46,210 bases of DNA from contig CAZXJB010000002.1 of NCBI GenBank assembly GCA_964640965.1, positions 1 to 46,210 of the forward strand, written 5' to 3'. Every line of letters starts with the position of its first letter. The stretch's first letter is position 1. This document shows positions 1 through 46,210 of this stretch, one piece after another. The position numbers were made by a program, and so were the translations under genes. The stretch comes from an uncultured Actinomycetes bacterium. Lineage in GTDB: Bacteria > Actinomycetota > UBA4738 > HRBIN12. Below the pieces are notes generated by a model. It made no database searches, had not been told where the DNA came from, and saw only the letters and a list, made by a program, of their open reading frames with translations.

Positions 1-1584
1 GAGGGCGTCGGCGACGCGGGGCTCGGCCAGGGCCGCCGCGGCCACGCGCTCCAGGCGCACGAGCGCCGCGTCGGGCCGGGCCCCGAGCGCCAGGGCCGGG
101 GCCATGACGGGGAACACGTGCGCGAGCACCGCCCCGAGCCGGCTCGCCGGATCGACGAGCCGCCGCAGCACCTCGTAGGAGCCTGCGGGGTCCGCGAACC
201 CGAGCCCCTCGAGCAGCTCGATCGTCGCCTCCCGGTCCACCCCCGGCCGGGGTGGGGCGGGCCCGGCGAAGGCCTCGAGGAGCGGGCGGTAGAACAGACG
301 CTCGTGCAGCCCTCGGACGAGGGCGGTCACCCGCTCGTACTCGGCCGCGAGCGCGCCCGCGTCGGGCAGGCCCATCGAGCGGGCGAGGCGCGTGCGTGCG
401 GCCGCGTCCTGGGGCAGCTCGTGGGTGCGCAGATCCCGGGCCATCTGCAGCCGGTGCTCGAGGGTCCGCAGGAAGCGGTACGCCTCGGCGAGCGCCTCGG
501 CGTCCTCCTCGGCGACGTAGCCGTGGGCCGCGAGCGCCGCGAGCGCGCGCAGGGTGTTCGGCTCGCGCAGCCGCTCGTCGCGTCGACCGTGCACGATCTG
601 CAGGAGCTGCACGGCGAACTCCACGTCGCGGATCCCGCCCCATCCGCGCTTGACCTCCGTGGCGGCGCGGCCGCGGGCCCGCACGTACTCCTCCAGGCGC
701 ACCTTCGTGCGGCGGACCTCGTCGATCGCGGCGGGCGGCAGGTGCTCCGGGTAGACGAACGGCGCGACCGCCTCGACGAAGGCCGCCCCAAGCTCCAGGT
801 CCCCCGCGACGGGCCGCGCCCGGATCAGCGCCTGACGCTCCCAGACCGCGGCCTGCTCCGCGTAGTACGCGCGCATCGCCTCGAGAGAGCGGCTGAGCGC
901 GCCGGCGCGCCCGCCCGGCCGCAGCGTGGGGTCCACCCGCAGCGCGATGCCCGCCTCGGTGGGTTGGGAGAGCAGCCGGATGAGCTCGGCCGCCCGGCGC
1001 TCGGCCTCCTCCTGAGGACCCGCGCCGGAGCCGGCGTGGACGAAGAGCAGGTCGACGTCGCTCGCGTAGTTGAGCTCGGCGCCGCCGAGCTTGCCGAGGG
1101 CCACGACCGCGAGCCCCTCGGGCGCGGCGACGCGACAGGCGAACGCGAGGCAGGTCTCCGCGACCGCGCTGATCTCCGCGACCACCTCCTCGAAGGGGGC
1201 GCCCGAGAGGTCCCGGGCCGCCACCCGCAGCATCGCCCTCCGTCGGAACCGCCGGAGCCCGTCCTCCGGCCCGAGGCGCGCGGCGTCGGCCGCGAGCTCG
1301 GCCTCGAGCTCCTCGCGCGAGCGCGGGCGCACGTCCGCGAGGGCGGCCGTCTCCTCGGGGTGGCGCACCAAGAGGTCCGCGGCGGCGGTGGAGAAGCCCA
1401 GGACCCGCACCGCGACCGGGAGCACGTCGGCGCGCTCGAGGATCGCCCGCGCCCGGGGGTCCTCCCCCACCCGCGAGAGCGCGACGCGCGCGAGCTCGGG
1501 GTCGGGCGCGGCCGCGAGGGCGCGGCCGAGCTCCTCCGGCGTCGAGACCTCGCGCACGTCGGCATCGTAGGGCCGGAAGTTCAC
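1..1584 (-). CDS. glnE: glutamine synthetase adenylyltransferase GlnE, N-terminal ~528 codons (gene runs off the left edge)
   Basis: Absent from the ORF track because the frame is open to position 1. My translation of the minus strand (codon tops at multiples of 3) gives AVVALGKLGGAELNYASDVDLLFVH (GlnE nucleotidyltransferase motif, around 1050-1110) and VDREATIELLEGLGFADPAGSYEVLRRL (around 150-240). GC3 is very high. The probable start is GTG at 1584 (VNFRPYDADVREV). Divergent from glnA. Confidence 0.85.
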   Translation of the reverse strand, partial: MNFRPYDADVREVSTPEELGRALAAAPDPELARVALSRVGEDPRARAILERADVLPVAVRVLGFSTAAADLLVRHPEETAALADVRPRSREELEAELAADAARLGPEDGLRRFRRRAMLRVAARDLSGAPFEEVVAEISAVAETCLAFACRVAAPEGLAVVALGKLGGAELNYASDVDLLFVHAGSGAGPQEEAERRAAELIRLLSQPTEAGIALRVDPTLRPGGRAGALSRSLEAMRAYYAEQAAVWERQALIRARPVAGDLELGAAFVEAVAPFVYPEHLPPAAIDEVRRTKVRLEEYVRARGRAATEVKRGWGGIRDVEFAVQLLQIVHGRRDERLREPNTLRALAALAAHGYVAEEDAEALAEAYRFLRTLEHRLQMARDLRTHELPQDAAARTRLARSMGLPDAGALAAEYERVTALVRGLHERLFYRPLLEAFAGPAPPRPGVDREATIELLEGLGFADPAGSYEVLRRLVDPASRLGAVLAHVFPVMAPALALGARPDAALVRLERVAAAALAEPRVADAL

Positions 1585-1686
1585 GCGCGTGTAACCGAAG
1601 CGGCCCGCGGCTCGGGTAGCCTCGACGCCGAGCGACCCGGCCCGTGGAGCGGCCGCCGGGCCGCGGGACCGTCGAGCGAAGGAGCG

Positions 1687-3021
1687 ATGCCGATGCCGCT
1701 GTCCGCCGAAGCCGAGTACGTCCTGCGCACCGTCGAGGAGCGCGGGATCCGGTTCATCCGCCTGTGGTTCACCGACGTCCTCGGGTTCCTCAAGGCCTTC
1801 ACGATCACCTCGCAGGAGCTCGAGGGGGCCTTCGCCGAGGGGATGGGGTTCGACGGGTCCTCGATCGATGGGTTCTCGCGGATCGAGGAGTCCGACATGG
1901 TCGCCGTCCCCGACCCGAGCACCTTCCAGATGATCCCCTGGAGGACCGAGGCCCAGGTCGCGCGGATGTTCTGTGACGTGCTGAACCCCGACGGCACCCC
2001 CTTCGAAGGCGACCCGCGGTACGTCCTGAAGCGCCAGCTCCAGCGCGCGGCCGACCTCGGCTTCACGTTCTACGTCGGCCCCGAGCTCGAGTACTTCTAC
2101 TTCCGCAGCCTCGAGGACCCCAGGTTCCTGGACCAGAGCGGCTACTTCGACGAGACGCCGCTCGACGTCGCGACGGACTGGCGCAAGCGCACCGTGGCGT
2201 ACCTCGAGTCGATGGGGATCCCCGTCGAGTACGTCCACCACGAGGTCGCCCCGAGCCAGCACGAGATCGACCTGCGCTACGCCGACGCGCTCACGATGGC
2301 GGACAACGTCATGACCTACCGCCTCACGGTCAAGGAGGTCGCGCAGGAGTTCGGGATCTACGCCACGTTCATGCCGAAGCCGGTCATGGGCGTGAACGGG
2401 AGCGGGATGCACACGCATCAGTCGCTGTTCGCCGGCGACCGCAACGCGTTCTTCGACCCGGACGACGAGTACCACCTCTCGACGGTCGCCAAGCGCTACA
2501 TCGCGGGGATCCTGGAGCACGCGCCCGAGATCACCCTCGTGACCAACCAGTGGGTGAACTCCTACAAGCGCCTCGTCCCGGGCTTCGAGGCCCCCGTGTA
2601 CATCTGCTGGGCGCGCCGGAACCGCAGCGCGCTCGTGCGGGTGCCGATGTACAAGCCGGGCAAGGAGCAGGCCACGCGGATCGAGTTCCGCTCGCCGGAC
2701 CCGGCGTGCAACCCGTACCTCGCGTTCGCGGTCATGCTCGCCGCGGGCCTCGACGGCATCGAGCGCGAGCTCGAGCTGCCCCCGGAGGCCTCGAACAACA
2801 TCTACGAGATGACCGAGGAGGAGCGCCGCGCCGCCGGGATCCGCTCGCTCCCCGAGGACCTGTACGAGGCCATCGAGCTCGCCGGCCCGTCGAAGCTGCT
2901 GCGCGAGGCGCTCGGCGAGCACGTGCACGAGTTCCTGATCCGCAACAAGCGGGAGGAGTGGGACGCCTACAAGGCCTACGTGACGCCCTACGAGCTCGAG
3001 CGGTACCTGCCGATCCTCTAG
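1687..3021 (+). CDS. glnA: glutamine synthetase type I
   Basis: C-terminal 444 aa of track ORF 118..3021; the upstream part of that ORF is antisense to glnE. ATG at 1687 is preceded by GAAGGAG at 1678-1684. Sequence MPMPLSAEAEYVLRTVEERGIRFIRLWFTDVLG, NGSGMHTHQSLF, and a possible adenylylation Tyr in SNNIYEMTEEE. Confidence 0.95.
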   Translation: MPMPLSAEAEYVLRTVEERGIRFIRLWFTDVLGFLKAFTITSQELEGAFAEGMGFDGSSIDGFSRIEESDMVAVPDPSTFQMIPWRTEAQVARMFCDVLNPDGTPFEGDPRYVLKRQLQRAADLGFTFYVGPELEYFYFRSLEDPRFLDQSGYFDETPLDVATDWRKRTVAYLESMGIPVEYVHHEVAPSQHEIDLRYADALTMADNVMTYRLTVKEVAQEFGIYATFMPKPVMGVNGSGMHTHQSLFAGDRNAFFDPDDEYHLSTVAKRYIAGILEHAPEITLVTNQWVNSYKRLVPGFEAPVYICWARRNRSALVRVPMYKPGKEQATRIEFRSPDPACNPYLAFAVMLAAGLDGIERELELPPEASNNIYEMTEEERRAAGIRSLPEDLYEAIELAGPSKLLREALGEHVHEFLIRNKREEWDAYKAYVTPYELERYLPIL

Positions 3022-3025
3022 CGAC

Positions 3026-3048
3026 CCGCCCGCGCGGCGCACGGGCGG
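3026..3048 (+). terminator. hairpin after glnA (CCGCCCG-9 nt-CGGGCGG), no T-tract
   Basis: Perfect 7-bp inverted repeat 5 nt after the glnA stop. Weak as an intrinsic terminator because no U-run follows. Confidence 0.3.
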
Positions 3049-3126
3049 CGTCCCGGTGCGCCGGAGCGGCGGCTGGCGCGGAGGGCGCGGTGTCGGCTAT
3101 CGTCGGCGCTCTCGGAGGAGCCACGG

Positions 3127-3630
3127 ATGAGCGAGCAGAGCGAGCGGACGGACGAGGAGCGCGGGGAGCACGGGGAGGAGCTCACCCCCACCCTGGCCGA
3201 GGCGCGCCGGCGTCGGGCCGACCTCCACCACGCCCTCGTCGAGGTGGAGGAGGCGATCTCGGGCCCGGCCGTGGGCCGCGAGCCTTTGTGGACCCAGGAG
3301 GTCGTCGCGGCCCTGTCGAGGCTCCGCGAGACCATCGAGGAGCACATCGAGGTCACGGAGCGCACCGACGGCCTCTACGACGAGATCCTCCACAAGGCCC
3401 CCCGTCTGGCGACGGCGGTGCAGCGCCTCCGCGACGAGCACCCCGTCCTGCGGGACACCACCTCCGAGCTCATGGCGAAGCTGCGGACCACCCCGATCGG
3501 GACGACCTGGACGCTCGAGGACGCCCGCGACGAGGTCCAGCGCCTGCTCGGCCGCATCGTGAAGCACCGCCAGGCCGGCGCCGACCTCGTGTGGGAGGCG
3601 TACAACCTGGACATCGGCGGCCTCGAGTAG
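3127..3630 (+). CDS. hypothetical all-helical protein (possibly a hemerythrin-like four-helix bundle; unverified)
   Basis: 167-aa ORF with high GC3 and GGAGGAG upstream at 3114-3120. Repeated H/E-rich helices (LHHALVEVEE, EEHIEVTE, KHRQAGADL). The family assignment is only a guess. Confidence 0.6.
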   Translation: MSEQSERTDEERGEHGEELTPTLAEARRRRADLHHALVEVEEAISGPAVGREPLWTQEVVAALSRLRETIEEHIEVTERTDGLYDEILHKAPRLATAVQRLRDEHPVLRDTTSELMAKLRTTPIGTTWTLEDARDEVQRLLGRIVKHRQAGADLVWEAYNLDIGGLE

Positions 3631-3714
3631 CCGCCTCGAGCAACCGCCCCACGCGGCGGACCGGAGGAGCCGCCCACGGACCGACGCGAGCCCGTCCGCG
3701 GGCGGGGATACCCT

Positions 3715-5373
3715 GTGCGCATGCGGATCGCGCTCGGGCAGGTGAACACCACCGTCGGCGACCTCGAGGGCAACGTCGACCTGCTCGCCTCCTGGGCCGC
3801 CCGGGCGACCGAGGCGGGGGCCGAGCTCGTCTGCTTCCCCGAGCTCGCGATCGCCGGCTACCCGCCCGAGGACCTCGTCCTGCGGCCGGAGTTCGTCCGC
3901 GACAACCTCGAGGCCCTGGACGAGCTCGCCCGCCGGACCGCCCACGGCTGCGCCGTCGTGGTCGGCTTCATCGACCGCAGCGAGCGGGGGGTGCACAACG
4001 CCGCCGCGCTCCTGCGGGAGGGGCGGGTCGTCGCCCGCTACCGCAAGATCAAGCTGCCCAACTACGGCGTGTTCGACGAGCGCCGGTACTTCGAGCCGGG
4101 CCGCGCCGGCTGCACGGTGGAGCTCGGCCACGCGCGCATCGGCCTGTCGGTGTGCGAGGACGCCTGGGCCCCGGGCCCGCCGTTCGACGCCTACGCGGCC
4201 GAGCGCGTGCGGCTCGTCGTGAACATCAACGGCTCCCCGTACCACCGCGGCAAGACCTCGGAGCGCCTGCGGGTCACGGCCGCGCGGGCCCGCGAGACCG
4301 GGGCGTGGATCGCCTACGTGAACGCCGTCGGCGGCCAGGACGAGCTCGTGTTCGACGGCGGGTCGATGCTCGTCGCGCCGACGGGCGAGCTCGTCCACGC
4401 CGCCACGATGTTCACCGAGGACCTCCTGCTCGTCGAGCTGCAGGACCTGCGCGGCGGGGGCACCTGGGCGGTCGCGACCGGTCCCGAGCGCGCCCCGTGG
4501 CCGACCGGCCCGGAGGAGGTCTACCGGGCGCTCGCCCTCGGCCTGCGGGACTACGTGCGCAAGAACGGGTTCGCGGAGGTCGTGCTCGGCCTCTCGGGCG
4601 GCATCGACTCGGCCCTCACGGCGACCCTGGCCGCCGACGCGCTCGGCGCCGGGGCGGTGCACGCGCTCGCGATGCCCTCGCGGTACTCCTCGCCCGAGAG
4701 CCTCGAGGACGCCGCCGAGGTCGCGCGGCGGCTCGGCATCCGCCTCGACGTCGTCTCGATCGAGGAGACCTTCGCGGCCTACCTGCGCGCCCTGGAGCCG
4801 CTGTTCGCCGGGACCGAGCCCGGGGTGGCCGAGGAGAACATCCAGGCCAGGATCCGCGGCAACCTGCTCATGGCGCTGTCGAACAAGCGCGGTGGTCTCG
4901 TCCTCGCCACCGGGAACAAGAGCGAGTACGCGGTCGGGTACTCGACGCTCTACGGCGACATGGCGGGCGGGTTCGCGCCGATCAAGGACGTCCCGAAGAC
5001 GCTGGTGTACGAGCTCGCGCGCTGGCGGAACGCGCGCGGGGGAACGCCCCCGATCCCCGAGCGGGTGCTCACCAAGCCCCCCTCGGCCGAGCTGCGACCG
5101 AACCAGCGGGACACCGACTCGCTCCCCCCGTACGAGGTGCTCGACCCCATCATCGAGGCCTACGTCGAGCACGACCTCGGGCCCGAGGAGATCGTCGCCG
5201 CCGGCCACGACCCGACCGTCGTCGAGCGGGTGGTCGCGATGATCGACCGGGCCGAGTACAAGCGGCGCCAGGCCGCCCCCGGCATCAAGATCACGCCGCG
5301 CGCCTTCGGGAAGGACCGGCGGATGCCGATCACGAACCGGTACCGCCGCGACCGGCGGAGCGCCGCCCAGTGA
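3715..5373 (+). CDS. nadE: glutamine-dependent NAD+ synthetase
   Basis: N-terminal CN-hydrolase domain (MRIALGQVNTTVGDLEGN, FPELAIAGYPPEDL, SVCEDAW) plus a C-terminal NAD synthetase PP-loop (GLSGGIDSAL). Start is GTG 3715 or ATG 3721. Confidence 0.93.
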   Translation: MRMRIALGQVNTTVGDLEGNVDLLASWAARATEAGAELVCFPELAIAGYPPEDLVLRPEFVRDNLEALDELARRTAHGCAVVVGFIDRSERGVHNAAALLREGRVVARYRKIKLPNYGVFDERRYFEPGRAGCTVELGHARIGLSVCEDAWAPGPPFDAYAAERVRLVVNINGSPYHRGKTSERLRVTAARARETGAWIAYVNAVGGQDELVFDGGSMLVAPTGELVHAATMFTEDLLLVELQDLRGGGTWAVATGPERAPWPTGPEEVYRALALGLRDYVRKNGFAEVVLGLSGGIDSALTATLAADALGAGAVHALAMPSRYSSPESLEDAAEVARRLGIRLDVVSIEETFAAYLRALEPLFAGTEPGVAEENIQARIRGNLLMALSNKRGGLVLATGNKSEYAVGYSTLYGDMAGGFAPIKDVPKTLVYELARWRNARGGTPPIPERVLTKPPSAELRPNQRDTDSLPPYEVLDPIIEAYVEHDLGPEEIVAAGHDPTVVERVVAMIDRAEYKRRQAAPGIKITPRAFGKDRRMPITNRYRRDRRSAAQ

Positions 5374-5376
5374 GGC

Positions 5377-5397
5377 GCTCCGCCGGCGCGGCGGAGC
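5377..5397. terminator. bidirectional hairpin between convergent nadE and the SIMPL gene
   Basis: GCTCCGCCG-GCG-CGGCGGAGC, a perfect 9-bp stem. It fills the 24-nt gap between the two stop codons (5371-5373 and 5398-5400). Confidence 0.5.
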
Positions 5398-6117
5398 TCA
5401 GACCAACTCCCAGGTGACGGTGACCGAGACCTGGGTCTCGATCGTCGGCGGCTCGATCGGCGGGGCCGCGCCCGCCGCCTCCGCGACGCCGTAGTCCCGG
5501 TACACCGGACCGGGGAACGGCGCGCCCGTCTCGGTCACGGACACGACGGCGCCGAGCCCGGCGCCCGAGGCCTCGGCGAGCGCGAGCGCCTTCTCGCGCG
5601 CGTCCGCGACCGCCTCGGCCAGGGCTCGCTCGACCCCGGCGCCCTCGTCGGACAGGCCGAACGCGATGCCGCTCGTGAGGTTCGCGCCCGCCTCGACCGC
5701 GACGTCGATCACGCGCCCCACGGCCTGCATCGAGCGGACGGTCACGCTCACCTGGTTCTCCGCGACGTACCCCTCGATCCCGATGCCGTTCGCGTCGTAC
5801 TGGGGATACAGGCTCACCCACGCCGTGGCGATGTCGTCGGCCGCCACGCCCTCGGCGCGCACGGCGGCGATGACCTCGCGCATCCGGTTCGCGTTGTCGC
5901 GCATCGCGGCCTCCGCGGTCATGGCACGGGTCTGGACCCCGAGCGTCACCGTCGCCTCGTCGGGCTGCGAGCGGACCGTCGCCGCGCCCGAGACCGTCAC
6001 CGTCCGCCGGGCCGTCTCCGGCCCGGGCGAGGCGTCCTGCGCGAGCGAGGGCAGCGCGAGCGCCACCGCCGCCCCGAGCGCGATCCCCGCGAGCGTGCCC
6101 TTCAGGTTCTGCTTCAT
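5398..6117 (-). CDS. secreted SIMPL/DUF541-family protein
   Basis: Signal peptide MKQNLKGTLAGIALGAAVALALPSLAQ. The body, RTVTVSGAATVRSQPDEATVTLGV...ETQVSVTVTWEL, is typical of 26-kDa periplasmic immunogenic protein/SIMPL. SD GGAGGTAGGAG lies upstream. Confidence 0.85.
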   Translation of the reverse strand: MKQNLKGTLAGIALGAAVALALPSLAQDASPGPETARRTVTVSGAATVRSQPDEATVTLGVQTRAMTAEAAMRDNANRMREVIAAVRAEGVAADDIATAWVSLYPQYDANGIGIEGYVAENQVSVTVRSMQAVGRVIDVAVEAGANLTSGIAFGLSDEGAGVERALAEAVADAREKALALAEASGAGLGAVVSVTETGAPFPGPVYRDYGVAEAAGAAPPIEPPTIETQVSVTVTWELV

Positions 6118-6129
6118 CGCTCCTACCTC

Positions 6130-6191
6130 CGCGGGCCGGGTCGGCCCGCCTGCCCTCGGACGCGGGCCGGGTCGGCCCGCCTGCCGTCGGA
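6130..6191. repeat. 31-bp tandem direct repeat x2 (plus a degenerate partial third copy)
   Basis: Unit CGCGGGCCGGGTCGGCCCGCCTGCC[C/G]TCGGA at 6130-6160 and 6161-6191, with a single mismatch (6155 vs 6186). Each unit holds a GGGCCG-GGT-CGGCCC hairpin. Confidence 0.85.
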
Positions 6192-6228
6192 CGCTCCCGC
6201 GCGGGCCCGGGGTTCCCTACACTTCGGG

Positions 6229-6303
6229 GGGGCGGTAGCTCAGCCTGGTCAGAGCAGGGGGCTTTTAACCCTCGTGTCGCGGGTTCGAATCCTGCCCGCC
6301 CCA
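6229..6303 (+). tRNA. tRNA-Lys (anticodon TTT)
   Basis: Hand-folded cloverleaf: acceptor GGGGCGG/CCGCCCC, D-arm GCTC..GAGC, anticodon arm GGGGG-CTTTTAA-CCCTC, T-arm GCGGG-TTCGAAT-CCTGC, discriminator A. CCA is not encoded. Confidence 0.9.
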
Positions 6304-6360
6304 CGTGGACGAGGCGGCCTCAGCCGTGCACCGCGGGCGCCGATACCTTAGGGTGCAACC

Positions 6361-8301
6361 ATGCTGAGGCTCCTCGGGGTGACGTTGGCCGGCGCGATCC
6401 TGCTCGGGCTCGTCCTGCGCGGGCGGCTCGCGCGCCTGGCCGCCGTGCGGTTCCGCGCCCCGTGGCTCGGGCTCCTCGGGGTGGCGCTGCAGCTGCCGAC
6501 GGTCTCGGGCACGGCGGGCGACCTGCTCCTGCTCGCCTCCTTCGGCTGCCTGCTCGCGGTCGTCCTGCTGAACGTCCGCCAACCGGGGTTCGCGCTGGTG
6601 CTCCTCGGCCTCTCGCTCAACCTCGTCGTCATCGGCGTCAACCGCGGGATGCCGGTCAGCCGCGAGGCCATCTTCGCCTCGGGCCAGGCCTCGACCCTGG
6701 CCGAGCTCCGCGGGACCGACTCGGCCAAGCACCACCTCATGGGACCGGAGGACCGGCTCACGTTCCTCGGCGACGTCATCGCGATCGGGCCCCCGATCCG
6801 TCAGGCCGTGAGCGCGGGCGACCTCGCCGCCCTCCTCGGCATCGGCTGGTTCGTCGTGGGCGCGATGCGCCGCCGCCCGGCGACCGCGCCGCTCGAGCCG
6901 GTCCCGGTCGAAGCCGACCCGCCGGCGCTCGAGCTGCTCGAGCCGACCGCGCCCCCCGTCGAGACGCTGGTGCCGACCGCGCACCCGCCCGAGGGAGCGC
7001 TCGCGCGCTACCGGCGGGTGCTGCGGCACCGTGACTTCCGGCTCCTGCTCGCGGCCCAGACCCTCACGATGATCGGCGACGTCGCCCTCGTGCTCGTGCT
7101 CGGCATCTGGGTGAAGTCCCTGACCGGATCGAGCGGCCTGGCCGGGTGGACCTTCGTGCTCTACACGGTGCCGGCGCTCGTCGTGCCGCTCGCCGGACCG
7201 ACCATCGACCGCCTGCCGAGGCGCCGGGTCATGATCGCGACGGACCTCGTCACGATGGCGGTGGCGCTCAGCCTGCTCCTCGTGCGGGACGAGCGGACCG
7301 TCTGGCTGATCTACGTCGTCGCCTTCCTCTACGGGGCGCTCCAGATCGTGTTCTTCGCGGCCCGCTCGGGCCTGCTCGTCTCGATGCTGCCCGCCGAGGA
7401 CCTCGCGGAGGCGAACGGCATGCTCGAGTCGCTCCGCAACGGCCTGCGGATCGTCGGGCCCCTCGCGGGCGCCGGGCTGTTCTCGCTCTGGGGCGGCGGC
7501 GCCGTCGCGGTCCTGGACGCCTCGGCCTTCGTGCTCTCGGCCGCGATCCTCTCGCGGATCCGCGCCCGCGACCTCGAGCCCCCCGAGGGCCCACGGGAGA
7601 GCCCCCTCGCCGAGCTCACCGCCGGCGCCCGCCACATCGTGCGCACGATGGATCTGCGGCGGGTCGTCTTCTACACCGCGGCGGTGCTCATCGTGCTTGG
7701 GATCGTCGAGGTGGCGGTCTTCGGCCTCATCGACCAGGGACTTCGGCGGCCACCGGCGTTCCTCGGCGTCCTCTCGACGCTCGAGGGCGCCGGCGCGGTC
7801 GCGGGCGGGGTCATGGCCGCCGGGGTGATGGCCCGGCTCGGGGAGGTCCGTCTGGCCGCCGCCGCGATCGCCGGCTTCGGCCTCGCCGTGGCGCTCGACG
7901 CGACCGCGGTCCTGCCGATCGTCGTCGCCGGGTCCCTGCTCGTCGGCGTCTTCGTCGCCTTCTACTTCGTCGCCTACCAGACGCTGCTCCAGCGCCGCAC
8001 GCCGGTCGACCTGCAAGGCCGCGTGTTCACCGCCTCCGAGGCCATCACGACCGCGCCCTACTCGATCTCGATCGGGATCGGGGCGCTGCTCATCGACGCG
8101 GTCGGGTTCCGCGCCCTGTACCTCGCCACGACGGCGGCCTGCCTGCTCGGCGGGGGGCTCCTGTACCGAGCGGCCTCGAGCTCGGGGGTCGAGGCTCGGC
8201 CCGAGCCGGGGCTCGCGGAGGGGCGCGGAGCGTCGGGTGAGCGTGAGGGAGGGCGCGAGCAGGGCCCCGAGGCGCGACCCGACGTCGCCGAGCTCGGGTA
8301 G
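6361..8301 (+). CDS. fusion of an N-terminal multi-TM module (DUF5317-like, from memory) with a 12-TM MFS transporter (EntS/MFS_3-like)
   Basis: Residues 1-~170 are hydrophobic helices ending in GDLAALLGIGWFVVGAMRRRP. An Ala/Pro linker follows. Then YRRVLRHRDFRLLLAAQTLTMIGD...DRLPRRRVMIATDL, a typical MFS. Confidence 0.8.
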   Translation: MLRLLGVTLAGAILLGLVLRGRLARLAAVRFRAPWLGLLGVALQLPTVSGTAGDLLLLASFGCLLAVVLLNVRQPGFALVLLGLSLNLVVIGVNRGMPVSREAIFASGQASTLAELRGTDSAKHHLMGPEDRLTFLGDVIAIGPPIRQAVSAGDLAALLGIGWFVVGAMRRRPATAPLEPVPVEADPPALELLEPTAPPVETLVPTAHPPEGALARYRRVLRHRDFRLLLAAQTLTMIGDVALVLVLGIWVKSLTGSSGLAGWTFVLYTVPALVVPLAGPTIDRLPRRRVMIATDLVTMAVALSLLLVRDERTVWLIYVVAFLYGALQIVFFAARSGLLVSMLPAEDLAEANGMLESLRNGLRIVGPLAGAGLFSLWGGGAVAVLDASAFVLSAAILSRIRARDLEPPEGPRESPLAELTAGARHIVRTMDLRRVVFYTAAVLIVLGIVEVAVFGLIDQGLRRPPAFLGVLSTLEGAGAVAGGVMAAGVMARLGEVRLAAAAIAGFGLAVALDATAVLPIVVAGSLLVGVFVAFYFVAYQTLLQRRTPVDLQGRVFTASEAITTAPYSISIGIGALLIDAVGFRALYLATTAACLLGGGLLYRAASSSGVEARPEPGLAEGRGASGEREGGREQGPEARPDVAELG

Positions 8302-8310
8302 CGTGCCAGG

Positions 8311-8676
8311 GTGCGCACGGAGCTGCTCCTCGGGGACCGCGGGAGCCGCCTGACGGTCCGGGTGGCGGAGACGCGGCGGGAGCGGATGCGGGGTCTGCTG
8401 GGGTCGGTGCCCCTCGCGCCCGGGACCGGGCTCCTCCTCGAGCGGACGCGCTCGATCCACACGGTCGGGATGCGCTGGACGATCACGGTGGGGCTCCTCG
8501 ACCGCGACCTCCGGGTCCTCGCCGTGCTCCGGGTCCCGCCGAACCGGGTGGTGCCGCCTCGGCGCGGGGTCCGGCACGTGCTCGAGCTCGGGCCGGCGGC
8601 GGAGGCGGAGCTCATCGTCGGCGAGGTGCTACGGCCGGCGGGGGAACCGAGGCCGGCCGCCGCGTCAACCCGTTGA
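8311..8676 (+). CDS. DUF192 (COG1430) family protein
   Basis: VAETRRERMRGLLG...GLLLERTRSIHTVGMRWTITVGLLDRDLRVLAV matches the A-x-T...R-x-x-GL...HT-x-GM pattern of DUF192. GTG start. The stop codon lies inside the repeat palindrome. Confidence 0.75.
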   Translation: MRTELLLGDRGSRLTVRVAETRRERMRGLLGSVPLAPGTGLLLERTRSIHTVGMRWTITVGLLDRDLRVLAVLRVPPNRVVPPRRGVRHVLELGPAAEAELIVGEVLRPAGEPRPAAASTR

Positions 8677-8806
8677 CGGCTAGGAGGGGCTCGACGGGTC
8701 TCCCGCGTGAACCCCTTGCCTGGAACGACCGAGGTGTTTCCGGACAAGGGGTTCACACCCACGGCCGTCGGCGGGGCCGGGAGCCGTGAAGGGGTTGACG
8801 GCGGCC
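8660..8806 (+). repeat. 147-bp direct repeat, copy 1 (100% identical to 9379..9525)
   Basis: Base-by-base comparison of the two copies at an offset of 719 bp. Contains palindrome GTCAACCCGTTGAC (8664-8677), a 50-nt imperfect hairpin (8707-8756) and several GGGTT(G/C)AC half-sites. Confidence 0.95.
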
Positions 8807-8851
8807 CTGGGAGCGGCGCGCGATCGGTGCGGCGCGCGATCGAGCGGCTGG

Positions 8852-9253
8852 CTAGGCCAGCGTGAGCTCGCTCGTGCAGTTGGGGCAGCGAGCCGCCGCG
8901 GACGGGATGTCGGTCGCGCAGAACGGGCAGGCCTTGGTAGTGACTGGCTCGTCCTCCTTCGGCGCCGGACGGTTGTAGCCCTTCACCACGAAGAACAGCA
9001 CCAGAGCCACGATGACGAAGTGCACGACGGCCGTGAGGAACGACCCGTACGGGATCACGATCTGGCCGTCGCGCTTGACGCCGAGCCCATCGAAGGACAC
9101 GGCACCGCCCGCGATGTAGCTGATCGCGCCGAGGATCACCTCGGTGAACGACATCACGACCGTGCCGAAGGCGACGCCCATGATGAACGCGACCGCGAGC
9201 TCGACCAAGTTGCCGCGCATGATGAACGTCCTGAACTCCTTGATCATGCTCAT
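8852..9253 (-). CDS. mscL: large-conductance mechanosensitive channel MscL with a C-terminal CxxC-x10-CxxC zinc-ribbon tail
   Basis: MSMIKEFRTFIMRGNLVELAVAFIMGVAFG is the MscL N-terminal signature; a second TM follows, FLTAVVHFVIVALVLFFVV. The tail is CPFCATDIPSAAARCPNC. SD GAGGAGGA abuts ATG 9253, so ATG 9247 is an alternative start. Track ORF 8852..9601 over-extends the gene. Confidence 0.85.
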   Translation of the reverse strand: MSMIKEFRTFIMRGNLVELAVAFIMGVAFGTVVMSFTEVILGAISYIAGGAVSFDGLGVKRDGQIVIPYGSFLTAVVHFVIVALVLFFVVKGYNRPAPKEDEPVTTKACPFCATDIPSAAARCPNCTSELTLA

Positions 9254-9378
9254 CCTCCTCGCGGAAGATCCCCATCGCCCGCGACGCGCGGCGCGTGATC
9301 CGTCGGCAGCCCCCCAGCAACGACCGCCCAGGCTACACGTCCTACCCCTGCCGCCGAGCGAGCTCCACCTGCTCCCCA

Positions 9379-9525
9379 CCGCGTCAACCCGTTGACGGCT
9401 AGGAGGGGCTCGACGGGTCTCCCGCGTGAACCCCTTGCCTGGAACGACCGAGGTGTTTCCGGACAAGGGGTTCACACCCACGGCCGTCGGCGGGGCCGGG
9501 AGCCGTGAAGGGGTTGACGGCGGCC
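9379..9525 (+). repeat. 147-bp direct repeat, copy 2
   Basis: Identical to 8660..8806. It ends 5 nt before a TATACT box and 38 nt before tRNA-Glu. Confidence 0.95.
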
Positions 9526-9529
9526 GCGC

Positions 9530-9535
9530 TATACT
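9530..9535 (+). promoter_or_regulatory. candidate -10 box (TATACT) for the tRNA-Glu/Asp/Phe operon
   Basis: A rare AT-rich hexamer in GC-rich DNA, 27 nt upstream of tRNA-Glu. No convincing -35: the nearby TTGACG is only 10 nt away. Confidence 0.35.
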
Positions 9536-9562
9536 GGCCGCGCCCCCGGTGGGGGGTGCACC

Positions 9563-9635
9563 GCCCCCATCGTCTAGCGGCCTAGGATTTCGCCCTTTCA
9601 AGGCGGCGACACGGGTTCGAATCCCGTTGGGGGCA
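9563..9635 (+). tRNA. tRNA-Glu (anticodon TTC)
   Basis: Acceptor GCCCCCA/TGGGGGC, anticodon arm TCGCC-CTTTCAA-GGCGG, T-loop GGTTCGAATCC. Closely resembles canonical bacterial tRNA-Glu. Confidence 0.9.
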
Positions 9636-9654
9636 CGACAACCGAAGAGCGCAC

Positions 9655-9729
9655 GCGGCTGTGGAGGAGCCTGGAGTCCTCATCGCCCTGTCAAGGCGAA
9701 GATCGCGGGTTCGAAGCCCGTCAGCCGCG
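9655..9729 (+). tRNA. tRNA-Asp (anticodon GTC)
   Basis: Acceptor GCGGCTG/CAGCCGC, D-arm GAGG..CCTC, anticodon arm TCGCC-CTGTCAA-GGCGA, T-arm GCGGG-TTCGAAG-CCCGT. Confidence 0.88.
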
Positions 9730-9733
9730 CGAG

Positions 9734-9806
9734 GGCGAGGTAGCTCAGTTGGCAGAGCACGCGGCTGAAAACCGCGGTGTCGGCGGTTCGATCCCGCCCC
9801 TCGCCA
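9734..9806 (+). tRNA. tRNA-Phe (anticodon GAA)
   Basis: Acceptor GGCGAGG/CCTCGCC, GTAGCTCAGTTGGCAGAGC D-arm, anticodon loop CTGAAAA, T-loop GGTTCGATCC. Confidence 0.9.
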
Positions 9807-9818
9807 CCTCCCCGATGC

Positions 9819-10622
9819 TCAGTTGAGGCCTTCGCGTCCCCGGACCTCGGCCCAGCGACCGAGCACGGCCTGGTACAGCTCGACGGGACGGCCGAGGTCG
9901 CCGGCGGCGAGCGCGGCGATCGCCTCCTGGATGTCCCGCACGCTCCGGTCGTCGTCCAGCTCGTCCCAGCTGAGGAACGCGCACAGGCCGCCGTAGTCGA
10001 GCTCGACGAGCGCGTGCGGGTCGAAGAGCGCGAGCCACTGGTGGAGCTCCACGATCGCTTCCGCCACCTGTCCGAGGTCGGTCCCCCGCAGGACCGGCAC
10101 GGCGCGCTCGGCGCGGCGCATCGCGCGACGGGCGGTCGTGAGGTAGGACAGGTGGTGCCGGCCGTCCCGCTCGAGGATCCGGCGCTCCTCGTCGTCGAAG
10201 AGCACGAACCACCGGACCGGCACGTGCCACGGGCTCTGCATGAGGCTCGCCACCGCGGCAGGGTCCCGGCGGCGCAGGCGCCGGAGCTCGCGCCTGGCGC
10301 GCTTCACCAGGCCCGGAGTGAGGAACGCCTCGGACCCCTCGAAGGGCCGAGCCTCGGCGAAGGCGAGGATCCCCGCGAGGGTGCGCATGCGCGTGCGGAG
10401 CGGACAGACGTAGTAGGCGCCGTCGAGGAGCTTCACGTACGCGCCCTCGTCCTCGGCCGGCACGAGGAGCCCCAGCCCCGAGCCGGCCGAGACCTGTCGG
10501 TACAGCGGCAGCGGCGGGCGGACCATGCCGCCCGCGAGGATGTAGCGCTCCCAGCGCGCGCGCTCGACCGCGGGGAACGCCTCGAGCGGCTGGTACACGC
10601 GCAGCTCGGCCGAGGGGACCAT
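9819..10622 (-). CDS. conserved-looking hypothetical protein
   Basis: Track ORF 9819..10679. High GC3 with non-repetitive composition (MVPSAELRVYQPLEAF...SPWHVPVRWFVLFDDEERRILE...). ATG 10622 is preferred over GTG 10679. No family recognised. Confidence 0.65.
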   Translation of the reverse strand: MVPSAELRVYQPLEAFPAVERARWERYILAGGMVRPPLPLYRQVSAGSGLGLLVPAEDEGAYVKLLDGAYYVCPLRTRMRTLAGILAFAEARPFEGSEAFLTPGLVKRARRELRRLRRRDPAAVASLMQSPWHVPVRWFVLFDDEERRILERDGRHHLSYLTTARRAMRRAERAVPVLRGTDLGQVAEAIVELHQWLALFDPHALVELDYGGLCAFLSWDELDDDRSVRDIQEAIAALAAGDLGRPVELYQAVLGRWAEVRGREGLN

Positions 10623-10694
10623 GGCGCCCGAGTCTACCTGCCTCCGCAGCGTCGCCTCTGTGGGCACGGCGGCGAGCACGGCCCGTTCGCGCCC

Positions 10695-11018
10695 CTACGA
10701 TCGCGAGCGGCGGCGCGAGAGGCCGAGGGAGATCAGCAGGAGGATGAGGGAGGGCACGTAGAGCCAGCCGACCGAGGCGGCCGCGAGGGCGGATGCGAGC
10801 GTCAGGAGCACCGCGGCCGCGACGAGCGCAGCTTGCCGGTCGGAGCGGGCCACCGTGAGTGCGGAGGCCAGCGCACCGGAAACCAGGACCAGGGAGTTCA
10901 GGGGATCGAACCCGGGACCGTTGACCACCACGAGGATCAGTAATGCGACCGTGACGACCGCCGCCAAGGCGCCAGCGGACAGCGCGACCGCCCTGGCCGA
11001 CCCCCTCACCCCCAGCAT
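10695..11018 (-). CDS. small hydrophobic membrane protein (3 predicted TM), hypothetical
   Basis: The 107-aa ORF is almost entirely A/L/V/G helices and ends in RRRSRS. No family recognised. Confidence 0.5.
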   Translation of the reverse strand: MLGVRGSARAVALSAGALAAVVTVALLILVVVNGPGFDPLNSLVLVSGALASALTVARSDRQAALVAAAVLLTLASALAAASVGWLYVPSLILLLISLGLSRRRSRS

Positions 11019-11083
11019 CCTCGCCCCCCTCTCTCAGCGTCCTCCGCGGCACGCACCGGCCGCCCGCGGATCTCCCGCGGGCA

Positions 11084-11596
11084 TCACTCGGACGGTGACG
11101 CGTTCCGGGTGAGAGCGGTACACGACCCGGTGCTCGGTGAGAGGCACGGCTTGCTACCTGACCCCCCCGCCGGGTCCGTCCACGCCGTGTCGCTCGTGAT
11201 CTCGGGTGTAACCCATCCGTCCCCAGGGGGCTTGGATGCGCCGGGCGCCGAAACACCCTTGATCTCGATGGACTCGATGATGAGACGACAAGCTTCATCG
11301 AAGCTCGTCGTGACGCTCACCGAGCCGACGTCCGGATCCGACACATCGGTCCGCACGCCAAGCCCGCCACCGGGGAGCACGCACGACCCACCCGCATCTG
11401 GGATCGCGCCGACGTCGAGCACTTGGCCCTCGTGCACCGACATCCTGCCTGACCGCGGTCCGCCCGTCTGCACGTAGACGGTTACCCCCTTCATGTCAGG
11501 CGCCGCATCCACGGCCCCCCGGACGGGCACTGCGGTGAGCGCTGTGCCGATCAACGCGACACAGGCCCCAGCGGCTGCGGCGATCCACCTCCGCAT
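11084..11596 (-). CDS. secreted hypothetical protein
   Basis: Signal peptide MRRWIAAAAGACVALIGTALTAVPVRGAV; ATG 11596 follows a GGGGGG run. Visibly lower GC3 than its neighbours (codons GGT, GTT, ACA, TCA, GCA, CCT). Confidence 0.55.
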   Translation of the reverse strand: MRRWIAAAAGACVALIGTALTAVPVRGAVDAAPDMKGVTVYVQTGGPRSGRMSVHEGQVLDVGAIPDAGGSCVLPGGGLGVRTDVSDPDVGSVSVTTSFDEACRLIIESIEIKGVSAPGASKPPGDGWVTPEITSDTAWTDPAGGSGSKPCLSPSTGSCTALTRNASPSE

Positions 11597-11783
11597 GCCG
11601 ACCACCCCCCTTCACGGTTCCACTTTGACACTACGTCCCCCCGAGCCTGTCAAGCGTCAGGCTGGCCGCGCACCGATGCCCAAGGACCCCAGGATGCGGC
11701 TTGGGTCGCGATGCGACCCGATGTGTGAAAGGCCGGAACGGGTAGCATCCGCGGAAACGTGGCCGGGTGGGGTACATGGCAGG

Positions 11784-12848
11784 ATGAGCACAGCCGAGCC
11801 GAACGACGGGTTCCCGACGCTGCGGTGCCTCGCGCCCGACGGCTCCCCCGTGGGGGACACCGACGTCGGGCTCTCGGAGGAGGAGCTCCGCGGGCTCCTG
11901 CGCTGGATGCTCCTCGCCCGGCGCCTGGACCGCGAGTGCATGGCGCTCCAACGCCAGGGCGAGCTCACGGTCTACCCGCCCTTCGAGGGGCAGGAGGCGG
12001 CCCAGGTGGGGAGCGCCGCGGCGCTCGGGCCGCGGGACATGGTCTTCCCCTCGTTCCGGGAGCTCGCCGCCGCGATCGTCCGCGGCGTCGACGCCGTCAC
12101 CTACCTGCAGTACCACCGCGGGACCTGGCACGGCGGCCCGTACGACCCGATCGCGACCGGGTTCGCGCCGATCTGCGTCCCCGTCGCCACGCAGATCGTG
12201 CACGCCGTCGGGTGGGCGCTCGGGGCCAAGCTCGACGGCCGCGACGCGTGCGCGCTCGCGTACTTCGGCGACGGCGCGGCCTCCGAGGGCGACTTCCACG
12301 AGGCGGCGAACCTCGCCGCGGTCTTCCGGGTCCCGGCGGTGCTCCTCTGCCAGAACAACGGCTGGGCGATCTCGGTGCCCTCGCGCGAGCAGTTCGCGGC
12401 ACCGATCGCCGCCCGCGCGGCGGGCTACGGCATGCCAGGGGTCCGCGTGGACGGCAACGACGTGCTCGCGGTCTACCGGGCGACGCGGGAGGCGGTCGAG
12501 CGGGCCCGCGCCGGCGAGGGCCCGAGCCTCATCGAGGCCCTCACCTACCGGGTCGGGCCCCACACGACGGCCGACGACCCCTCGCGGTACCGGGACGAGG
12601 CCGAGGTCGAGCGCTGGCGGGCGCTCGACCCGATCGAGCGGTACCGGCGGTACCTCGAGCGCTCCGGCCTCGCCGACCCCGGGTTCGCCGCGGCGTGCGA
12701 GGCCGAGACCGAGGAGTGGGTCGGCCGGGTCCGGGCCGAGCTCGTCGCGCTCGGGGCGCCGCCCGCCTCGGAGGTCTTCGACCACGTCTTCGCCGACCCC
12801 CCGGCGAGCCTGCTGCGGCAGCGGGCGGAGGCGCTCGGCGATGCCTGA
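11784..12848 (+). CDS. 2-oxoacid dehydrogenase E1 component alpha subunit (TPP-dependent; BCKDH/PDH type)
   Basis: MSTAEPNDGFPTLRCLAPDG...YFGDGAASEGDFHEAANLAAVFRVPAVLLCQNNGWAIS is the TPP-binding signature. In frame with track ORF 11493..12848; ATG 11784 chosen. Confidence 0.9.
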   Translation: MSTAEPNDGFPTLRCLAPDGSPVGDTDVGLSEEELRGLLRWMLLARRLDRECMALQRQGELTVYPPFEGQEAAQVGSAAALGPRDMVFPSFRELAAAIVRGVDAVTYLQYHRGTWHGGPYDPIATGFAPICVPVATQIVHAVGWALGAKLDGRDACALAYFGDGAASEGDFHEAANLAAVFRVPAVLLCQNNGWAISVPSREQFAAPIAARAAGYGMPGVRVDGNDVLAVYRATREAVERARAGEGPSLIEALTYRVGPHTTADDPSRYRDEAEVERWRALDPIERYRRYLERSGLADPGFAAACEAETEEWVGRVRAELVALGAPPASEVFDHVFADPPASLLRQRAEALGDA

Positions 12849-13815
12849 GGTCACGATGGTGGCCGCGCTCAACGCGGCGCTCCGGGACGCCCTCGCCGCC
12901 GATCCCCGCGTGCTCGTCTTCGGCGAGGACGTCGGGGAGCTCGGGGGCGTGTTCCGGGTCACCCAAGGACTCCAGGAGGCGTTCGGGCGCGAACGGGTCT
13001 TCGACACGCCGATCTCCGAGTCCGGCATCGCGGGGATGTGCGTCGGCCTGGCGATGGCCGGCTGGCGCCCGGTCGCCGAGATGCAGTTCGACGGCTTCAG
13101 CTACCCCGCCCTCGACCAGATCATCAGCCACGTCGCGAAGTACCGGGAGCGGACGCGGGGCCGCGTGGGGATGCCGGTCACGATCCGGATCCCATCCTTC
13201 GGCGGGATCCGGGGCAAGGAGCACCACGGCGAGAGCCCGGAGACGTACTACGTCCACACCGCCGGGCTGAAGGTCGTCGCGCCCTCGGACCCGCTCGACG
13301 CGTACCGACTGCTGCGGCTCGCGATCGCCGACCCCGACCCGGTCATCGTGCTCGAGGCGAAGTCCCGCTACTGGTCGAAGGCCACGGGCGAGCTCACGAC
13401 CGACGGCCCGGGCATCGGCCGGGCGCGCGTGCTGCGCGAGGGCTCCTCGTGCGTGCTCGTCTCCTACGGCGCGATGGTGGCCCGCTGCCTCGAGGCCGCG
13501 GCCGCGCTCGAGGCCGAGGGCATCTCCTGCACGGTCCTCGACCTGCGCTCGCTCTCACCCCTGGACCTCGAGACGCTCGGCGAGGCCGTGCGCGCCGTCG
13601 GCCGGGCGGTCGTGGTCCACGAGGCCCCGCTCACGCTCGGCCTCGGCGCCGAGGTCGCGGCCCGGATCATGGAGGAGGCCTTCGACCACCTCGAGGCCCC
13701 GGTCCGCCGCGTGACGGGCTTCGACGTGCCGTACCCGCCCGCCTCGCTCGAGGGGGTCTACCTGCCGAGCGTCGAGCGGATCGCCCGCGCGGTCAGGGAG
13801 GTCGTGGCGTACTGA
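12841..13815 (+). CDS. 2-oxoacid dehydrogenase E1 component beta subunit
   Basis: VTMVAALNAALRDALAADPRVLVFGEDVG..GGVFRVTQGL...FDTPISESGIAG. Its start overlaps the alpha-subunit stop by 8 nt. Confidence 0.93.
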   Translation: MPEVTMVAALNAALRDALAADPRVLVFGEDVGELGGVFRVTQGLQEAFGRERVFDTPISESGIAGMCVGLAMAGWRPVAEMQFDGFSYPALDQIISHVAKYRERTRGRVGMPVTIRIPSFGGIRGKEHHGESPETYYVHTAGLKVVAPSDPLDAYRLLRLAIADPDPVIVLEAKSRYWSKATGELTTDGPGIGRARVLREGSSCVLVSYGAMVARCLEAAAALEAEGISCTVLDLRSLSPLDLETLGEAVRAVGRAVVVHEAPLTLGLGAEVAARIMEEAFDHLEAPVRRVTGFDVPYPPASLEGVYLPSVERIARAVREVVAY

Positions 13816-15023
13816 TGGCCGAGCGCGTCTTCCGCCTGCCGGACCTCGGCGAGGGTCTCGAGGAGGCCGAGATCGCGAGCTGGCTCGTGGCCGAGGGGGA
13901 CGAGGTCGCGCTGAACCAGCCCCTCGTCGAGGTCGAGACCGCGAAGGCCGTCGTCGAGATCCCCTCGCCGGTCGCCGGGCGCGTGACCCGGCTCCACGCC
14001 GCCGTCGGCCAGGCGATCCGGGTACGTGAGCCGCTCGTCACGTTCGAGGCCGAGGAGGCGGGCGGGGGCGCCGGGGCTCCGCTCCCGGGGCCCCGGCGCG
14101 ACGCCGGAACGGCCGAGCCCACCACCGGAGGGCACGGCGTCGCGCCGCCCGACCCGCTCCGCCCCGGCGCCCCCGCCGCTGCCACCCCCGCGGTCCGCGC
14201 GCTCGCCAAACGCCTCGGCGTGGACCTCGCGTCCGTCCGCGGTACCGGCCCCGGCGGGCGCATCACGCGGGAGGACGTCGAGGCCGCCGCCCGCACCGCC
14301 GGGCCCGGGGCCGGCCCCGAGGCGGAGGCCGTCGCCCCCGCCGCGGCCGAGGTCGAGGTCCTTCCGATCTCGCCCGTGCGCCGCGCGATCGCCGAGAACC
14401 TGGCCCGGGTCGTCCGCGAGGTGCCCCAGGTCACGACCTGGCGCACGGTCGACTGCACGGCGCTCGAGGCCTTCCGCGCCGAGCTCGGCCTCTCGCCCCT
14501 GCCGATCCTCGTGCGGGCCCTCGCCGAGATCTGCCGCGACCACCCCTTCTTGAACGGCTCCTACCGGGCCGACCTCGGCGAGATCCACCTGCACCGCCGG
14601 GTCCACGTCGGCATCGCCACGGACACCGAGCGCGGCCTCCTCGTGCCCGTCGTCCGGGACGTCGGCGCGCTCGGCATCGGCGAGGTCGCCGCGGAGATCG
14701 CGCGGCTGGCCGAGGCCGCCCGCGCCGGCCGCCTCGCCCCCGCGGACATGGCGGGCGGCACGATCACCGTCACCAACACCGGCTCCTACGGCTCGGAGGC
14801 CGGCACGCCCATCCTCAACCCGCCGCAGGGAGCGATCCTCGCGCTCGGCGCCATCCGGCCCCGGGCGCTCGTCGTCGAGGGACGCGTCGAGGCCCGTCCC
14901 GCCTGCACCCTCAGCCTCACCTTCGACCACCGCCTCCTCGACGGGGCCACCGCGGGCCGGGCGCTCGGCGCCCTCGTCGACCTCCTCGAGGACCCCGAGC
15001 GCCTGCGGGCGCTGCCCCGCTGA
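13815..15023 (+). CDS. dihydrolipoamide acyltransferase E2
   Basis: Lipoyl domain [20 protein letters not shown]...[15 protein letters not shown], subunit-binding domain [33 protein letters not shown], and catalytic [13 protein letters not shown]. The ATG overlaps the E1-beta TGA. Confidence 0.92.
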
Positions 15024-15047
15024 GCCGTCCGATAGGCTTACGGCCCC

Positions 15048-15257
15048 ATGGAGCGACGGAACCTGGTCTCGCCCACCGACGTCGGCAAGCGCGTGTCGTT
15101 CCAGTTCGAGCTGCCGAACGGCTTCGTCGGGGAGGCGGTCGGCACGCTCGAGTACTACGACGAGGAGGCCGAGACCTACGTGGTCCGTCGCCGGGACGGC
15201 TCGCTCGCGCGGGTGCCGCGCCGAGGCGTCCGGTTCGGCAAGGTCGTAGCGGGCTGA
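15048..15257 (+). CDS. small hypothetical protein (69 aa)
   Basis: Clean ORF with high GC3 and no repetitive composition. No family recognised. Confidence 0.5.
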
Positions 15258-15289
15258 CCCGGCCCGCGCGTTCGCACGGGAGGTGTTCC

Positions 15290-15691
15290 ATGAGCGACGA
15301 GCTGCCCACCGCGTTCATCCGTCTCCGCCTCGGCTCCGAGGACGCCCACTACGGCGGCGGCCTCGTGGCCGGCGCGACGCAGCTCAAGATCATCGGCGAC
15401 CTCATCACCGAGCTCGCCATGCGCTACGACGGCGACGAGGGCCTGTTCCGGGCCTACGAGTCGGTCGAGTTCCTCGCGCCGCTGTACGCGGGGGACTGGA
15501 TCGAGGCCAAGGGACGGATGATCCGGGTCGGCAACACCTCGCGCACGTGCGAGTTCGAGGTCTGGAAGGTGGGGCAGGCCCGCCCCGACATCTCCCCCTC
15601 GGCGGCGGAGTTCCTGGACGAGCCGATCCTCACCTGCCGCGCGGTCGGCACGACGGTCGTGCCCAAGGAGCACCAGCGCTTCCCGCACTGA
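15290..15691 (+). CDS. hotdog-fold protein (thioesterase/dehydratase-like; resembles 3-aminobutyryl-CoA ammonia-lyase-type hotdogs from memory)
   Basis: 133 aa; SD GGGAGGTG lies upstream. [35 protein letters not shown] is a typical hotdog central-helix/beta-sheet pattern. Confidence 0.65.
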
Positions 15692-15706
15692 AGCGGACCG
15701 CGGGTC

Positions 15707-16399
15707 TCAAGGCCCGGCCCCCTGGTCGACGCCGTGGTCGATCCCGCTCAGCACGATGACGGGCGGAAGACCGGTTCTCGGGTTCGTTCCTGCCAGCGTG
15801 AAGTCCCACACGATGGCGGCTCGATACGTCTGTCCGTCGGCCGACTCGACGGGGCGAACGAGGGGGAAGCTCGCAGTCCAGCGGCCCTCGCTCTTCGGAC
15901 CCATGCCCCAGGCCACGCAGCCTTCGGGATCGATCTCGAAGACGCTCAGCAGCTGGCGCTCCCACGACAGGCGCTCGGCCCGTTCCTCGACGAGCCTGGC
16001 CGCCACCGCGCAGACCTCCGGGTACGCCTCGCCCGTCCCCGGCGTCGGAGGAGGCTCGAAGCCCGGCGGCAGCTCGGCGCAGACGTAGGCGTCCGGTCGC
16101 TCCGGCGAGTACGGGACGCACCCGGGCGGGGCCTCACCGTCCGTGACCCAGGTGGCCCTCTCGGTCGCGCCCGGCGAAGGCCGCGCGCCCTCGACGTAGT
16201 AGACGGGCTGGTCGCTGGAGGAGGGCCCAGGGCCCGCGTCGGCCGCTCCGAGGGCTCGGACGGCGGCGGCACCGCCACCTGCGATCACCACCGCGGCGCC
16301 CCAAAGGATCGCCACCCGTGAGAGACGCACCGTGCTCGCCTCATGCTCAAGATACCCCCCCCGCGGTGGCGTCAACCCTGGAGCTGCGTGACCGCGCAT
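15707..16399 (-). CDS. membrane-anchored/secreted hypothetical protein, Cys-containing
   Basis: N-terminal TM VAILWGAAVVIAGGGAAAV followed by a Pro-rich ectodomain with 4 Cys. The start is uncertain: ATG 16399, or an internal GTG near 16330. Confidence 0.5.
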   Translation of the reverse strand: MRGHAAPGLTPPRGGYLEHEASTVRLSRVAILWGAAVVIAGGGAAAVRALGAADAGPGPSSSDQPVYYVEGARPSPGATERATWVTDGEAPPGCVPYSPERPDAYVCAELPPGFEPPPTPGTGEAYPEVCAVAARLVEERAERLSWERQLLSVFEIDPEGCVAWGMGPKSEGRWTASFPLVRPVESADGQTYRAAIVWDFTLAGTNPRTGLPPVIVLSGIDHGVDQGAGP

Positions 16400-16501
16400 G
16401 TCCGCGGACCTGCCGACGGGGTGCTCCCGGAGCGCCGGCCGGAGCCCTCACCGACCGTCCACCCCAACGCGGAGGCCGAGGGCACCACGAGAGGGATGCA
16501 A

Positions 16502-16894
16502 TCATGCCGGCCGGTCCAGCGTGCGGAGGAGGTCGAGCAGGTCCTCGACGTTGAAGGGCTTGGCCACGAACGCGTCGGCGCCGAGCTCGGCCGCCTTGGC
16601 GCGGTCCCGCAGGCTCGCCCGGGCCGAGACCACCACCACCCGCGGGCGCTCCTGCTCGGGCAGGGCCTGGAGCTCCTCGAGCACGCTCCAGCCGTCCATC
16701 ACGGGCATCATCACGTCCAGCAGGACGAGGTCGGGGCGGTGCCGGCGGATCTCCTCGAGGGCGGCCCGGCCGTCGCGCGCCTCGAGGGTCTGGTAGCCCT
16801 CGGCCTCGAGGCTGAACCGGAGCATCCAGACGACCTGGGGCTCGTCGTCCACGACGAGCACGCTCGTGGCGGTCGCGGTCTGCATCGTCCGCAT
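16502..16894 (-). CDS. stand-alone CheY-like receiver domain protein
   Basis: SVLVVDDEPQVVWML...PDLVLLDVMMPVMDGWSVL...VVVVSARAS...GADAFVAKPF carries all receiver signature positions and no output domain. ATG 16894 lies in frame within track ORF 16502..17101. Confidence 0.85.
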   Translation of the reverse strand: MRTMQTATATSVLVVDDEPQVVWMLRFSLEAEGYQTLEARDGRAALEEIRRHRPDLVLLDVMMPVMDGWSVLEELQALPEQERPRVVVVSARASLRDRAKAAELGADAFVAKPFNVEDLLDLLRTLDRPA

Positions 16895-17126
16895 CAAGGT
16901 ATCGGCACGCCACGCCCGCGCGGTACCCGCCCGATGGGCGGTTCCGGATGGACGGAGGGACTCCCCCGACCGAGGGGATCGGGACCACCGCGGGCGAGGC
17001 TCACCTAGCCCGCGCTGGGAAGCCCGCGGGGGCCGGGGCCGCCCGCCAGCGGCGTGATCAAGACCGGCACCCCGTGCGGCGATCCCAGCTCGAGCGCCCA
17101 ATCGCGCGCGCCTCAGGACGCGGGGC

Positions 17127-18143
17127 TCAGGAGGTGAAGGTGACGCCGGCGCCGGGTCGGACCGAGCCGATCAGGTCGGACGGGACCCCGGCCGCGGCGG
17201 CGCGCTCGCGGACCTCGTCCGCGCGCTCGGCGGGCACCACCAGCACCATCCCGACCCCGAGGTTGAAGGTGGCGCGCAGGTCCTCCTCGCTCGCGCCCGC
17301 GGCCTCGCGCACCAGGTCGAAGATCGGCGGCACCGGCCAGGACCCCGGGCGGACCTCGGCGCCCAGCCCCTCGGGCAGCGCCCGCGGCAGGTTCTCGGGG
17401 AGGCCCCCGCCGGTCACATGGGCGGCGGCGTGCACGAGCCCCTCGCGCGCGAGCGCGAGCACGAGCGGCGCGTAGATCCGCGTCGGCTCGAGGAGCTCGT
17501 CGGCGAGGGACCGGCCGAGACGCGGCAGGACGTCCTCCAGCCGGTAGCCCGCCTCCTCGAGCAGTGCCCGGCGCACGAGCGAGTACCCGTTCGCGTGCAG
17601 GCCGCTCGAGCGCAGGCCGACGAGCGCATCGCCCTCGCGGACCCGGTGCGGGCCGAGCAGCGCGCCCTCCTCGACCACGCCGACGCAGAACCCGGCGAGG
17701 TCGAACGCGTCGGGCTCCATCACGCCGGGGTGCTCGGCGGTCTCGCCGCCGAGGAGCGCACAGCCCGCGCGGCGGCAGCCCTCGGCGACCCCGGCCACGA
17801 TCTCGGCCACGCGCTCGGGCACCACGCGGCCGACCGCCAGGTAGTCGAGGAAGAGCAGCGGCTCGGCGCCGGTGCACACGACGTCGTCGGCGCACATCGC
17901 GACGAGGTCGATGCCGACGGTGTCCAGGCGCCTCGCCAGGCGCGCGACCTCGAGCTTGGTCCCGACGCCGTCGGTCGCCGCGGCCAGGTACCGCCCGGGC
18001 GCGATCTCGAACAGGCCGGCGAAGCCGCCGATGCCCTCGCGGACCTCGGGACGGCTCGCACCGCGGGCCACCTCGGCGATCCTCGCGACGGCCTCGGCCG
18101 CGGCCGCGAGGTCCACGCCCGCCCGGCGGTAGGCCTCGCTCAT
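17127..18143 (-). CDS. purM: phosphoribosylformylglycinamidine cyclo-ligase (AIR synthetase)
   Basis: MSEAYRRAGVDLAAAAEAV...GGFAGLFE...ATDGVGTKL...MCADDVVCTGAEPLLFLDY. Confidence 0.95.
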   Translation of the reverse strand: MSEAYRRAGVDLAAAAEAVARIAEVARGASRPEVREGIGGFAGLFEIAPGRYLAAATDGVGTKLEVARLARRLDTVGIDLVAMCADDVVCTGAEPLLFLDYLAVGRVVPERVAEIVAGVAEGCRRAGCALLGGETAEHPGVMEPDAFDLAGFCVGVVEEGALLGPHRVREGDALVGLRSSGLHANGYSLVRRALLEEAGYRLEDVLPRLGRSLADELLEPTRIYAPLVLALAREGLVHAAAHVTGGGLPENLPRALPEGLGAEVRPGSWPVPPIFDLVREAAGASEEDLRATFNLGVGMVLVVPAERADEVRERAAAAGVPSDLIGSVRPGAGVTFTS

Positions 18144-18144
18144 C

Positions 18145-19548
18145 TCAGGACTTGGCCGGGTGCTCGAGGAGGAACTTCCCCGCGTGCTCGGGGATCTCGA
18201 CGGGGTACTCGCCGTCGAAGCAGGCGCGGCAGAGCTCGCCCGGCGCGGAGCCCGTGGCCTCGATCATCGCCTCGAGCGAGAGGTACCCGAGGGAGTCCGC
18301 CCCCACGTACTGGCGGACCTCCTCGACCGAGAGGTCCGAGGCGACGAGCTCGGCCCGCGTGGACATGTCGATGCCGTAGAAGCAGGGCCAGCGGATCGGC
18401 GGGCACGTGATCCGCGCGTGGACCTGGGCGGCGCCGGCCTCGCGCAGGGCCTGGACGATCTGGCGCGTCGTCGTGCCGCGGACGATCGAGTCGTCGATCA
18501 CCGCCAGGCGCTTGCCGCGGATCGCCTCGGGGATCGGGTTCAGCTTCAGCTTCACCCCGCGCTCGCGCAGCGACTGCGAGGGCTGGATGAAGGTCCGTCC
18601 GACGTACCGGTTCTTGATGAGCCCCTCGCCGTAGGGGATGCCCGAGACCTCCGAGTAGCCCTGGGCCGCCGACATCGCCGTGTCCGGCACCGGCACGACG
18701 AGGTCGGCCTCGGCCGGCGCCTCGCGCGCGAGGCGCCGGCCGAGCTCGCGCCGCACCTCGTGCACGGTCCGGCCGCGCAGGATCGAGTCGGGCCGGGCGA
18801 GGTAGACGTACTCGAACACGCAGAGCGCCCGGCGCGGGCTCTCCGCGAATCGCCGGGAGGCGAGGCCGCGGTCGTCGATGCGGACGAGCTCGCCCGGCTC
18901 GACGTCGCGCACGAAGGAGGCGCCCACGATGTCGAGCGCGCAGGTCTCCGAGGCCACGACGAACCCGCTCGGCAGGCGCCCGATCGCAAGCGGCCGCAGC
19001 CCGAGGGGATCGCGGGCCGCGAAGAGGCTCCGCTCGTCCATCCCGACGAAGCAGAAGGCGCCGCGCAGCTCGGGGAGCACCTCCAGGAAGGCCCCCTCGA
19101 GCCCCCCGTCCAGGCGCTCGGCGAGGAGCGTGGCCACGAGGTCCGAGTCGGTGGTCGCCCCCCCGCGGCGGCCGACGCGCTCGGCGAGCTCGAGGGTGTT
19201 CACGAGGTTCCCGTTGTGGCCGAGGGCGAGCGAGCGCTGCCCGTCGGTCTTGAACGCGGGCTGGGCGTTCTCCCAGGTCGTCGAGCCCGTGGTCGAGTAG
19301 CGCACATGCCCGATCCCGACATCGCCCTGCATCGTGGCGAGCGTGGCCTCGTCGAAGACCTGCGAGACCAGCCCGAGCTCCTTGAACACGAGCAGGTGCT
19401 CGCCGTCGGAGACCGCGATCCCGGCCGACTCCTGCCCGCGGTGCTGGAGCGCGAAGAGCCCGAAGTACGTGAGGCGAGCGACGTCCTCACCCGGGGCCCA
19501 CACCCCGAACAGGCCGCACGCTTCCTTGGGACCCTCGCCGCCACCCAC
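18145..19548 (-). CDS. purF: amidophosphoribosyltransferase
   Basis: CGLFGVWAPGEDVARLTYFGLFALQHRGQESAGIAV is the Ntn Cys plus glutaminase domain. PRT domain RLAVIDDSIVRGTT. C-terminal Cys ligands CPPIRWPCFYGID. Confidence 0.95.
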   Translation of the reverse strand: MGGGEGPKEACGLFGVWAPGEDVARLTYFGLFALQHRGQESAGIAVSDGEHLLVFKELGLVSQVFDEATLATMQGDVGIGHVRYSTTGSTTWENAQPAFKTDGQRSLALGHNGNLVNTLELAERVGRRGGATTDSDLVATLLAERLDGGLEGAFLEVLPELRGAFCFVGMDERSLFAARDPLGLRPLAIGRLPSGFVVASETCALDIVGASFVRDVEPGELVRIDDRGLASRRFAESPRRALCVFEYVYLARPDSILRGRTVHEVRRELGRRLAREAPAEADLVVPVPDTAMSAAQGYSEVSGIPYGEGLIKNRYVGRTFIQPSQSLRERGVKLKLNPIPEAIRGKRLAVIDDSIVRGTTTRQIVQALREAGAAQVHARITCPPIRWPCFYGIDMSTRAELVASDLSVEEVRQYVGADSLGYLSLEAMIEATGSAPGELCRACFDGEYPVEIPEHAGKFLLEHPAKS

Positions 19549-19603
19549 CGGTGCGCCGATGGTAGCACCGCCGAGCAGGCGGCCCTGACCGCGGACGGCT
19601 CGC

Positions 19604-20503
19604 CTACCCGGCCCGGGAGGCCTCGCCGAGGCCCTCGGCCACCCACTCGCCCTCGGCGGCCTCGAGGCGGTCCCGCCAGGTGCTGCTCGTCGCGAGCAGC
19701 CCGAAGAACGCGGCGCGGCTGCGCTTGCCGGGGGCGTTCTCCGGCACCTCGGGGACGCCCTCGTAGAGCGTGCCGAGGTACGCGCGGAGGGCGTTGATGG
19801 CCTCCGAGCAGATCTGCGAGACCCTGGCCTCCGTCACCCCGAGGTCCTCGGCGATCTCGCGGAGCATCTCGCCGCCGAGGTAGTAGCGCTCGATCACGGT
19901 CCGCTGGGTCGGAGGGAGGTTCCGCACGGCGGTGCGGAGGGTGCCGATCAGCTCGCGGCGCTCGAGCGCCTCCTCGGGCAGGATCTCGGAGCTCGTCTCC
20001 TGGATCTGCTCGGCGAGCGAGCCGTCCTCGTCCTCGTAGGAGTGGTCCAGGTGCAGCAGGGTCGCGCGCTCCACCGAGGCGCGCAGCTCGCGGAGCTCCT
20101 CCACCCCGATCCCGAGCTCGGCGGCGATCTCCTCGTCCCGGGCGGCGCGCCCGTGGCGCTCCTCCAGCCGCTCCTCGACGCGACGCAGGTCTCTCGCGCT
20201 GCGGCGGAGGGCGCGGGCGGCCCAGTCGCGGTCCCGGGTCGAGTCGATGATCGCCCCGCGGATCCGCACCATGGCATATCGCGGGAAGGGGACGCCCATC
20301 TCCGGCCGGTAGCGGTTGGCGGCCTCCACGAGCCCGCGGGCCCCGGCGTTCCAGAGCTCCTGTCGGTCGACGTGCCGCGGGTAGCGGGCTGAGACCTGGT
20401 TCACGACGTGCTGGACGAGGTCGAGGTTGGCGAGGATCAGCGACTCCGGCGTCGCGCCGTCGGTGGCTCCGGTCGCGACGTGACCGCGAAGGTTCCGCTC
20501 CAC
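19604..20503 (-). CDS. fliA: flagellar sigma factor, FliA/WhiG (sigma-28) family, with a ~50-aa C-terminal extension
   Basis: Region 2 is NLDLVQHVVNQVSARYPRHVDRQELWNAGARGLVEAANRY...PFPRYAMVRIRGAIID. Region 4 is LPPTQRTVIERYYLGGEMLREIAEDLGVTEARVSQI. GTG start with GAGGGGGG SD. Confidence 0.9.
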   Translation of the reverse strand: MERNLRGHVATGATDGATPESLILANLDLVQHVVNQVSARYPRHVDRQELWNAGARGLVEAANRYRPEMGVPFPRYAMVRIRGAIIDSTRDRDWAARALRRSARDLRRVEERLEERHGRAARDEEIAAELGIGVEELRELRASVERATLLHLDHSYEDEDGSLAEQIQETSSEILPEEALERRELIGTLRTAVRNLPPTQRTVIERYYLGGEMLREIAEDLGVTEARVSQICSEAINALRAYLGTLYEGVPEVPENAPGKRSRAAFFGLLATSSTWRDRLEAAEGEWVAEGLGEASRAG

Positions 20504-20537
20504 GGGTCCCCCCTCGTTGCTCGGAACTCACCTACCC

Positions 20538-20556
20538 CGCGCGGGATACCCGCGCG
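20538..20556. promoter_or_regulatory. perfect palindrome CGCGCGGG-ATA-CCCGCGCG in the fliA upstream region
   Basis: 8-bp arms, 35-53 nt upstream of the fliA GTG. Confidence 0.4.
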
Positions 20557-20613
20557 TGATGCAAGAGGTATCGGGTTCCCCGAGGAGGGCGTTGATGAGC
20601 GGAAACCCCTCAA

Positions 20614-20637
20614 AGCCTCCGTGCGGAGCCTCCGTGC
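20614..20637. repeat. 11-bp direct repeat x2 (AGCCTCCGTGC-GG-AGCCTCCGTGC); in the fliA sense it reads GCACGGAGGCT twice
   Basis: Read directly from the sequence. The fliA-sense reading contains two ACGGAGG (A-N-GGA) motifs, like the flagellin leader hairpin loop. Confidence 0.6.
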
Positions 20638-20745
20638 CACGCAGGGACCACCCACGGCTCCGACGGTGCCGCTCGCGCACATCCCCCAGGAGAGGGAGGG
20701 CGGCGAGCTCGCCGCGGAGCCGCCGGGACGAGCTCGCCGCCCTCG

Positions 20746-20773
20746 CTTCAGCGGCGCCAGGGTCCGCCGACGG
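20746..20773 (+). promoter_or_regulatory. sigma-28-type promoter candidate upstream of the M15 peptidase gene
   Basis: CTTCAG-N14-GCCGACGG, ending 9 nt before ATG 20783. One member of the nine-site motif family. Confidence 0.6.
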
Positions 20774-20782
20774 GACCAGCGT

Positions 20783-21346
20783 ATGGACGCCCTCGGCGCG
20801 ATCGGCGGGGTCCTCGGGCGGGTGGAGCAGATCGAGGCGATGGCGGCGAACCTGGCCTCGAGCTTCGCGACCGCGCTCGCGCAGGCAGAGCGGACCCTCG
20901 CCCTCGCCCCGACACGAGCGCTCGCGCCCGCGCCAAGGGGCCTGCTCCCCGACACGGGGTCGTACGGCGTCTCGACCTCGGGTCCGCCGCTGCCCGAAGG
21001 CCTCACGCCCGAGCTCGTGTCCTGGCGCGGCGTTATCCTGAACCCCGCCGCGATGGCGAGCCTCCAGGAGGCCTCGCGCTCCCTCGGTTCCCCGATCCGC
21101 GTCACCGACTCCTACCGCAGCCACGCGCAGCAGGCGGCGGCCTACGCGCGCAAGCCGGGCCTCGCCGCGCCACCGGGCTCGAGCTACCACGAGCGGGGGC
21201 TCGCGATCGACGTGGACGGGGATGCCTACGGCGGCTACGCGAGCGCGGCGTTCCGGCGCGTGGTCGAGGTCTTGGAGTCCCTCGGGTGGCACCGCTTCGA
21301 CCCGCAGGGCGAGCCGTGGCACTTCTCGTACCTGGTGACCGGCTGA
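20783..21346 (+). CDS. peptidase M15 (VanY / D-Ala-D-Ala carboxypeptidase-like LAS metallopeptidase)
   Basis: The C-terminal half, PIRVTDSYRSHAQQ...APPGSSYHERGLAIDV...GWHRF.....EPWHFSY, matches the H-x6-D...H zinc-ligand layout of VanY/M15. ATG 20783 lies in frame within track ORF 20408..21346. Confidence 0.8.
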   Translation: MDALGAIGGVLGRVEQIEAMAANLASSFATALAQAERTLALAPTRALAPAPRGLLPDTGSYGVSTSGPPLPEGLTPELVSWRGVILNPAAMASLQEASRSLGSPIRVTDSYRSHAQQAAAYARKPGLAAPPGSSYHERGLAIDVDGDAYGGYASAAFRRVVEVLESLGWHRFDPQGEPWHFSYLVTG

Positions 21347-21361
21347 GGCGGCCGGCGGGCT

Positions 21362-21607
21362 TCAGCCGTCCGACGGAGCCTGCGGCTTCCGCGCCCGACG
21401 GAGCACCGGGGAGTCGCGGTCGGCGGAGGCCACGGCCGCCGCGTTCTCCCGCATGACCTCGAGGTAGACCTCCTCGCGGTGCACGCTCACGGACCTCGGC
21501 GCGTCGATCCCGAGGCGGATGTGGTCGGGCCGGACCTCGAGGACGGTCACGACGATGTCGTTGCCGATGATGATGGACTCGCCCTGCTTCCGAGACAGGA
21601 CCAGCAT
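21362..21607 (-). CDS. csrA: carbon storage regulator CsrA
   Basis: MLVLSRKQGESIIIGNDIVVTVLEVRPDHIRLGIDAPRSVSVHREEVY is a near-canonical CsrA core. Overlaps the fliW stop. Confidence 0.93.
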   Translation of the reverse strand: MLVLSRKQGESIIIGNDIVVTVLEVRPDHIRLGIDAPRSVSVHREEVYLEVMRENAAAVASADRDSPVLRRARKPQAPSDG

Positions 21608-22032
21608 CAGCCCGCCACCAGCTTCACCGGGGCCCGCACCGGGTAGCTCGAGTCCGACAGGATGACCTGCCGGCCCCGCCTCGTCTCGGCGTTCACCACG
21701 AACGGGGCGAGCAGGTTCAGGTACACGGTCTCGCGCTCGGCGTCGAGCGTCACCGCGCAGAAGACGATCGCGTCCTCCCGGCGCTCGATCCCGAGGGACG
21801 CCCGCTCCAGCTCCGACAGCTCCGGCGCGTAGTCCGGGAAGAAGAGCCAGGGCACGGTGACGAGGAGGGCGACCTCGGGCTCATCGAGGCTCTGCAGCAG
21901 CTGGAAGACCGAGTCCTCCGCGACCTCGACGAGGACGAACCGGCGCGAGCCCGGGAAGCCCGGGATCCCGTCCTCGAAGGTGAGGACGTGCTCCTGTCCG
22001 ATCAGATCCCGTTCGCTCGTCAGCGTCGCCAC
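21607..22032 (-). CDS. fliW: flagellar assembly factor FliW (CsrA antagonist)
   Basis: LTFEDGIPGFPGSRRFVLVEV..DSVFQLLQSLDEPEVALLVTVPWLFFPDY...YLNLLAPFVVN..TRRGRQVIL. GTG 22032 lies in frame within track ORF 21607..22494. Confidence 0.88.
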   Translation of the reverse strand: MATLTSERDLIGQEHVLTFEDGIPGFPGSRRFVLVEVAEDSVFQLLQSLDEPEVALLVTVPWLFFPDYAPELSELERASLGIERREDAIVFCAVTLDAERETVYLNLLAPFVVNAETRRGRQVILSDSSYPVRAPVKLVAG

Positions 22033-22055
22033 CCGGCCCCCTCGGTCGCCCCAGG

Positions 22056-22940
22056 TTAGCGCAGGAAGTCCACGAGCGAGGGCTGGAGGACCTGGGACAT
22101 CGCTCCGAGCGTCGCCCGGTAGGCGACCTCCTGGAGCTGGAGCTCCATGACGGCCTCGGCGAGGTCCGCGTCCTCGATGCCCGAGAGCTCGCCGGTCAGC
22201 GCCAGCTGCTCGTCGGCGAGCCGAGCCTGCGCCCGCTCGATCCGGTTGCCGGCGGCCCCGATCTCGGCGAGCCCGTCGAGCACCCGGCCGAGGGCCGCGT
22301 CGACCTCGCCGATGGCCGCCCCCACCGCTCCCGCGTCGCCCGCCGTCACGAGCGAGGCGAGGTCCTCGAGCATCGTGAAGACGTCCCGCCCGGCGGTGAA
22401 CCCGAAGACCTCGTCGGCCGTGACGCTCACCGTCACGTCCTCGCCGTCCCCGACGCGACGCACCACGCGTGTCCCGTCGCCGGTGTACGTCCACGTCCCG
22501 CCCACGTTCGTCACCGCCGGCGAGGTGGCCGTCCCGGCGAACAGGCCCTGCTCGCCGTTCCGCGCATTGGCGATGGCCACGAGCCCGTCCCGGATCGACC
22601 CCAGCTCCGCGGCGATCGCCGCCCGCTCGGTCGGCGAGGTCGTGGAGGCGGCGCGCACGGCGAGCTCGCGGGCCCGCTGGAGGCTGTCCGCGGCCGCGCG
22701 CAGCTGCGAGTCCGCGAGCGCGACCCAGGTCGCGCCGTCCTGCGCGTTGCGCGCGTGCTGCTCCTTGGCCCGCTGCAGGGCCCGCAGGCCGAGCACGCTG
22801 CTCATCCGACCAGGATCGTCCGACGGTCGACGCACGACCTTGCCCGACGACAGGCGCACCTGCGCCGCCTGGAGCTGGGCCAGGCGGACGCGCAGGCGCT
22901 CCAGCGAGTCCTGCACGAGCATCCCCTGCGTGATGCGCAT
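22056..22940 (-). CDS. flgL: flagellar hook-associated protein 3 (FlgL)
   Basis: MRITQGMLVQDSLERLRVRLAQLQAAQVRLSSGKVVRRPSDDP is a flagellin-like N-terminus, with C-terminus AYRATLGAMSQVLQPSLVDFLR. Located downstream of flgK. Confidence 0.88.
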   Translation of the reverse strand: MRITQGMLVQDSLERLRVRLAQLQAAQVRLSSGKVVRRPSDDPGRMSSVLGLRALQRAKEQHARNAQDGATWVALADSQLRAAADSLQRARELAVRAASTTSPTERAAIAAELGSIRDGLVAIANARNGEQGLFAGTATSPAVTNVGGTWTYTGDGTRVVRRVGDGEDVTVSVTADEVFGFTAGRDVFTMLEDLASLVTAGDAGAVGAAIGEVDAALGRVLDGLAEIGAAGNRIERAQARLADEQLALTGELSGIEDADLAEAVMELQLQEVAYRATLGAMSQVLQPSLVDFLR

Positions 22941-22947
22941 CCTGTGG

Positions 22948-24315
22948 CTACCTCCCCACGAGACCGGTCCGGTTGATCAGCACGTCGAGCGCCTCGTCGA
23001 CGACGCTCATCAGGCGCGCCGCCGCGTCGAAGGCGTGCCGCGCCTCGATGAGCGCGGTCATCTCCTCGTCGAGCGAGACCCCGTGCTCGCCCTGGCGCGC
23101 GAGCTCCGCCGCGGCCGTGAGCTGCCGCTGGGTCTCCGTCGCGCGAAGGGCTCCGGCGACGGTGGCGCCGAGGCCCACCGCGAGGGCTCGCGCGGCGCCC
23201 CCCAGCGTGTCGGTGCCGCCCGAGGCCGCGAGGGCGGTCCGCAGGCCTGCGAGGGCTCGGGCGTTCTCGCCGTTGAAGGCGGGGAACGGCGGTCCCGGCT
23301 GCGAGGAGGCCGCGAGCTGCGACGGGTCGGAGATCGCGACCTGCAGCGTGCGGGCCGCGTCCCCCGGCGTGTACGAGAGCAGCGCTCCGCCGGGGGTCGA
23401 GTCCGAGACCCAGCCGGCCTGGTGCTGGGCGTTCAGCGCCTCGGCGAGGTCCTGGGCGAAGGCGTCGAGATCCGCACGGAGGCTCGGGAGGTCCTCGAGC
23501 AGGAAGCGGCGATACCCCCCGATCTCGCCCCCGGGCGCGAGGCTCGCGCCGGTCGCCGCATCGACGAGATCGAAGGAGGCTGTGAGCTGGACCGTCGTCG
23601 CGACGGTCCCGTCGACGAGCCCCATGCCGCCCACGCTCACACGCACCGTCCCGTCCTCCTGCGGGATCGCCCGGGCTCCGATGAGCACGGCCAGCCGGTC
23701 CACCAGGGCGTCGCGCTGGTCGAGGAGGGTCCCGTCCGGCTGCCCGGTGGGCGTGGCCACGATCGCGCGGTTCACGTCCGCCACCGACCGCAGGAGGTCG
23801 TTCACCTCGTCGACGCGCGTCTGCAGGGTGGTCGCGGCGTCGCGCTCGAGGGCGTCCCAGGCGCCCGCGACCGCCCGGATCCGAGCGGTCACGTCCCGCA
23901 GGGCGTTCAGGACGGTGATCCGGGTCCCGGAGCTCGTCGGAGAGAGCGCCAGCTCCTCGAAGGCCGCCCAGAGCTCGGCGAGGGGCGCGGAGATCCCCTG
24001 GTCGGGCTCGGCCAGGGCGGCCTCGGCCCGCTGCAGCAGCTCGGCTCGCACCGACAGCTGCCCCAGGAGATCCTGGCCGCCCCGGACGCGGGCATCCAGG
24101 AACAGGTCTCGCGTCCGCGCGATGGCCGCGACGTCCACCCCGCCCCCCATCCACCCCTCGGCGCTGAGGTAGGAGGGCGCGGGGACGAGCTCCACGCGCC
24201 GGCGCGTGTACCCGGGGGTCGCCGCGTTCGCCACGTTCCCGGCGGCGGTGTCGATGCGGACCCTCGCCGCCCGCAGGGCCGTGAGCGCCGTGTTCAGCGA
24301 GACGAAGTCGGCCAC
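22948..24315 (-). CDS. flgK: flagellar hook-associated protein 1 (FlgK)
   Basis: FVSLNTALTALRAARVRIDTAAGNVANAATPGYTRRRVEL at the N-terminus and GVSLDEEMTALIEARHAFDAAARLMSVVDEALDVLIN at the C-terminus. Confidence 0.9.
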   Translation of the reverse strand: MADFVSLNTALTALRAARVRIDTAAGNVANAATPGYTRRRVELVPAPSYLSAEGWMGGGVDVAAIARTRDLFLDARVRGGQDLLGQLSVRAELLQRAEAALAEPDQGISAPLAELWAAFEELALSPTSSGTRITVLNALRDVTARIRAVAGAWDALERDAATTLQTRVDEVNDLLRSVADVNRAIVATPTGQPDGTLLDQRDALVDRLAVLIGARAIPQEDGTVRVSVGGMGLVDGTVATTVQLTASFDLVDAATGASLAPGGEIGGYRRFLLEDLPSLRADLDAFAQDLAEALNAQHQAGWVSDSTPGGALLSYTPGDAARTLQVAISDPSQLAASSQPGPPFPAFNGENARALAGLRTALAASGGTDTLGGAARALAVGLGATVAGALRATETQRQLTAAAELARQGEHGVSLDEEMTALIEARHAFDAAARLMSVVDEALDVLINRTGLVGR

Positions 24316-24321
24316 CCGCCC

Positions 24322-24834
24322 TCAGAGCTCCCGATCGACGCGGGCGGGCCTCGGGACGACCGGCTCCCGACGACCCGAGGGGTCGTAGGTGTCCCCCACC
24401 TCGTCACCGACGAGGGCGTCGAGGTTCTCGCGGACGTGCTCGGCGGCGGCCGCCGCAACCCGGCGGTTCTCCGCCGCGACCTCCTCAATCTCCTCGACGA
24501 GCTTGCGGAAGCCATCGCGGTGCTCCCGGAACATCGTGGCCGCCGGCTCCGGCGCGTGCTCGGCGAGGTAGGAGAGGCTGAGCCGCTCCGCCGGCACCCC
24601 CCACTCCTCCGCCAGGCGCGCGACGGCGGTCGCCCGCAGCAGCTCCGCCTCGCGCAACCGCTCGATCGCGATCTCGACCTCACCGAGGGCGGGGGTCACG
24701 AAGGCCCGCGCGTCGGCAGCGAGCACCAGCCGCGCCGTCACGAGCTTGAACAGCAGGAACTCCAGGAGGTGCCGCTCGGCCCAGAGCCGCTGCATGAGCT
24801 CGTGCAGGCCCTCGGAGGGAGGATGCCGGCCCAT
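24322..24834 (-). CDS. flgN: FlgN-like flagellar export chaperone (assigned by position, size and helical character)
   Basis: 170-aa helical protein immediately upstream of flgK (LHELMQRLWAERHLLEFLLFKLVTARLVL). ATG 24834 lies in frame at the tail of artefactual track ORF 24322..25986. Confidence 0.6.
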   Translation of the reverse strand: MGRHPPSEGLHELMQRLWAERHLLEFLLFKLVTARLVLAADARAFVTPALGEVEIAIERLREAELLRATAVARLAEEWGVPAERLSLSYLAEHAPEPAATMFREHRDGFRKLVEEIEEVAAENRRVAAAAAEHVRENLDALVGDEVGDTYDPSGRREPVVPRPARVDREL

Positions 24835-24841
24835 GTCAGCC

Positions 24842-24869
24842 CCGTCGGCCGGTCGGGGACGGTCTGAAG
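24842..24869 (-). promoter_or_regulatory. sigma-28-type promoter candidate for flgN-flgK-flgL-fliW-csrA
   Basis: The minus strand reads CTTCAG-N14-GCCGACGG-GGCTGAC-ATG, which implies a leaderless or near-leaderless transcript. Confidence 0.55.
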
Positions 24870-24901
24870 GGGTCGCCGTGGGCCTTCCGAGCTCCGCCGT
24901 T

Positions 24902-24923
24902 CGGCCGCTCCACGGAGCGGCCG
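24902..24923. promoter_or_regulatory. perfect palindrome CGGCCGCTCC-AC-GGAGCGGCCG in the flgN / GGDEF-like divergent spacer
   Basis: 10-bp arms read directly. Sits 33 nt upstream of the flgN -35-like box. Confidence 0.4.
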
Positions 24924-25084
24924 GAGTAGGGTACGGTGGACGGTGGGTCCGCCTCGCGGGCCGGTGCGCGGGGTCCGGGCGTCGATCGGGGGTGATCGCA
25001 ACGCCGAGGAGAGGCAGGTCCGATCGTCCGGGCGATGCGGCCGCCGAAGGAACCCCCGAGGCGGAAGCCCGGGACGAAGGCGAG

Positions 25085-25651
25085 GTGGAGCGGCTCCGTG
25101 CGGAGCTCCGCCGCCTGACCGAGGAGATCGGGTTCCTCCGCCTGCAGCTCGACACGCTCACGACGATCGACCCGACGACCGGCCTCCTCAACCGGAACGG
25201 CTTCGTCGAGGCCATCGAGATGGCGCTGCAGCGCCTCGACCGTCTCGCGGAGCCCTTCGCGCTCACCGGTGTGTACCTGCCCGGGCTGCCCGAGCTCATG
25301 GCCCCCGACCCCGACCGGGCTCCCGAGGTGCTCCGCCACGTGGCCGCGCTGCTCGCGGCCTGCGTCCGCAGCCTCGACCGGGTGGCGCGCCTGGACGAGC
25401 GCACGTTCGCCGTGATCGCCCCGACGGTCTCGCGCCGCGACCACCTCGTGCAGCTGAACCGTATCCGGAGCGTGCTCACGGCCGCGGCGGTGGTCCCCGA
25501 AGAGCTCGGCGACCGCGAGCTCGACGTGCGCTTCGCGGTGGTGGTCGTCGAGGCCGTCGGCGAGCACGGCCCCGAGGACGTGCTCCAGGCGCTCATCGAG
25601 GCGCTGCGACGGGCCCGACCCGACCGCCCCGAGCTCGTGCTCAGGCCGTGA
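25085..25651 (+). CDS. coiled-coil + degenerate GGDEF domain protein (active site DERTF, I-site RSLD retained)
   Basis: DPTTGLLNRNGFVEAIEMAL...VLRHVAALLAACVRSLDRVARLDERTFAVIAP aligns position-for-position with the PleD-type VLREVARRL..VRAIDLPCRYGGEEFVVIMP (recalled from memory). GTG 25085 (GAAGG SD, and GC3 rises here) is preferred; GTG 24992 is possible. The 3' end overlaps the fliH 3' end by 11 nt (convergent). Confidence 0.7.
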   Translation: MERLRAELRRLTEEIGFLRLQLDTLTTIDPTTGLLNRNGFVEAIEMALQRLDRLAEPFALTGVYLPGLPELMAPDPDRAPEVLRHVAALLAACVRSLDRVARLDERTFAVIAPTVSRRDHLVQLNRIRSVLTAAAVVPEELGDRELDVRFAVVVVEAVGEHGPEDVLQALIEALRRARPDRPELVLRP

Positions 25652-26225
25652 GGCCCCCACCCGAGGCCCCGAGGACCTCGCCGATCGCCTGGCACGCCGC
25701 GTCGTAGGTGAGGTCCGCGGAGGACCAGGGGCCGCGGAGCCGGGCCTCCCCCGGCGCGAGCGACGCGTCGCCCCGGAGCGTGACCGTCGCCGGATCCAGG
25801 GCCTCCCGCAGCGCGGGCACGTGGTCGGGATGTACGGTGAGCTCGAGCGGCGCGTCGTCGATCGCCTCGAGGGCCTGGCGCACGCGCGCGAGCACCGTCG
25901 AGGCCTCCACCGGCTCGCGCCCGAGGACGTGCCGGACGATCCGGAGGGCGAGGTCCACCACGCGCCCGGCCTCCTCGACGCGCCACCGCCGGAGCGTCTC
26001 GATGCCTTCCTCGAGCCCCGCCCGGACCTCCGCGAGGAGCTGCACCGCGGCGTCGGCGGCCGCCGCCCGACCCTCCTCGAACCCGGCGGCACGCCCGCGC
26101 TCGAACGCGTCTCGACGCTCGGCCTCGAGCAGGGCGACGAGCTCGGCCGGCAGGGCGTTCGGCGAGGGCACGTCCACCCGCCGCGGGTGCGCGACCACGC
26201 TCGGACGTCGGAGCACGCTACTCAA
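25641..26225 (-). CDS. fliH: flagellar assembly protein FliH
   Basis: Located after fliG. Central Ala/Glu-rich helix ERRDAFERGRAAGFEEGRAAAADAA. C-terminal domain LELTVHPDHVPALREAL...VTLRGDASLAPGEARLRG. Confidence 0.8.
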   Translation of the reverse strand: MSSVLRRPSVVAHPRRVDVPSPNALPAELVALLEAERRDAFERGRAAGFEEGRAAAADAAVQLLAEVRAGLEEGIETLRRWRVEEAGRVVDLALRIVRHVLGREPVEASTVLARVRQALEAIDDAPLELTVHPDHVPALREALDPATVTLRGDASLAPGEARLRGPWSSADLTYDAACQAIGEVLGASGGGLTA

Positions 26226-27246
26226 CGAGCGCCCCCTCGCCGTCGTGGCGCATGACGATCTTCCCCTCCTCGTCCAGGCGGCGAATCACCGCGACGATCT
26301 TGCTCTGCGCCTCCTCGACGTCCCGGACCCGCACGGCCCCCAGGGCCTCGACCTCCTCGAGCAGGGTCTGGCGGGCGCGCTCGGAGAGGTTCCGCAGGAC
26401 GACCTCGCGGACCTCCTCGCTCACCCCCTTCATCGCGAGCGCCAGCACCTGAGGCTCGACGCTCCGCAGGATCTCCTGGATGTCACGGTCCCGGAGCTGC
26501 ACGATGTCCTCGAACAGGAACATGAGGGACCGGACCTGGTCGGCGAGCTCGGGCGAGTAGCTCTCCAGGCCGGAGAGGATCGCGCGCTCGGTCGCGCGGT
26601 CCGCGCTGTTCAGGATGTTCGCGAGCTCCTTCACCCCGCCGCGCTGCGTGAGCTCGGTCTGCGTGCCCGTGCGGCCGAGCTGGGCCCGGAGCGACTCCTC
26701 CGCGCGGCGGATCAGCTCCGTCGGAACGCGCTCCATCCGCGCGATCCGGACCGCGACGTCCGCGCGCAGAGCGGGCTCCAGCCCCGACAAGACCGTCGCC
26801 GCGTGCATGGGCGGCAGGTGCGCGAGGACGACGGCGATCGTCTGGGGGTGCTCCCCCTGCAGGTACTGGACGAGCTCGCCCGGCTCCACCTCGAGGAGGA
26901 AGCTGAACGGGGTCGCCAGGGAGGCGCTCACGATCCGCTCGATGATCTCGTCGGCGCGTCCCCCCTTCCAGGTCGACAGCAGCTCCTTCGCGTACTCCAC
27001 GCCGCCGCGGAGCACCGCCTCGCGCGCGGCGGTCTCCCCTTGGAGCTCCTCGAGCACCTCGTGGAGGACCTCGGACGGCAGATGTCGGAGGTTGGCGATC
27101 TCGGCCGCCAGGGCCTCGATCTCCTCCTCGGTCAGGTACTCGAGCAGCTTCGAGGCCTCACGGGTCCCGATCGCGACGACGAGGGCCGCCGCCTTCTGCG
27201 GCGGCGCGAGGTTCCCCCGTCGGATGTCGAGCTGGTTCGTCATCAC
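26218..27246 (-). CDS. fliG: flagellar motor switch protein FliG
   Basis: PPQKAAALVVAIGTREASKLLEYLTEEEIEALAAEIANL...ERVPTELIRRAE...MFLFEDIVQLRDRDIQEILR...VSEEVREVVLRNLSERA. Confidence 0.93.
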   Translation of the reverse strand: MMTNQLDIRRGNLAPPQKAAALVVAIGTREASKLLEYLTEEEIEALAAEIANLRHLPSEVLHEVLEELQGETAAREAVLRGGVEYAKELLSTWKGGRADEIIERIVSASLATPFSFLLEVEPGELVQYLQGEHPQTIAVVLAHLPPMHAATVLSGLEPALRADVAVRIARMERVPTELIRRAEESLRAQLGRTGTQTELTQRGGVKELANILNSADRATERAILSGLESYSPELADQVRSLMFLFEDIVQLRDRDIQEILRSVEPQVLALAMKGVSEEVREVVLRNLSERARQTLLEEVEALGAVRVRDVEEAQSKIVAVIRRLDEEGKIVMRHDGEGALVE

Positions 27247-28731
27247 CTACCGCCTCCGATCCGCCAGCCACGAGCGCAGCAGGGTGGCGATCTCCTCGGG
27301 CTGGCGCTGCACGAGCTCCATCACGTCCGTGGTCGCGGGCCGTGCCGCGAGCGGTGGGGCCGCCGCGGGCCCTTGCTGCGAGGCGGGCAGCTGCTCGGGC
27401 TGGATGAAGGCGAGCTCCGGCGGGGGCTCCGCACGGCGCCGGCCGCGTGAGCGGAGCATCATGAGGAACAGGGCGGCGCCGACGAGCAGGACGACGAGTC
27501 CCCCCGCGAGCCGAGGGGCCTTTGCCAGGAGCCCCGGGGCGGCGGCCTCCTTCCTCGGCTCGGGCTTCGGGAAGGGCATCTGGGTCACCTCGATCGTGTC
27601 GCCCCGGGCCGGATCCAAACCCAGGGCGGCCGAGACCACGGCTCGCACCTGCCCGGGGTCGGCCGGGGTGATGCCCGTGTTGTCGCCGTTGTCCATGACG
27701 ACGGCCACCGACAGGCGCTCGACGTCGCCCGGGGCCTGCACCGTGGTCGTCGCCTCGCGGCTGACCGCGAAGGTCTGGCGCTCCTCCGTCCGCTCGTAGC
27801 TCACGTTCGAGCCCGGCGGCACCGCCCCCGTATCCGCCCCCCCTTGGTCGAGGACCTCGCGGGTGGAGGACGAGTCGATCGGGACGGCGGTCCCCGGATC
27901 CACGGTCTCGGTCTCCGTGGAGGTCTGGTCGAAGTTCAGCTGGGCGCGGACCACCACGGACGCGGTCTGTCCGCCGGGCACGCTCGCGAGCAGCCGCTGG
28001 ACGTCGGCGGCGAGGGCCCGCTCGTACTCGCGCGTGAGCTCCAGGGTCCGGCCGCCCGTGAAGCCGAGGGGATCGTCCCCCGGAGCGGCCAGGACCGTCC
28101 CACCGGTGTCCGCGACGGTCACGGCCTCCGGCGTGAGCCCGGGGACGGCGTTCGCGACCAGGAAGACGATGGAGCGGACCTGCTGCTCGCTGAGCGGCGC
28201 CGCTGGATCGACGAGGACCGAGGCCGTGACGTCCGGCCGGCCCTGCTCGAACGGCGACCGCTCGGGGATCGCGAGGCGCACGCTCGCGCCCGCGATCCCG
28301 TCCATCTCCATCAGCGTGCGCGCGAGCTCCCCCTCGAGCGCCCGCTGGTAGTCCACGCGCTGCTGGAAGTCCGTCGCGCCCAAGCCCTGCTCGTCGAACA
28401 GCTCGTAGCCCGGCGGGAGGGTCTGCCCGGAGACCCCGGCCTCGGCGAGCGAGGCCCGGACCCGGTAGACCTGGTCCTGGGGGACCATCACGCGGGAGCC
28501 ACCGCCCTCGATGCGGTACGGCACCCCCTGCGCGTCGAGCTCTTGCACGACCTGCGCGAGCCCCTGGTCGTCGAGGTTCGCGTACAGCAGCGCGTAGCTC
28601 GGGGTCGTGAGCCAGCGCACGAACGCCACGGCGGCGAGCGCCAGGACGATCAGGCACACGACGATGCCGACCTGCTGCGCCGGCGTGGTCATCGCGAGGA
28701 AGCCGCGGATCCTGTGCTTCAGCTGCTCCAT
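27247..28731 (-). CDS. fliF: flagellar M-ring protein FliF
   Basis: N-terminal TM VGIVVCLIVLALAAVAFV, then YALLYANLDDQGLAQVVQELDAQGVPYRIEGGGSRVMVPQDQVYRVRASLAEAG, and a C-terminal TM plus the FliG-binding tail. Confidence 0.92.
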   Translation of the reverse strand: MEQLKHRIRGFLAMTTPAQQVGIVVCLIVLALAAVAFVRWLTTPSYALLYANLDDQGLAQVVQELDAQGVPYRIEGGGSRVMVPQDQVYRVRASLAEAGVSGQTLPPGYELFDEQGLGATDFQQRVDYQRALEGELARTLMEMDGIAGASVRLAIPERSPFEQGRPDVTASVLVDPAAPLSEQQVRSIVFLVANAVPGLTPEAVTVADTGGTVLAAPGDDPLGFTGGRTLELTREYERALAADVQRLLASVPGGQTASVVVRAQLNFDQTSTETETVDPGTAVPIDSSSTREVLDQGGADTGAVPPGSNVSYERTEERQTFAVSREATTTVQAPGDVERLSVAVVMDNGDNTGITPADPGQVRAVVSAALGLDPARGDTIEVTQMPFPKPEPRKEAAAPGLLAKAPRLAGGLVVLLVGAALFLMMLRSRGRRRAEPPPELAFIQPEQLPASQQGPAAAPPLAARPATTDVMELVQRQPEEIATLLRSWLADRRR

Positions 28732-28840
28732 CCCACCTCACCGGTCGTCGCCGCCGCGCCGGAGGCGCGGGCTCGGTCCCGCCGGCCCTCCGCCGGCGCG
28801 GCGCCGTCCCTGGCGAGGTCCCCGATCCTTCCCCTGCTCC

Positions 28841-28868
28841 CGGTCGGCGGGCGCGCGGGCCGCTTAAA
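28841..28868 (-). promoter_or_regulatory. sigma-28-type promoter candidate for fliF-fliG-fliH
   Basis: The minus strand reads TTTAAG-N14-GCCGACCG, about 110 nt upstream of the fliF ATG. Confidence 0.55.
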
Positions 28869-28927
28869 CGCCTCGCCGTTGGATCGCTCGTGCGGGAACC
28901 GAGCGGCCGACCGGGAGGATCGTCTGG

Positions 28928-29215
28928 TCAGCGCGGGGCGGACAGGTAGCCGCGGGCCGCGCGACGCGCGTCCCGCCCGGTCCGCAGCTCCGCGGCGGTC
29001 TCTCGCAGCGCCGCGAGGATCCGCGCGCGGCACGCCTCCGCCCGGGCGAGCAGGCGTTCGAGCCGTTCGGCGTCACGGGGGCCGAGTCCGGACGGGGGCT
29101 CGGACGGGGGCGTCCAGGTCGGCACGTCGTCCCAGGCTCCCGTCTCCAGGGCGCGCTCGATCGCGGACAGGCGGGCCTCGAACCCGTCCAGGGCGGCGGA
29201 GAAGGACCGGCTCAT
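28928..29215 (-). CDS. small helical hypothetical protein in the fliT position (95 aa)
   Basis: The ATG overlaps the fliD stop (ATGA). MSRSFSAALDGFEARLSAIERALE...AERLERLLARAEACRARILAAL. No family recognised; not FlgM-like. Confidence 0.5.
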   Translation of the reverse strand: MSRSFSAALDGFEARLSAIERALETGAWDDVPTWTPPSEPPSGLGPRDAERLERLLARAEACRARILAALRETAAELRTGRDARRAARGYLSAPR

Positions 29216-31110
29216 GACCCACCTCCGGTGAGGCTCGCGAGCTGGGCCGCAAGCCAGTTCCCCTGGGCCGCGAGCCCCGACAGCGCGGTCTCCATCGCCG
29301 CGAAGCGTCGCCGGAGCTCGGCCTCGCGGAGCTCCAGTCGGCGCTCGAAGGCCTCGATCTGATCGTCGATCAGGGTGACCTGGGAGCGCCATCGCTCGGA
29401 CGCGAGGCTCACGAGACCGTCGACGCCTTCGGTGGCGGAGAGCACACGCGAGAGCCGACCCACGAACCCTTCCGTGTACACGAGGGTCCCGAGGGCGAGC
29501 GACCCCCCCGCGGCCGCGACCTCGTCGGGGGTCGCGGTCACCCGGACCTGCAGGCCCGCGGCATCACCGCTGGAAGCGGTGAGCACGAGCCCGGCGCCCT
29601 GGGCCGCCGTCCCCCCGATCGTGCCCGCCGCATCGACCCCGGTGAAGGTCCCGTTCAGACCGAACGCGTCGGCGCCGGACACGGTGAAGCTCACCGCCGA
29701 CCCGTAGCGGGTCCCCGCCAGGCGGATCGCGCCGGAGCCCGGATCGGAGGCGACGACGGTGGTGATCCCCGCCGCCTCCAACGCGTCGTTGATCGCCCCG
29801 AGAGCCTGCTCGAGCGTGCTCCCGGCGGTGACGGTCACCGTCGCGACACGGGATCCCACCGTCACCGTGAAGGTCTCGTCGACCGCGGGCGCGGCGTAGA
29901 CGCTCCCGACGACCTCGGGAGCCTCCGCGGCCTGGGTGAGGACGATCGCGTACGTGCCGGGCCGCGTGGCATCGGTCGCGTAGGCGAACGAAGCGCGCAC
30001 GTCGCTCGCGGTCCCGGTCCTCGCGAGGACACCCACCACCGATCCGAAGTCCCGCCGCAGCGCCTCGCGCAAGGCCGACCCGTTCACCGCGAAGGTCCCA
30101 TCCCGCGAGAGCGTGATGCCGATGGAGGACGCCGACGTGAAGGCACCGCCGAGCCCAGAGACCCGGTCCGAGACGGCCGACCGCAGGTCCATGAGCAGGC
30201 GCCAGGCGGCGGGGTCCCCCTGGAGCGTCCCGGCCCGCTTGCTCTCGGGGTCGTAGCGGGTGAGGTCCTGCAGGGTGGTGATCGCGCGGTTGACCTCCTG
30301 GATGAGGCCCTCCGCCGCGGCGGCCACGCCCTCGACGTCCCGCTCGACCGAGACGGTCACCGGGGCGGCGCTCGTCGCCTTCAGGGTGAGCTTCACCCCC
30401 GCGAGCAGGTCCTCGATCGTGTTCGACGGGCGGGTCACGGTGAGCGCGCCGGCCCCGCTCCCGACCGTGAGCTGGGCGTCCACGCCCTGCTCGACGACGT
30501 CAAAGGTCGCGAGCCCGGTCTGGGTCCCCGAGACCGTGAACGCCGCGTCCGCGCCGCTGTCCTCCGCCGCGAGGAGGAGCCGGTAGCTCGTCCCGTCCAC
30601 CGAGACCACGGTGGCGCGGACGCCGGCGTCCAGGGCGTTGATCTCGTCCGCGAGCTGCTGGAGGGTCGTCGAGCCCGTCGTCGTGACCACGTGGCTCGCC
30701 GTCCCTCGGGTGATCGTGAGGGTCCCAGCGCCGACCGCGGCCCCCGGCCCCGAGAAGGATCCCGCGCTCGCCACCTGGTGGCGCGTGGCCAGCCGGTCGA
30801 CCGTGAAGGACAGGCCCGCGGGGGTGACCTCCCCCGTCACCTCGGCCTGGACCACGGATGCGTCGCTCGAGGAGGCCGTGCCGAACGCCCGGAGATCCGA
30901 CGCCTGCTTCAGACGATCCACCGCTGCCCGGATCGCCGCGAGCCGCGTCTTCACCGTCCCCCAGGCGTCGATCTTGGCCCGGTACGCGGCCTGGCGGGTC
31001 TGGAGCCGGACGATCGGCGCCCGCTCGAGCTGCATGAGCTGGCGCACGATGCCGTCGGTGTCCAGGCCCGAGACGAGACCTCCCACGGAGAACAGCGGCG
31101 TCGCCATCAT
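29212..31110 (-). CDS. fliD: flagellar filament cap protein FliD
   Basis: FSVGGLVSGLDTDGIVRQLMQLERAPIVRLQTRQAAYRAKIDAWGTVKTRL at the N-terminus and RRLELREAELRRRFAAMETALSGLAAQGNWL at the C-terminus. Confidence 0.9.
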   Translation of the reverse strand: MMATPLFSVGGLVSGLDTDGIVRQLMQLERAPIVRLQTRQAAYRAKIDAWGTVKTRLAAIRAAVDRLKQASDLRAFGTASSSDASVVQAEVTGEVTPAGLSFTVDRLATRHQVASAGSFSGPGAAVGAGTLTITRGTASHVVTTTGSTTLQQLADEINALDAGVRATVVSVDGTSYRLLLAAEDSGADAAFTVSGTQTGLATFDVVEQGVDAQLTVGSGAGALTVTRPSNTIEDLLAGVKLTLKATSAAPVTVSVERDVEGVAAAAEGLIQEVNRAITTLQDLTRYDPESKRAGTLQGDPAAWRLLMDLRSAVSDRVSGLGGAFTSASSIGITLSRDGTFAVNGSALREALRRDFGSVVGVLARTGTASDVRASFAYATDATRPGTYAIVLTQAAEAPEVVGSVYAAPAVDETFTVTVGSRVATVTVTAGSTLEQALGAINDALEAAGITTVVASDPGSGAIRLAGTRYGSAVSFTVSGADAFGLNGTFTGVDAAGTIGGTAAQGAGLVLTASSGDAAGLQVRVTATPDEVAAAGGSLALGTLVYTEGFVGRLSRVLSATEGVDGLVSLASERWRSQVTLIDDQIEAFERRLELREAELRRRFAAMETALSGLAAQGNWLAAQLASLTGGGS

Positions 31111-31143
31111 CCCCTCCTCACGGGCGCATCCTCACGGACGCGG

Positions 31144-31171
31144 GGGGTGGCGCCCGGACGGACGCCACCCC
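31144..31171 (-). terminator. hairpin downstream of fliC copy 1 (GGGGTGGCG-10 nt-CGCCACCCC)
   Basis: 9-bp GC stem 28 nt after the fliC stop. No U-tract. It is followed by the SD GGAGGGG and the ATGATG start of fliD. Confidence 0.45.
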
Positions 31172-31198
31172 ACCGATCGTCGCGGTCCGGTCCCACGG

Positions 31199-32029
31199 CT
31201 ACCGCAGCAGCTGGAGGACGGACTGCGGGACCACGTTGGCCTGCGCGAGCATCGCCGTGCCGGCCTGGAGCATGATCTGGTGGCGGGTGAAGCTCGCCAT
31301 CTCCAGGGCCATGTCCGTGTCGCGGATCCGCGACTCGGAGGCCGAGAGGTTCTCCAGGGCGACGTTGAGGTTGGCGATCACGTGCTCGAGCCGGTTCTGG
31401 GTGGCCCCGAGGGTCGCCCGCACGCTCGAGACGTCGGCGATCGCGGTGTCCAGGGTCGAGATCGCCGTCTCGGCGTCGGTCGTGACGTCCACGCCGGTGA
31501 GGTCCACCGAGAAGATCCCGGCCGCCCCGGTCGTGTCGATCTGCAGGTCGTCCGCGATCACGAGCTGGTGGTTGGCGCCCGAGCCCGGCCCGACGTGGAA
31601 CACGAGGTTCGTGCTCGAGTAGTCCTGGAACACCGCCGAGCCCGCGAAGGTCGTGCGGGCCCCGATCGCCGAGAGCTCGGTGACGAGCTCGTCGATCTCG
31701 GCCTGCTGGGCCGTCCCGTCGGTGGTGGCGGTGTTGGCCGCCGAGACCGCGAGGTCGCGCATCCGCTGCAGGATCGCGTGGACCTCGTTCAGCGCGCCCT
31801 CGGCCGTCTGGACGAAGCTGATGCCGTCCTGGGCGTTCTGGACCGCCTGGCGGGTGCCGCCGATCTCGGCCCGCAGGCTCTCGGACTTGACCAGGCCGGC
31901 CGCGTCGTCGGCCGCCCGGTTGATCCGGAAGCCGCTCGACAGCTTCTCCAGGGACTTGGAGAGCTGCGTGGTCGTCACGGCGAGGTTGCGGTACGCGTTG
32001 AACGCCGCGACGTTCTGGTTGATGCGCAT
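31199..32029 (-). CDS. fliC: flagellin, copy 1
   Basis: MRINQNVAAFNAYRNLAVTTTQLSKSLEKLSSGFRINRAADDAAGL ... ASFTRHQIMLQAGTAMLAQANVVPQSVLQLLR. Confidence 0.95.
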   Translation of the reverse strand: MRINQNVAAFNAYRNLAVTTTQLSKSLEKLSSGFRINRAADDAAGLVKSESLRAEIGGTRQAVQNAQDGISFVQTAEGALNEVHAILQRMRDLAVSAANTATTDGTAQQAEIDELVTELSAIGARTTFAGSAVFQDYSSTNLVFHVGPGSGANHQLVIADDLQIDTTGAAGIFSVDLTGVDVTTDAETAISTLDTAIADVSSVRATLGATQNRLEHVIANLNVALENLSASESRIRDTDMALEMASFTRHQIMLQAGTAMLAQANVVPQSVLQLLR

Positions 32030-32033
32030 CTCC

Positions 32034-32042
32034 CACCTCCTT
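32034..32042 (-). promoter_or_regulatory. fliC Shine-Dalgarno AAGGAGGTG (candidate CsrA site 2)
   Basis: The minus strand reads ACAAGGAGGTGGGAG-ATG, so a GGA motif lies within the SD. Confidence 0.6.
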
Positions 32043-32059
32043 GTCGCATCGGCGCATCA

Positions 32060-32075
32060 CCGACCTCCGTGTCGG
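32060..32075 (-). promoter_or_regulatory. 5'-leader hairpin CCGAC-ACGGAG-GTCGG (candidate CsrA site 1), fliC copy 1
   Basis: GGA is presented in a 6-nt loop on a 5-bp stem, starting about 9 nt downstream of the -10-like box. Confidence 0.5.
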
Positions 32076-32083
32076 CAGGTGGC

Positions 32084-32111
32084 CCGTCGGCGGGGGTCGG
32101 TGGGGGTTAAG
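32084..32111 (-). promoter_or_regulatory. sigma-28-type promoter candidate, fliC copy 1
   Basis: The minus strand reads CTTAAC-N14-GCCGACGG, 55 nt upstream of the fliC ATG. Confidence 0.65.
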
Positions 32112-32114
32112 GGG

Positions 32115-32138
32115 GGTGAAGGCCGGAGGCGCTTCACC
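32115..32138 (-). terminator. hairpin GGTGAAG-10 nt-CTTCACC immediately after the fliS stop
   Basis: 7-bp stem 9 nt downstream of the fliS TGA. The same sequence recurs at 33556-33579. Confidence 0.4.
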
Positions 32139-32146
32139 GGCGAGGT

Positions 32147-32551
32147 TCAGCCCGTCGCGGCACGCCCGAACGCGCCTGAGACCACCGCGTGGTCCCAGGC
32201 CTCGCGGAGCTCTCCGAGGACCTGGAGCACGGGCTCCAGGGGCTCGGGGTCCTTGGCCACGTTGGCCTCGATCAGGCGCTCGAGGCAGAAGGCGTACAGC
32301 GAGGCCAGGTTCGCCGCGACCGTCCCGCCGCGCTCCAGATCCAGGGCCATGCGCAGCTCGAGCACGATGCTCTGGGCCCGCACGAGCTCCCGATGGGCCC
32401 CCTCCAGGTCGCGCCCGTCGCCGAGCGCCTCCCAGGCTCGTGCCGTCGCGGTCACGGCGCCGTCGTACAGGGCGAGCACGAGCCGCTCCGGGCTCGCCGT
32501 CTCGATGGCGCTCTTCAGGTAGGTGTCGGGGTAGCTGCCGGGTCCCATCAT
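32147..32551 (-). CDS. fliS: flagellin-specific chaperone FliS
   Basis: YLKSAIETASPERLVLALYDGAVTATARAWEAL...AQSIVLELRMALDLERGG.VAANLASLYAFCLERL. Confidence 0.9.
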   Translation of the reverse strand: MMGPGSYPDTYLKSAIETASPERLVLALYDGAVTATARAWEALGDGRDLEGAHRELVRAQSIVLELRMALDLERGGTVAANLASLYAFCLERLIEANVAKDPEPLEPVLQVLGELREAWDHAVVSGAFGRAATG

Positions 32552-32584
32552 CCCCTCCTCACGGGCGCATCCTCACGGACGCGG

Positions 32585-32612
32585 GGGGTGGCGCCCGGAC
32601 GGACGCCACCCC
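32585..32612 (-). terminator. hairpin downstream of fliC copy 2
   Basis: Same sequence as 31144-31171, inside the repeat. Confidence 0.45.
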
Positions 32613-32639
32613 ACCGATCGTCGCGGTCCGGTCCCACGG

Positions 32640-33470
32640 CTACCGCAGCAGCTGGAGGACGGACTGCGGGACCACGTTGGCCTGCGCGAGCATCGCCGTG
32701 CCGGCCTGGAGCATGATCTGGTGGCGGGTGAAGCTCGCCATCTCCAGGGCCATGTCCGTGTCGCGGATCCGCGACTCGGAGGCCGAGAGGTTCTCCAGGG
32801 CGACGTTGAGGTTGGCGATCACGTGCTCGAGCCGGTTCTGGGTGGCCCCGAGGGTCGCCCGCACGCTCGAGACGTCGGCGATCGCGGTGTCCAGGGTCGA
32901 GATCGCCGTCTCGGCGTCGGTCGTGACGTCCACGCCGGTGAGGTCCACCGAGAAGATCCCGGCCGCCCCGGTCGTGTCGATCTGCAGGTCGTCCGCGATC
33001 ACGAGCTGGTGGTTGGCGCCCGAGCCCGGCCCGACGTGGAACACGAGGTTCGTGCTCGAGTAGTCCTGGAACACCGCCGAGCCCGCGAAGGTCGTGCGGG
33101 CCCCGATCGCCGAGAGCTCGGTGACGAGCTCGTCGATCTCGGCCTGCTGGGCCGTCCCGTCGGTGGTGGCGGTGTTGGCCGCCGAGACCGCGAGGTCGCG
33201 CATCCGCTGCAGGATCGCGTGGACCTCGTTCAGCGCGCCCTCGGCCGTCTGGACGAAGCTGATGCCGTCCTGGGCGTTCTGGACCGCCTGGCGGGTGCCG
33301 CCGATCTCGGCCCGCAGGCTCTCGGACTTGACCAGGCCGGCCGCGTCGTCGGCCGCCCGGTTGATCCGGAAGCCGCTCGACAGCTTCTCCAGGGACTTGG
33401 AGAGCTGCGTGGTCGTCACGGCGAGGTTGCGGTACGCGTTGAACGCCGCGACGTTCTGGTTGATGCGCAT
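32640..33470 (-). CDS. fliC: flagellin, copy 2 (identical protein)
   Basis: The 276-aa translation is identical to 31199..32029. Confidence 0.95.
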   Translation of the reverse strand: MRINQNVAAFNAYRNLAVTTTQLSKSLEKLSSGFRINRAADDAAGLVKSESLRAEIGGTRQAVQNAQDGISFVQTAEGALNEVHAILQRMRDLAVSAANTATTDGTAQQAEIDELVTELSAIGARTTFAGSAVFQDYSSTNLVFHVGPGSGANHQLVIADDLQIDTTGAAGIFSVDLTGVDVTTDAETAISTLDTAIADVSSVRATLGATQNRLEHVIANLNVALENLSASESRIRDTDMALEMASFTRHQIMLQAGTAMLAQANVVPQSVLQLLR

Positions 33471-33500
33471 CTCCCACCTCCTTGTCGCATCGGCGCATCA

Positions 33501-33516
33501 CCGACCTCCGTGTCGG
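33501..33516 (-). promoter_or_regulatory. 5'-leader GGA hairpin, fliC copy 2
   Basis: Repeat copy of 32060-32075. Confidence 0.5.
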
Positions 33517-33524
33517 CAGGTGGC

Positions 33525-33552
33525 CCGTCGGCGGGGGTCGGTGGGGGTTAAG
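33525..33552 (-). promoter_or_regulatory. sigma-28-type promoter candidate, fliC copy 2
   Basis: Repeat copy of 32084-32111. Confidence 0.65.
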
Positions 33553-33572
33553 GGGGGTGAAGGCCGGAGGCG

Positions 33573-33600
33573 CTTCACCGGCGAGGTTCGCGGCCGACCG
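33573..33600 (+). promoter_or_regulatory. sigma-28-type promoter candidate for the HD-GYP gene
   Basis: The plus strand reads CTTCAC-N14-GCCGACCG, ending 10 nt before ATG 33611. The -35-like box lies inside the 1045-bp repeat and the -10-like box lies outside it. Confidence 0.55.
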
Positions 33601-33610
33601 GCAGGAGCGG

Positions 33611-35140
33611 ATGGCCGCGACGGAGGAAGCGCTCGGCACGGCACCGGAGGAGGCCCCCGCAGGGACGGCGCCCTCGGAGCCGACCCAGGACGGCACCGCG
33701 CCGTCGCGGACCGACGCGTCCCGGATCGCCGCGCTGTGGCTGCCCGAGGCCTCGCTCGAGCGGCTGCGCTCGGCCTTCGGGGGCGAGATCGGGCAGGACG
33801 TCGGCGACGTGGATGGGGCCGACGCGGTCGTGATCTCCACCCGGGGTCCGCGCGCCCGCGCCATCCCAATCGCGCGGGAGCTCCGCGCGGCGCGAGCCCC
33901 CGGTGTGGTCGTCTGCCATCCCGGGGGCGAGCACGTCGCCCTGGAACTCGTCCGAGCCGGCGCGACGGCCGTCGTCGCGGAGGGGAACGAAGCCGCCATC
34001 CCGGCCCTCCTCGGCGCCGGCGGCGAGGACGAGCCGCTCCTCATCGCCTTCGAGCAGCGCGGGGGTCTGCAGCGGACGGCGCCGGGGGCGACGCCGGGCA
34101 GCGACGCGGTCACCGGCCTGCCCGCCGACGACGCGTTCCACCAGCGGCTCCGCGAGCTGGGCGAGGCCGGGACGCCCGCCCGGGTGGGTCTCGTCGAGGT
34201 CGTGAACGTGCAGGAAGCGACCGCGGGCCTGGACCCACAGGCCCGCGAGGTCCTGCGCCGCCGCGTCTCCGCGCTGTTCCGCAGCCTGGCTGAGCAGGCG
34301 AGGGCGGAGCTGTTCCTCCTCGGGCCCGCGCGCTACGCGTTCCTCGCCCGCGAGCTGTCCGCGGAGCGGGCGCAAGAGCTCGGCCTCGCCATCATGCAGG
34401 TCGCGCGCTCCTTCGCGCCCGGGGGCACCGTCCCCCTCCGCGCCTGCGTCGGCCACGCCGGCCCCGAGATCGCCCAGGACCTCTCGATGCTCACCAGGCT
34501 CGCCGAGCGGGCCCTGGAGGCGGCGCGCGAGCAAGCGACGGGGGCCGTCGTGAACGCCGAGCACCTGCCGACCTCGACGATGGCCTCCACCGAGCTCGAC
34601 CTCGCCCTCCGCCTGGTCGCCTACCTCGACGAGCACGACGGGTACCCCGGCTCGCACAGCGAGCGGGTCGCCGAGCACGCGGCCGAGCTCGGGCGGCAGC
34701 TCGGCTACGACGGCCGTGACCTGCTGCGGGTGCGCCTCGCCGGCCTGCTCCACGACATCGGCAAGGTCGGGATCCCGCCCGAGGCCGTCCGGGGGCCCGA
34801 CGGTCTCGAGGGGGACACCCTCGAGGCCTACCGCCGGCACGTGGAGCGGGGGGCCCGGTACGCCCGCGCGAGCGCCGGCCCCCTCGTGGCGGAAGCCATC
34901 CGCCATCACCACGAGCGGTGGGACGGGACCGGGTTCCCCGACGGGCTCGCGGGGGAGCAGATCCCCATGCTCGCGCGGATCCTCGCGGTCGCCGACGCCT
35001 ACGACCGGCTCCGCACGACGCCCAGCGAGGACGGGACGGCCACCTCCTCCGCGGAGTGCGTCGAGCGCCTACGTCAGGGGGCGGGCTCGGCGTTCGACCC
35101 GATCGTCGTCGAGGCCGCCGAGCTCGCGTTCCCCCGCTGA
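33611..35140 (+). CDS. HD-GYP domain protein with N-terminal receiver-like and degenerate GGDEF-like regions
   Basis: C-terminal LLHDIGKVGIP...IRHHHERWDGTGFPDGL...LAVADAYD is HD plus HHExxDGxG(Y/F)P. The middle region, DAVTGLPADDAF...LFLLGPARYAFLA, is GGDEF-like with no GG(D/E)EF. ATG 33611 lies in frame in track ORF 33482..35140. Confidence 0.85.
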   Translation: MAATEEALGTAPEEAPAGTAPSEPTQDGTAPSRTDASRIAALWLPEASLERLRSAFGGEIGQDVGDVDGADAVVISTRGPRARAIPIARELRAARAPGVVVCHPGGEHVALELVRAGATAVVAEGNEAAIPALLGAGGEDEPLLIAFEQRGGLQRTAPGATPGSDAVTGLPADDAFHQRLRELGEAGTPARVGLVEVVNVQEATAGLDPQAREVLRRRVSALFRSLAEQARAELFLLGPARYAFLARELSAERAQELGLAIMQVARSFAPGGTVPLRACVGHAGPEIAQDLSMLTRLAERALEAAREQATGAVVNAEHLPTSTMASTELDLALRLVAYLDEHDGYPGSHSERVAEHAAELGRQLGYDGRDLLRVRLAGLLHDIGKVGIPPEAVRGPDGLEGDTLEAYRRHVERGARYARASAGPLVAEAIRHHHERWDGTGFPDGLAGEQIPMLARILAVADAYDRLRTTPSEDGTATSSAECVERLRQGAGSAFDPIVVEAAELAFPR

Positions 35141-35439
35141 TCCGCGATCCCCCGCTGGTCCGCGATCCCCCGCTGATCCGGGGAGCCCACGCTCTCGGTC
35201 TCGGCCGCGACCCCCTCCCCCGCCCTCGACCCGCCGTCCGGGTTGGGGAGCGGGGGCAGGAGCGAGCGCAGGCCGGCCGTGAGCGCCCTCCCGACGACCA
35301 TGCACACGGCGAGCGTGGCGGCGGCCCGCAGGGCCGCGTCCTCGGGCGAGAGGGAGCCGAGCGCGAGCATCAGGCCCACCGGAGCGAGCACCAGGAGGCC
35401 CGCCGTGGCGACGAGCCTGCGGACGGGGGGCGCCGTCAT
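35074..35439 (-). CDS. small 2-TM membrane protein with a DQRGIA-repeat tail, hypothetical
   Basis: The ATG overlaps the flhF-like stop (ATGA). MTAPPVRRLVATAGLLVLAPVGLMLALG...LAVCMVVGRALTAGL. GC3 is high throughout. The 3' 67 nt overlap the convergent HD-GYP gene, so the true stop is uncertain. Confidence 0.45.
   Translation of the reverse strand: MTAPPVRRLVATAGLLVLAPVGLMLALGSLSPEDAALRAAATLAVCMVVGRALTAGLRSLLPPLPNPDGGSRAGEGVAAETESVGSPDQRGIADQRGIADQRGNASSAASTTIGSNAEPAP
35131..35180. repeat. 18-bp tandem repeat, ~2.8 copies (CCCCCGCTG[A/G]TCCGCGAT)
   Basis: Units at 35131-35148 and 35149-35166 (1 mismatch), with a partial third at 35167-35180. The first unit contains the HD-GYP stop codon. On the minus strand it encodes DQRGIA repeats. 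Confidence 0.85.
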
Positions 35440-36419
35440 CGCCGTGCCACCAGGTCGCGGATTGCGAGGGCCACGTCCACCGCGGTGGCCCGCACCACCC
35501 GGGCCCCGACCACCCCGTAGCCGAGGATCGCGCCGTCCTGCGCGCACCAGCGGAGCGCCTCGGCGACGTCCCCCGGCTCCACCCAGGAGACGACCTTCGG
35601 GCGCCACTCGCGCAGGTGCTGCGCCCCCGGCCCGCCGAGGACCGCGTGGACGTACCGGCCGGCCTGCGCCCGAGCGAGCCACGCGAGGTCGGCGCCGCCC
35701 TCGTCCAGGAGCACGCAGACCGTGCCCTCGTTGCGGGGCAGCTCCGGGGATCGGACCAGCGGGAGCTCGAGCGCCCGGGCCAGCCGGTCGGCGTGGGGAC
35801 CGATCACGAGGGCGGGGCCATCCGGCGGCGGAGGACAGTGGCGCGCCACCCAGCCGGCGATCGCCGCCACCCACCCGAGGTCGTCGCGGGGCGCGAGCCG
35901 AACCACCGCCTCGATGAGACCGTACGGCAGCCCGAGCCGCACGAGCTCGTCGGGGCTCCAGGCCACGGTCCCGAGCCCGAAGGGCGCGGAGGGGGCCGGC
36001 CTCGCCCGCTCCGCTCCTTCGGCGGCCGCGCGCCCCGCCTCCCGCGGGGCGGCGGTGGGGCCCACGCCCGTGAGCGCTCCGTCGGCCGTGATCGGAGCGC
36101 CCACCTCGCGTCCGCGATCGCCGTCCAGGGCTGCGGCCAGGGCCTCGGGGAAGGACGCCCGCTCCGCCGCTCCGCGCGCCGCCTCGGCGCTCATCCGCGC
36201 GAGGGCCGCCGCGTCCGCGGCTCGCGCGGCCGTGAGCTGCACCATCTCCCTCGCGAAGAACCCCGCGATGCCGCCGCGGCGGACCCGCTCGGCGCTCAGG
36301 ATCTTCGCGTCCGCGCCGAGGCGCTCCGTGACGACCTCGAGCGCCTCCTCCGCGCTCGGCGCCTCGACGACGAGGAGGTCGCCCTCCGCCGCCTCACGCG
36401 GGTGCGGGTGCCTGGACAT
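35436..36419 (-). CDS. flhF: FlhF-like protein lacking recognisable GTPase motifs
   Basis: N-terminal LLVVEAPSAEEALEVVTERLGADAKILSAERVRRGGIAGFFAREMVQL resembles the FlhF B-domain. The position after flhA fits. Where GxxGxGKT and DTAGR are expected I read LVIGPHADRLARAL and CVLLDEGG. Confidence 0.65.
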   Translation of the reverse strand: MSRHPHPREAAEGDLLVVEAPSAEEALEVVTERLGADAKILSAERVRRGGIAGFFAREMVQLTAARAADAAALARMSAEAARGAAERASFPEALAAALDGDRGREVGAPITADGALTGVGPTAAPREAGRAAAEGAERARPAPSAPFGLGTVAWSPDELVRLGLPYGLIEAVVRLAPRDDLGWVAAIAGWVARHCPPPPDGPALVIGPHADRLARALELPLVRSPELPRNEGTVCVLLDEGGADLAWLARAQAGRYVHAVLGGPGAQHLREWRPKVVSWVEPGDVAEALRWCAQDGAILGYGVVGARVVRATAVDVALAIRDLVARR

Positions 36420-38436
36420 GACCGATCACCCCCTTCGGTACGAGCCGGACCGTGGCCGGCAGCTCCGGATAGGCGAGGACGGGGACCTCGAGCCCCGCCG
36501 CCGCGAGCAGGCGCGCCACCGGGCGCCGGATCGCCTGTCCGACGACGACCGCCACGGGCTCCGTCTGCGGGCGGTCGAGCACCCGACGGACCTCGTCCCG
36601 CAGCCGCTCGGCGAGGGACGGGTCGACGACGACGTGCATCTCCCCGTCCACCTCGCGGAGGCCCTCGTGGAGCGACGCCTCGAGCGCCGCGTCGAGCGTG
36701 ATGACGGCGAGGGCCCCCTCCGGCGCGATCCGCGACACGATCGCGGGACCGAGCACGACGCGGGCGGCGGCGATGAGCTGCTCGACCGACCGGGTCTCCC
36801 GCGCCCGCTGCGAGACGGCCTCGATGATGCGCGCGAGATCCCGGATGGACACCTGCTCGGCGAGCAGGCCGCGCAGCACCGCGTGGAGCAGCGACAGGGG
36901 CAGGTGATCGGTCCCCACCTCGTTCGCGAGCAGCGGCTCGTCGTAGCGGAGCGACTCCACGAGCCCCTGCACGTCCTGTCGCGAGAGCAGGTCCGGCGCG
37001 TGCCGGCGGGCGACCTCGGCGAGGTGTGTGACGATGACCGAGGCCCGGTCCACCACGGTCGCCCCGAGCGTCGCGGCCTCCGCCCTCGCCGCCTCGGGGA
37101 TCCAGACGGCGGGCAGCCCGAAGACCGGCTCGACGGTCTCCTCGCCCCCGAGGGAGCGCAGGGACCGCCCGGCGCCGTCGAAGGGCAGGGCGAGGACCCG
37201 CCCCCGCGGGGCCCGACCCGAGCCGACCTCGACCCCGTGCAGGAGGATCCGGTACGCGCCCTCGGGGAGGGAGACGTCGTCCCGCGTGCGCACGAGCGGC
37301 ATCACGTAGCCGAGCTCGGTCGCGATCTGGCGCCGGAGCGCGCGCACCCGCCGAAGCAGGTCGCCGCCGTTGCCTTCGTCGATGAGGTCGAGGACGTCCG
37401 GGGCGAGGTGCAGCTCGAGCGGGTCCAGACGGATCTCGCTCATCAGCGCCTCCGGGTCGTCCGGTGAGGTCGCGACGGTCGGCGTCGGCGGCTCCTCGCG
37501 CTCCGGGGCCGCGATCTCGGCCCGGCCCGCCGCGAGCAGGAGCAGCGCGCCGAGGCCCAGGAAGGGCAGCTTCGGGAGGCCGGGGAGGAGCGCCATCCCG
37601 AGCACGACGAAGCCCGCGGTGCGCACGGCCTCCCGTCGGCGGAGCAGCTGGGCGCCGAGCTGCTGGGCGAGGTCCTCCTCGCCCCCGACCCGGGTGACGA
37701 TGAGACCCGTGGCGATCGAGATGAGCAGGGCCGGGATCTGAGAGACGAGCCCGTCGCCGACCGTGAGCAGCGAGTACGTCGGGATCGCCTCCTGGAGCGT
37801 CATCCCGTGCATGCCCATCCCGATCGCGAAGCCGCCGATGAGGTTGATGGCCACGATCACGATCCCGGCGACGGCGTCGCCCTTGACGAACTTCGAGGCC
37901 CCGTCCATCGCCCCGTAGAAGTCGGCCTCCCGCGCGATGCGGGCGCGCGCCTCCTTGGCCTGCGCCTGGTCGATGATGCCCGCGGCGAGGTCGGCGTCGA
38001 TCGCCATCTGCCGACCGGGCATGGCGTCCAGGGTGAACCGGGCGGCGACCTCCGCGACGCGCCCGGAGCCGTTCGTGATCACCACGAACTGGATCACGAT
38101 GAGGATGAGGAAGACGACGAGGCCCACGACCACCGACCCGCCCACGACGAACCCCCCGAAGGTCTGCACGACCTTCCCCGCGTAGCCGTGCAGCAGGATG
38201 AGCCGGGTCGTCGTCACGTTCAGCGCGAGGCGGACGAGCGTGGCGATGAGCAGGAGGGAGGGGAAGGCCGAGAAGTCGAGGCTGTCCCGGAGGAACACCA
38301 CGCCGAGGAGGATCACCACGGCCGCAGCGATGTTCACGGCGAGCAGCACGTCGAGCAGCGTCGGCGGCACCGGCACCACCATCATGAGGACGGCCGCGAT
38401 CACGAAGGCCGGGACCGACAGGCGTGGGAGGCGCAC
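36394..38436 (-). CDS. flhA: flagellar export apparatus protein FlhA
   Basis: FPSLLLIATLVRLALNVTTTRLIL, TNGSGRVAEVAARFTLDAMPGRQMAIDADL, FYGAMDGASKFVKGDA, and the C-terminal cytoplasmic domain. Confidence 0.95.
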   Translation of the reverse strand: MRLPRLSVPAFVIAAVLMMVVPVPPTLLDVLLAVNIAAAVVILLGVVFLRDSLDFSAFPSLLLIATLVRLALNVTTTRLILLHGYAGKVVQTFGGFVVGGSVVVGLVVFLILIVIQFVVITNGSGRVAEVAARFTLDAMPGRQMAIDADLAAGIIDQAQAKEARARIAREADFYGAMDGASKFVKGDAVAGIVIVAINLIGGFAIGMGMHGMTLQEAIPTYSLLTVGDGLVSQIPALLISIATGLIVTRVGGEEDLAQQLGAQLLRRREAVRTAGFVVLGMALLPGLPKLPFLGLGALLLLAAGRAEIAAPEREEPPTPTVATSPDDPEALMSEIRLDPLELHLAPDVLDLIDEGNGGDLLRRVRALRRQIATELGYVMPLVRTRDDVSLPEGAYRILLHGVEVGSGRAPRGRVLALPFDGAGRSLRSLGGEETVEPVFGLPAVWIPEAARAEAATLGATVVDRASVIVTHLAEVARRHAPDLLSRQDVQGLVESLRYDEPLLANEVGTDHLPLSLLHAVLRGLLAEQVSIRDLARIIEAVSQRARETRSVEQLIAAARVVLGPAIVSRIAPEGALAVITLDAALEASLHEGLREVDGEMHVVVDPSLAERLRDEVRRVLDRPQTEPVAVVVGQAIRRPVARLLAAAGLEVPVLAYPELPATVRLVPKGVIGHVQAPAPA

Positions 38437-38437
38437 C

Positions 38438-39481
38438 TCACATCACCCCCCGCCGCCGGCGCCGGTAGGCGATCGCGATCACCACGGCGACGGCCTCGTA
38501 CAGGGCGGGCGGCACGAAGCGCCCCACGCGGCACCGGCGGTACAGCTCGCGGGCGAGCGGCGGATCCTCCCGGATCATCACGCCGTGGCGCGCGGCCAGC
38601 CGCCGCAGCTTCAGCGCGAAGCGCCCGGCGCCCTTGGCGACGACCCTCGGCGCCGGCTCACCGGGGGTGTACCGGAGGGCGACCGCGAGGTGCGTGGGGT
38701 TCGTCACGACCACGTCCGCGGTCGTCACCTCCACGAGCATCCGGTTCCGCGACAGCTCCCGGTGACGCCGGCGCCGATGCATCCGCACGAGGGGATCCCC
38801 CTCCATCTCCTTGTGCTCCTGCTTCAGCTCCTGGCGGGTCATGCGCTGGGCCCGCTCGGTGCGCACCCGGGCCACCACGTAGTCGGCCGCGGCGATCAGC
38901 GCCACGAGGAACGCGACCCGCACGAGGATCGTCCAGCCCCGGGCGCCGGCGAGCGCGAGCCACTCGGGGAGGCTCCGCGCGCGGGTCGCCTCGCCCACCA
39001 CGTCGCGGATGGGCGCCCACACGACGGCGACGAGCAGCCCGACCTTCAGCGCCGCGCGCCCCGCCTCCCACCCGAGGTTCGAGGGCCGCAGGCGCTCCAG
39101 CCCCTGACGCGGCGACAAGCGGGAGAGCTTCGGCGTGAGCGCGCCCGGGGCGAGCAGGAACCCGGTCTGGACCACCCCGCCCGCCACCCCGAGGGCGAGG
39201 GCGAGGGCGAGGAACGGCAGGACCGCCCCACCGAGCATGTCGAGGACCACGTCGCGGACGTGCGAGGGTGGCGGCTCGAGCGCCGAGATCCGCAGCAGCT
39301 CCCGCGTGCCGAGCGCGAGCTCGCGGCCGGCCGCCGGGAGCAACGTCCGGGCAGCGATCGCCGCGCCGAGCAGGGAGACCGCCGCCCCCACCTCGGGGCT
39401 GCGTGCGACCCGCCCCTCCCGCCGGGCCCGTCGTTTGGCTCTCGGTGTCGGCTTCTCGGTGCGGCCGTCGAACCGGCCCAC
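38438..39481 (-). CDS. flhB: flagellar export apparatus protein FlhB
   Basis: GRTEKPTPRAKRRARREGRVARSPEV at the N-terminus and the autocleavage motif VVVTNPTHLAVAL. GTG 39481 after GGAGGGA is preferred; the upstream 49 codons of the track ORF have poor GC3. Confidence 0.9.
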   Translation of the reverse strand: MGRFDGRTEKPTPRAKRRARREGRVARSPEVGAAVSLLGAAIAARTLLPAAGRELALGTRELLRISALEPPPSHVRDVVLDMLGGAVLPFLALALALGVAGGVVQTGFLLAPGALTPKLSRLSPRQGLERLRPSNLGWEAGRAALKVGLLVAVVWAPIRDVVGEATRARSLPEWLALAGARGWTILVRVAFLVALIAAADYVVARVRTERAQRMTRQELKQEHKEMEGDPLVRMHRRRRHRELSRNRMLVEVTTADVVVTNPTHLAVALRYTPGEPAPRVVAKGAGRFALKLRRLAARHGVMIREDPPLARELYRRCRVGRFVPPALYEAVAVVIAIAYRRRRRGVM

Positions 39482-39538
39482 GGTCCCTCCCCGCGACCCG
39501 CGCCGATCCGTGGCTCGTCCGCGTCCGTGCCGTGATGC

Positions 39539-39566
39539 CCGTCGGCACGGCGGGCATGCGCTAAAC
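39539..39566 (-). promoter_or_regulatory. sigma-28-type promoter candidate upstream of flhB
   Basis: The minus strand reads GTTTAG-N14-GCCGACGG, 58 nt upstream of GTG 39481. Confidence 0.5.
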
Positions 39567-39691
39567 CGGTCGCGCGGCCCACCGGCCGCGCCACCGGCGA
39601 GCCCCCGCGCCGCCCCCGAACCGGGCAACCACGTGTCCCTGCCGGCCCGGGTGCCACCCGCCCAGCGCTCGGGGGAGACGCGCGGGCTGCC

Positions 39692-39814
39692 TCACCGGAC
39701 CTTCACCTGCTTGCGCGGCCGGGGCGCGAGCGCGAGCTGGCAGTCGCGGCAGAGGTCCTGCCCCACGCCTACCAGGGGCTGCCCGCACCTGGCGCAGAAC
39801 ACGAAGCCGAGCAT
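39692..39814 (-). CDS. 40-aa zinc-ribbon ORF (CxxC-x11-CxxC) between fliR and flhB
   Basis: MLGFVFCARCGQPLVGVGQDLCRDCQLALAPRPRKQVKVR. Strong SD AAGGAGGG lies 5 nt before the ATG. It forms the tail of artefactual track ORF 39692..40645. Confidence 0.5.
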   Translation of the reverse strand: MLGFVFCARCGQPLVGVGQDLCRDCQLALAPRPRKQVKVR

Positions 39815-39867
39815 CTCGCCCTCCTTGGCATCCACGCCGGCCGGATCCCTCCGGCCCTCATCGGGTC

Positions 39868-39895
39868 CCCTCGGCAGGACCCGGCGATCCTCAAG
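39868..39895 (-). promoter_or_regulatory. sigma-28-type promoter candidate upstream of the zinc-ribbon ORF
   Basis: The minus strand reads CTTGAG-N14-GCCGAGGG, starting 9 nt after the fliR stop. Confidence 0.45.
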
Positions 39896-39903
39896 CGGAG
39901 CGG

Positions 39904-40668
39904 TCAGCCTGAGAGCAGGCGCAGGGTGCCGCCGAGGGCCCGGACGGCGGCGTCGAGCGCCTCGCGGGCCGTCCCCGGGAACAGCGCGAGCGCGATCCCG
40001 AGGAGCGCGATCGTGAGCGCGACCTTCACCGAGAGCCCGAGGAGGAAGACGTTCGCCTGGGGAGCCAGCCGCGCGCCGAGGGCGAGCACGAGCTCCGTGA
40101 GCACGAGCGCCCCGAGGACCGGGGCCGCGAGCTCGAGCCCCGCCACCATCAGCGAGGAGACGGAGGCGAGCACGGCGTCCCCGACCCCGGAGGGGAGCGA
40201 GGGAGCCCCCCACAGCGGCAGCGCCTCGGCGCTCCGGGCCAGCCCGGCGAGCAGGAGCCGGTCGCCGCCGAGCGCGAACAGCAGGGCGAGCGCGGTCATC
40301 TGGAACAGCCGACCGAGCACGCCCACCTCGACGCGCGCGAGCGGATCCAGCGTCCGGGCCATCGCGAGGCCCGAGCCCGCGTCGAGGATCTCCCCGGCCA
40401 CCTGGAACAGCCACAGCCCGATCCCCGAGACGAACCCGAGCGCGAGCCCCACGGCGACGTTCGCGCCGGCCCACGTGAGCAGGTGCGGCACCGTGAGGTC
40501 CCCGGTCACCGGCTGGACGAGGAGCAGGGCGCCCGCCAGGGCGAGCAGCACCCGGCCCACCGGGGGCAGGGCCCGGGCGACGAGGGGCGAGGCGGCGGCG
40601 AAGCTGGCGGTGCGGCACAGCGCGAACAGGAACCCCGCCGCCCACGCGGTCTCGAGCTCGAGCCTCAT
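39904..40668 (-). CDS. fliR: flagellar export apparatus protein FliR
   Basis: MRLELETAWAAGFLFALCRTASFAAASP...GLWLFQVAGEILDAGSGLAMA. 254-aa polytopic protein. The ATG overlaps the fliQ stop. Confidence 0.88.
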   Translation of the reverse strand: MRLELETAWAAGFLFALCRTASFAAASPLVARALPPVGRVLLALAGALLLVQPVTGDLTVPHLLTWAGANVAVGLALGFVSGIGLWLFQVAGEILDAGSGLAMARTLDPLARVEVGVLGRLFQMTALALLFALGGDRLLLAGLARSAEALPLWGAPSLPSGVGDAVLASVSSLMVAGLELAAPVLGALVLTELVLALGARLAPQANVFLLGLSVKVALTIALLGIALALFPGTAREALDAAVRALGGTLRLLSG

Positions 40669-40928
40669 CCCGCCGGCAGGTTGCTCCACAGGGCCTGGAC
40701 CCACCCGACGACCTGCCGGATCATCCAGGGCCCGGCCGCGGCGACGACGAGCGCCGCGCCGACGAGCTTCGGCACGAACGTGAGGGTCATCTCCTGCACC
40801 TGCGTGACCGTCTGCAGGAGCGAGACGATCGTCCCGACCGCGAGGCAGACGAGCAGCACCGGCCCGGCGAGCTTCGCCGCCACCACGATCGCCTCCCACA
40901 CGACGTGGATCACCTGCGCGTCGTTCAC
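40665..40928 (-). CDS. fliQ: flagellar export apparatus protein FliQ
   Basis: 87 aa; GPVLLVCLAVGTIVSLLQTVTQVQEMTLTFVPKL. Confidence 0.92.
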   Translation of the reverse strand: MNDAQVIHVVWEAIVVAAKLAGPVLLVCLAVGTIVSLLQTVTQVQEMTLTFVPKLVGAALVVAAAGPWMIRQVVGWVQALWSNLPAG

Positions 40929-40941
40929 GCCACCACCCCTC

Positions 40942-41790
40942 TCAGGTGCGCATCGAGCTCATCAGCGACCCCACGATGAGCCCCCATCCGTCCACGAGCA
41001 CGAACAGCAGGAGCTTCAGCGGCAGCGAGATCACGACCGGCGGCACCATGACCATGCCGAGCGACATGAGCACCGACGAGACGACGAGGTCGATGACGAG
41101 GAACGGCAGGAACACGAGGAAGCCGATCGTGAAGGCCCGCCGCAGCTCCGAGATCACGAACGCCGGCACGAGGGCCCCCGCGGGGACGTCTCGCGGGCCC
41201 GAGGCCGTCCGCCCCGACGCCTCGAGGAACATCCGCAGGTCCTCCGGGTCGGTGTGGTCGAGCATGAAGGCCCGCAGGGGCGCGAAGCCCCGCTCGAGCG
41301 CGGTCTCGGTGCGGATCTCCCCGGCGAGCGCCGGCTGGAGCGCCCGCTCGTTCACCTGCGAGAAGACCGGCCCCATGGTGAAGAAGGTCATGAACAGCGC
41401 GAGCCCGATCAGGACCTGGTTCGGCGGGACCCCCTGGAGCCCGAGGCCGTTGCGGGCCAGCGCGAGCACGACCACGTACCTGGTGAACGAGGTCATGAGC
41501 AGGAGGATCGCGGGCGCGACCGACCCCACCGTGAGCAGCAGGATGATCAGGACGGTGCGCGAGAGCGCGGGGGCGTCCGAGCTGATCCGGATCCCGACCT
41601 CGTCCGATCCCTCGGGGGCGGGGCTCGGCGCGACGCCCTCGATCCGCGGGGGCCGCACGACGGGCGGCTCGGGCCGGACGGGCTCGGGGGGCGCGGCCCG
41701 CGCGACGCCGCCCCCGACCAGGACCAGGCCGAGGGTCAGGCCGACGAGCGCCCCGGCGAGGACGCGGCGACCCTCACCGGACGGCCACAT
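40942..41790 (-). CDS. fliP: flagellar export apparatus protein FliP
   Basis: LLLTVGSVAPAILLLMTSFTRYVVVLALARNGLGLQGVPPNQVLIGLALFMTFFTMGPV...FVISELRRAFTIGFLVFLPFLVIDLVVSSVLMSLGM. Confidence 0.92.
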   Translation of the reverse strand: MWPSGEGRRVLAGALVGLTLGLVLVGGGVARAAPPEPVRPEPPVVRPPRIEGVAPSPAPEGSDEVGIRISSDAPALSRTVLIILLLTVGSVAPAILLLMTSFTRYVVVLALARNGLGLQGVPPNQVLIGLALFMTFFTMGPVFSQVNERALQPALAGEIRTETALERGFAPLRAFMLDHTDPEDLRMFLEASGRTASGPRDVPAGALVPAFVISELRRAFTIGFLVFLPFLVIDLVVSSVLMSLGMVMVPPVVISLPLKLLLFVLVDGWGLIVGSLMSSMRT

Positions 41791-42241
41791 GGGGACGCCC
41801 CGACGTCCGCAGCGTCATCCGACGCAGCCGTTCGACGAGGCCCGTCCCTGGGCCGTCCGATGGATCCGAAGGAAGGTCGAGGGGCATGAGCGCGCCCTCG
41901 AGGACGGACGAGGCGCCGGGCGCGCGCCCGTGGAACCGAGCGCGACCGCGCGGGTCCGGGTGCGGCGCGGCGACGGGGGCCATGGCGCCCTGGGCGGGCT
42001 CGAGCTCCGCGAGCAGGCGGGGACCGCCGCGGTCGCCGCTGCCGACCAGGAACCGCCGGTCGTCCACCCCCACGAGGAACAGGGCGGTGCCCTTGGCCAG
42101 GCTGAGACGCCCGAGCAGCCGGAGGCCGGCGCCCGGCCCGGGGCGCACGCGCCGCAGCAGGCGCCCGGCGAGGAGCGCGCCGCCCACGACGAGCGCCAGG
42201 CTCCCGACGAAGCGGATCACCTGCTCGGCGGTGGCAGCCAC
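41774..42241 (-). CDS. fliO: FliO-like protein
   Basis: Single TM FVGSLALVVGGALLAG, then LRLLGRLSLAKGTALFLVGVDDRRFLVGSG. Lies between fliN and fliP. Confidence 0.65.
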   Translation of the reverse strand: MAATAEQVIRFVGSLALVVGGALLAGRLLRRVRPGPGAGLRLLGRLSLAKGTALFLVGVDDRRFLVGSGDRGGPRLLAELEPAQGAMAPVAAPHPDPRGRARFHGRAPGASSVLEGALMPLDLPSDPSDGPGTGLVERLRRMTLRTSGRPHVAVR

Positions 42242-42245
42242 CGTG

Positions 42246-42626
42246 TCAGGCCCCCTCGGGGTCGGTCGCCGCGGCCGGGTCCAGCACCTCGGTGATCCGC
42301 ACGCCGAACTCGTCGTCGACGACGACCACGTCCCCCCGGGCGACGAGCCGGCCGTTCACGAGCACGTCCACCGGTGCCCCCGGGGCCCGGTTCAGCTCGA
42401 TCACGCTGCCCTCCCGGAGGGAGAGCAGGTGCCGGACCTTCATGACCGCGCGGCCGAGCTCGACCGTCACGTCGAGGGGCACGTCCGAGAGCAGTCGGAG
42501 ATCCCCCGGCGTCCCGCGTGAGGTCCCCGGCCCGAGCTCCACCAGGTCGGCCGGCGCGACGTCCGCCGACCCCGACGGCGCGGCGCCCGGCTCCACCGTC
42601 CTCTCCCCGTCCGCGGTTGCGCTCAC
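42246..42626 (-). CDS. fliN: flagellar motor switch protein FliN
   Basis: C-terminal SpoA domain LLSDVPLDVTVELGRAVMKVRHLLSLREGSVIELNRAPGAPVDVLVNGRLVARGDVVVVDDEFGVRI. GTG 42626 (GTGA overlap with the fliM stop, GGAAGGAG SD) is preferred to ATG 42650. Confidence 0.88.
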   Translation of the reverse strand: MSATADGERTVEPGAAPSGSADVAPADLVELGPGTSRGTPGDLRLLSDVPLDVTVELGRAVMKVRHLLSLREGSVIELNRAPGAPVDVLVNGRLVARGDVVVVDDEFGVRITEVLDPAAATDPEGA

Positions 42627-43609
42627 GATCGGACTCCTTCCTCGCTCCATCCCACGATCCGCACGCCGAGCCGCCTTCCCCGTCGGCCGAGGTAACCCGC
42701 GAGCACGTCCACCCCCCGGACGAGGACCCGGACGGGCTCGTCCACCCGGTGGCTCGTCCGCAGCACGTCCCCGGGCTCCAGCGCCGCGAGCTCCCGAGCG
42801 GGGACGGTCGCCGGCAGGAGCCGTACCGCGACGGGGACGACGGCCTCCTCGAGGTGGGAGGCGATCGCTCCCGCTTGATCCGGCGTCGGCTCCTCCGGCT
42901 CGACCGGCTCCGTCACGGCGTGCCGTTGGAGCCGGTCCATCACCGGTTGCAGGGTCGGGTGGGGGTAGCACACGGTGAGCAGGCCCTCGACGGTGCTCGC
43001 GGCCGCGAGGGAGACGGTGTAGGAGAGCAGCAGCGTCGTCTCCGACGGCGGCACCACCTGCACGAAGCTCGGGTTCGTCTCGACGTGGAGGACCTCCGGC
43101 TCGACGGCGACGAGCGGCGCGAAGGTCTCGCGGAACGCCTCGATCGCGTACCGGACGATGTCCCCGAGCAGACGCGTCTCGAGCTCGGTCGGACGCCGGA
43201 TCGACACCGGCGATCCGAGCCCGCCGAGCGCCCGGTCGACGAGGACGAGGGCAAGGGGCACGCCCACCTCGACGATCACCTCGCCCGGCAGCGGTCGAAG
43301 GCCGACGAGCACGAGCACCGAGGGGTTCGGCAGCGAGCGGATGTAGTTCTCGTAGGTGATCTCCTCGATCGCCACGGGCCGCAGCTGGACGGAGGCTCGG
43401 AGCGCGTGCGCGATCGAGCTCGCGAACCGCCGCGAGAAGGTCTCGTGCAGACCCTCGAGGCTCCGGACGTGCTCCCTGGCGAACTTGCTCGGCCGGCGGA
43501 AGTCGAACGGCATGGGTCCACGCATCGGCAGCGCCGACGCGCCGTCCTCGAGCGTGGTGAACCCGTGGTCGATCAGCGCTACCCCCTGACGTGCCTTCCC
43601 TGCGGGCAC
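42623..43609 (-). CDS. fliM: flagellar motor switch protein FliM (start uncertain: GTG 43609 or ATG 43525)
   Basis: FDFRRPSKFAREHVRSLEGLHETFSRRFASSIAHALR...YENYIRSLPNPSVLVLV, plus a C-terminal SpoA-like region. Confidence 0.88.
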   Translation of the reverse strand: MPAGKARQGVALIDHGFTTLEDGASALPMRGPMPFDFRRPSKFAREHVRSLEGLHETFSRRFASSIAHALRASVQLRPVAIEEITYENYIRSLPNPSVLVLVGLRPLPGEVIVEVGVPLALVLVDRALGGLGSPVSIRRPTELETRLLGDIVRYAIEAFRETFAPLVAVEPEVLHVETNPSFVQVVPPSETTLLLSYTVSLAAASTVEGLLTVCYPHPTLQPVMDRLQRHAVTEPVEPEEPTPDQAGAIASHLEEAVVPVAVRLLPATVPARELAALEPGDVLRTSHRVDEPVRVLVRGVDVLAGYLGRRGRRLGVRIVGWSEEGVRS

Positions 43610-43636
43610 CGTCGGCTGTCCGGAGCCACGCTCAAG
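43609..43636 (-). promoter_or_regulatory. sigma-28-type motif between fliL and fliM
   Basis: The minus strand reads CTTGAG-N14-GCCGACGG. The -10-like box abuts or overlaps GTG 43609. Confidence 0.4.
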
Positions 43637-43647
43637 GGGTGCGACCG

Positions 43648-44109
43648 CTACTGAACGACGATCTGGGTGAGCACCACCTCGTAGATCGCCTCATCCCCGT
43701 ACACCTCGCTCGCCGCTTCGGCGAGCCGGTGCCGCAGCTCCTCCTGCCCCTTCAGGCTCTTCAGCTCGCGGCTCTCGAAGCCGCCGATGACGCGGATCGC
43801 CGCGTCCTTGAACAGCGGCAGACGCTCCTCGACCTCCTTCGAGTTCGCCGTGGTCGTCAGCACGATCGCGATGCCCGCCTGGGCGTAGTGGAAGCCGGCG
43901 TCGGCCAGGTTCACGGTGAGCGGGTCCATCGTGATGATCGTCCCTTCCTGCTCCTTCGGCTGCTGCCCCACCTCCGCGGCCGCGCCGCCGAGCAAGAGGG
44001 ACCGTCCCGCGAGACCCGCTCCGAGGAGCAGCACGATCGGCACGACGAGCTTCAGCTTGCCGCCCTTGCCCTTCTTCTCGCCCTTGTCCGCCTTGCCGTC
44101 CTTGGCCAT
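43648..44109 (-). CDS. fliL: flagellar basal-body-associated protein FliL
   Basis: Lys-rich N-terminus, one TM (LVVPIVLLLGAGLAG), then PLTVNLAD....YAQAGIAIVL...LPLFKDAAIRVI. Confidence 0.8.
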   Translation of the reverse strand: MAKDGKADKGEKKGKGGKLKLVVPIVLLLGAGLAGRSLLLGGAAAEVGQQPKEQEGTIITMDPLTVNLADAGFHYAQAGIAIVLTTTANSKEVEERLPLFKDAAIRVIGGFESRELKSLKGQEELRHRLAEAASEVYGDEAIYEVVLTQIVVQ

Positions 44110-44134
44110 CTCCGATCTCCTCCTCCGCGCGTGC

Positions 44135-44971
44135 CTACCCCCGCAGCAGCGCCGACCCCGACAGACGCTCCTCGACGCCCGCGTCGGCTCCGACCGCCCC
44201 CTCCTCGGGGAGCGTGCTGATCACGATCTCCACGCGTCGGTTGAGCGCCCGACCGGCCGCCGTGAGGTTCGTGGCGACCGGCCGGTACTCGCCGTAACCC
44301 ACGGCCGTCAGCCGTCGCGGGTCGATGCCGAACCCGTACTGGAGCAGGTGCACGACGGCGACCGCCCGGTCCGTCGAGAGGTTCCAGTTGTCGTACCCGT
44401 GGCGGTACAACGGCACGGTGTCGGTGTGGCCCTCGATGAGCAGCGGGTTGGAGAGCTCCCGCAGCGTCGGGGCGAGGGCCGCCACGATCTCGCGTCCGAG
44501 CGGGCTGACGCGGGCCGAGCCCGTCTCGAACAGCACCTGGTCGGTCGCCACGGCCACGACGAGCCCGCGGGGCCCGATCTCGAACCGGACCCGTCGCAGG
44601 AGCCCGGCCGCGCGCAGCTGCTCCCGGAGGTGCTCCTCGAGCAGCGGGAGCTCGCTCCGCGAGACGTGCCGGGGGTCGTTGTCCCAGCCGCCCTCGCCGA
44701 CGAGGCCGCCCGCCGCGTCCCCGGCGATGCTGCGGCGCTCGGCCGCGGGCTCGGCCCCACCCGTGCCGACGATGCCGCCGGACCCCTGCAGGACCCCGCC
44801 CCCGATCGCGGCCGGGTTGCCGAACGGCCCGAGCCCGCCCAGCAGCTCGTGGAACTTCTCCACGTTGACGCTGGAGATCCCGTACATCACGACGAACAGG
44901 GAGAACAGCAGCGTCATCAGGTCGCCGTAGGTGATGAGCCAGCGGGACTTCGGGTCGCCGACGGCCGCCAT
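44135..44971 (-). CDS. motB: flagellar stator protein MotB (OmpA-like C-terminus)
   Basis: WLITYGDLMTLLFSLFVVMY is the plug/TM segment with the conserved Asp. The OmpA-like region is IEGHTDTVPL......NWNLSTDRAVAVVHLL...GYGEYRPVATN.....NRRVEIVI. Confidence 0.88.
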   Translation of the reverse strand: MAAVGDPKSRWLITYGDLMTLLFSLFVVMYGISSVNVEKFHELLGGLGPFGNPAAIGGGVLQGSGGIVGTGGAEPAAERRSIAGDAAGGLVGEGGWDNDPRHVSRSELPLLEEHLREQLRAAGLLRRVRFEIGPRGLVVAVATDQVLFETGSARVSPLGREIVAALAPTLRELSNPLLIEGHTDTVPLYRHGYDNWNLSTDRAVAVVHLLQYGFGIDPRRLTAVGYGEYRPVATNLTAAGRALNRRVEIVISTLPEEGAVGADAGVEERLSGSALLRG

Positions 44972-45763
44972 CTACGCCGCCTCCTCGCCACGCCCCATCC
45001 TCGTCGCGTGCCCGACGCGCTCGGCGGGAGCGAGGCGCGCCTCGAGCCGCTCGATGAGCAGCCGCGCCGAGACCCCCTCGCGTACGGCGAGCACGCCCTC
45101 CAGGACGATCTCCCGCACGTGGGTCTCCAGCTCCGAGAGCCGGTCGAGCTTGTTCGCGATCGGCAGGTAGATCAGGTTGCCGAACACCACCCCGTAGAGC
45201 ACGCCGAGGAGCGCAAGCGCGATGCCGTGCCCGAGCTCGGAGGGCTCGGACAGGTGCCCCATCACGCCGATGATCCCGAGGATCGTGCCCATGAGGCCGA
45301 AGATCGGGGCGAAACCCGCCATCGCGTGGAAGAAGCGCGAGCTGGCGTGGTGGCGCTCCTGGGCCGAGGCGATCTCGGTCTCGAGCACCGCACGGACCTG
45401 CTCGCCGTCGACCCCGTCGACGACCATCTGCAGCCCCATCCGCATGAACGGATCCTCGATCGAGGGGAGCTCCGCCTCCAGGGCGAGCGTGCCCTCCTTG
45501 CGGGCCTTGTCCGCGAGACGCCCGAAGAGCGTGATGGCCTCATCGGCGCTCGGCGCCTTGCCTTTCATCGCGATGAGCAGCGCCTTGGTGAAGACCTTCA
45601 CGTCGTGGACGTCCGAGCCCATGACGGTCGCCCCGAGCGGGCCCAGCACCGCGAGGATCAACGCCGAGGGCCCGAAGAGCGCGCCGAGGCTGCCGCCCTC
45701 GAGGATGACCACCAGCAGGAGCGCGATGAGGCCTCCGGCGAGGCCGCCGAAGAACAGCCCCAT
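44972..45763 (-). CDS. motA: flagellar stator protein MotA
   Basis: 263 aa, 4 TM. FFHAMAGFAPIFGLMGTILGII...ALLGVLYGVVFGNLIYLPIANKL. Confidence 0.9.
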   Translation of the reverse strand: MGLFFGGLAGGLIALLLVVILEGGSLGALFGPSALILAVLGPLGATVMGSDVHDVKVFTKALLIAMKGKAPSADEAITLFGRLADKARKEGTLALEAELPSIEDPFMRMGLQMVVDGVDGEQVRAVLETEIASAQERHHASSRFFHAMAGFAPIFGLMGTILGIIGVMGHLSEPSELGHGIALALLGVLYGVVFGNLIYLPIANKLDRLSELETHVREIVLEGVLAVREGVSARLLIERLEARLAPAERVGHATRMGRGEEAA

Positions 45764-46026
45764 CAGTCCTCACTCCCGTCCTCGTTCAGCACGACCGGGA
45801 ACGGGACCACCTCCCCACGCTGCACCATCCGCAGCTCCTCGACCGCGGCGAGGATGGCCGCCCGGTGGAGGCGGGCACGCTCGACCAGCTCCTCCGGGGT
45901 GTCCGCCAGGATCAGCTTCTTCCCATCGACGAGGGTGACCACGGTGTCGGGGGTCGCCTCGATCGTCTCGATGAGGTCGTCGTTGAGGAACATCGGCTCG
46001 CCGCGCAGGCGATGGACGAGGATCAC
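45763..46026 (-). CDS. flbD: flagellar protein FlbD
   Basis: MILVHRLRGEPMFLNDDLIETIEATPDTVVTLVDGKKLILADTPEELVERA. GTG start with GGAGGTG SD. Confidence 0.85.
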   Translation of the reverse strand: MILVHRLRGEPMFLNDDLIETIEATPDTVVTLVDGKKLILADTPEELVERARLHRAAILAAVEELRMVQRGEVVPFPVVLNEDGSED

Positions 46027-46071
46027 CGTCGCACCTCCGTGTGCTCGACATCGCGGAACCGTCGGTTGTCG

Positions 46072-46092
46072 AGCCCCATCCCGTGGGGCTCG
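46072..46092. other. intergenic hairpin GAGCCCCA-5 nt-TGGGGCTC upstream of flbD
   Basis: Perfect 8-bp inverted repeat between a TAA at 46122-46124 (minus strand) and the flbD start. Confidence 0.4.
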
Positions 46093-46121
46093 CTTTGCCT
46101 GTCGGGCCGAGCGGCGGCCGC

Positions 46122-46210
46122 TTAACGGACCCCGGGCGCGGGCCGGACGACGTCGGGCGCGACGGCCTGGCGGGCGGACCCCCTCGAGACCCCGCCCGCC
46201 AGCCGCCGCG
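46122..46210 (-). CDS. 3' end of an unidentified upstream gene (partial)
   Basis: The minus-strand frame ending in TAA (46122-46124) has G/C at the third position in almost every codon (...ARQAVAPDVVRPAPGVR*). It does not look like a FlgE C-terminus. Very short, low information. Confidence 0.3.
   Translation of the reverse strand, partial: RRLAGGVSRGSARQAVAPDVVRPAPGVR

Follow-up and report, generated by a model that had tools for sequence, protein, structure and literature searches.

The flagellar gene cluster of an uncultured high-GC actinobacterium contains ten copies of a two-box DNA motif, almost certainly a local version of the flagellar sigma-28 (FliA/WhiG) promoter. The sites lie within a stretch of 46,210 nucleotides of a metagenome contig (the window), which also encodes a FliA/WhiG-family sigma factor. 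With a probability of roughly 0.86, judged from sequence, the ten sites function as promoters for RNA polymerase with this sigma-28-family (FliA/WhiG1-type) factor bound. The nearest named relatives of the lineage are Nitriliruptoraceae, Egibacteraceae and Acidimicrobiia MAGs. The sigma factor gene and the putative promoters are as follows.

19604..20503, minus strand: FliA/WhiG-family (sigma-28) sigma factor gene, WhiG1-like, adjoining the flagellar cluster
20746..20773, plus strand: site 1, CTTCAG-N14-GCCGACGG, 9 nt 5′ of the vanY/M15 peptidase ATG; leader of 2 nt predicted
24842..24869, minus strand: site 2, CTTCAG-N14-GCCGACGG, 7 nt 5′ of the flgN ATG; unit flgN-flgK-flgL-fliW-csrA, predicted leaderless
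28841..28868, minus strand: site 3, TTTAAG-N14-GCCGACCG, 109 nt 5′ of fliF; unit fliF-fliG-fliH
32084..32111, minus strand: site 4, CTTAAC-N14-GCCGACGG, identical duplicate of site 5, 54 nt 5′ of fliC copy 2; unit fliC-fliD-orf95
33525..33552, minus strand: site 5, CTTAAC-N14-GCCGACGG, 54 nt 5′ of fliC copy 1; unit fliC-fliS
33573..33600, plus strand: site 6, CTTCAC-N14-GCCGACCG, back-to-back with site 5, 10 nt before the ATG of a gene for an HD-GYP-type (HD_5) c-di-GMP phosphodiesterase
39539..39566, minus strand: site 7, GTTTAG-N14-GCCGACGG, 58 nt 5′ of the SD-preceded flhB GTG; unit flhB-flhA-orf327
39868..39895, minus strand: site 8, CTTGAG-N14-GCCGAGGG, 50 nt 5′ of a 41-aa zinc-ribbon ORF (CxxC...CxxC) between fliR and flhB
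43609..43636, minus strand: site 9, CTTGAG-N14-GCCGACGG, beginning 12 nt past the fliL stop codon, 5′ of fliM and about 30 nt from a conserved SD-CTG candidate start; unit fliM-fliN-fliO-fliP-fliQ-fliR
46099..46126, minus strand: site 10, GTTAAG-N14-CCCGACAG, 72 nt 5′ of flbD (Pfam FlbD, 1.6e-21); unit flbD-motA-motB-fliL

Frequency, spacing and placement of the motif

The motif is real. A search of both strands of the window with TTNA-N15-GCCGASSG returned nine matches, compared to a mean of 0.10 in dinucleotide-preserving shuffles (none of 100 shuffles gave nine), and the relaxed pattern TTNA-N15-GCCGA returned the identical nine sites (0.52 expected). These are exactly the sites 1 to 9 that a first-pass annotation of this DNA had listed, apart from one extra leading base in its ranges; the list was incomplete in that the slightly degenerate tenth site, before flbD, had been missed. 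The spacer is fixed, as had been proposed, with enrichment confined to 15 nt after TTNA (14 nt after the 6-mer): matches to TT.A-N(s)-GCCGA numbered 0, 3, 9, 2 and 0 for s = 13, 14, 15, 16 and 17, respectively. No N15 match was found in positions 1-20000 of the window. The two fliC sites are located inside an exact 1045-nt duplication (31104-32148 is identical to 32545-33589), so that the nine sites represent eight independent ones, the number of distinct sites originally given.

Each of the nine sites occupies an intergenic gap in sense orientation, as first described, 7-109 nt 5′ of a start codon, a combination offered by just 1.4% of all possible placements across the window (rough p about 1e-17, treating the nine sites as independent). 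The downstream box alone is common, with 110 copies of GCCGASSG versus 70 expected, an excess over shuffles that is probably due to codon usage; lone copies previously noted inside genes are indeed present at 15834, 25554, 36079 and 42680. It is the pairing of both boxes, then, that confers specificity.

The cluster-linked sigma factor and the canonical sigma-28 promoter

The product of the sigma factor gene contains the Pfam Sigma70 r2, r3 and r4 domains and a C-terminal extension of ~55 aa, and its best PDB relatives are 6PFV (S. venezuelae WhiG), 6PMI (E. coli FliA) and 9WSM (P. aeruginosa FliA). It scores 188 bits against TIGR02479 FliA_WhiG, 1.6 below the curated cut-off of 189.6. It keeps the GCCGA-reading residues of the P. 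aeruginosa sigma-28 structure, and the equivalents of P. aeruginosa FliA Y76, R80, R82, D87, D93, R97, R101, R104 and Q228 are all conserved; the region 4.2 residue Ser224 is replaced by Ala, both in this factor and in each of the 86 clade homologues with a locatable motif. The factor lacks the c-di-GMP/RsiG contacts of WhiG2 (K57/G61/R62 correspond to Q31/N35/Q36), and FlgM was not detected at this locus.

In the P. aeruginosa cryo-EM structure (PMC12784957), the fliC promoter reads -36 TCTAAAG -30 and -15 GCCGATAA -8; -11A is the sole non-template-strand base that sigma-28 reads, and -7 is neither conserved nor flipped. Compared with this canonical promoter, TAAA-N15-GCCGATAA (PMC12784957, PDB 9WSM; E. 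coli PDB 6PMI), the window sites have identical spacing and register and share C-35, T-34, A-31, G-30 (position -30 is G or C in the window) and GCCGA at -15 to -11, whereas they have T instead of canonical A-33, no fixed base for A-32 and C(n)G instead of T-10 A-9 A-8. The -35 box agrees with canonical TAAA at only two of four positions; in the -10 box, no position of the 3′ half agrees. For the positions at which the -10 box departs from the canonical one (TAA to C(G/C)G), no base-specific contact is described in the accessible part of PMC12784957.

The sequence at hand for this genome amounts to 46 kb only, and it is conceivable, though unlikely, that the promoters are read by some other alternative sigma factor encoded off the contig, be it a further sigma-28 paralogue or a different group-3 or ECF factor. 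A precedent exists in Actinoplanes missouriensis, which has three FliA paralogues, of which FliA1 and FliA2 read flagellar promoters (PMC13083903), and the window factor falls marginally under the TIGR02479 cut-off. However, a GCCGA core with A at -11 is the sigma-28 signature, the cluster-linked factor keeps the residues that contact it, and the synteny of its gene with the cluster is conserved in four relatives (L018, L021, L022, L024); a second sigma-28 paralogue would, moreover, alter the label and not the mechanism.

Conservation of both boxes in relatives

A PWM trained only on 16 sites from distant relatives was scored over about 92,000 window positions, and the ten window sites took ranks 1-10, with the flbD site ranking 6th. 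At the correct spacing this PWM gave eight matches above 15 bits, and none when the spacer was shifted by 1-3 nt; the reverse test was also counted as support for the promoter reading. Relatives of 61-74% GC (L015, L024, L020, L018, L019, L021, L022 and L001) keep both boxes at the same gene positions, with diverged spacers. No N15 excess was seen at thirteen unrelated non-actinobacterial FlhA loci. The lineage-specific consensus is (C/G)TTnA-N15-GCCGACnGG; in the 41-site compilation, chosen partly with the motif itself, the free observations are those at -35, -10, -8 and -7 only.

Sites of the same geometry precede vanY/M15 in L024 (9 nt) and L018 (7 nt), and orthologous flgN sites are present in L015 (TTTAG-N14-ACCGACGG, 7 nt), L024 (7 nt), L020 (8 nt), and L021 and L022 (both 35 nt). 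The HD-GYP site has an orthologue in L015 (13 nt), and in L021 and L022 sites sit before EAL-HDOD genes instead; both of these also carry flbD sites, GTTAAT-N14-GCCGACAG. Alignment of the fliF upstream regions of the window, L015, L024, L020 and L019 showed the two boxes as the main invariant blocks, with more invariant, GGA-containing columns in the fliF leader, and alignment of eight fliC upstream regions showed conserved boxes and a variable spacer. The internal promoters suggested before fliM, the zinc-ribbon ORF and flhB are likewise conserved in L015, as CTCAAG-N14-GCCGACGT at the fliM position, CTTGAC-N14-GCCGAGGG before the orthologous 40-aa ORF (53% identity) and GTTAAG...GCCGACGG before flhB. 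An orthologous flhB site also occurs between fliR and flhB in the Nitriliruptoraceae MAG L001.

The near-leaderless mRNAs proposed earlier hold geometrically, the predicted +1 (8 nt past the box) coinciding with the A of the flgN start codon and lying 2 and 3 nt ahead of the ATGs of vanY and HD-GYP, respectively, and relatives show the same distances. This geometry bears on whether the element is an operator for an activator or repressor of the flagellar regulon rather than a promoter, which we consider very improbable. Regulator boxes are likewise conserved, directional and placed before co-regulated genes, and TcrA binds 5′ of five flagellar units in A. missouriensis (PMC13083903). Here, however, the half-sites are unrelated in sequence, forming neither a palindrome nor a direct repeat, and their interval is constant and equals that of -35 and -10 boxes; the downstream one is the -10 core of sigma-28 promoters; a search for sigma-70-like promoters found none in the flagellar cluster; and at several genes, in relatives as well as in the window, the element ends 7-10 nt from the start codon, too close for a separate downstream promoter to fit. 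A compositional coincidence or dispersed repeat in GC-rich DNA, for which the over-represented GCCGASSG and the origin of two of the nine sites in one duplication might speak, is effectively refuted by enrichment (9 sites versus 0.1-0.5 expected, in excess at a single spacing), by placement that is 100% intergenic and sense, by the PWM ranking, by conservation of boxes with unrelated spacers and by the absence of similarity between sites outside the boxes, in agreement with the original view that the pairing is no compositional accident. Every computational test capable of refuting the sigma-28 promoter reading put forward in the first-pass annotation came out in its favour.

Known actinobacterial systems and predicted transcription of the cluster

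All 11 flagellar transcription units of A. missouriensis are under FliA-recognised promoters (PMC13083903; Jang et al. 2016 and Hashiguchi et al. 2020, via PMC13083903 and PMC12871210). The window resembles that system in having about ten separate units, each of them, even those of early genes, behind a sigma-28-family promoter, in its WhiG1-type sigma factor and in the GCCGA -10 core. The reported A. missouriensis consensus is CTCA-N16-17-GCCGAACT, compared to (C/G)TTnA-N15-GCCGACnGG here, and CT at -35/-34 is common to both once CTCA-N16 is placed in the same register; the A. missouriensis promoters are backed by transcripts, whereas the window sites are predictions from sequence. Taken literally, the published actinobacterial queries CTCA-N16-17-GCCGA, T(A/C)AA-N16-GCCGA and xT(C/A)Ax-N16-GCCGA match none of the window sites.

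The last of these is the query of Denis et al. (2026, mSystems; PMC13595943), whose phylum-wide prediction of WhiG1/WhiG2 promoters in Actinomycetota covered genera that have a conserved WhiG and two or more representative genomes. WhiG-type promoters were predicted several per flagellar cluster and before DGC/PDE genes, with FlbD and flagellin the most frequent flagellar targets and c-di-GMP enzymes widespread among the targets, and the window sites similarly precede fliC, flbD and the HD-GYP gene. Nitriliruptoria and Acidimicrobiia are unmentioned in that text, and the window belongs to an uncultured lineage near such MAGs. The WhiG2 promoters of Streptomyces and Rubrobacter (PMC8325347) share the sigma family, the GCCGA core and DGC/PDE genes among their targets, but were searched for with TAAA/GCCGATAA at ≤2 mismatches, which the window sites would fail with at least 4, and WhiG2 is under RsiG and c-di-GMP control, for which the window factor lacks the contact residues.

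In the proposed mechanism, region 4.2 of the sigma factor would bind the -35 box (C/G)TTnA at -35 to -31, and regions 2 and 3 would bind GCCGA at -15 to -11 with A-11 flipped out, C(n)GG at -10 to -7 acting as a GC-rich, lineage-specific substitute for the canonical TAA. If the sites are active, transcription would start about 8 nt past the 8-mer, giving flgN, vanY and HD-GYP mRNAs that are leaderless or have a 2-3-nt leader, and SD-carrying leaders of roughly 20-100 nt for fliC, fliF, flhB, the zinc-ribbon ORF, fliM and flbD. In enterobacteria, Pseudomonas and Bacillus, sigma-28, which FlgM holds, drives chiefly late genes, whereas here early genes carry sites too. Together the sites would serve all flagellar transcription units that can be seen in the window, both early (fliF, flhBA, fliM-R) and late (fliC, flgKL), together with a c-di-GMP phosphodiesterase and a peptidoglycan peptidase. 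The result is solid but expected, multiple sigma-28 promoters within actinobacterial flagellar clusters having already been published; its novelty is the lineage-specific consensus in another member of a known promoter type.

Two-box element in the flagellar cluster

A search of both strands of the window with the pattern TTNA-N15-GCCGASSG returned nine matches against 0.10 expected from shuffled sequence, and the relaxed pattern TTNA-N15-GCCGA returned the same nine (0.52 expected in the window), at precisely the coordinates where the first-pass annotation had read nine sites by eye. Varying the spacer of TT.A-N(s)-GCCGA from s = 13 to 17 gave 0, 3, 9, 2 and 0 matches; N15 is the sole spacing with an excess in the window, and none of the nine N15 sites lies in its non-flagellar left 20 kb. 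The downstream box is abundant by itself (110 copies of GCCGASSG in a window of ~74% G+C, among them the intragenic copies reported previously), and specificity therefore comes from the pairing of the boxes, as the first-pass annotation had argued. A whole-window count of 4-mer/5-mer dyads was swamped by coding periodicity and did not discriminate, with TTAA-N16-CCGAC at rank 5.

All nine sites are intergenic and on the sense strand, 7-109 nt before a start codon, in keeping with the placement originally described; since just 1.4% of placements in the window qualify by position, strand and distance, a rough p of ~1e-17 was obtained. The nine are all real, although the two fliC sites are not independent because both sit inside an exact 1045-nt direct duplication (31104-32148 = 32545-33589), which leaves eight independent sites. 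A tenth site, missed in the first-pass annotation, precedes flbD. The first-pass gene annotation agrees with Pfam scans.

Features of the flagellar cluster (minus, reverse strand; plus, forward strand; Pfam, annotation confirmed by Pfam scan)
19604-20503, minus, FliA/WhiG-family sigma factor gene (Pfam)
20783-21346, plus, vanY/M15 peptidase gene (Pfam)
21362-24834, minus, csrA, fliW, flgL, flgK and flgN (Pfam)
21362-22035, minus, csrA and fliW within the preceding group
24943-25651, plus, GGDEF gene (Pfam)
25641-28731, minus, fliH, fliG and fliF (Pfam)
28928-29215, minus, 95-aa ORF after fliD
Between the 95-aa ORF and the fliC copies, minus, fliD
Between fliD and the HD-GYP gene, minus, fliC, fliS and fliC
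33611-35140, plus, HD-GYP-type (HD_5) gene (Pfam)
35436-36419, minus, 327-aa ORF after flhA, followed in map order by flhA and flhB
39692-39817, minus, 41-aa zinc-ribbon ORF (CxxC...CxxC) between fliR and flhB
Up to 46026, minus, fliR, fliQ, fliP, fliO, fliN, fliM, fliL, motB, motA and flbD
46099-46126, minus, tenth site, GTTAAG-N14-CCCGACAG, before flbD

All ten sites are sense-upstream of flagellar or motility genes, with equal targets in relatives. GCCGA is present in nine of the ten, the flbD site reads CCCGA, and CGA is invariant. A site is present in each gap of 70 nt or more before a flagellar gene, save the two duplicated 88-nt gaps immediately downstream of the fliC copies. In a PWM scan and a gap check, no persuasive sigma-28-type site turned up for either of the divergent partners of cluster genes, the sigma gene and the GGDEF gene. 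Explanations of the motif as a chance occurrence, as a repeat element or as the operator of a regulator were each rejected.

Several observations concern the map itself. The duplicated 1045 nt comprise fliC, the promoter and leader in front of it and a 3' flank of 95 nt; fliS lies between the two copies. In the close relative L015 the equivalent place holds one fliC and no fliS, and the duplication is either very recent or an assembly artefact. The 327-aa ORF lacks a Pfam domain and has a weak match to the FlhF N-terminus (TIGR03499, E = 8e-9, residues 18-85). The zinc-ribbon ORF has its own conserved promoter site; a 40-aa ORF in the equivalent place in L015 shares 53% identity with it, and the Nitriliruptoraceae MAG locus has no counterpart. 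The GGDEF gene is kept divergent from flgN in L020 and L021-L024. Outside the cluster, an exact 147-nt direct repeat (8660-8806 and 9379-9525, 719 nt apart) lies beside a tRNA-Glu/Asp/Phe cluster and carries on the minus strand a look-alike, TTCAC-N13-GCCGACGG, with a spacer one base short, followed by a 16-bp hairpin (GUGAACCCCUUG...CAAGGGGUUCAC); it has no Rfam match and may represent either a small RNA or a repeated element resembling a terminator.

Conservation in related loci

The window itself comes from a metagenome contig. Within the species collection, the nearest genome is that of a Nitriliruptoraceae MAG (FlhA identity 64%), and relatives in protein databases carry the labels Actinomycetota, Egibacteraceae or Acidimicrobiia MAGs. 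The comparison loci were L015 (a contig of JGI sample 3300022554, fully syntenic, flagellin identity 93%), L024 (sigma identity 86%), L020 (flagellin identity 80%) and L018, L019, L021, L022 and L023 (flagellin identity 73-76%, G+C 61-65%). An FlhA search of genome contigs gave one actinobacterial locus, on a 5.7-kb contig of the Nitriliruptoraceae MAG, and the remaining 13 FlhA loci, from proteobacteria or other phyla, were used as negative controls only. TT.A-N15-GCCGA is present in every comparison locus with 1-6 matches per locus, other spacings giving 0-2, and the 13 unrelated non-actinobacterial loci have no N15 excess.

Including the spacer columns led to an overfitted PWM that lost the flgN site, and a boxes-only PWM was used instead. 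When trained on 16 sites from distant relatives, it placed the ten window sites at ranks 1-10 among ~92,000 positions, and above 15 bits it gave 8 matches at the correct spacing and 0 with the spacer shifted by 1-3 nt. In the reverse test, the window PWM had its top matches in the relatives before fliC, flgN, fliF, flbD, flgE, HD-GYP or EAL genes, vanY, the zinc-ribbon ORF, flhB and fliM, with ~24 of 27 matches of at least 13 bits being intergenic and sense. Alignments of the regions upstream of fliF and fliC showed invariant boxes separated by unrelated spacers. The flgN (ACCGACGG) and fliM (CTCAAG) sites of L015 are mildly degenerate and keep their position, and the Nitriliruptoraceae MAG has the flhB site in the fliR-flhB gap. 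Among 41 compiled sites, positions free of selection were still biased (-35 C or G in 39/41, -10 C in 38/41, -8 G in 33/41 and -7 G in 31/41), from which the clade consensus (C/G)TTnA-N15-GCCGACnGG was derived.

Proposed promoter register and the adjoining sigma factor

In the P. aeruginosa sigma-28 open complex at the fliC promoter, as described in excerpts of the structural report (PMC12784957), the elements are TCTAAAG from -36 to -30 and GCCGATAA from -15 to -8; A-11 is the one base of the non-template strand that flips out and is read, there are contacts to G-12, C-13 and the extended -10 GC, and -7 is neither conserved nor flipped. The window -35 box, (C)TTnA(G/C), lies precisely 15 nt before GCCGA, and in this register the motif retains C-35, T-34, A-31, G/C-30 and G-15 C-14 C-13 G-12 A-11. 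It departs chiefly at -33/-32, where A-33 and A-32 of TCTAAAG are not shared, and at -10 to -8, for which the same excerpts describe no base-specific contacts. The 3' half of the -10 element is not the canonical TAA: it reads C(G/C)G in the window and, in relatives of lower GC, C(T/G/A)(G/T/A); the -10 element outside CGA is its most variable part (PMC12871210).

A predicted cognate sigma-28-family factor is encoded next to the cluster. Its gene scores 188 bits against TIGR02479 (FliA_WhiG), 1.6 bits under the curated cut-off of 189.6, and the closest solved structures in a PDB search were S. venezuelae WhiG, E. coli FliA and P. aeruginosa FliA. Only the divergent vanY gene separates it from csrA-fliW-flgL, a linkage also found in L018, L021, L022 and L024. 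The protein keeps the equivalents of P. aeruginosa FliA Y76, R80, R82, D87, D93, R97, R101, R104 and Q228, and H100 is replaced by Arg. The register, the adjoining FliA/WhiG-family sigma factor and its conserved contact residues support the sigma-28 reading first proposed for the motif, and we regard the ten sites as sigma-28-type promoters with a probability of roughly 0.86; we infer their activity, start sites and sigma dependence.

The sigma factor is probably WhiG1-like, because the c-di-GMP-binding residues of WhiG2 (S. venezuelae Lys57, Gly61 and Arg62) are missing, being Gln31, Asn35 and Gln36 in the 6PFV alignment, and because its gene is linked to the cluster. In region 4.2, Ala226 (19826-19828, minus, GVTEARVSQ) corresponds to P. 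aeruginosa FliA Ser224, which contacts -34/-35; Ala also occupies this position in 86/86 clade homologues with a locatable motif, and Ser in E. coli, P. aeruginosa and S. venezuelae. By sequence comparison, the apparent Ser-to-Ala change coincides with TTnA replacing TAAA in the -35 box, which is a correlation only. The C-terminus (19604-19770, minus) extends ~55 aa past region 4 (…EGVPEVPENAPGKRSRAAFFGLLATSSTWRDRLEAAEG…), and this extension is conserved among clade homologues down to ~57% identity; solved WhiG and FliA chains stop at about the end of region 4. It may be relevant to the regulator of WhiG1 factors.

Several sigma-28 promoters per actinobacterial flagellar cluster are known biology, and what is particular to this case is the lineage and the consensus. 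The flagellar genes of A. missouriensis fall into 11 units, each under promoters recognised by FliA1/FliA2 (PMC13083903). Denis et al. 2026 (PMC13595943) predicted several WhiG1/WhiG2 promoters for each flagellar cluster across Actinomycetota, with flagellin and FlbD as the commonest flagellar targets and c-di-GMP enzymes as the most widespread targets, and noted that FlgM is missing from almost all actinobacterial flagellar clusters; Nitriliruptoria and Acidimicrobiia are not mentioned in the text of that paper. Taken literally, the published actinobacterial queries CTCA-N16-17-GCCGA, T(A/C)AA-N16-GCCGA and xT(C/A)Ax-N16-GCCGA match 0/10 sites, whereas the window sites have the form T(C/A/G/T)A-N15-GCCGA. 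Matches to T[CA]A-N17-GCCGA in the window are intragenic, and those to T[CA]A-N16-GCCGA lie elsewhere than at the sites. The window sites would also fail the Rubrobacter filter of at most two mismatches to TAAA/GCCGATAA.

Predicted transcripts, leaders and regulation

If the 8-mer ends at -8, transcription is predicted to start at the A of the flgN ATG, and at points 2 nt and 3 nt ahead of the ATG codons of vanY and HD-GYP, respectively. Box-to-start distances of 7-9 nt recur at flgN and vanY in L024, L020, L015 and L018; L022 shows them at an EAL gene as well, and L019 at a glycosyltransferase gene. From this geometry and its recurrence we, like the first-pass annotation, infer near-leaderless mRNAs. 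The remaining units would have leaders of ~20-100 nt with Shine-Dalgarno sequences. The ten sites would give the units flbD-motAB-fliL, fliM-R, the zinc-ribbon ORF, flhBA with the 327-aa ORF, HD-GYP, fliC-fliS, fliC-fliD-orf95, fliFGH, flgN-flgKL-fliW-csrA and vanY. Scans of the cluster for sigma-70 promoters and intrinsic terminators found none; the empty scans therefore neither support nor exclude the unit boundaries or other promoters, and because terminators were not detected there may be read-through between neighbouring units.

At fliM (43574-43616, minus), the GTG of the longest ORF overlaps the final base of the -10 box and would therefore be absent from the transcript of this promoter. 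About 30 nt downstream, the window and L015 have in common a Shine-Dalgarno sequence (GGGGG/GGAGGG) with an in-frame CTG after it, and the residues between are not conserved; the true fliM start is probably downstream and unusual. The vanY/M15 gene is kept beside the sigma gene or flagellar cluster in L015, L018 and L024, with M15_4 in L021-L023, and the peptidase, with its near-leaderless sigma-28-type site, may be a cell-wall-remodelling enzyme for flagellar assembly.

The fliC leaders (33471-33524 and 32030-32083, minus) carry the hairpin GCCGAC-A(C/U)GGA(N)-GUCGGY, whose loop contains GGA; ACAAGGAGGU comes next, at the Shine-Dalgarno sequence. In eight aligned leaders the stem is 100% paired, with compensatory changes in 4/6 pairs. 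By analogy, the hairpin and the csrA/fliW genes of the cluster look like a Bacillus-type CsrA-FliW-flagellin circuit. A(N)GGA motifs also occur on the minus strand in the leaders of fliF (28732-28840; CCAGGGACGG, kept in 5/5 aligned fliF leaders), flhB (39481-39538; CACGGAC and CCACGGAUCGG) and the zinc-ribbon ORF (39818-39867; CCGGAGGGAUCCGG hairpin upstream), and CsrA control may extend beyond flagellin. No FlgM was detected by Pfam match anywhere in the cluster. The only anti-sigma match of the 95-aa ORF is a meaningless one of 16.5 bits; its product resembles, in alignment, a small helical protein of FliT type and is conserved in relatives.

A wider reading would make a WhiG1-type sigma-28, bearing the clade-wide Ser-to-Ala change in region 4.2 and the conserved ~55-aa C-terminal extension, the only promoter-specificity factor for early and late flagellar genes in this lineage. 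On this view there would be neither an FlgM checkpoint nor tiers of transcription. The order of assembly would be fixed at the post-transcriptional level, through c-di-GMP turnover and through CsrA-FliW, which would act on GGA-hairpin leaders (that of fliC and possibly those of fliF, flhB and the zinc-ribbon ORF); WhiG1 factors would receive their missing regulatory input from the extension. Taken jointly, the sole sigma, the post-transcriptional order and the extension as input make an improbable combination.

The reading of the ten sites as sigma-28-type promoters leaves current understanding of sigma-28 unchanged. It yields a clean, conserved consensus, (C/G)TTnA-N15-GCCGACnGG, for the sigma factor of flagellar genes in an actinobacterial lineage that is very GC-rich and has hardly been sampled. 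The search strings used to date for Actinomycetota would miss these sites, and the consensus can serve to annotate operons and leaderless genes in MAGs of this kind. The reading also connects two enzymes, a c-di-GMP phosphodiesterase and a peptidoglycan peptidase, with the flagellar regulon, and extends the Actinoplanes-type architecture, in which all flagellar units are sigma-28-dependent without FlgM, to a deep uncultured branch.

Follow-up and report, generated by a model that had tools for sequence, protein, structure and literature searches.

A VanY-like peptidase gene under sigma-28-type promoter boxes in an actinobacterial flagellar locus: a candidate wall enzyme for the flagellum

A gene for a 187-residue M15B/VanY-like peptidase in a flagellar locus of an uncultured actinomycete emerges as a candidate wall enzyme for the flagellum, because it is preceded by boxes of the late flagellar type and occurs almost only in flagellated relatives. 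The window analyzed in this work is a stretch of 46,210 nucleotides of contig CAZXJB010000002.1 (assembly GCA_964640965.1). The reading that we favor, based on sequence, structure models, and analogy, and to which we give an even chance of being correct, is that of a wall peptidase that depends on sigma-28 and leaves the cell through the flagellum, comparable to CwlQ of Bacillus subtilis but cutting peptides. The question at stake is how the flagellar rod passes, and turns in, a thick Gram-positive wall; the words transglycosylase and peptidase are never used in the main text of PMC10746217. Two candidates that track flagella can be named, namely, the signal-less M15 peptidase under sigma-28-type boxes and an SLT enzyme of the rod/hook operon, and their N-termini bear similar motifs. 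If the peptidase does exit by way of the flagellum, it would be the first known peptide-cutting enzyme to leave that way, and the question would become testable in cultivable actinobacteria that possess an orthologue. The literature searches brought up no paper on an M15/VanY enzyme in a flagellar regulon; the supplementary tables of predicted WhiG targets of the preprint PMC12871210 might list such an enzyme.

Results

The peptidase gene (P0002) extends on the plus strand from an ATG at 20783 to a TGA at 21346 (20783..21346, stop included). The first-pass annotation had given a span of 20746..21346, of which the end is correct, whereas 20746 is the start of the first promoter box. Its description of the product as a 187-residue VanY/M15 LAS metallopeptidase agrees with Pfam, profile, and Foldseek results, and the motifs that it cited (SYRSHAQQ, SSYHERGLAIDV, and EPWHFSY) are found in the translation. 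Pfam VanY (PF02557) was matched by residues 90 to 184 (E value of 4.7e-7; 30.1 bits against a cut-off of 25), and a profile built from 21 relatives retrieved solved VanY, VanXY, LdcB, and Ply500 chains, the best being 5hnm (E value of 9.1e-10). The AlphaFold2 model of the protein has a mean pLDDT of 92.4, and its best Foldseek matches were VanXYc (4oak; E value of 2e-6), BaLdcB (4jid), and VanYB (5hnm), with a probability of 1.00 for VanXYc, BaLdcB, VanYB, and DacB. One source annotates a fragment as "D-alanyl-D-alanine dipeptidase."

The fold matches and the alignment to VanY 5hnm, which covers the SxHxxGxAxD and ExWH motifs, place the LAS/VanY catalytic domain at residues 59 to 187 (20957..21343, plus strand), with R112, S134, H136, D143, E177, and H180 as its key residues. 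The zinc ligands (His-x6-Asp and the C-terminal His) and the catalytic Glu in E-x-x-H are all present; among 77 relatives, R112, S134, H136, D143, and H180 are invariant and E177 is nearly so. The Arg and Gln residues with which carboxypeptidases bind their substrate are also retained. Sequence and model thus mark the gene product as an intact peptidase with the VanY/LdcB (M15B) fold, zinc-dependent and predicted to act on peptidoglycan. Neither a wall-binding domain (LysM, SH3) nor an SLT domain was detected in the 187 residues by Pfam. The catalytic domain is preceded by a Pro/Ala-rich linker (residues 41 to 58; 20903..20956, plus strand), the lowest-confidence block of the model (mean pLDDT of 61 for residues 41 to 50), which is devoid of secondary structure.

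On one side of the peptidase gene lies a divergent fliA-type sigma factor gene (19604..20503, minus strand) with sigma70 regions 2, 3, and 4, and on the other a convergent flgN-flgK-flgL-fliW-csrA string (21362..24834, minus strand) identified by Pfam. CsrA, at 21362..21607 (minus strand; E value of 2.3e-25), comes first and is followed by FliW, FlgL, and FlgK, and FlgN was recognized with an E value of 1.9e-13. With a three-region sigma factor and CsrA as neighbors, the earlier placement between fliA and csrA is borne out. The order fliA, peptidase, FliW, FlgL, FlgK is retained in two 16-kb contigs (79 to 80% identity), and a partial contig (63% identity) shows the same gene order as far as it reaches.

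Upstream of the gene, sigma-28 (FliA/WhiG1)-type boxes were found at 20746..20773 (plus strand): CTTCAG at 20746-20751, a 14-nt spacer, and GCCGACGG at 20766-20773, with the ATG 9 nt further on. An identical CTTCAG-N14-GCCGACGG is located at 24842..24869 (minus strand), 7 nt before the flgN ATG, in agreement with the initial claim of flgN-like boxes 9 nt before the peptidase ATG. Flagellin copy 1 is preceded by CTTAAC-N14-GCCGACGG (32084..32111, minus strand), and an identical site precedes flagellin copy 2 (33525-33552). In the whole 2.3-Mb genome, CTT[CA]A[GC]-N14-GCCGACGG occurs at 4 sites against 0.42 expected, a value derived from the counts of the two boxes; in a spacer series, spacers that are not multiples of 3 gave 0 to 2 box-pair matches each. 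None of the four pairs falls within a gene: two immediately precede the fliC copies, one precedes flgN, and one the peptidase gene. In two related contigs (L027 and L028), the boxes before the peptidase gene are retained and the spacer and upstream DNA have diverged. The actinobacterial consensus published in PMC12871210 is given there as CTCA-N16-17-GCCGAACT and T(A/C)AA-N16-GCCGATAA, and the boxes match it in their GCCGA core and spacing. By its promoter sequence, the peptidase gene is assigned to the late-gene class of the sigma-28 flagellar regulon, and its mRNA is probably leaderless or nearly so.

The presence of the peptidase tracks flagella in two separate lineages. In a sample of 101 genomes of the order, FlhA is found only in the source genome (G000), which is also the only one with a full-length peptidase; the next-best match (E value of 3.9e-22) covers the catalytic domain alone. 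The second lineage is the family of genome G249 (56 genomes), in which 7 genomes possess FlhA. A close orthologue of the G249 peptidase (E value of 1e-53 or better) is present in 6 of these 7 flagellated genomes versus 1 of the 49 other family members, the exceptions being G495, which has the gene and lacks FlhA, and the flagellated G479, which lacks the gene. In G249, as in G237, a signal-less VanY gene directly adjoins the sigma gene of the flagellar cluster, and both clusters also contain an SLT gene. The sigma gene of the G249 cluster and the fliA-type gene of the window are 55.6% identical; read by eye, the DNA before the peptidase gene of G249 shows no clear box pair.

The association is not general across the phylum. 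A cross-tabulation of the phylum sample revealed any VanY match in 15 of the 53 other flagellated genomes, and in only 2 was it within 40 kb of flhA. Seven further VanY loci from flagellated genomes (L042-L047 and L049) showed no flagellar gene within about 7 kb. G440, a potential fourth case with a VanY gene 2 kb away from a FliA-like sigma gene, was rejected: the protein is a TadE-like membrane protein, and its gene adjoins gyrA, the 7 kb around it being free of flagellar genes. In the G249 family, the orthologue is 115 to 125 kb from flhA in G500 and G506.

At six orthologue loci of this family, the 1.5 kb to each side yielded no flagellar gene. Five of these loci are flanked by housekeeping genes, whereas the flanks of the sixth (L086) have no Pfam matches. 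Such neighbors fit co-regulation rather than a structural link, and they are in line with a different explanation, namely, a sigma-28-dependent autolysin outside flagellar assembly that, like LytC, LytD, and LytF of Bacillus, takes a nonflagellar route to the wall and remodels or splits the wall of motile cells in cell separation or turnover. The late-gene promoter class is also compatible with such an enzyme, and SigD-dependent autolysins are a known class according to the CwlQ preprint (10.1101/2021.01.13.426625). We nevertheless consider an autolysin of this type fairly unlikely, since the protein lacks LysM and SH3 domains, since its conserved N-terminal motif would be left without a role, and in view of the signal peptide survey below.

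The catalytic domain has its nearest relatives among wall-lytic modules: some are fused to TadE/G-like pilins, some form the end of proteins of 2,004 to 2,494 residues, and some match phage endolysin and tape-measure families. A single-sequence scan of a collection of genome contigs retrieved no relative of the peptidase, and an alignment-based scan retrieved relatives of the catalytic domain only. In a quick tree, the G000 catalytic domain and those of G237/G249 separate into different well-supported clades. There are PHROG matches to endolysin and tape-measure families, and the closest nonsyntenic relative of the peptidase (L013; 52% identity) adjoins a RusA gene, two observations that could point to a leftover lysin of a phage or mobile element that came to lie beside fliA by chance, the box pair then being a chance match as well. 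This is extremely improbable given that the box pair is found genome-wide only before flagellar genes and is conserved in relatives, that the gene is conserved at 54 to 92% identity among relatives with its catalytic residues intact, that it co-occurs with flagella in two lineages, and that Pfam detected no phage genes around it in the window.

The N-terminal module (residues 1 to 40; 20783..20902, plus strand) corresponds to no known family, neither in Pfam, searched with residues 1 to 85 at E values up to 1, nor in NCBIfam. Residues 2 to 40 form a single helix in the AlphaFold2 model. R13, F28, and L32 are the sole invariant residues in positions 1 to 53 of 16 orthologues, and the orthologues of the G249 family retain R-I-x-x-I ... 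F-x-x-(I/A)-L. At the extreme N-terminus, residues 3 to 7 (A-L-G-A-I) are small and nonpolar; the short motif F28-A-T-A-L32 begins some 20 to 24 residues beyond this stretch. According to PMC8983047, early substrates of flagellar type III export carry an N-terminal hydrophobic signal, small nonpolar residues at the extreme N-terminus being the rule, and a gate recognition motif that docks on the cytoplasmic domain of FlhB (FlhBc), such as 36-FLTLL-40 of FlgD; in Salmonella rod and hook subunits this motif lies at least 30 residues in. An F-x-x-x-hydrophobic motif is also present in FlgD (F32), FlgE (F41), and FliE (F26) of the source genome and absent from the first 70 residues of its FlgK, FlgL, FliD, and FliC. 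The N-terminus of the peptidase thus resembles, at the sequence level, the export signals of early substrates. Against this reading stand the shortness of the F-x-x-x-L motif, its position at residue 28, nearer the N-terminus than in the Salmonella subunits, and the occurrence of this early-substrate feature on a gene with a late-class promoter.

No hydrophobic signal segment was seen before the catalytic domain, as judged from Kyte-Doolittle hydrophobicity in a 17-residue window (highest mean of 1.18) and from the structure model, and the original statement that no signal peptide can be seen is therefore retained. Neither a signal peptide nor a membrane anchor was seen in the 16 orthologues, one of which barely reaches a hydrophobicity of 1.8, whereas a segment of that strength is present in 44 of 139 other relatives; the copy of G091 also has one. 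This difference argues against the autolysin discussed above.

The putative docking site for the N-terminal module is the cytoplasmic domain of FlhB (144 residues; 38441..38872, minus strand), which was recognized by Pfam (Bac_export_2) and contains the NPTH motif. Predicted complexes of FlhBc with peptidase residues 1 to 60 scored 0.49, 0.51, and 0.48, as compared with 0.00 for the best of three controls; at least 61% of contacts are shared between runs, and the partner has a pLDDT of 54 or more. Of 157 solved complexes, 116 reached the mark for this score, as did 2 of 215 mismatched pairs, but passing scores of up to 0.60 comprise only 18 of the 157 solved complexes together with both passing mismatches, and these counts hold only roughly because our own alignments were used. 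The models hint that the N-terminal module may dock on FlhBc.

The lack of an export signal of a known general pathway is, however, also what would be expected of a cytoplasmic VanXY-like D,D-dipeptidase or pentapeptidase that remains inside motile cells, trims D-Ala-D-Ala or UDP-MurNAc-pentapeptide, and in this way alters the cross-linking of new wall. The best Foldseek matches are chains of VanXYc, an enzyme without a signal, the substrate-binding Arg and Gln are those of carboxypeptidases, and the dipeptidase name given to the fragment points the same way. The match to cytoplasmic VanXYc and the substrate residues count against the favored reading, as trimming by a carboxypeptidase would leave the mesh of the wall unopened. 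A cytoplasmic role is still quite unlikely in our view: the closest relatives of the catalytic domain are the wall-lytic modules of pilin fusions, very long proteins, and phage families, VanXY lacks the conserved 40-residue N-terminal module and the linker, the predicted complexes hint at docking on FlhBc, and it is not obvious why the presence of a precursor-editing enzyme should follow that of flagella.

The source genome also encodes an SLT lytic transglycosylase, located between fliJ and flgD in the rod/hook operon on contig C31. The initial remark that no FlgJ-like gene is visible thus applies to the window and fails for the genome, and with it falls the premise that there is no other flagellar wall hydrolase. 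The peptidase would consequently be at most a second enzyme and not a replacement of the FlgJ muramidase. The Rod-binding domain (PF10135) had no match in the genome at E values up to 0.1, and no glucosaminidase domain (PF01832) exceeded the cut-off, the lone match below it being in another protein than the peptidase. A role specifically in rod penetration, as first proposed, is not supported by the promoter, which is of the late-gene class; its timing fits Bacillus CwlQ better than FlgJ. The SLT gene of contig C31 probably represents the CwlQ-like partner in the source genome.

The N-termini of the peptidase and of the SLT protein resemble each other significantly in one genome only, G237 (BLASTP E value of 9e-6, versus 0.02 in G249 and 22 in G000). 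When an HMM of the peptidase N-termini was run against 18,041 ORFs, the SLT protein was absent from the top 8 (E values of 1 or worse), and the reverse HMM of SLT N-termini did not retrieve the peptidase from the same 18,041 ORFs. A mixed profile of both was abandoned as circular.

Finally, no FlgM was detectable in the source genome, and in five other flagellated genomes no match exceeded the cut-off. According to PMC12871210, it is not known what regulates the flagellar WhiG1/FliA clade. In three lineages the peptidase or VanY gene directly adjoins the sigma gene, and the peptidase gene of the window shares with flgM a sigma-28-type promoter, a signal-less product, and a helical N-terminus. 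It is conceivable, though very improbable, that the peptidase also serves as the secretion-coupled sigma-28 brake that is missing in flagellated Actinomycetota. In that case, FliA would stay bound to the N-terminal helix until export of the peptidase through the completed basal body, and, once outside, the enzyme domain would work on the wall.

Discussion

In the favored reading, that of a flagellum-exported wall peptidase, FliA-RNA polymerase would transcribe the gene from CTTCAG-N14-GCCGACGG into a nearly leaderless mRNA and would likewise transcribe flagellin and the flgN-flgK-flgL-fliW-csrA string. The product, having neither a Sec nor a Tat signal, would dock on the cytoplasmic domain of FlhB through its R13...F28-x-x-x-L32 helix and leave through the channel of flagellar type III export. 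Once across the membrane, its LAS domain would cut stem peptides or cross-links around the basal body, acting beside the SLT lytic transglycosylase, so that the rod could sit and turn in the thick wall.

One of the closest known systems is CwlQ (YjbJ) of B. subtilis, whose logic the favored reading follows. It is SigD-dependent and secreted by the flagellar type III system via its N-terminal domain (bioRxiv 10.1101/2021.01.13.426625), and according to the same preprint this domain is poorly conserved. Like the peptidase, it is a small wall hydrolase without a Sec signal, its SigD dependence being the counterpart of the sigma-28-type boxes of the peptidase gene, and it is linked to motility in a bacterium with a Gram-positive wall (10.1101/2021.01.13.426625). 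However, CwlQ, an SLT lytic transglycosylase, acts on glycan strands, whereas the peptidase, as an M15B enzyme, is predicted to cut peptide bonds, and export and phenotype have been demonstrated for CwlQ and are proposals for the peptidase.

In Salmonella and other beta- and gammaproteobacteria, FlgJ combines an N-terminal part for flagellar targeting and export with a C-terminal wall hydrolase and is exported by the flagellar type III system. The two-part design, an N-terminal module followed by a wall hydrolase, is common to both proteins, but the enzyme class differs, the peptidase has neither a Rod-binding nor a glucosaminidase domain, and flgJ is an early-operon gene whereas the peptidase gene carries late-class boxes. 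SltF of Rhodobacter and PleA of Caulobacter are likewise separate wall hydrolases dedicated to a trans-envelope flagellum. They are, however, lytic transglycosylases that cleave glycan, in contrast to the M15B peptidase, and SltF is Sec-exported and recruited by FlgJ.

VanY, VanXY, and LdcB/DacB have the fold, the zinc ligands, and the catalytic Glu in common with the peptidase. VanY and LdcB are membrane-anchored or Sec-secreted and VanXY is cytoplasmic, and these enzymes serve vancomycin resistance or the trimming of stem peptides. None of them is known to belong to a flagellar regulon, and none has the N-terminal module described here. The M15 modules of phage tape-measure proteins and endolysins and of TadE/G-like pilin fusions are the nearest catalytic relatives, and they too illustrate how a peptidase may accompany a machine through the wall. 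Those modules are fused to or carried by tails or pilins, whereas the peptidase is free-standing and, unlike them, is equipped with a flagellar-type promoter and N-terminus.

Genomic context and promoter boxes

The genome of this uncultured Actinomycetes bacterium (G000) comprises 2.3 Mb in 141 contigs, with a G+C content of 74% and a completeness of 95.7%, and the window is its entire contig C2. The peptidase gene is a frame of 187 codons on the plus strand, starting with the ATG at 20783 and ending at 21346. An alternative in-frame GTG start at 20408, giving a longer protein, is disfavoured because it overlaps the divergent sigma gene, the orthologues begin at the ATG, and conserved boxes directly precede it. 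According to Pfam scans, the minus strand carries motA, motB, fliL, fliM, a fliO-like gene, fliP, fliQ, an ORF at the fliR position (no Pfam match in the window scan), flhB, flhA and one unknown gene, followed, after an HD-domain gene on the plus strand, by fliC, fliS, fliC, fliD, fliF, fliG and fliH. A GGDEF gene (plus strand) separates fliH from flgN, flgK, flgL, fliW and csrA (minus); next come the peptidase gene and, again on the minus strand, a three-region sigma factor, purF, purM and a response regulator. The remaining apparatus was found on contig C31: flgB, flgC, fliE, fliI, fliJ, an SLT-domain gene, flgD and flgE. The HD_5-domain (HD-GYP-like) gene (33464-35140) and the weak GGDEF gene (24992-25651), both on the strand opposite to the surrounding cluster, hint at c-di-GMP control. 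The two flagellin genes flanking fliS (31199-32056 and 32640-33497, minus) have equal Pfam scores and identical upstream regions, and the leader of each contains ACGGAGG upstream of the start, as CsrA/FliW control would predict.

Upstream of the peptidase gene, CTTCAG-N14-GCCGACGG ends 9 nt from the ATG. An identical pair ends 7 nt from the ATG of flgN, and both of the identical flagellin genes have CTTAAC-N14-GCCGACGG upstream. The combined pattern CTT[CA]A[GC]-N14-GCCGACGG occurs exactly four times genome-wide (4.6 million positions), all before flgN, the peptidase gene and the two fliC genes, as compared to 0.42 expected from the counts of the two boxes. As an internal control, spacer lengths of 8-23 nt were counted: other spacers gave 0-2 matches each, except for the in-frame lengths of 12 nt (5) and 18 nt (3), whose matches are spread across other contigs and appear intragenic. 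At two orthologous loci (L027 and L028, protein identity 79-80%), both boxes and the box-to-ATG stretch are conserved, and the spacer and upstream DNA have diverged. Read as CTTC-N16-GCCGA, the boxes match the consensus sequences published for actinobacterial sigma-28 homologues (PMC12871210), both in their core and in their spacing. The box-bearing genes are typical late genes, whereas the SLT gene belongs to the rod/hook operon. Judging from these sequences, sigma-28 would probably transcribe the peptidase gene. The first-pass annotation, which described an M15 peptidase with flagellar neighbours and promoter boxes, is confirmed by the ORF, the Pfam VanY match, the gene map and the boxes.

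Similar sites were noted elsewhere. CTTGAG-N14-GCCGACGG (43609-43636, minus), at the end of fliL, ends at the GTG listed as the fliM start and may be an internal sigma-28-type promoter. A 150-nt direct repeat with 99% identity (8657-8806 and 9376-9525, 719 nt apart), adjoining three tRNA genes (9563-9806), contains CTTCAC-N13-GCCGACGG on the minus strand of each copy, and no convincing ORF was seen between the copies (8657-9525). FlgM (PF04316) exceeded the cut-off in none of six flagellated Actinomycetota genomes (G000, G237, G249, G222, G191 and G388), with a single sub-threshold match in G388. In Bacillus flgM directly follows the promoter, whereas in the window flgN takes that first position.

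Wall hydrolases of the genome and fold of the peptidase

The first-pass annotation had also seen no FlgJ-like gene in the window. In the G000 genome a Rod-binding (FlgJ) domain was not found and no glucosaminidase exceeded the cut-off; one clear SLT domain, however, is encoded on C31, in a frame of 440 codons flanked by fliJ and flgD. The premise that a glycan-cutting enzyme is lacking therefore fails, and the peptidase would be a second wall enzyme. This frame (L037, 1711-3030, minus) has an N-terminal SLT lytic transglycosylase domain, and its C-terminal part is homologous (E 6e-10) to an ORF that in G249 stands by itself after the SLT gene, at the fliK position. A lost stop or an SLT-FliK-like fusion may account for this arrangement. 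SLT genes are also found inside the flagellar clusters of G249 and G237.

The peptidase passed the Pfam VanY threshold, and a profile of 21 relatives matched solved VanY, VanXY, Ply500, LysB4 and LdcB/DacB chains. In its AlphaFold2 model (77 input sequences, mean pLDDT 92.4), residues 2-40 form a single helix, 41-58 a linker without structure and 59-187 a compact domain, with VanXYc, BaLdcB, VanYB, DacB and phage L-Ala-D-Glu peptidases as Foldseek neighbours. Among 77 relatives, R112, S134, H136, D143 and H180 are invariant and E177 nearly so. Because of these fold matches and invariant residues the protein looks enzymatically active, the bond cut not being readable from sequence. An alternative is a cytoplasmic enzyme that trims precursors; this is quite improbable, and less likely than flagellar export. 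Relatives of the catalytic domain also form the C-termini of 2,004-aa and 2,494-aa proteins, match PHROG endolysin and tape-measure families, and include TadE/G-like pilin fusions (L021, P0040, G440). Such fusions, in which other Actinomycetota join VanY-type domains to the N-termini of TadE/TadG-like pilins (L021, 9413-10282; L048, 6721-7389; P0040), could represent a wall peptidase carried by a Tad pilus system.

Distribution and link to flagella

A search of 5.8 billion proteins returned about 16 full-length orthologues at 54-92% identity, every one of them from a metagenome-derived record; at lower identity only catalytic-domain relatives were found. Two 16-kb contigs conserve the order sigma, peptidase, FliW, FlgL, FlgK, GGDEF, FliH, FliG, and a 3.2-kb contig (63% identity) conserves peptidase, FlgL and FlgK. 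In the same-order sample of 101 genomes, FlhA was detected in G000 alone, and none of the other genomes had the full-length peptidase. Across the phylum sample, the closest FlhB (56%) comes from another family, that of G249; G000 may have acquired its flagellar cluster, or the cluster may have disappeared nearly everywhere else.

In the phylum sample, FlhA exceeded the cut-off in 54 of 401 genomes and the VanY domain was present in 130. The peptidase tally of the order and the VanY tally of the phylum count in some genomes flagged as unpublished, none of which carries a specific claim. Of the 53 flagellated genomes besides G000, at least 15 had a VanY match on cross-tabulation; among the matches listed, only those of G249 and G237 lie within 40 kb of flhA. 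In both, a VanY gene lacking a signal peptide directly adjoins the flagellar cluster's sigma gene. The G237 copy lies downstream of it on the same strand; in G249 the two genes converge and fliC comes next. The G249 apparatus is the closest in the sample (FliC 70%, sigma 56% identity), that of G237 being distant (FlhB 38%, sigma 28%). Within the G249 family FlhA is present in 7 of 56 genomes, and a close orthologue of the G249 peptidase in 6 of these 7 versus 1 of the 49 others, counts from kin that are not independent. The association with flagella is seen in this family and in the order, and is not general across the phylum. At six orthologue loci of the family, the flanking 1.5 kb in each direction showed no flagellar gene, and in five of these loci the Pfam-identified neighbours are housekeeping genes; in two of these genomes the orthologue lies 115-125 kb from flhA, and the next-closest three flagellar systems (G224, G463, G253) have no VanY gene in the flagellar cluster. 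These observations cut against strict cluster membership. In three genomes of this family (loci L081, L082, L085), the orthologue is divergent from and adjoins a 2-oxoacid dehydrogenase E1 gene; E1 and E2 genes also occur in the window (11478-15023), 6-9 kb from the peptidase gene. A quick tree built from 116 columns of 169 domains assigns the G237/G249 proteins and the G000 group to different starred clades. Either the flagellar link would have arisen more than once or the domain would have been exchanged, alternatives that this thin tree does not separate.

N-terminus and proposed export

The highest 17-residue hydrophobicity in the 16 orthologues is 0.99-1.84, only one barely reaching 1.8, as compared to a hydrophobic N-terminal segment in 44 of 139 other relatives; the G091 copy, which adjoins ftsX, also has such a segment. 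Over positions 1-53, R13, F28 and L32 are the sole invariant residues. By eye, the pattern h-x-x-R-(V/I)-x-x-I, 10-30 residues, F-x-x-x-(L/M) opens the SLT proteins of G000, G249 and G237 as well as the peptidases of G237 and of G249 and its family. BLASTP likeness between the peptidase and SLT N-termini has E values of 9e-6 in G237, 0.02 (borderline) in G249 and 22 (absent) in G000, and profile leave-out tests of this likeness failed. According to PMC8983047, Salmonella early substrates carry small non-polar tip residues and, at least 19 residues further on, a gate recognition motif, 36-FLTLL-40 in FlgD, for docking on the FlhB cytoplasmic domain (FlhBc). Residues 3-7 of the peptidase are ALGAI, with F28-x-x-x-L32 about 20-24 residues later. 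An F-x-x-x-hydrophobic-type motif is present at residues 26-41 of G000 FlgD, FlgE and FliE, and absent from the first 70 residues of FlgK, FlgL, FliD and FliC. Predicted complexes of FlhBc (29-row alignment) with peptidase residues 1-60 (16 rows) gave scores of 0.49, 0.51 and 0.48 versus 0.00 in three controls, with at least 61% of contacts shared between runs and a partner pLDDT of at least 54. Of 157 solved complexes 116 reached the score mark, as did 2 of 215 mismatched pairs; only 18 of the 157, and both of these mismatches, reached it with scores of at most 0.60. The verdict is weak support.

We consider it about an even chance that the peptidase is a sigma-28-dependent wall enzyme, which would be transcribed with the late flagellar genes, leave the cell through the flagellum and act on the wall beside the SLT enzyme of the cluster. 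The flagellum-specific remodelling proposed in the first-pass annotation is partly supported by the boxes and the co-occurrence with flagella; beside the SLT enzyme, the peptidase would be at most a second hydrolase. The same boxes would suit an autolysin of motile cells exported by another route, an unlikely reading in view of the N-terminal features and less likely than flagellar export.

Comparison with known systems

No publication describing an M15/VanY enzyme as part of a flagellar regulon came up in literature searches, and the main text of a 2023 survey of actinobacterial flagella mentions neither peptidases nor transglycosylases (PMC10746217). The nearest analogue in logic is CwlQ of Bacillus, which depends on SigD, is exported by the flagellar type III system via its N-terminal domain, and is required for swarming but not for assembly (10.1101/2021.01.13.426625). 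This precedent warns that an enzyme of this sort may be non-essential. It also removes the objection that a sigma-28 promoter would act too late for a flagellar wall enzyme.

Follow-up and report, generated by a model that had tools for sequence, protein, structure and literature searches.

What does a GGDEF protein with a degenerate active site do when its gene stands between two flagellar operons? How c-di-GMP controls motility has been established in detail for Proteobacteria and Firmicutes, and is much more thinly described for flagellated Actinomycetota. We analyzed a stretch of 46,210 nucleotides from an uncultured Actinomycetes bacterium (the window), in which such a gene, referred to here as X, lies between a fliF-fliG-fliH unit and a flgN-flgK-flgL-fliW-csrA operon, on the strand opposite to both. 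The reading that we lean toward is that X encodes a dimeric I-site receptor for c-di-GMP, of the same kind as PssE, CdgA and PelD, with a likely flagellar output in this organism.

Coding frame, start and selection

Codon-position GC identifies the plus-strand frame at 24746-25651 as the coding one, with values of about 0.83/0.44/0.96 at positions 1/2/3 over 25040-25560, and by the same measure the long minus-strand open reading frames at 24322-25986 and 24836-26092 were rejected as coding sequence. Only two in-frame starts occur close to where the coding signal sets in, GTG at 24992, which gives a product of 219 aa, and GTG at 25085, which gives one of 188 aa and corresponds to the database gene call (P0001). 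The second is preceded by GAAGG 5 nt upstream (about 7 nt when counted from the center of GAAGG), and it appears to be the more likely start because the GC values over 24992-25084 (0.77/0.68/0.71) look non-coding; however, a few similar residues are kept upstream of 25085 in relatives, which leaves the start unsettled. The first-pass annotation had begun the gene at 24992, and its gene and stop stand while its start gives way to the likelier GTG. We place X at 25085..25651 on the plus strand, with the stop codon TGA at 25649-25651, on the combined evidence of GC, the Pfam GGDEF match, the homologues and the AlphaFold model.

X converges with fliH, and the 11-nt overlap of the two 3' ends that had been noted earlier is exact (25641..25651). 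In relatives this tail-to-tail overlap is 11 nt at two loci (L011 and L093), 4 nt at two others (L015 and L094) and 0 at L012. The dN/dS ratio of X against its closest locus (L011) is 0.23, and in more distant pairs, for which synonymous sites are near saturation, it ranges from 0.31 to 0.72; judged by the first of these ratios, there are X homologues under purifying selection. The predicted product is a soluble protein of about 20 kDa in which a short N-terminal coiled-coil stalk precedes a catalytically dead GGDEF domain.

A GGDEF fold on a coiled-coil stalk

X matches the Pfam GGDEF profile (PF00990) over positions 2-155 of a profile length of 161, with E=4.1e-11 and a score of 43.3 bits where the cut-off is 23.8, and TIGR00254 matches with a score of 39.4 against a threshold of 37.4. 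Scans of X with Pfam and NCBIfam returned GGDEF-type families only, and thus no PilZ domain, the type that carries RxxxR and [DN]xSxxG motifs. An AlphaFold model built from an input of 93 sequences reached a pLDDT of 90.1 and a pTM of 0.83, and was used in place of an earlier run with 9 sequences (pLDDT 52.7), which was set aside. In Foldseek searches this model matched PleD (9g86), GCN4-WspR (3i5c), SiaD (7e6g) and the coiled coil and GGDEF domain of DgcB (6ttr) with E values of about 1e-12 to 1e-11; the probability was 1.0 for PleD, WspR, DgcB and others, and there were 97 matches at E<=0.001.

The N-terminal helix, VERLRAELRRLTEEIGFLRLQLDTL (25085..25159, plus strand), forms a predicted coiled-coil stalk of about three heptads and corresponds to a helix at residues 2-25 of the AlphaFold model. 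Its hydrophobic residues at positions 4, 8, 15, 18, 22 and 25 are kept in 87-93 of the 93 family members to which all conservation counts given here refer, and two of the matched structures, 3i5c and 6ttr, likewise combine a stalk with a GGDEF domain. Profile searches and structure prediction, which had been proposed as checks on the first-pass annotation, thus both return GGDEF, and the short coiled coil that it placed before the domain is borne out by the model helix and the conserved heptad hydrophobics.

A dead A-site and a kept I-site

Residue equivalences between X and PleD were taken from a HMMER alignment, which reproduced exactly the residue-for-residue alignment proposed earlier from the sequence. 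The I-site motif RSLD (25367..25378, plus strand) aligns with PleD R359-x-x-D362 and is retained, five residues ahead of where the GGDEF motif used to be, with the arginine (R95) present in 93/93 family members and the aspartate (D98) in 92/93. R126 in LNRIRS (25460..25462, plus strand) aligns with PleD R390, the third primary I-site residue (lnRiR versus aeRIR), and is found in 91/93. As a point against a receptor, the equivalent of the secondary I-site arginine R313 of PleD is not conserved, being W in most members of the family, and R53, which lies beside that position, is nearly invariant. X has both of the sequence features expected of a degenerate-GGDEF I-site receptor for c-di-GMP, the position of RxxD and the equivalent of PleD R390.

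The A-site has been lost in the same alignment. DERTF (25394..25408, plus strand) replaces GG[DE]EF at PleD G368-GEEF372, with the GG turn changed to D-E, and none of the 93 members carries GG[DE]EF; the replacement has its own conserved form, G-R-[LI]-D-x-x-T-F. The metal- and phosphate-binding strand D-x-D-x-F-K is replaced by GVYLPGLPEL (25268..25297, plus strand, opposite PleD D327-I-D329-F-F-K332), as the first-pass annotation had suspected for this region. The equivalents of PleD D327, D329, K332, N335 and D344 are lost in X and variable across the family; at the positions of both metal ligands (D327 and E370), the transition-state lysine (K332) and the guanine-binding residues (N335 and D344), X has residues such as Y, R, P and those of A type. 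GTP binding by X is unlikely on this pattern, because these equivalents are neither retained nor conserved in the family, and we rejected the idea of a GTP sensor whose A-site binds GTP as in PdeA, since the equivalents of N335 and D344 are unconserved. Motif, metal ligands and GTP contacts alike place X outside the active diguanylate cyclases by sequence, which agrees with the earlier view that cyclase activity is very unlikely. A few non-canonical motifs, AGDEF for example, do keep activity (PMC3974145), but with the ligands and contacts replaced and the GG turn gone it is scarcely credible that X still makes c-di-GMP, or works as some other nucleotidyl cyclase, by means of an unorthodox motif.

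The flagellar cluster and its promoters

All of the genes in the two operons around X were confirmed by Pfam, in agreement with the gene order first proposed. fliH (25641..26225, minus strand; Pfam FliH E=1.8e-8, also NCBIfam FliH) stands at the end of the fliF-fliG-fliH unit, and flgN (24322..24834, minus strand; Pfam FlgN E=2e-13), which is divergent from X, is the first gene of flgN-flgK-flgL-fliW-csrA. A sigma factor of the FliA/WhiG family (19604..20503, minus strand; Pfam, and NCBIfam TIGR02479 with 188 bits) is encoded 4.5 kb from X. Within the cluster there is also an HD-GYP-type (HD_5) protein (33611..35140, plus strand; Pfam HD_5 E=6e-32) with HD and HHERWDGTGFP motifs, a possible local c-di-GMP phosphodiesterase. 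The middle of this protein (about residues 165-300, 'DAVTGLP...') resembles a second degenerate GGDEF domain by eye; Pfam returned nothing at E<=1 for its residues 1-340.

X had been described as lying exactly where fliI and fliJ would follow fliH. In a close relative whose MotA is 89% identical (L021), the order is flgB-flgC-fliE-fliI-...-flgD-flgE-flbD-motA, so that fliI (ATP-synt_ab and T3SS_ATPase_C) follows fliE upstream of flbD-motA, and X does not occupy a vacated fliI/fliJ slot. We rejected X as a stand-in for fliI or fliJ, as X is no ATPase and fliI of this relative is located elsewhere. At the same locus, an intact REC-GGDEF protein (RRSD and GGDEF) and a histidine kinase adjoin flgB.

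The fliFGH genes of the window form a separate unit with a sigma-28-like promoter of their own. A motif derived from the regions upstream of fliC, T[TC][AC]A-N15-16-[GA]CCGA, gave 10 sites against 1.8 expected and marks flgN, fliC (twice), fliF, the VanY gene and the HD-GYP gene; no such sigma-28-type site was found before X. The sigma-28/WhiG-type promoter-like site directly 5' of flgN (TTCA-N15-GCCGACG, 24843..24868, minus strand) is kept in L011, L012 and L015, and that of the HD-GYP gene lies at 33574-33599. The published WhiG1 pattern CTCA-N16-17-GCCGA occurred at chance level only, and TAAA-N-GCCGATA had 0 matches. A scan of 24600-25900 for sigma-70 promoters and terminators returned nothing, and is uninformative at 75% GC. 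Across four loci the region between flgN and X aligned poorly beyond the flgN promoter, with no conserved element for X, and an Rfam scan turned up only 4 tRNAs in the window, with no RNA element, riboswitches for c-di-GMP included, near X.

Distribution and genomic settings of the family

An exhaustive search for relatives of X found 48 proteins at E<=1e-30, and the combination of a dead A-site with a kept I-site is also seen in about 65 further small representatives from that search. The family, which is uncharacterized, is spread through Acidimicrobiia MAGs and occurs in other metagenome genomes of Actinomycetota. At six loci (the window, L011, L012, L015, L093 and L094; 51-100% identity) X lies in the order flgN / X / fliH-fliG-fliF. 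The members of the largest clade (L003-L007, L017 and L018) have lysS on one side and a polyprenyl synthase gene on the other, with neither flagellar genes nor a sigma-28 gene within the readable <=10 kb per side. X is intact at three further loci (L013, L092 and L016) where flgN, flgK, flgL, fliW or fliH has been deleted or fragmented, and in L013 csrA and X are still adjacent. At the clade-3 loci with few flagellar genes (L001, L016 and L090), tblastn places the FliA/WhiG-family sigma factor <=2 kb from X. Synteny with flagellar genes is present at the six loci and absent from the readable flanks in the largest clade, and the earlier proposal that X is dedicated to the flagellar machinery proves too strong.

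Weighing the explanations

If X were dedicated to the flagellum, it could act as a brake or assembly checkpoint in which the c-di-GMP-loaded protein directly binds FliH/FliI, FliG or the MotA/B stator, a non-PilZ analogue of YcgR and MotI. The stable place of X between flgN and fliH at six loci, down to 51% identity, is in keeping with such a role, as are the tail-to-tail overlap with fliH and the lack of PilZ-domain proteins among the window proteins scanned. However, the housekeeping setting of the largest clade, the survival of X beside decayed flagellar genes and its orientation against both operons, with no sigma-28-type promoter like theirs, all speak against this explanation, and we consider it unlikely. 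Position also suggests a c-di-GMP-armed regulator of late flagellar genes, either a FlgM substitute that sequesters the FliA/WhiG1-type sigma factor or a modulator of the FliW-CsrA-flagellin switch. The order in Bacillus subtilis is flgM-flgN-flgK-flgL-fliW-csrA, so that X, just upstream of flgN, occupies the place of flgM; X itself has no Pfam FlgM match at E<=1, and the window has no visible FlgM gene. The proximity of a sigma factor or csrA to X at some of the reduced loci fits this idea, and RsiG provides a precedent for a coiled-coil anti-sigma factor that depends on c-di-GMP. FlgM is missing from nearly all actinobacterial flagellar clusters (PMC12871210, PMC10746217), and a 2026 preprint that reports its absence also describes the regulator of WhiG1 as unknown (PMC12871210). 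Set against this, X is not similar to either FlgM or RsiG, the RsiG motif E(X)3S(X)2R(X)3Q(X)3D is absent from all six frames of the window, a sigma-28 gene is missing from the readable surroundings of the largest clade, and the adjacency to sigma factor or csrA may be the remnant of a decaying cluster. We give the regulator only a slim chance, and a slimmer one to its specific form, a GGDEF-fold analogue of RsiG-(c-di-GMP)-WhiG2 in which an X dimer with c-di-GMP would sequester the WhiG1-type sigma-28 or reset FliW-CsrA, as the missing post-translational regulator of Actinomycetota without FlgM, encoded at the place of flgM in Firmicutes.

X could also act independently of any nucleotide, as a scaffold or as a dominant-negative partner of a cyclase that is active, such as the REC-GGDEF protein encoded next to flgB in relatives; alternatively, it could be no more than a sink for c-di-GMP. 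As a dominant-negative partner it would pair through the stalk or the GGDEF face and block the productive GGDEF dimer; it shares its architecture with dimeric cyclases, an intact REC-GGDEF protein is encoded at the L021 flagellar locus, and CdgA acted as a c-di-GMP sink on expression in E. coli (PMC3271064). The stalk of X shows no sequence similarity to that REC-GGDEF protein by eye, and exactly the three I-site residues are near-invariant while every A-site residue has drifted, which argues for ligand binding and makes a pseudoenzyme of this sort improbable. We return to the I-site receptor as the preferred reading. X would dimerize through its stalk, its I-site would bind c-di-GMP, probably in the form of an intercalated dimer as in PleD, WspR, PssE and CdgA, and the signal would be relayed through altered protein-protein contacts. 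The output in the source organism would likely be flagellar, in late gene expression, export or rotation; a probable HD-GYP enzyme for local degradation of c-di-GMP is encoded in the cluster, and the REC-GGDEF cyclase is encoded at the flagellar locus of L021. This flagellar output is probable for the lineage of the window and is indicated by gene position, which is the one line of evidence for it because X persists beside decayed flagellar genes. For the family as a whole, a general candidate c-di-GMP effector whose gene lies at the edge of a late flagellar operon, rather than an integral flagellar component, is plausible, because the family persists at loci whose flagellar genes are missing or in decay.

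Comparison with known systems

Degenerate GGDEF domains also serve as I-site c-di-GMP receptors in Pseudomonas PelD, Caulobacter PopA and Bacillus YdaK. Listeria PssE (Kd 0.79 uM, 2 ligands per protein; PMC4125290) and Bdellovibrio CdgA (Kd ~2 uM; PMC3271064) are degenerate GGDEF proteins with RxxD for which c-di-GMP binding has been measured, whereas X is known here from its sequence and model. Similar to PssE (DKDDA) and CdgA (GVNEF), X (DERTF) has lost GG[DE]EF and keeps RxxD five residues upstream. Unlike the proteins of this group, X is a soluble, stand-alone stalk and GGDEF domain that lacks transmembrane, GAF and REC modules, the motif in place of GG[DE]EF is conserved in its own right, and the X gene belongs to a flagellar cluster, where theirs have settings of exopolysaccharide production, predation or the cell cycle. 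The best structural matches, PleD, WspR, DgcB and SiaD (Foldseek E ~1e-12, TM ~0.7), share with X the helix before the domain and a triad of the R359/D362/R390 type that aligns residue for residue, but X has no catalytic or substrate-binding residue and no receiver or sensor domain, and its I-site would be the signaling site where theirs is a feedback brake.

With respect to function, E. coli YcgR and B. subtilis MotI/DgrA may have the same role as X, control of the flagellum by c-di-GMP through a small soluble protein, although the fold and binding motif of X are unrelated to PilZ and X also occurs outside flagellar contexts. RsiG of Streptomyces and Rubrobacter, the c-di-GMP-armed anti-sigma factor of WhiG, is actinobacterial and has a coiled coil, as does X, for which dependence on c-di-GMP is predicted as well, but X has neither the RsiG motif nor homology to it; RsiG acts on a sigma-28-family factor, an action that is purely hypothetical for X, and it does not bind the flagellum-associated WhiG1 clade (PMC12871210). 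In Caulobacter CmrA, a degenerate GGDEF-EAL protein described in a 2026 preprint, residues at the I-site position matter for flagellum-linked behavior; CmrA is proteobacterial, unlike X, and the two have no sequence relation.

Significance

The X family provides a small, soluble candidate c-di-GMP receptor with a near-invariant predicted binding triad. If only the conservative reading holds, X adds a further degenerate-GGDEF receptor to those known, a result of use in annotation but no surprise. If the predicted binding is true, a widespread effector family would be added for the Acidimicrobiia, and it would offer an entry to the c-di-GMP outputs of a poorly studied class.

Gene order of the flagellar cluster

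The window has a GC content of 74%, and the flagellar cluster fills its right-hand two thirds, with all of its genes confirmed by profile searches. For minus-strand genes descending window coordinates follow the direction of transcription, and in this order the first block reads flbD-motA-motB-fliL-fliM-fliN-fliP-fliQ-fliR-flhB-flhA, followed by a gene for a 327-aa protein that is FlhF-like at its N-terminus only, a plus-strand HD-GYP-type gene, fliC-fliS-fliC-fliD, a gene for a weakly FliT-like protein and fliF-fliG-fliH. The degenerate GGDEF gene studied here (25085-25651, plus strand) comes after fliH and is followed by flgN-flgK-flgL-fliW-csrA, and at the lower end by a VanY-like gene, a FliA/WhiG-family sigma factor gene, purF and purM.

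The 327-aa gene (35436-36419, minus strand) lies directly after flhA; the match of its product to FlhF (TIGR03499, E = 8e-9) is confined to the first ~85 residues, and a GTPase domain was not detected. FlhF was reported absent from later-branching actinobacterial classes in a 2023 survey. The FliT-like gene (28928-29215, minus strand; 95 aa, E = 0.0034) overlaps the fliD stop by 4 nt and is kept, at 95-100 aa, in five metagenome loci (L011, L012, L015, L093 and L094). A perfect 1045-bp direct repeat (31104-32148 and 32545-33589) holds fliC and its promoter region, giving two identical flagellin genes with fliS between the repeat copies; as the contig is metagenomic, the assembly could also have produced the repeat. 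The left part of the window is housekeeping in content, with glnA, nadE, an MFS transporter gene, mscL, 2-oxoacid dehydrogenase E1/E2 genes and four tRNA genes found with Rfam (plus strand, 6229-6303 and a tight cluster of three at 9563-9806). Glutamine synthetase domains begin only at residue 544 of the 967-aa plus-strand ORF at 118-3021, and the overlapping minus-strand ORF at 1-1584 has the better codon-position GC, so the true glnA start is probably near 1700, with a separate minus-strand gene running off the contig end.

Earlier genes of the cluster can be placed from L021, a metagenome contig of a close relative (MotA 89% identical), since the window itself ends just upstream of flbD. 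There (3738-9938) the stretch upstream of flbD holds flgB, flgC, fliE, fliI (domains ATP-synt_ab and T3SS_ATPase_C), a gene of 140 aa at the place of fliJ, one with an SLT domain, flgD and flgE. Because fliI directly follows fliE, fliF-fliG-fliH has moved out of the usual fliE-fliF-fliG-fliH-fliI-fliJ run in this lineage, and in the window it lies at 25641-28731, downstream of fliD and the FliT-like gene. The first-pass annotation had put the degenerate GGDEF gene in a fliI/fliJ slot, and it is no replacement for either.

A degenerate GGDEF gene with a conserved I-site

The flgN start (24834) and the fliH stop (25641) are 800 bp apart, and between them codon-position GC marks the plus-strand frame as the coding one (0.83/0.44/0.96 at positions 1/2/3 over 25085-25648). 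Long minus-strand ORFs across the region do not fit these values. Of two candidate GTG starts, the one first proposed, at 24992 (219 aa), would add a stretch of non-coding-like composition (24992-25084; 0.77/0.68/0.71), and the one at 25085 (188 aa) has GAAGG 5 nt upstream (centre ~7 nt) and coincides with the database gene call. We use the 188-aa numbering; the other results are independent of this choice. The stop at 25649-25651 and the minus-strand fliH stop at 25641-25643 bear out the 11-nt tail-to-tail overlap noted earlier, and coding frame, fold and site alignment confirm the observation of a degenerate GGDEF gene itself.

The protein matches Pfam GGDEF (E = 4.1e-11; 43.3 bits, cut-off 23.8), and an AlphaFold model built with 93 family sequences (pLDDT 90.1, pTM 0.83) has an N-terminal helix of 24 residues ahead of the GGDEF alpha/beta fold. 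Foldseek searches of the PDB retrieved PleD, SiaD, a GCN4-zipper-WspR GGDEF fusion, WspR and a coiled-coil plus GGDEF fragment of DgcB (E ~1e-12 to 1e-11). Helix positions 4, 8, 11, 15, 18, 22 and 25 are all Leu or Ile, and those other than 11 are hydrophobic in 87-93 of 93 family members, the same stalk arrangement as in dimeric cyclases.

A profile alignment reproduces and extends the residue-for-residue match to the diguanylate cyclase PleD. PleD R359-x-x-D362 corresponds to R95-S-L-D98 (25367-25378), G368-G-E-E-F372 to D104-E-R-T-F108 (25394-25408) and R390 to R126 (25460-25462), which leaves the primary inhibitory site complete. At the positions of the metal ligand D327, of D329 and K332 (the lysine) and of N335 and D344, which contact guanine, the protein has Y, P, P, A-type and variable residues, and because these positions are replaced the active site is predicted to support neither catalysis nor substrate binding.

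Searching with the single sequence gave only 9 relatives, and a profile search ~93 clusters at >=100 bits (one short fragment at 72), all of 165-236 aa, the next matches being ordinary GGDEF proteins at <=52 bits. All source names that bear a taxon are Acidimicrobiia or Actinomycetota. When 1.84 billion representatives were searched exhaustively with HMMER, 48 proteins came out at E<=1e-30, and ~65 of the 82 best new representatives were small, stand-alone proteins with the same residue pattern. The I-site triad is kept throughout (R95 93/93, D98 92/93, R126 91/93), and residues at what were the metal and GTP positions differ freely. The best evidence for the I-site as the functional site is this selective pattern, which also strengthens the original reading of a putative receptor with a dead A-site and a live I-site. 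No member has GG[DE]EF (0/93); the former loop is a conserved G-R-[LI]-D-x-x-T-F (D104 in 89/93, T107 in 86/93). With a dN/dS of 0.23 to the closest locus, the gene is under purifying selection.

Genomic context across four clades

The family splits into four clades. In clades 1 and 2 (46-100% identity to the window's protein), six loci share a divergent flgN, the GGDEF-like gene and a convergent fliH-fliG-fliF: the window, L011 (from a hot-spring MAG), L012, L015, L093 and L094. L013 retains csrA, a 64-aa fliW stub and the intact gene, followed by glutamate dehydrogenase and cytochrome genes, and L092 carries, within 800 bp, flgN and flgL fragments and a frameshifted fliW, followed by the intact gene and then a 38-residue fliH remnant. 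The flgN and flgL pieces form a fusion fragment. Clade 3 has the order polyprenyl synthase, REC, HEAT, glycosyltransferase, sigma-28-family gene, FlgN-like, FlgL-like (just 81 aa in L016), the GGDEF-like gene and lysS. Its REC/HEAT_2/family-2 glycosyltransferase trio (L016 5111-7991; L090 4667-7533), between the polyprenyl synthase and sigma-28 genes and close to the GGDEF-like gene, may be a c-di-GMP-related polysaccharide module. Decaying flagellar clusters with the intact gene (L013 351-1513, L092 1-1740, L016 8051-10582) also keep csrA or a sigma-28 gene intact.

The largest clade (60 clusters) has the order clpC, polyprenyl synthase, the GGDEF-like gene, lysS, coaX, panC, fol genes and ftsH, and in seven of its loci, L003-L007, L017 and L018, no flagellar or sigma-28 gene was found in the up to 10 kb read on either side. 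The simplest reading is that the gene borders a late flagellar operon, present or former, inside a conserved block of housekeeping genes, and that it survives the loss of the flagellar genes. Flagellar loss is frequent, and inheritance vertical, in Actinomycetota (PMC10746217).

Promoter-like sites and probable c-di-GMP enzymes at the locus

The sigma-28/WhiG-type motif T[TC][AC]A-N15-16-[GA]CCGA occurs 10 times in the window against 1.8 expected. Sites precede flgN (24843-24868, minus strand), both fliC copies (32085-32110 and 33526-33551, minus), fliF (28842-28867, minus, giving fliF-fliG-fliH its own promoter-like site), the VanY-like peptidase gene (20747-20772, plus) and the HD-GYP gene (33574-33599, plus); the scan found none upstream of the degenerate GGDEF gene. 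The flgN site, conserved in L011, L012 and L015, ends ~8 nt short of the ATG, suggesting that the transcript is nearly leaderless.

The HD-GYP-type gene (33611-35140, plus strand; 509 aa, HD_5) sits within the flagellar cluster in opposite orientation, 12 nt after its sigma-28-like site. It has HD and HHERWDGTGFP motifs, the GYP motif reading GFP, and Pfam gave no match for its N-terminal 340 aa; the protein may be a flagellum-co-regulated c-di-GMP phosphodiesterase. The window ends before the region that in L021 (1140-3556, minus strand) encodes a histidine kinase, a single-domain receiver and a REC-GGDEF protein, divergent from flgB (3738)-flgC-fliE-fliI. With intact RRSD and GGDEF motifs, the last is probably an active cyclase. 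The locus thus probably encodes both a maker of c-di-GMP, read from L021, and a breaker, which makes a receptor there plausible.

Proposed function

Fold and stalk are established, as are the dead A-site, the conserved triad of the I-site, purifying selection and synteny. Beyond these, we propose that a dimer held by the stalk would bind c-di-GMP at R95, D98 and R126. Degenerate GGDEF proteins that bind c-di-GMP are precedents: PssE (DKDDA motif; Kd 0.79 uM, two ligands per protein; PMC4125290) and CdgA (GVNEF motif; Kd ~2 uM; PMC3271064). Binding would re-orient the two domains, on the model of ligand-bound, inhibited PleD, WspR and DgcB, and so alter contact with a partner.

For this lineage, the position of the gene suggests a flagellar function. 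Because the family is distributed more widely, the protein is no obligatory part of the flagellum, and the claim of dedication to the flagellum does not stand in that form; a strictly flagellar brake, the nearest alternative, is rather unlikely. A ligand-independent pseudoenzyme or cyclase inhibitor we think improbable, given the selectively kept triad. Window scans found no PilZ domain, RsiG motif, FlgM or riboswitch. Replacement of FlgM as a regulator of sigma-28, or of CsrA-FliW, is of interest because WhiG1, the flagellum-associated factor, is described as having no known anti-sigma and these clusters as lacking FlgM (PMC12871210); we give this slightly less weight still. A still-active cyclase is very hard to reconcile with the replaced catalytic positions.

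We favour the I-site receptor, and regard these putative receptors as a new, sizeable family of a known kind, that of degenerate-GGDEF I-site receptors. A receptor of this type will not surprise a c-di-GMP specialist; it is the first concrete candidate receptor at an actinobacterial flagellar locus, and cheap to test.
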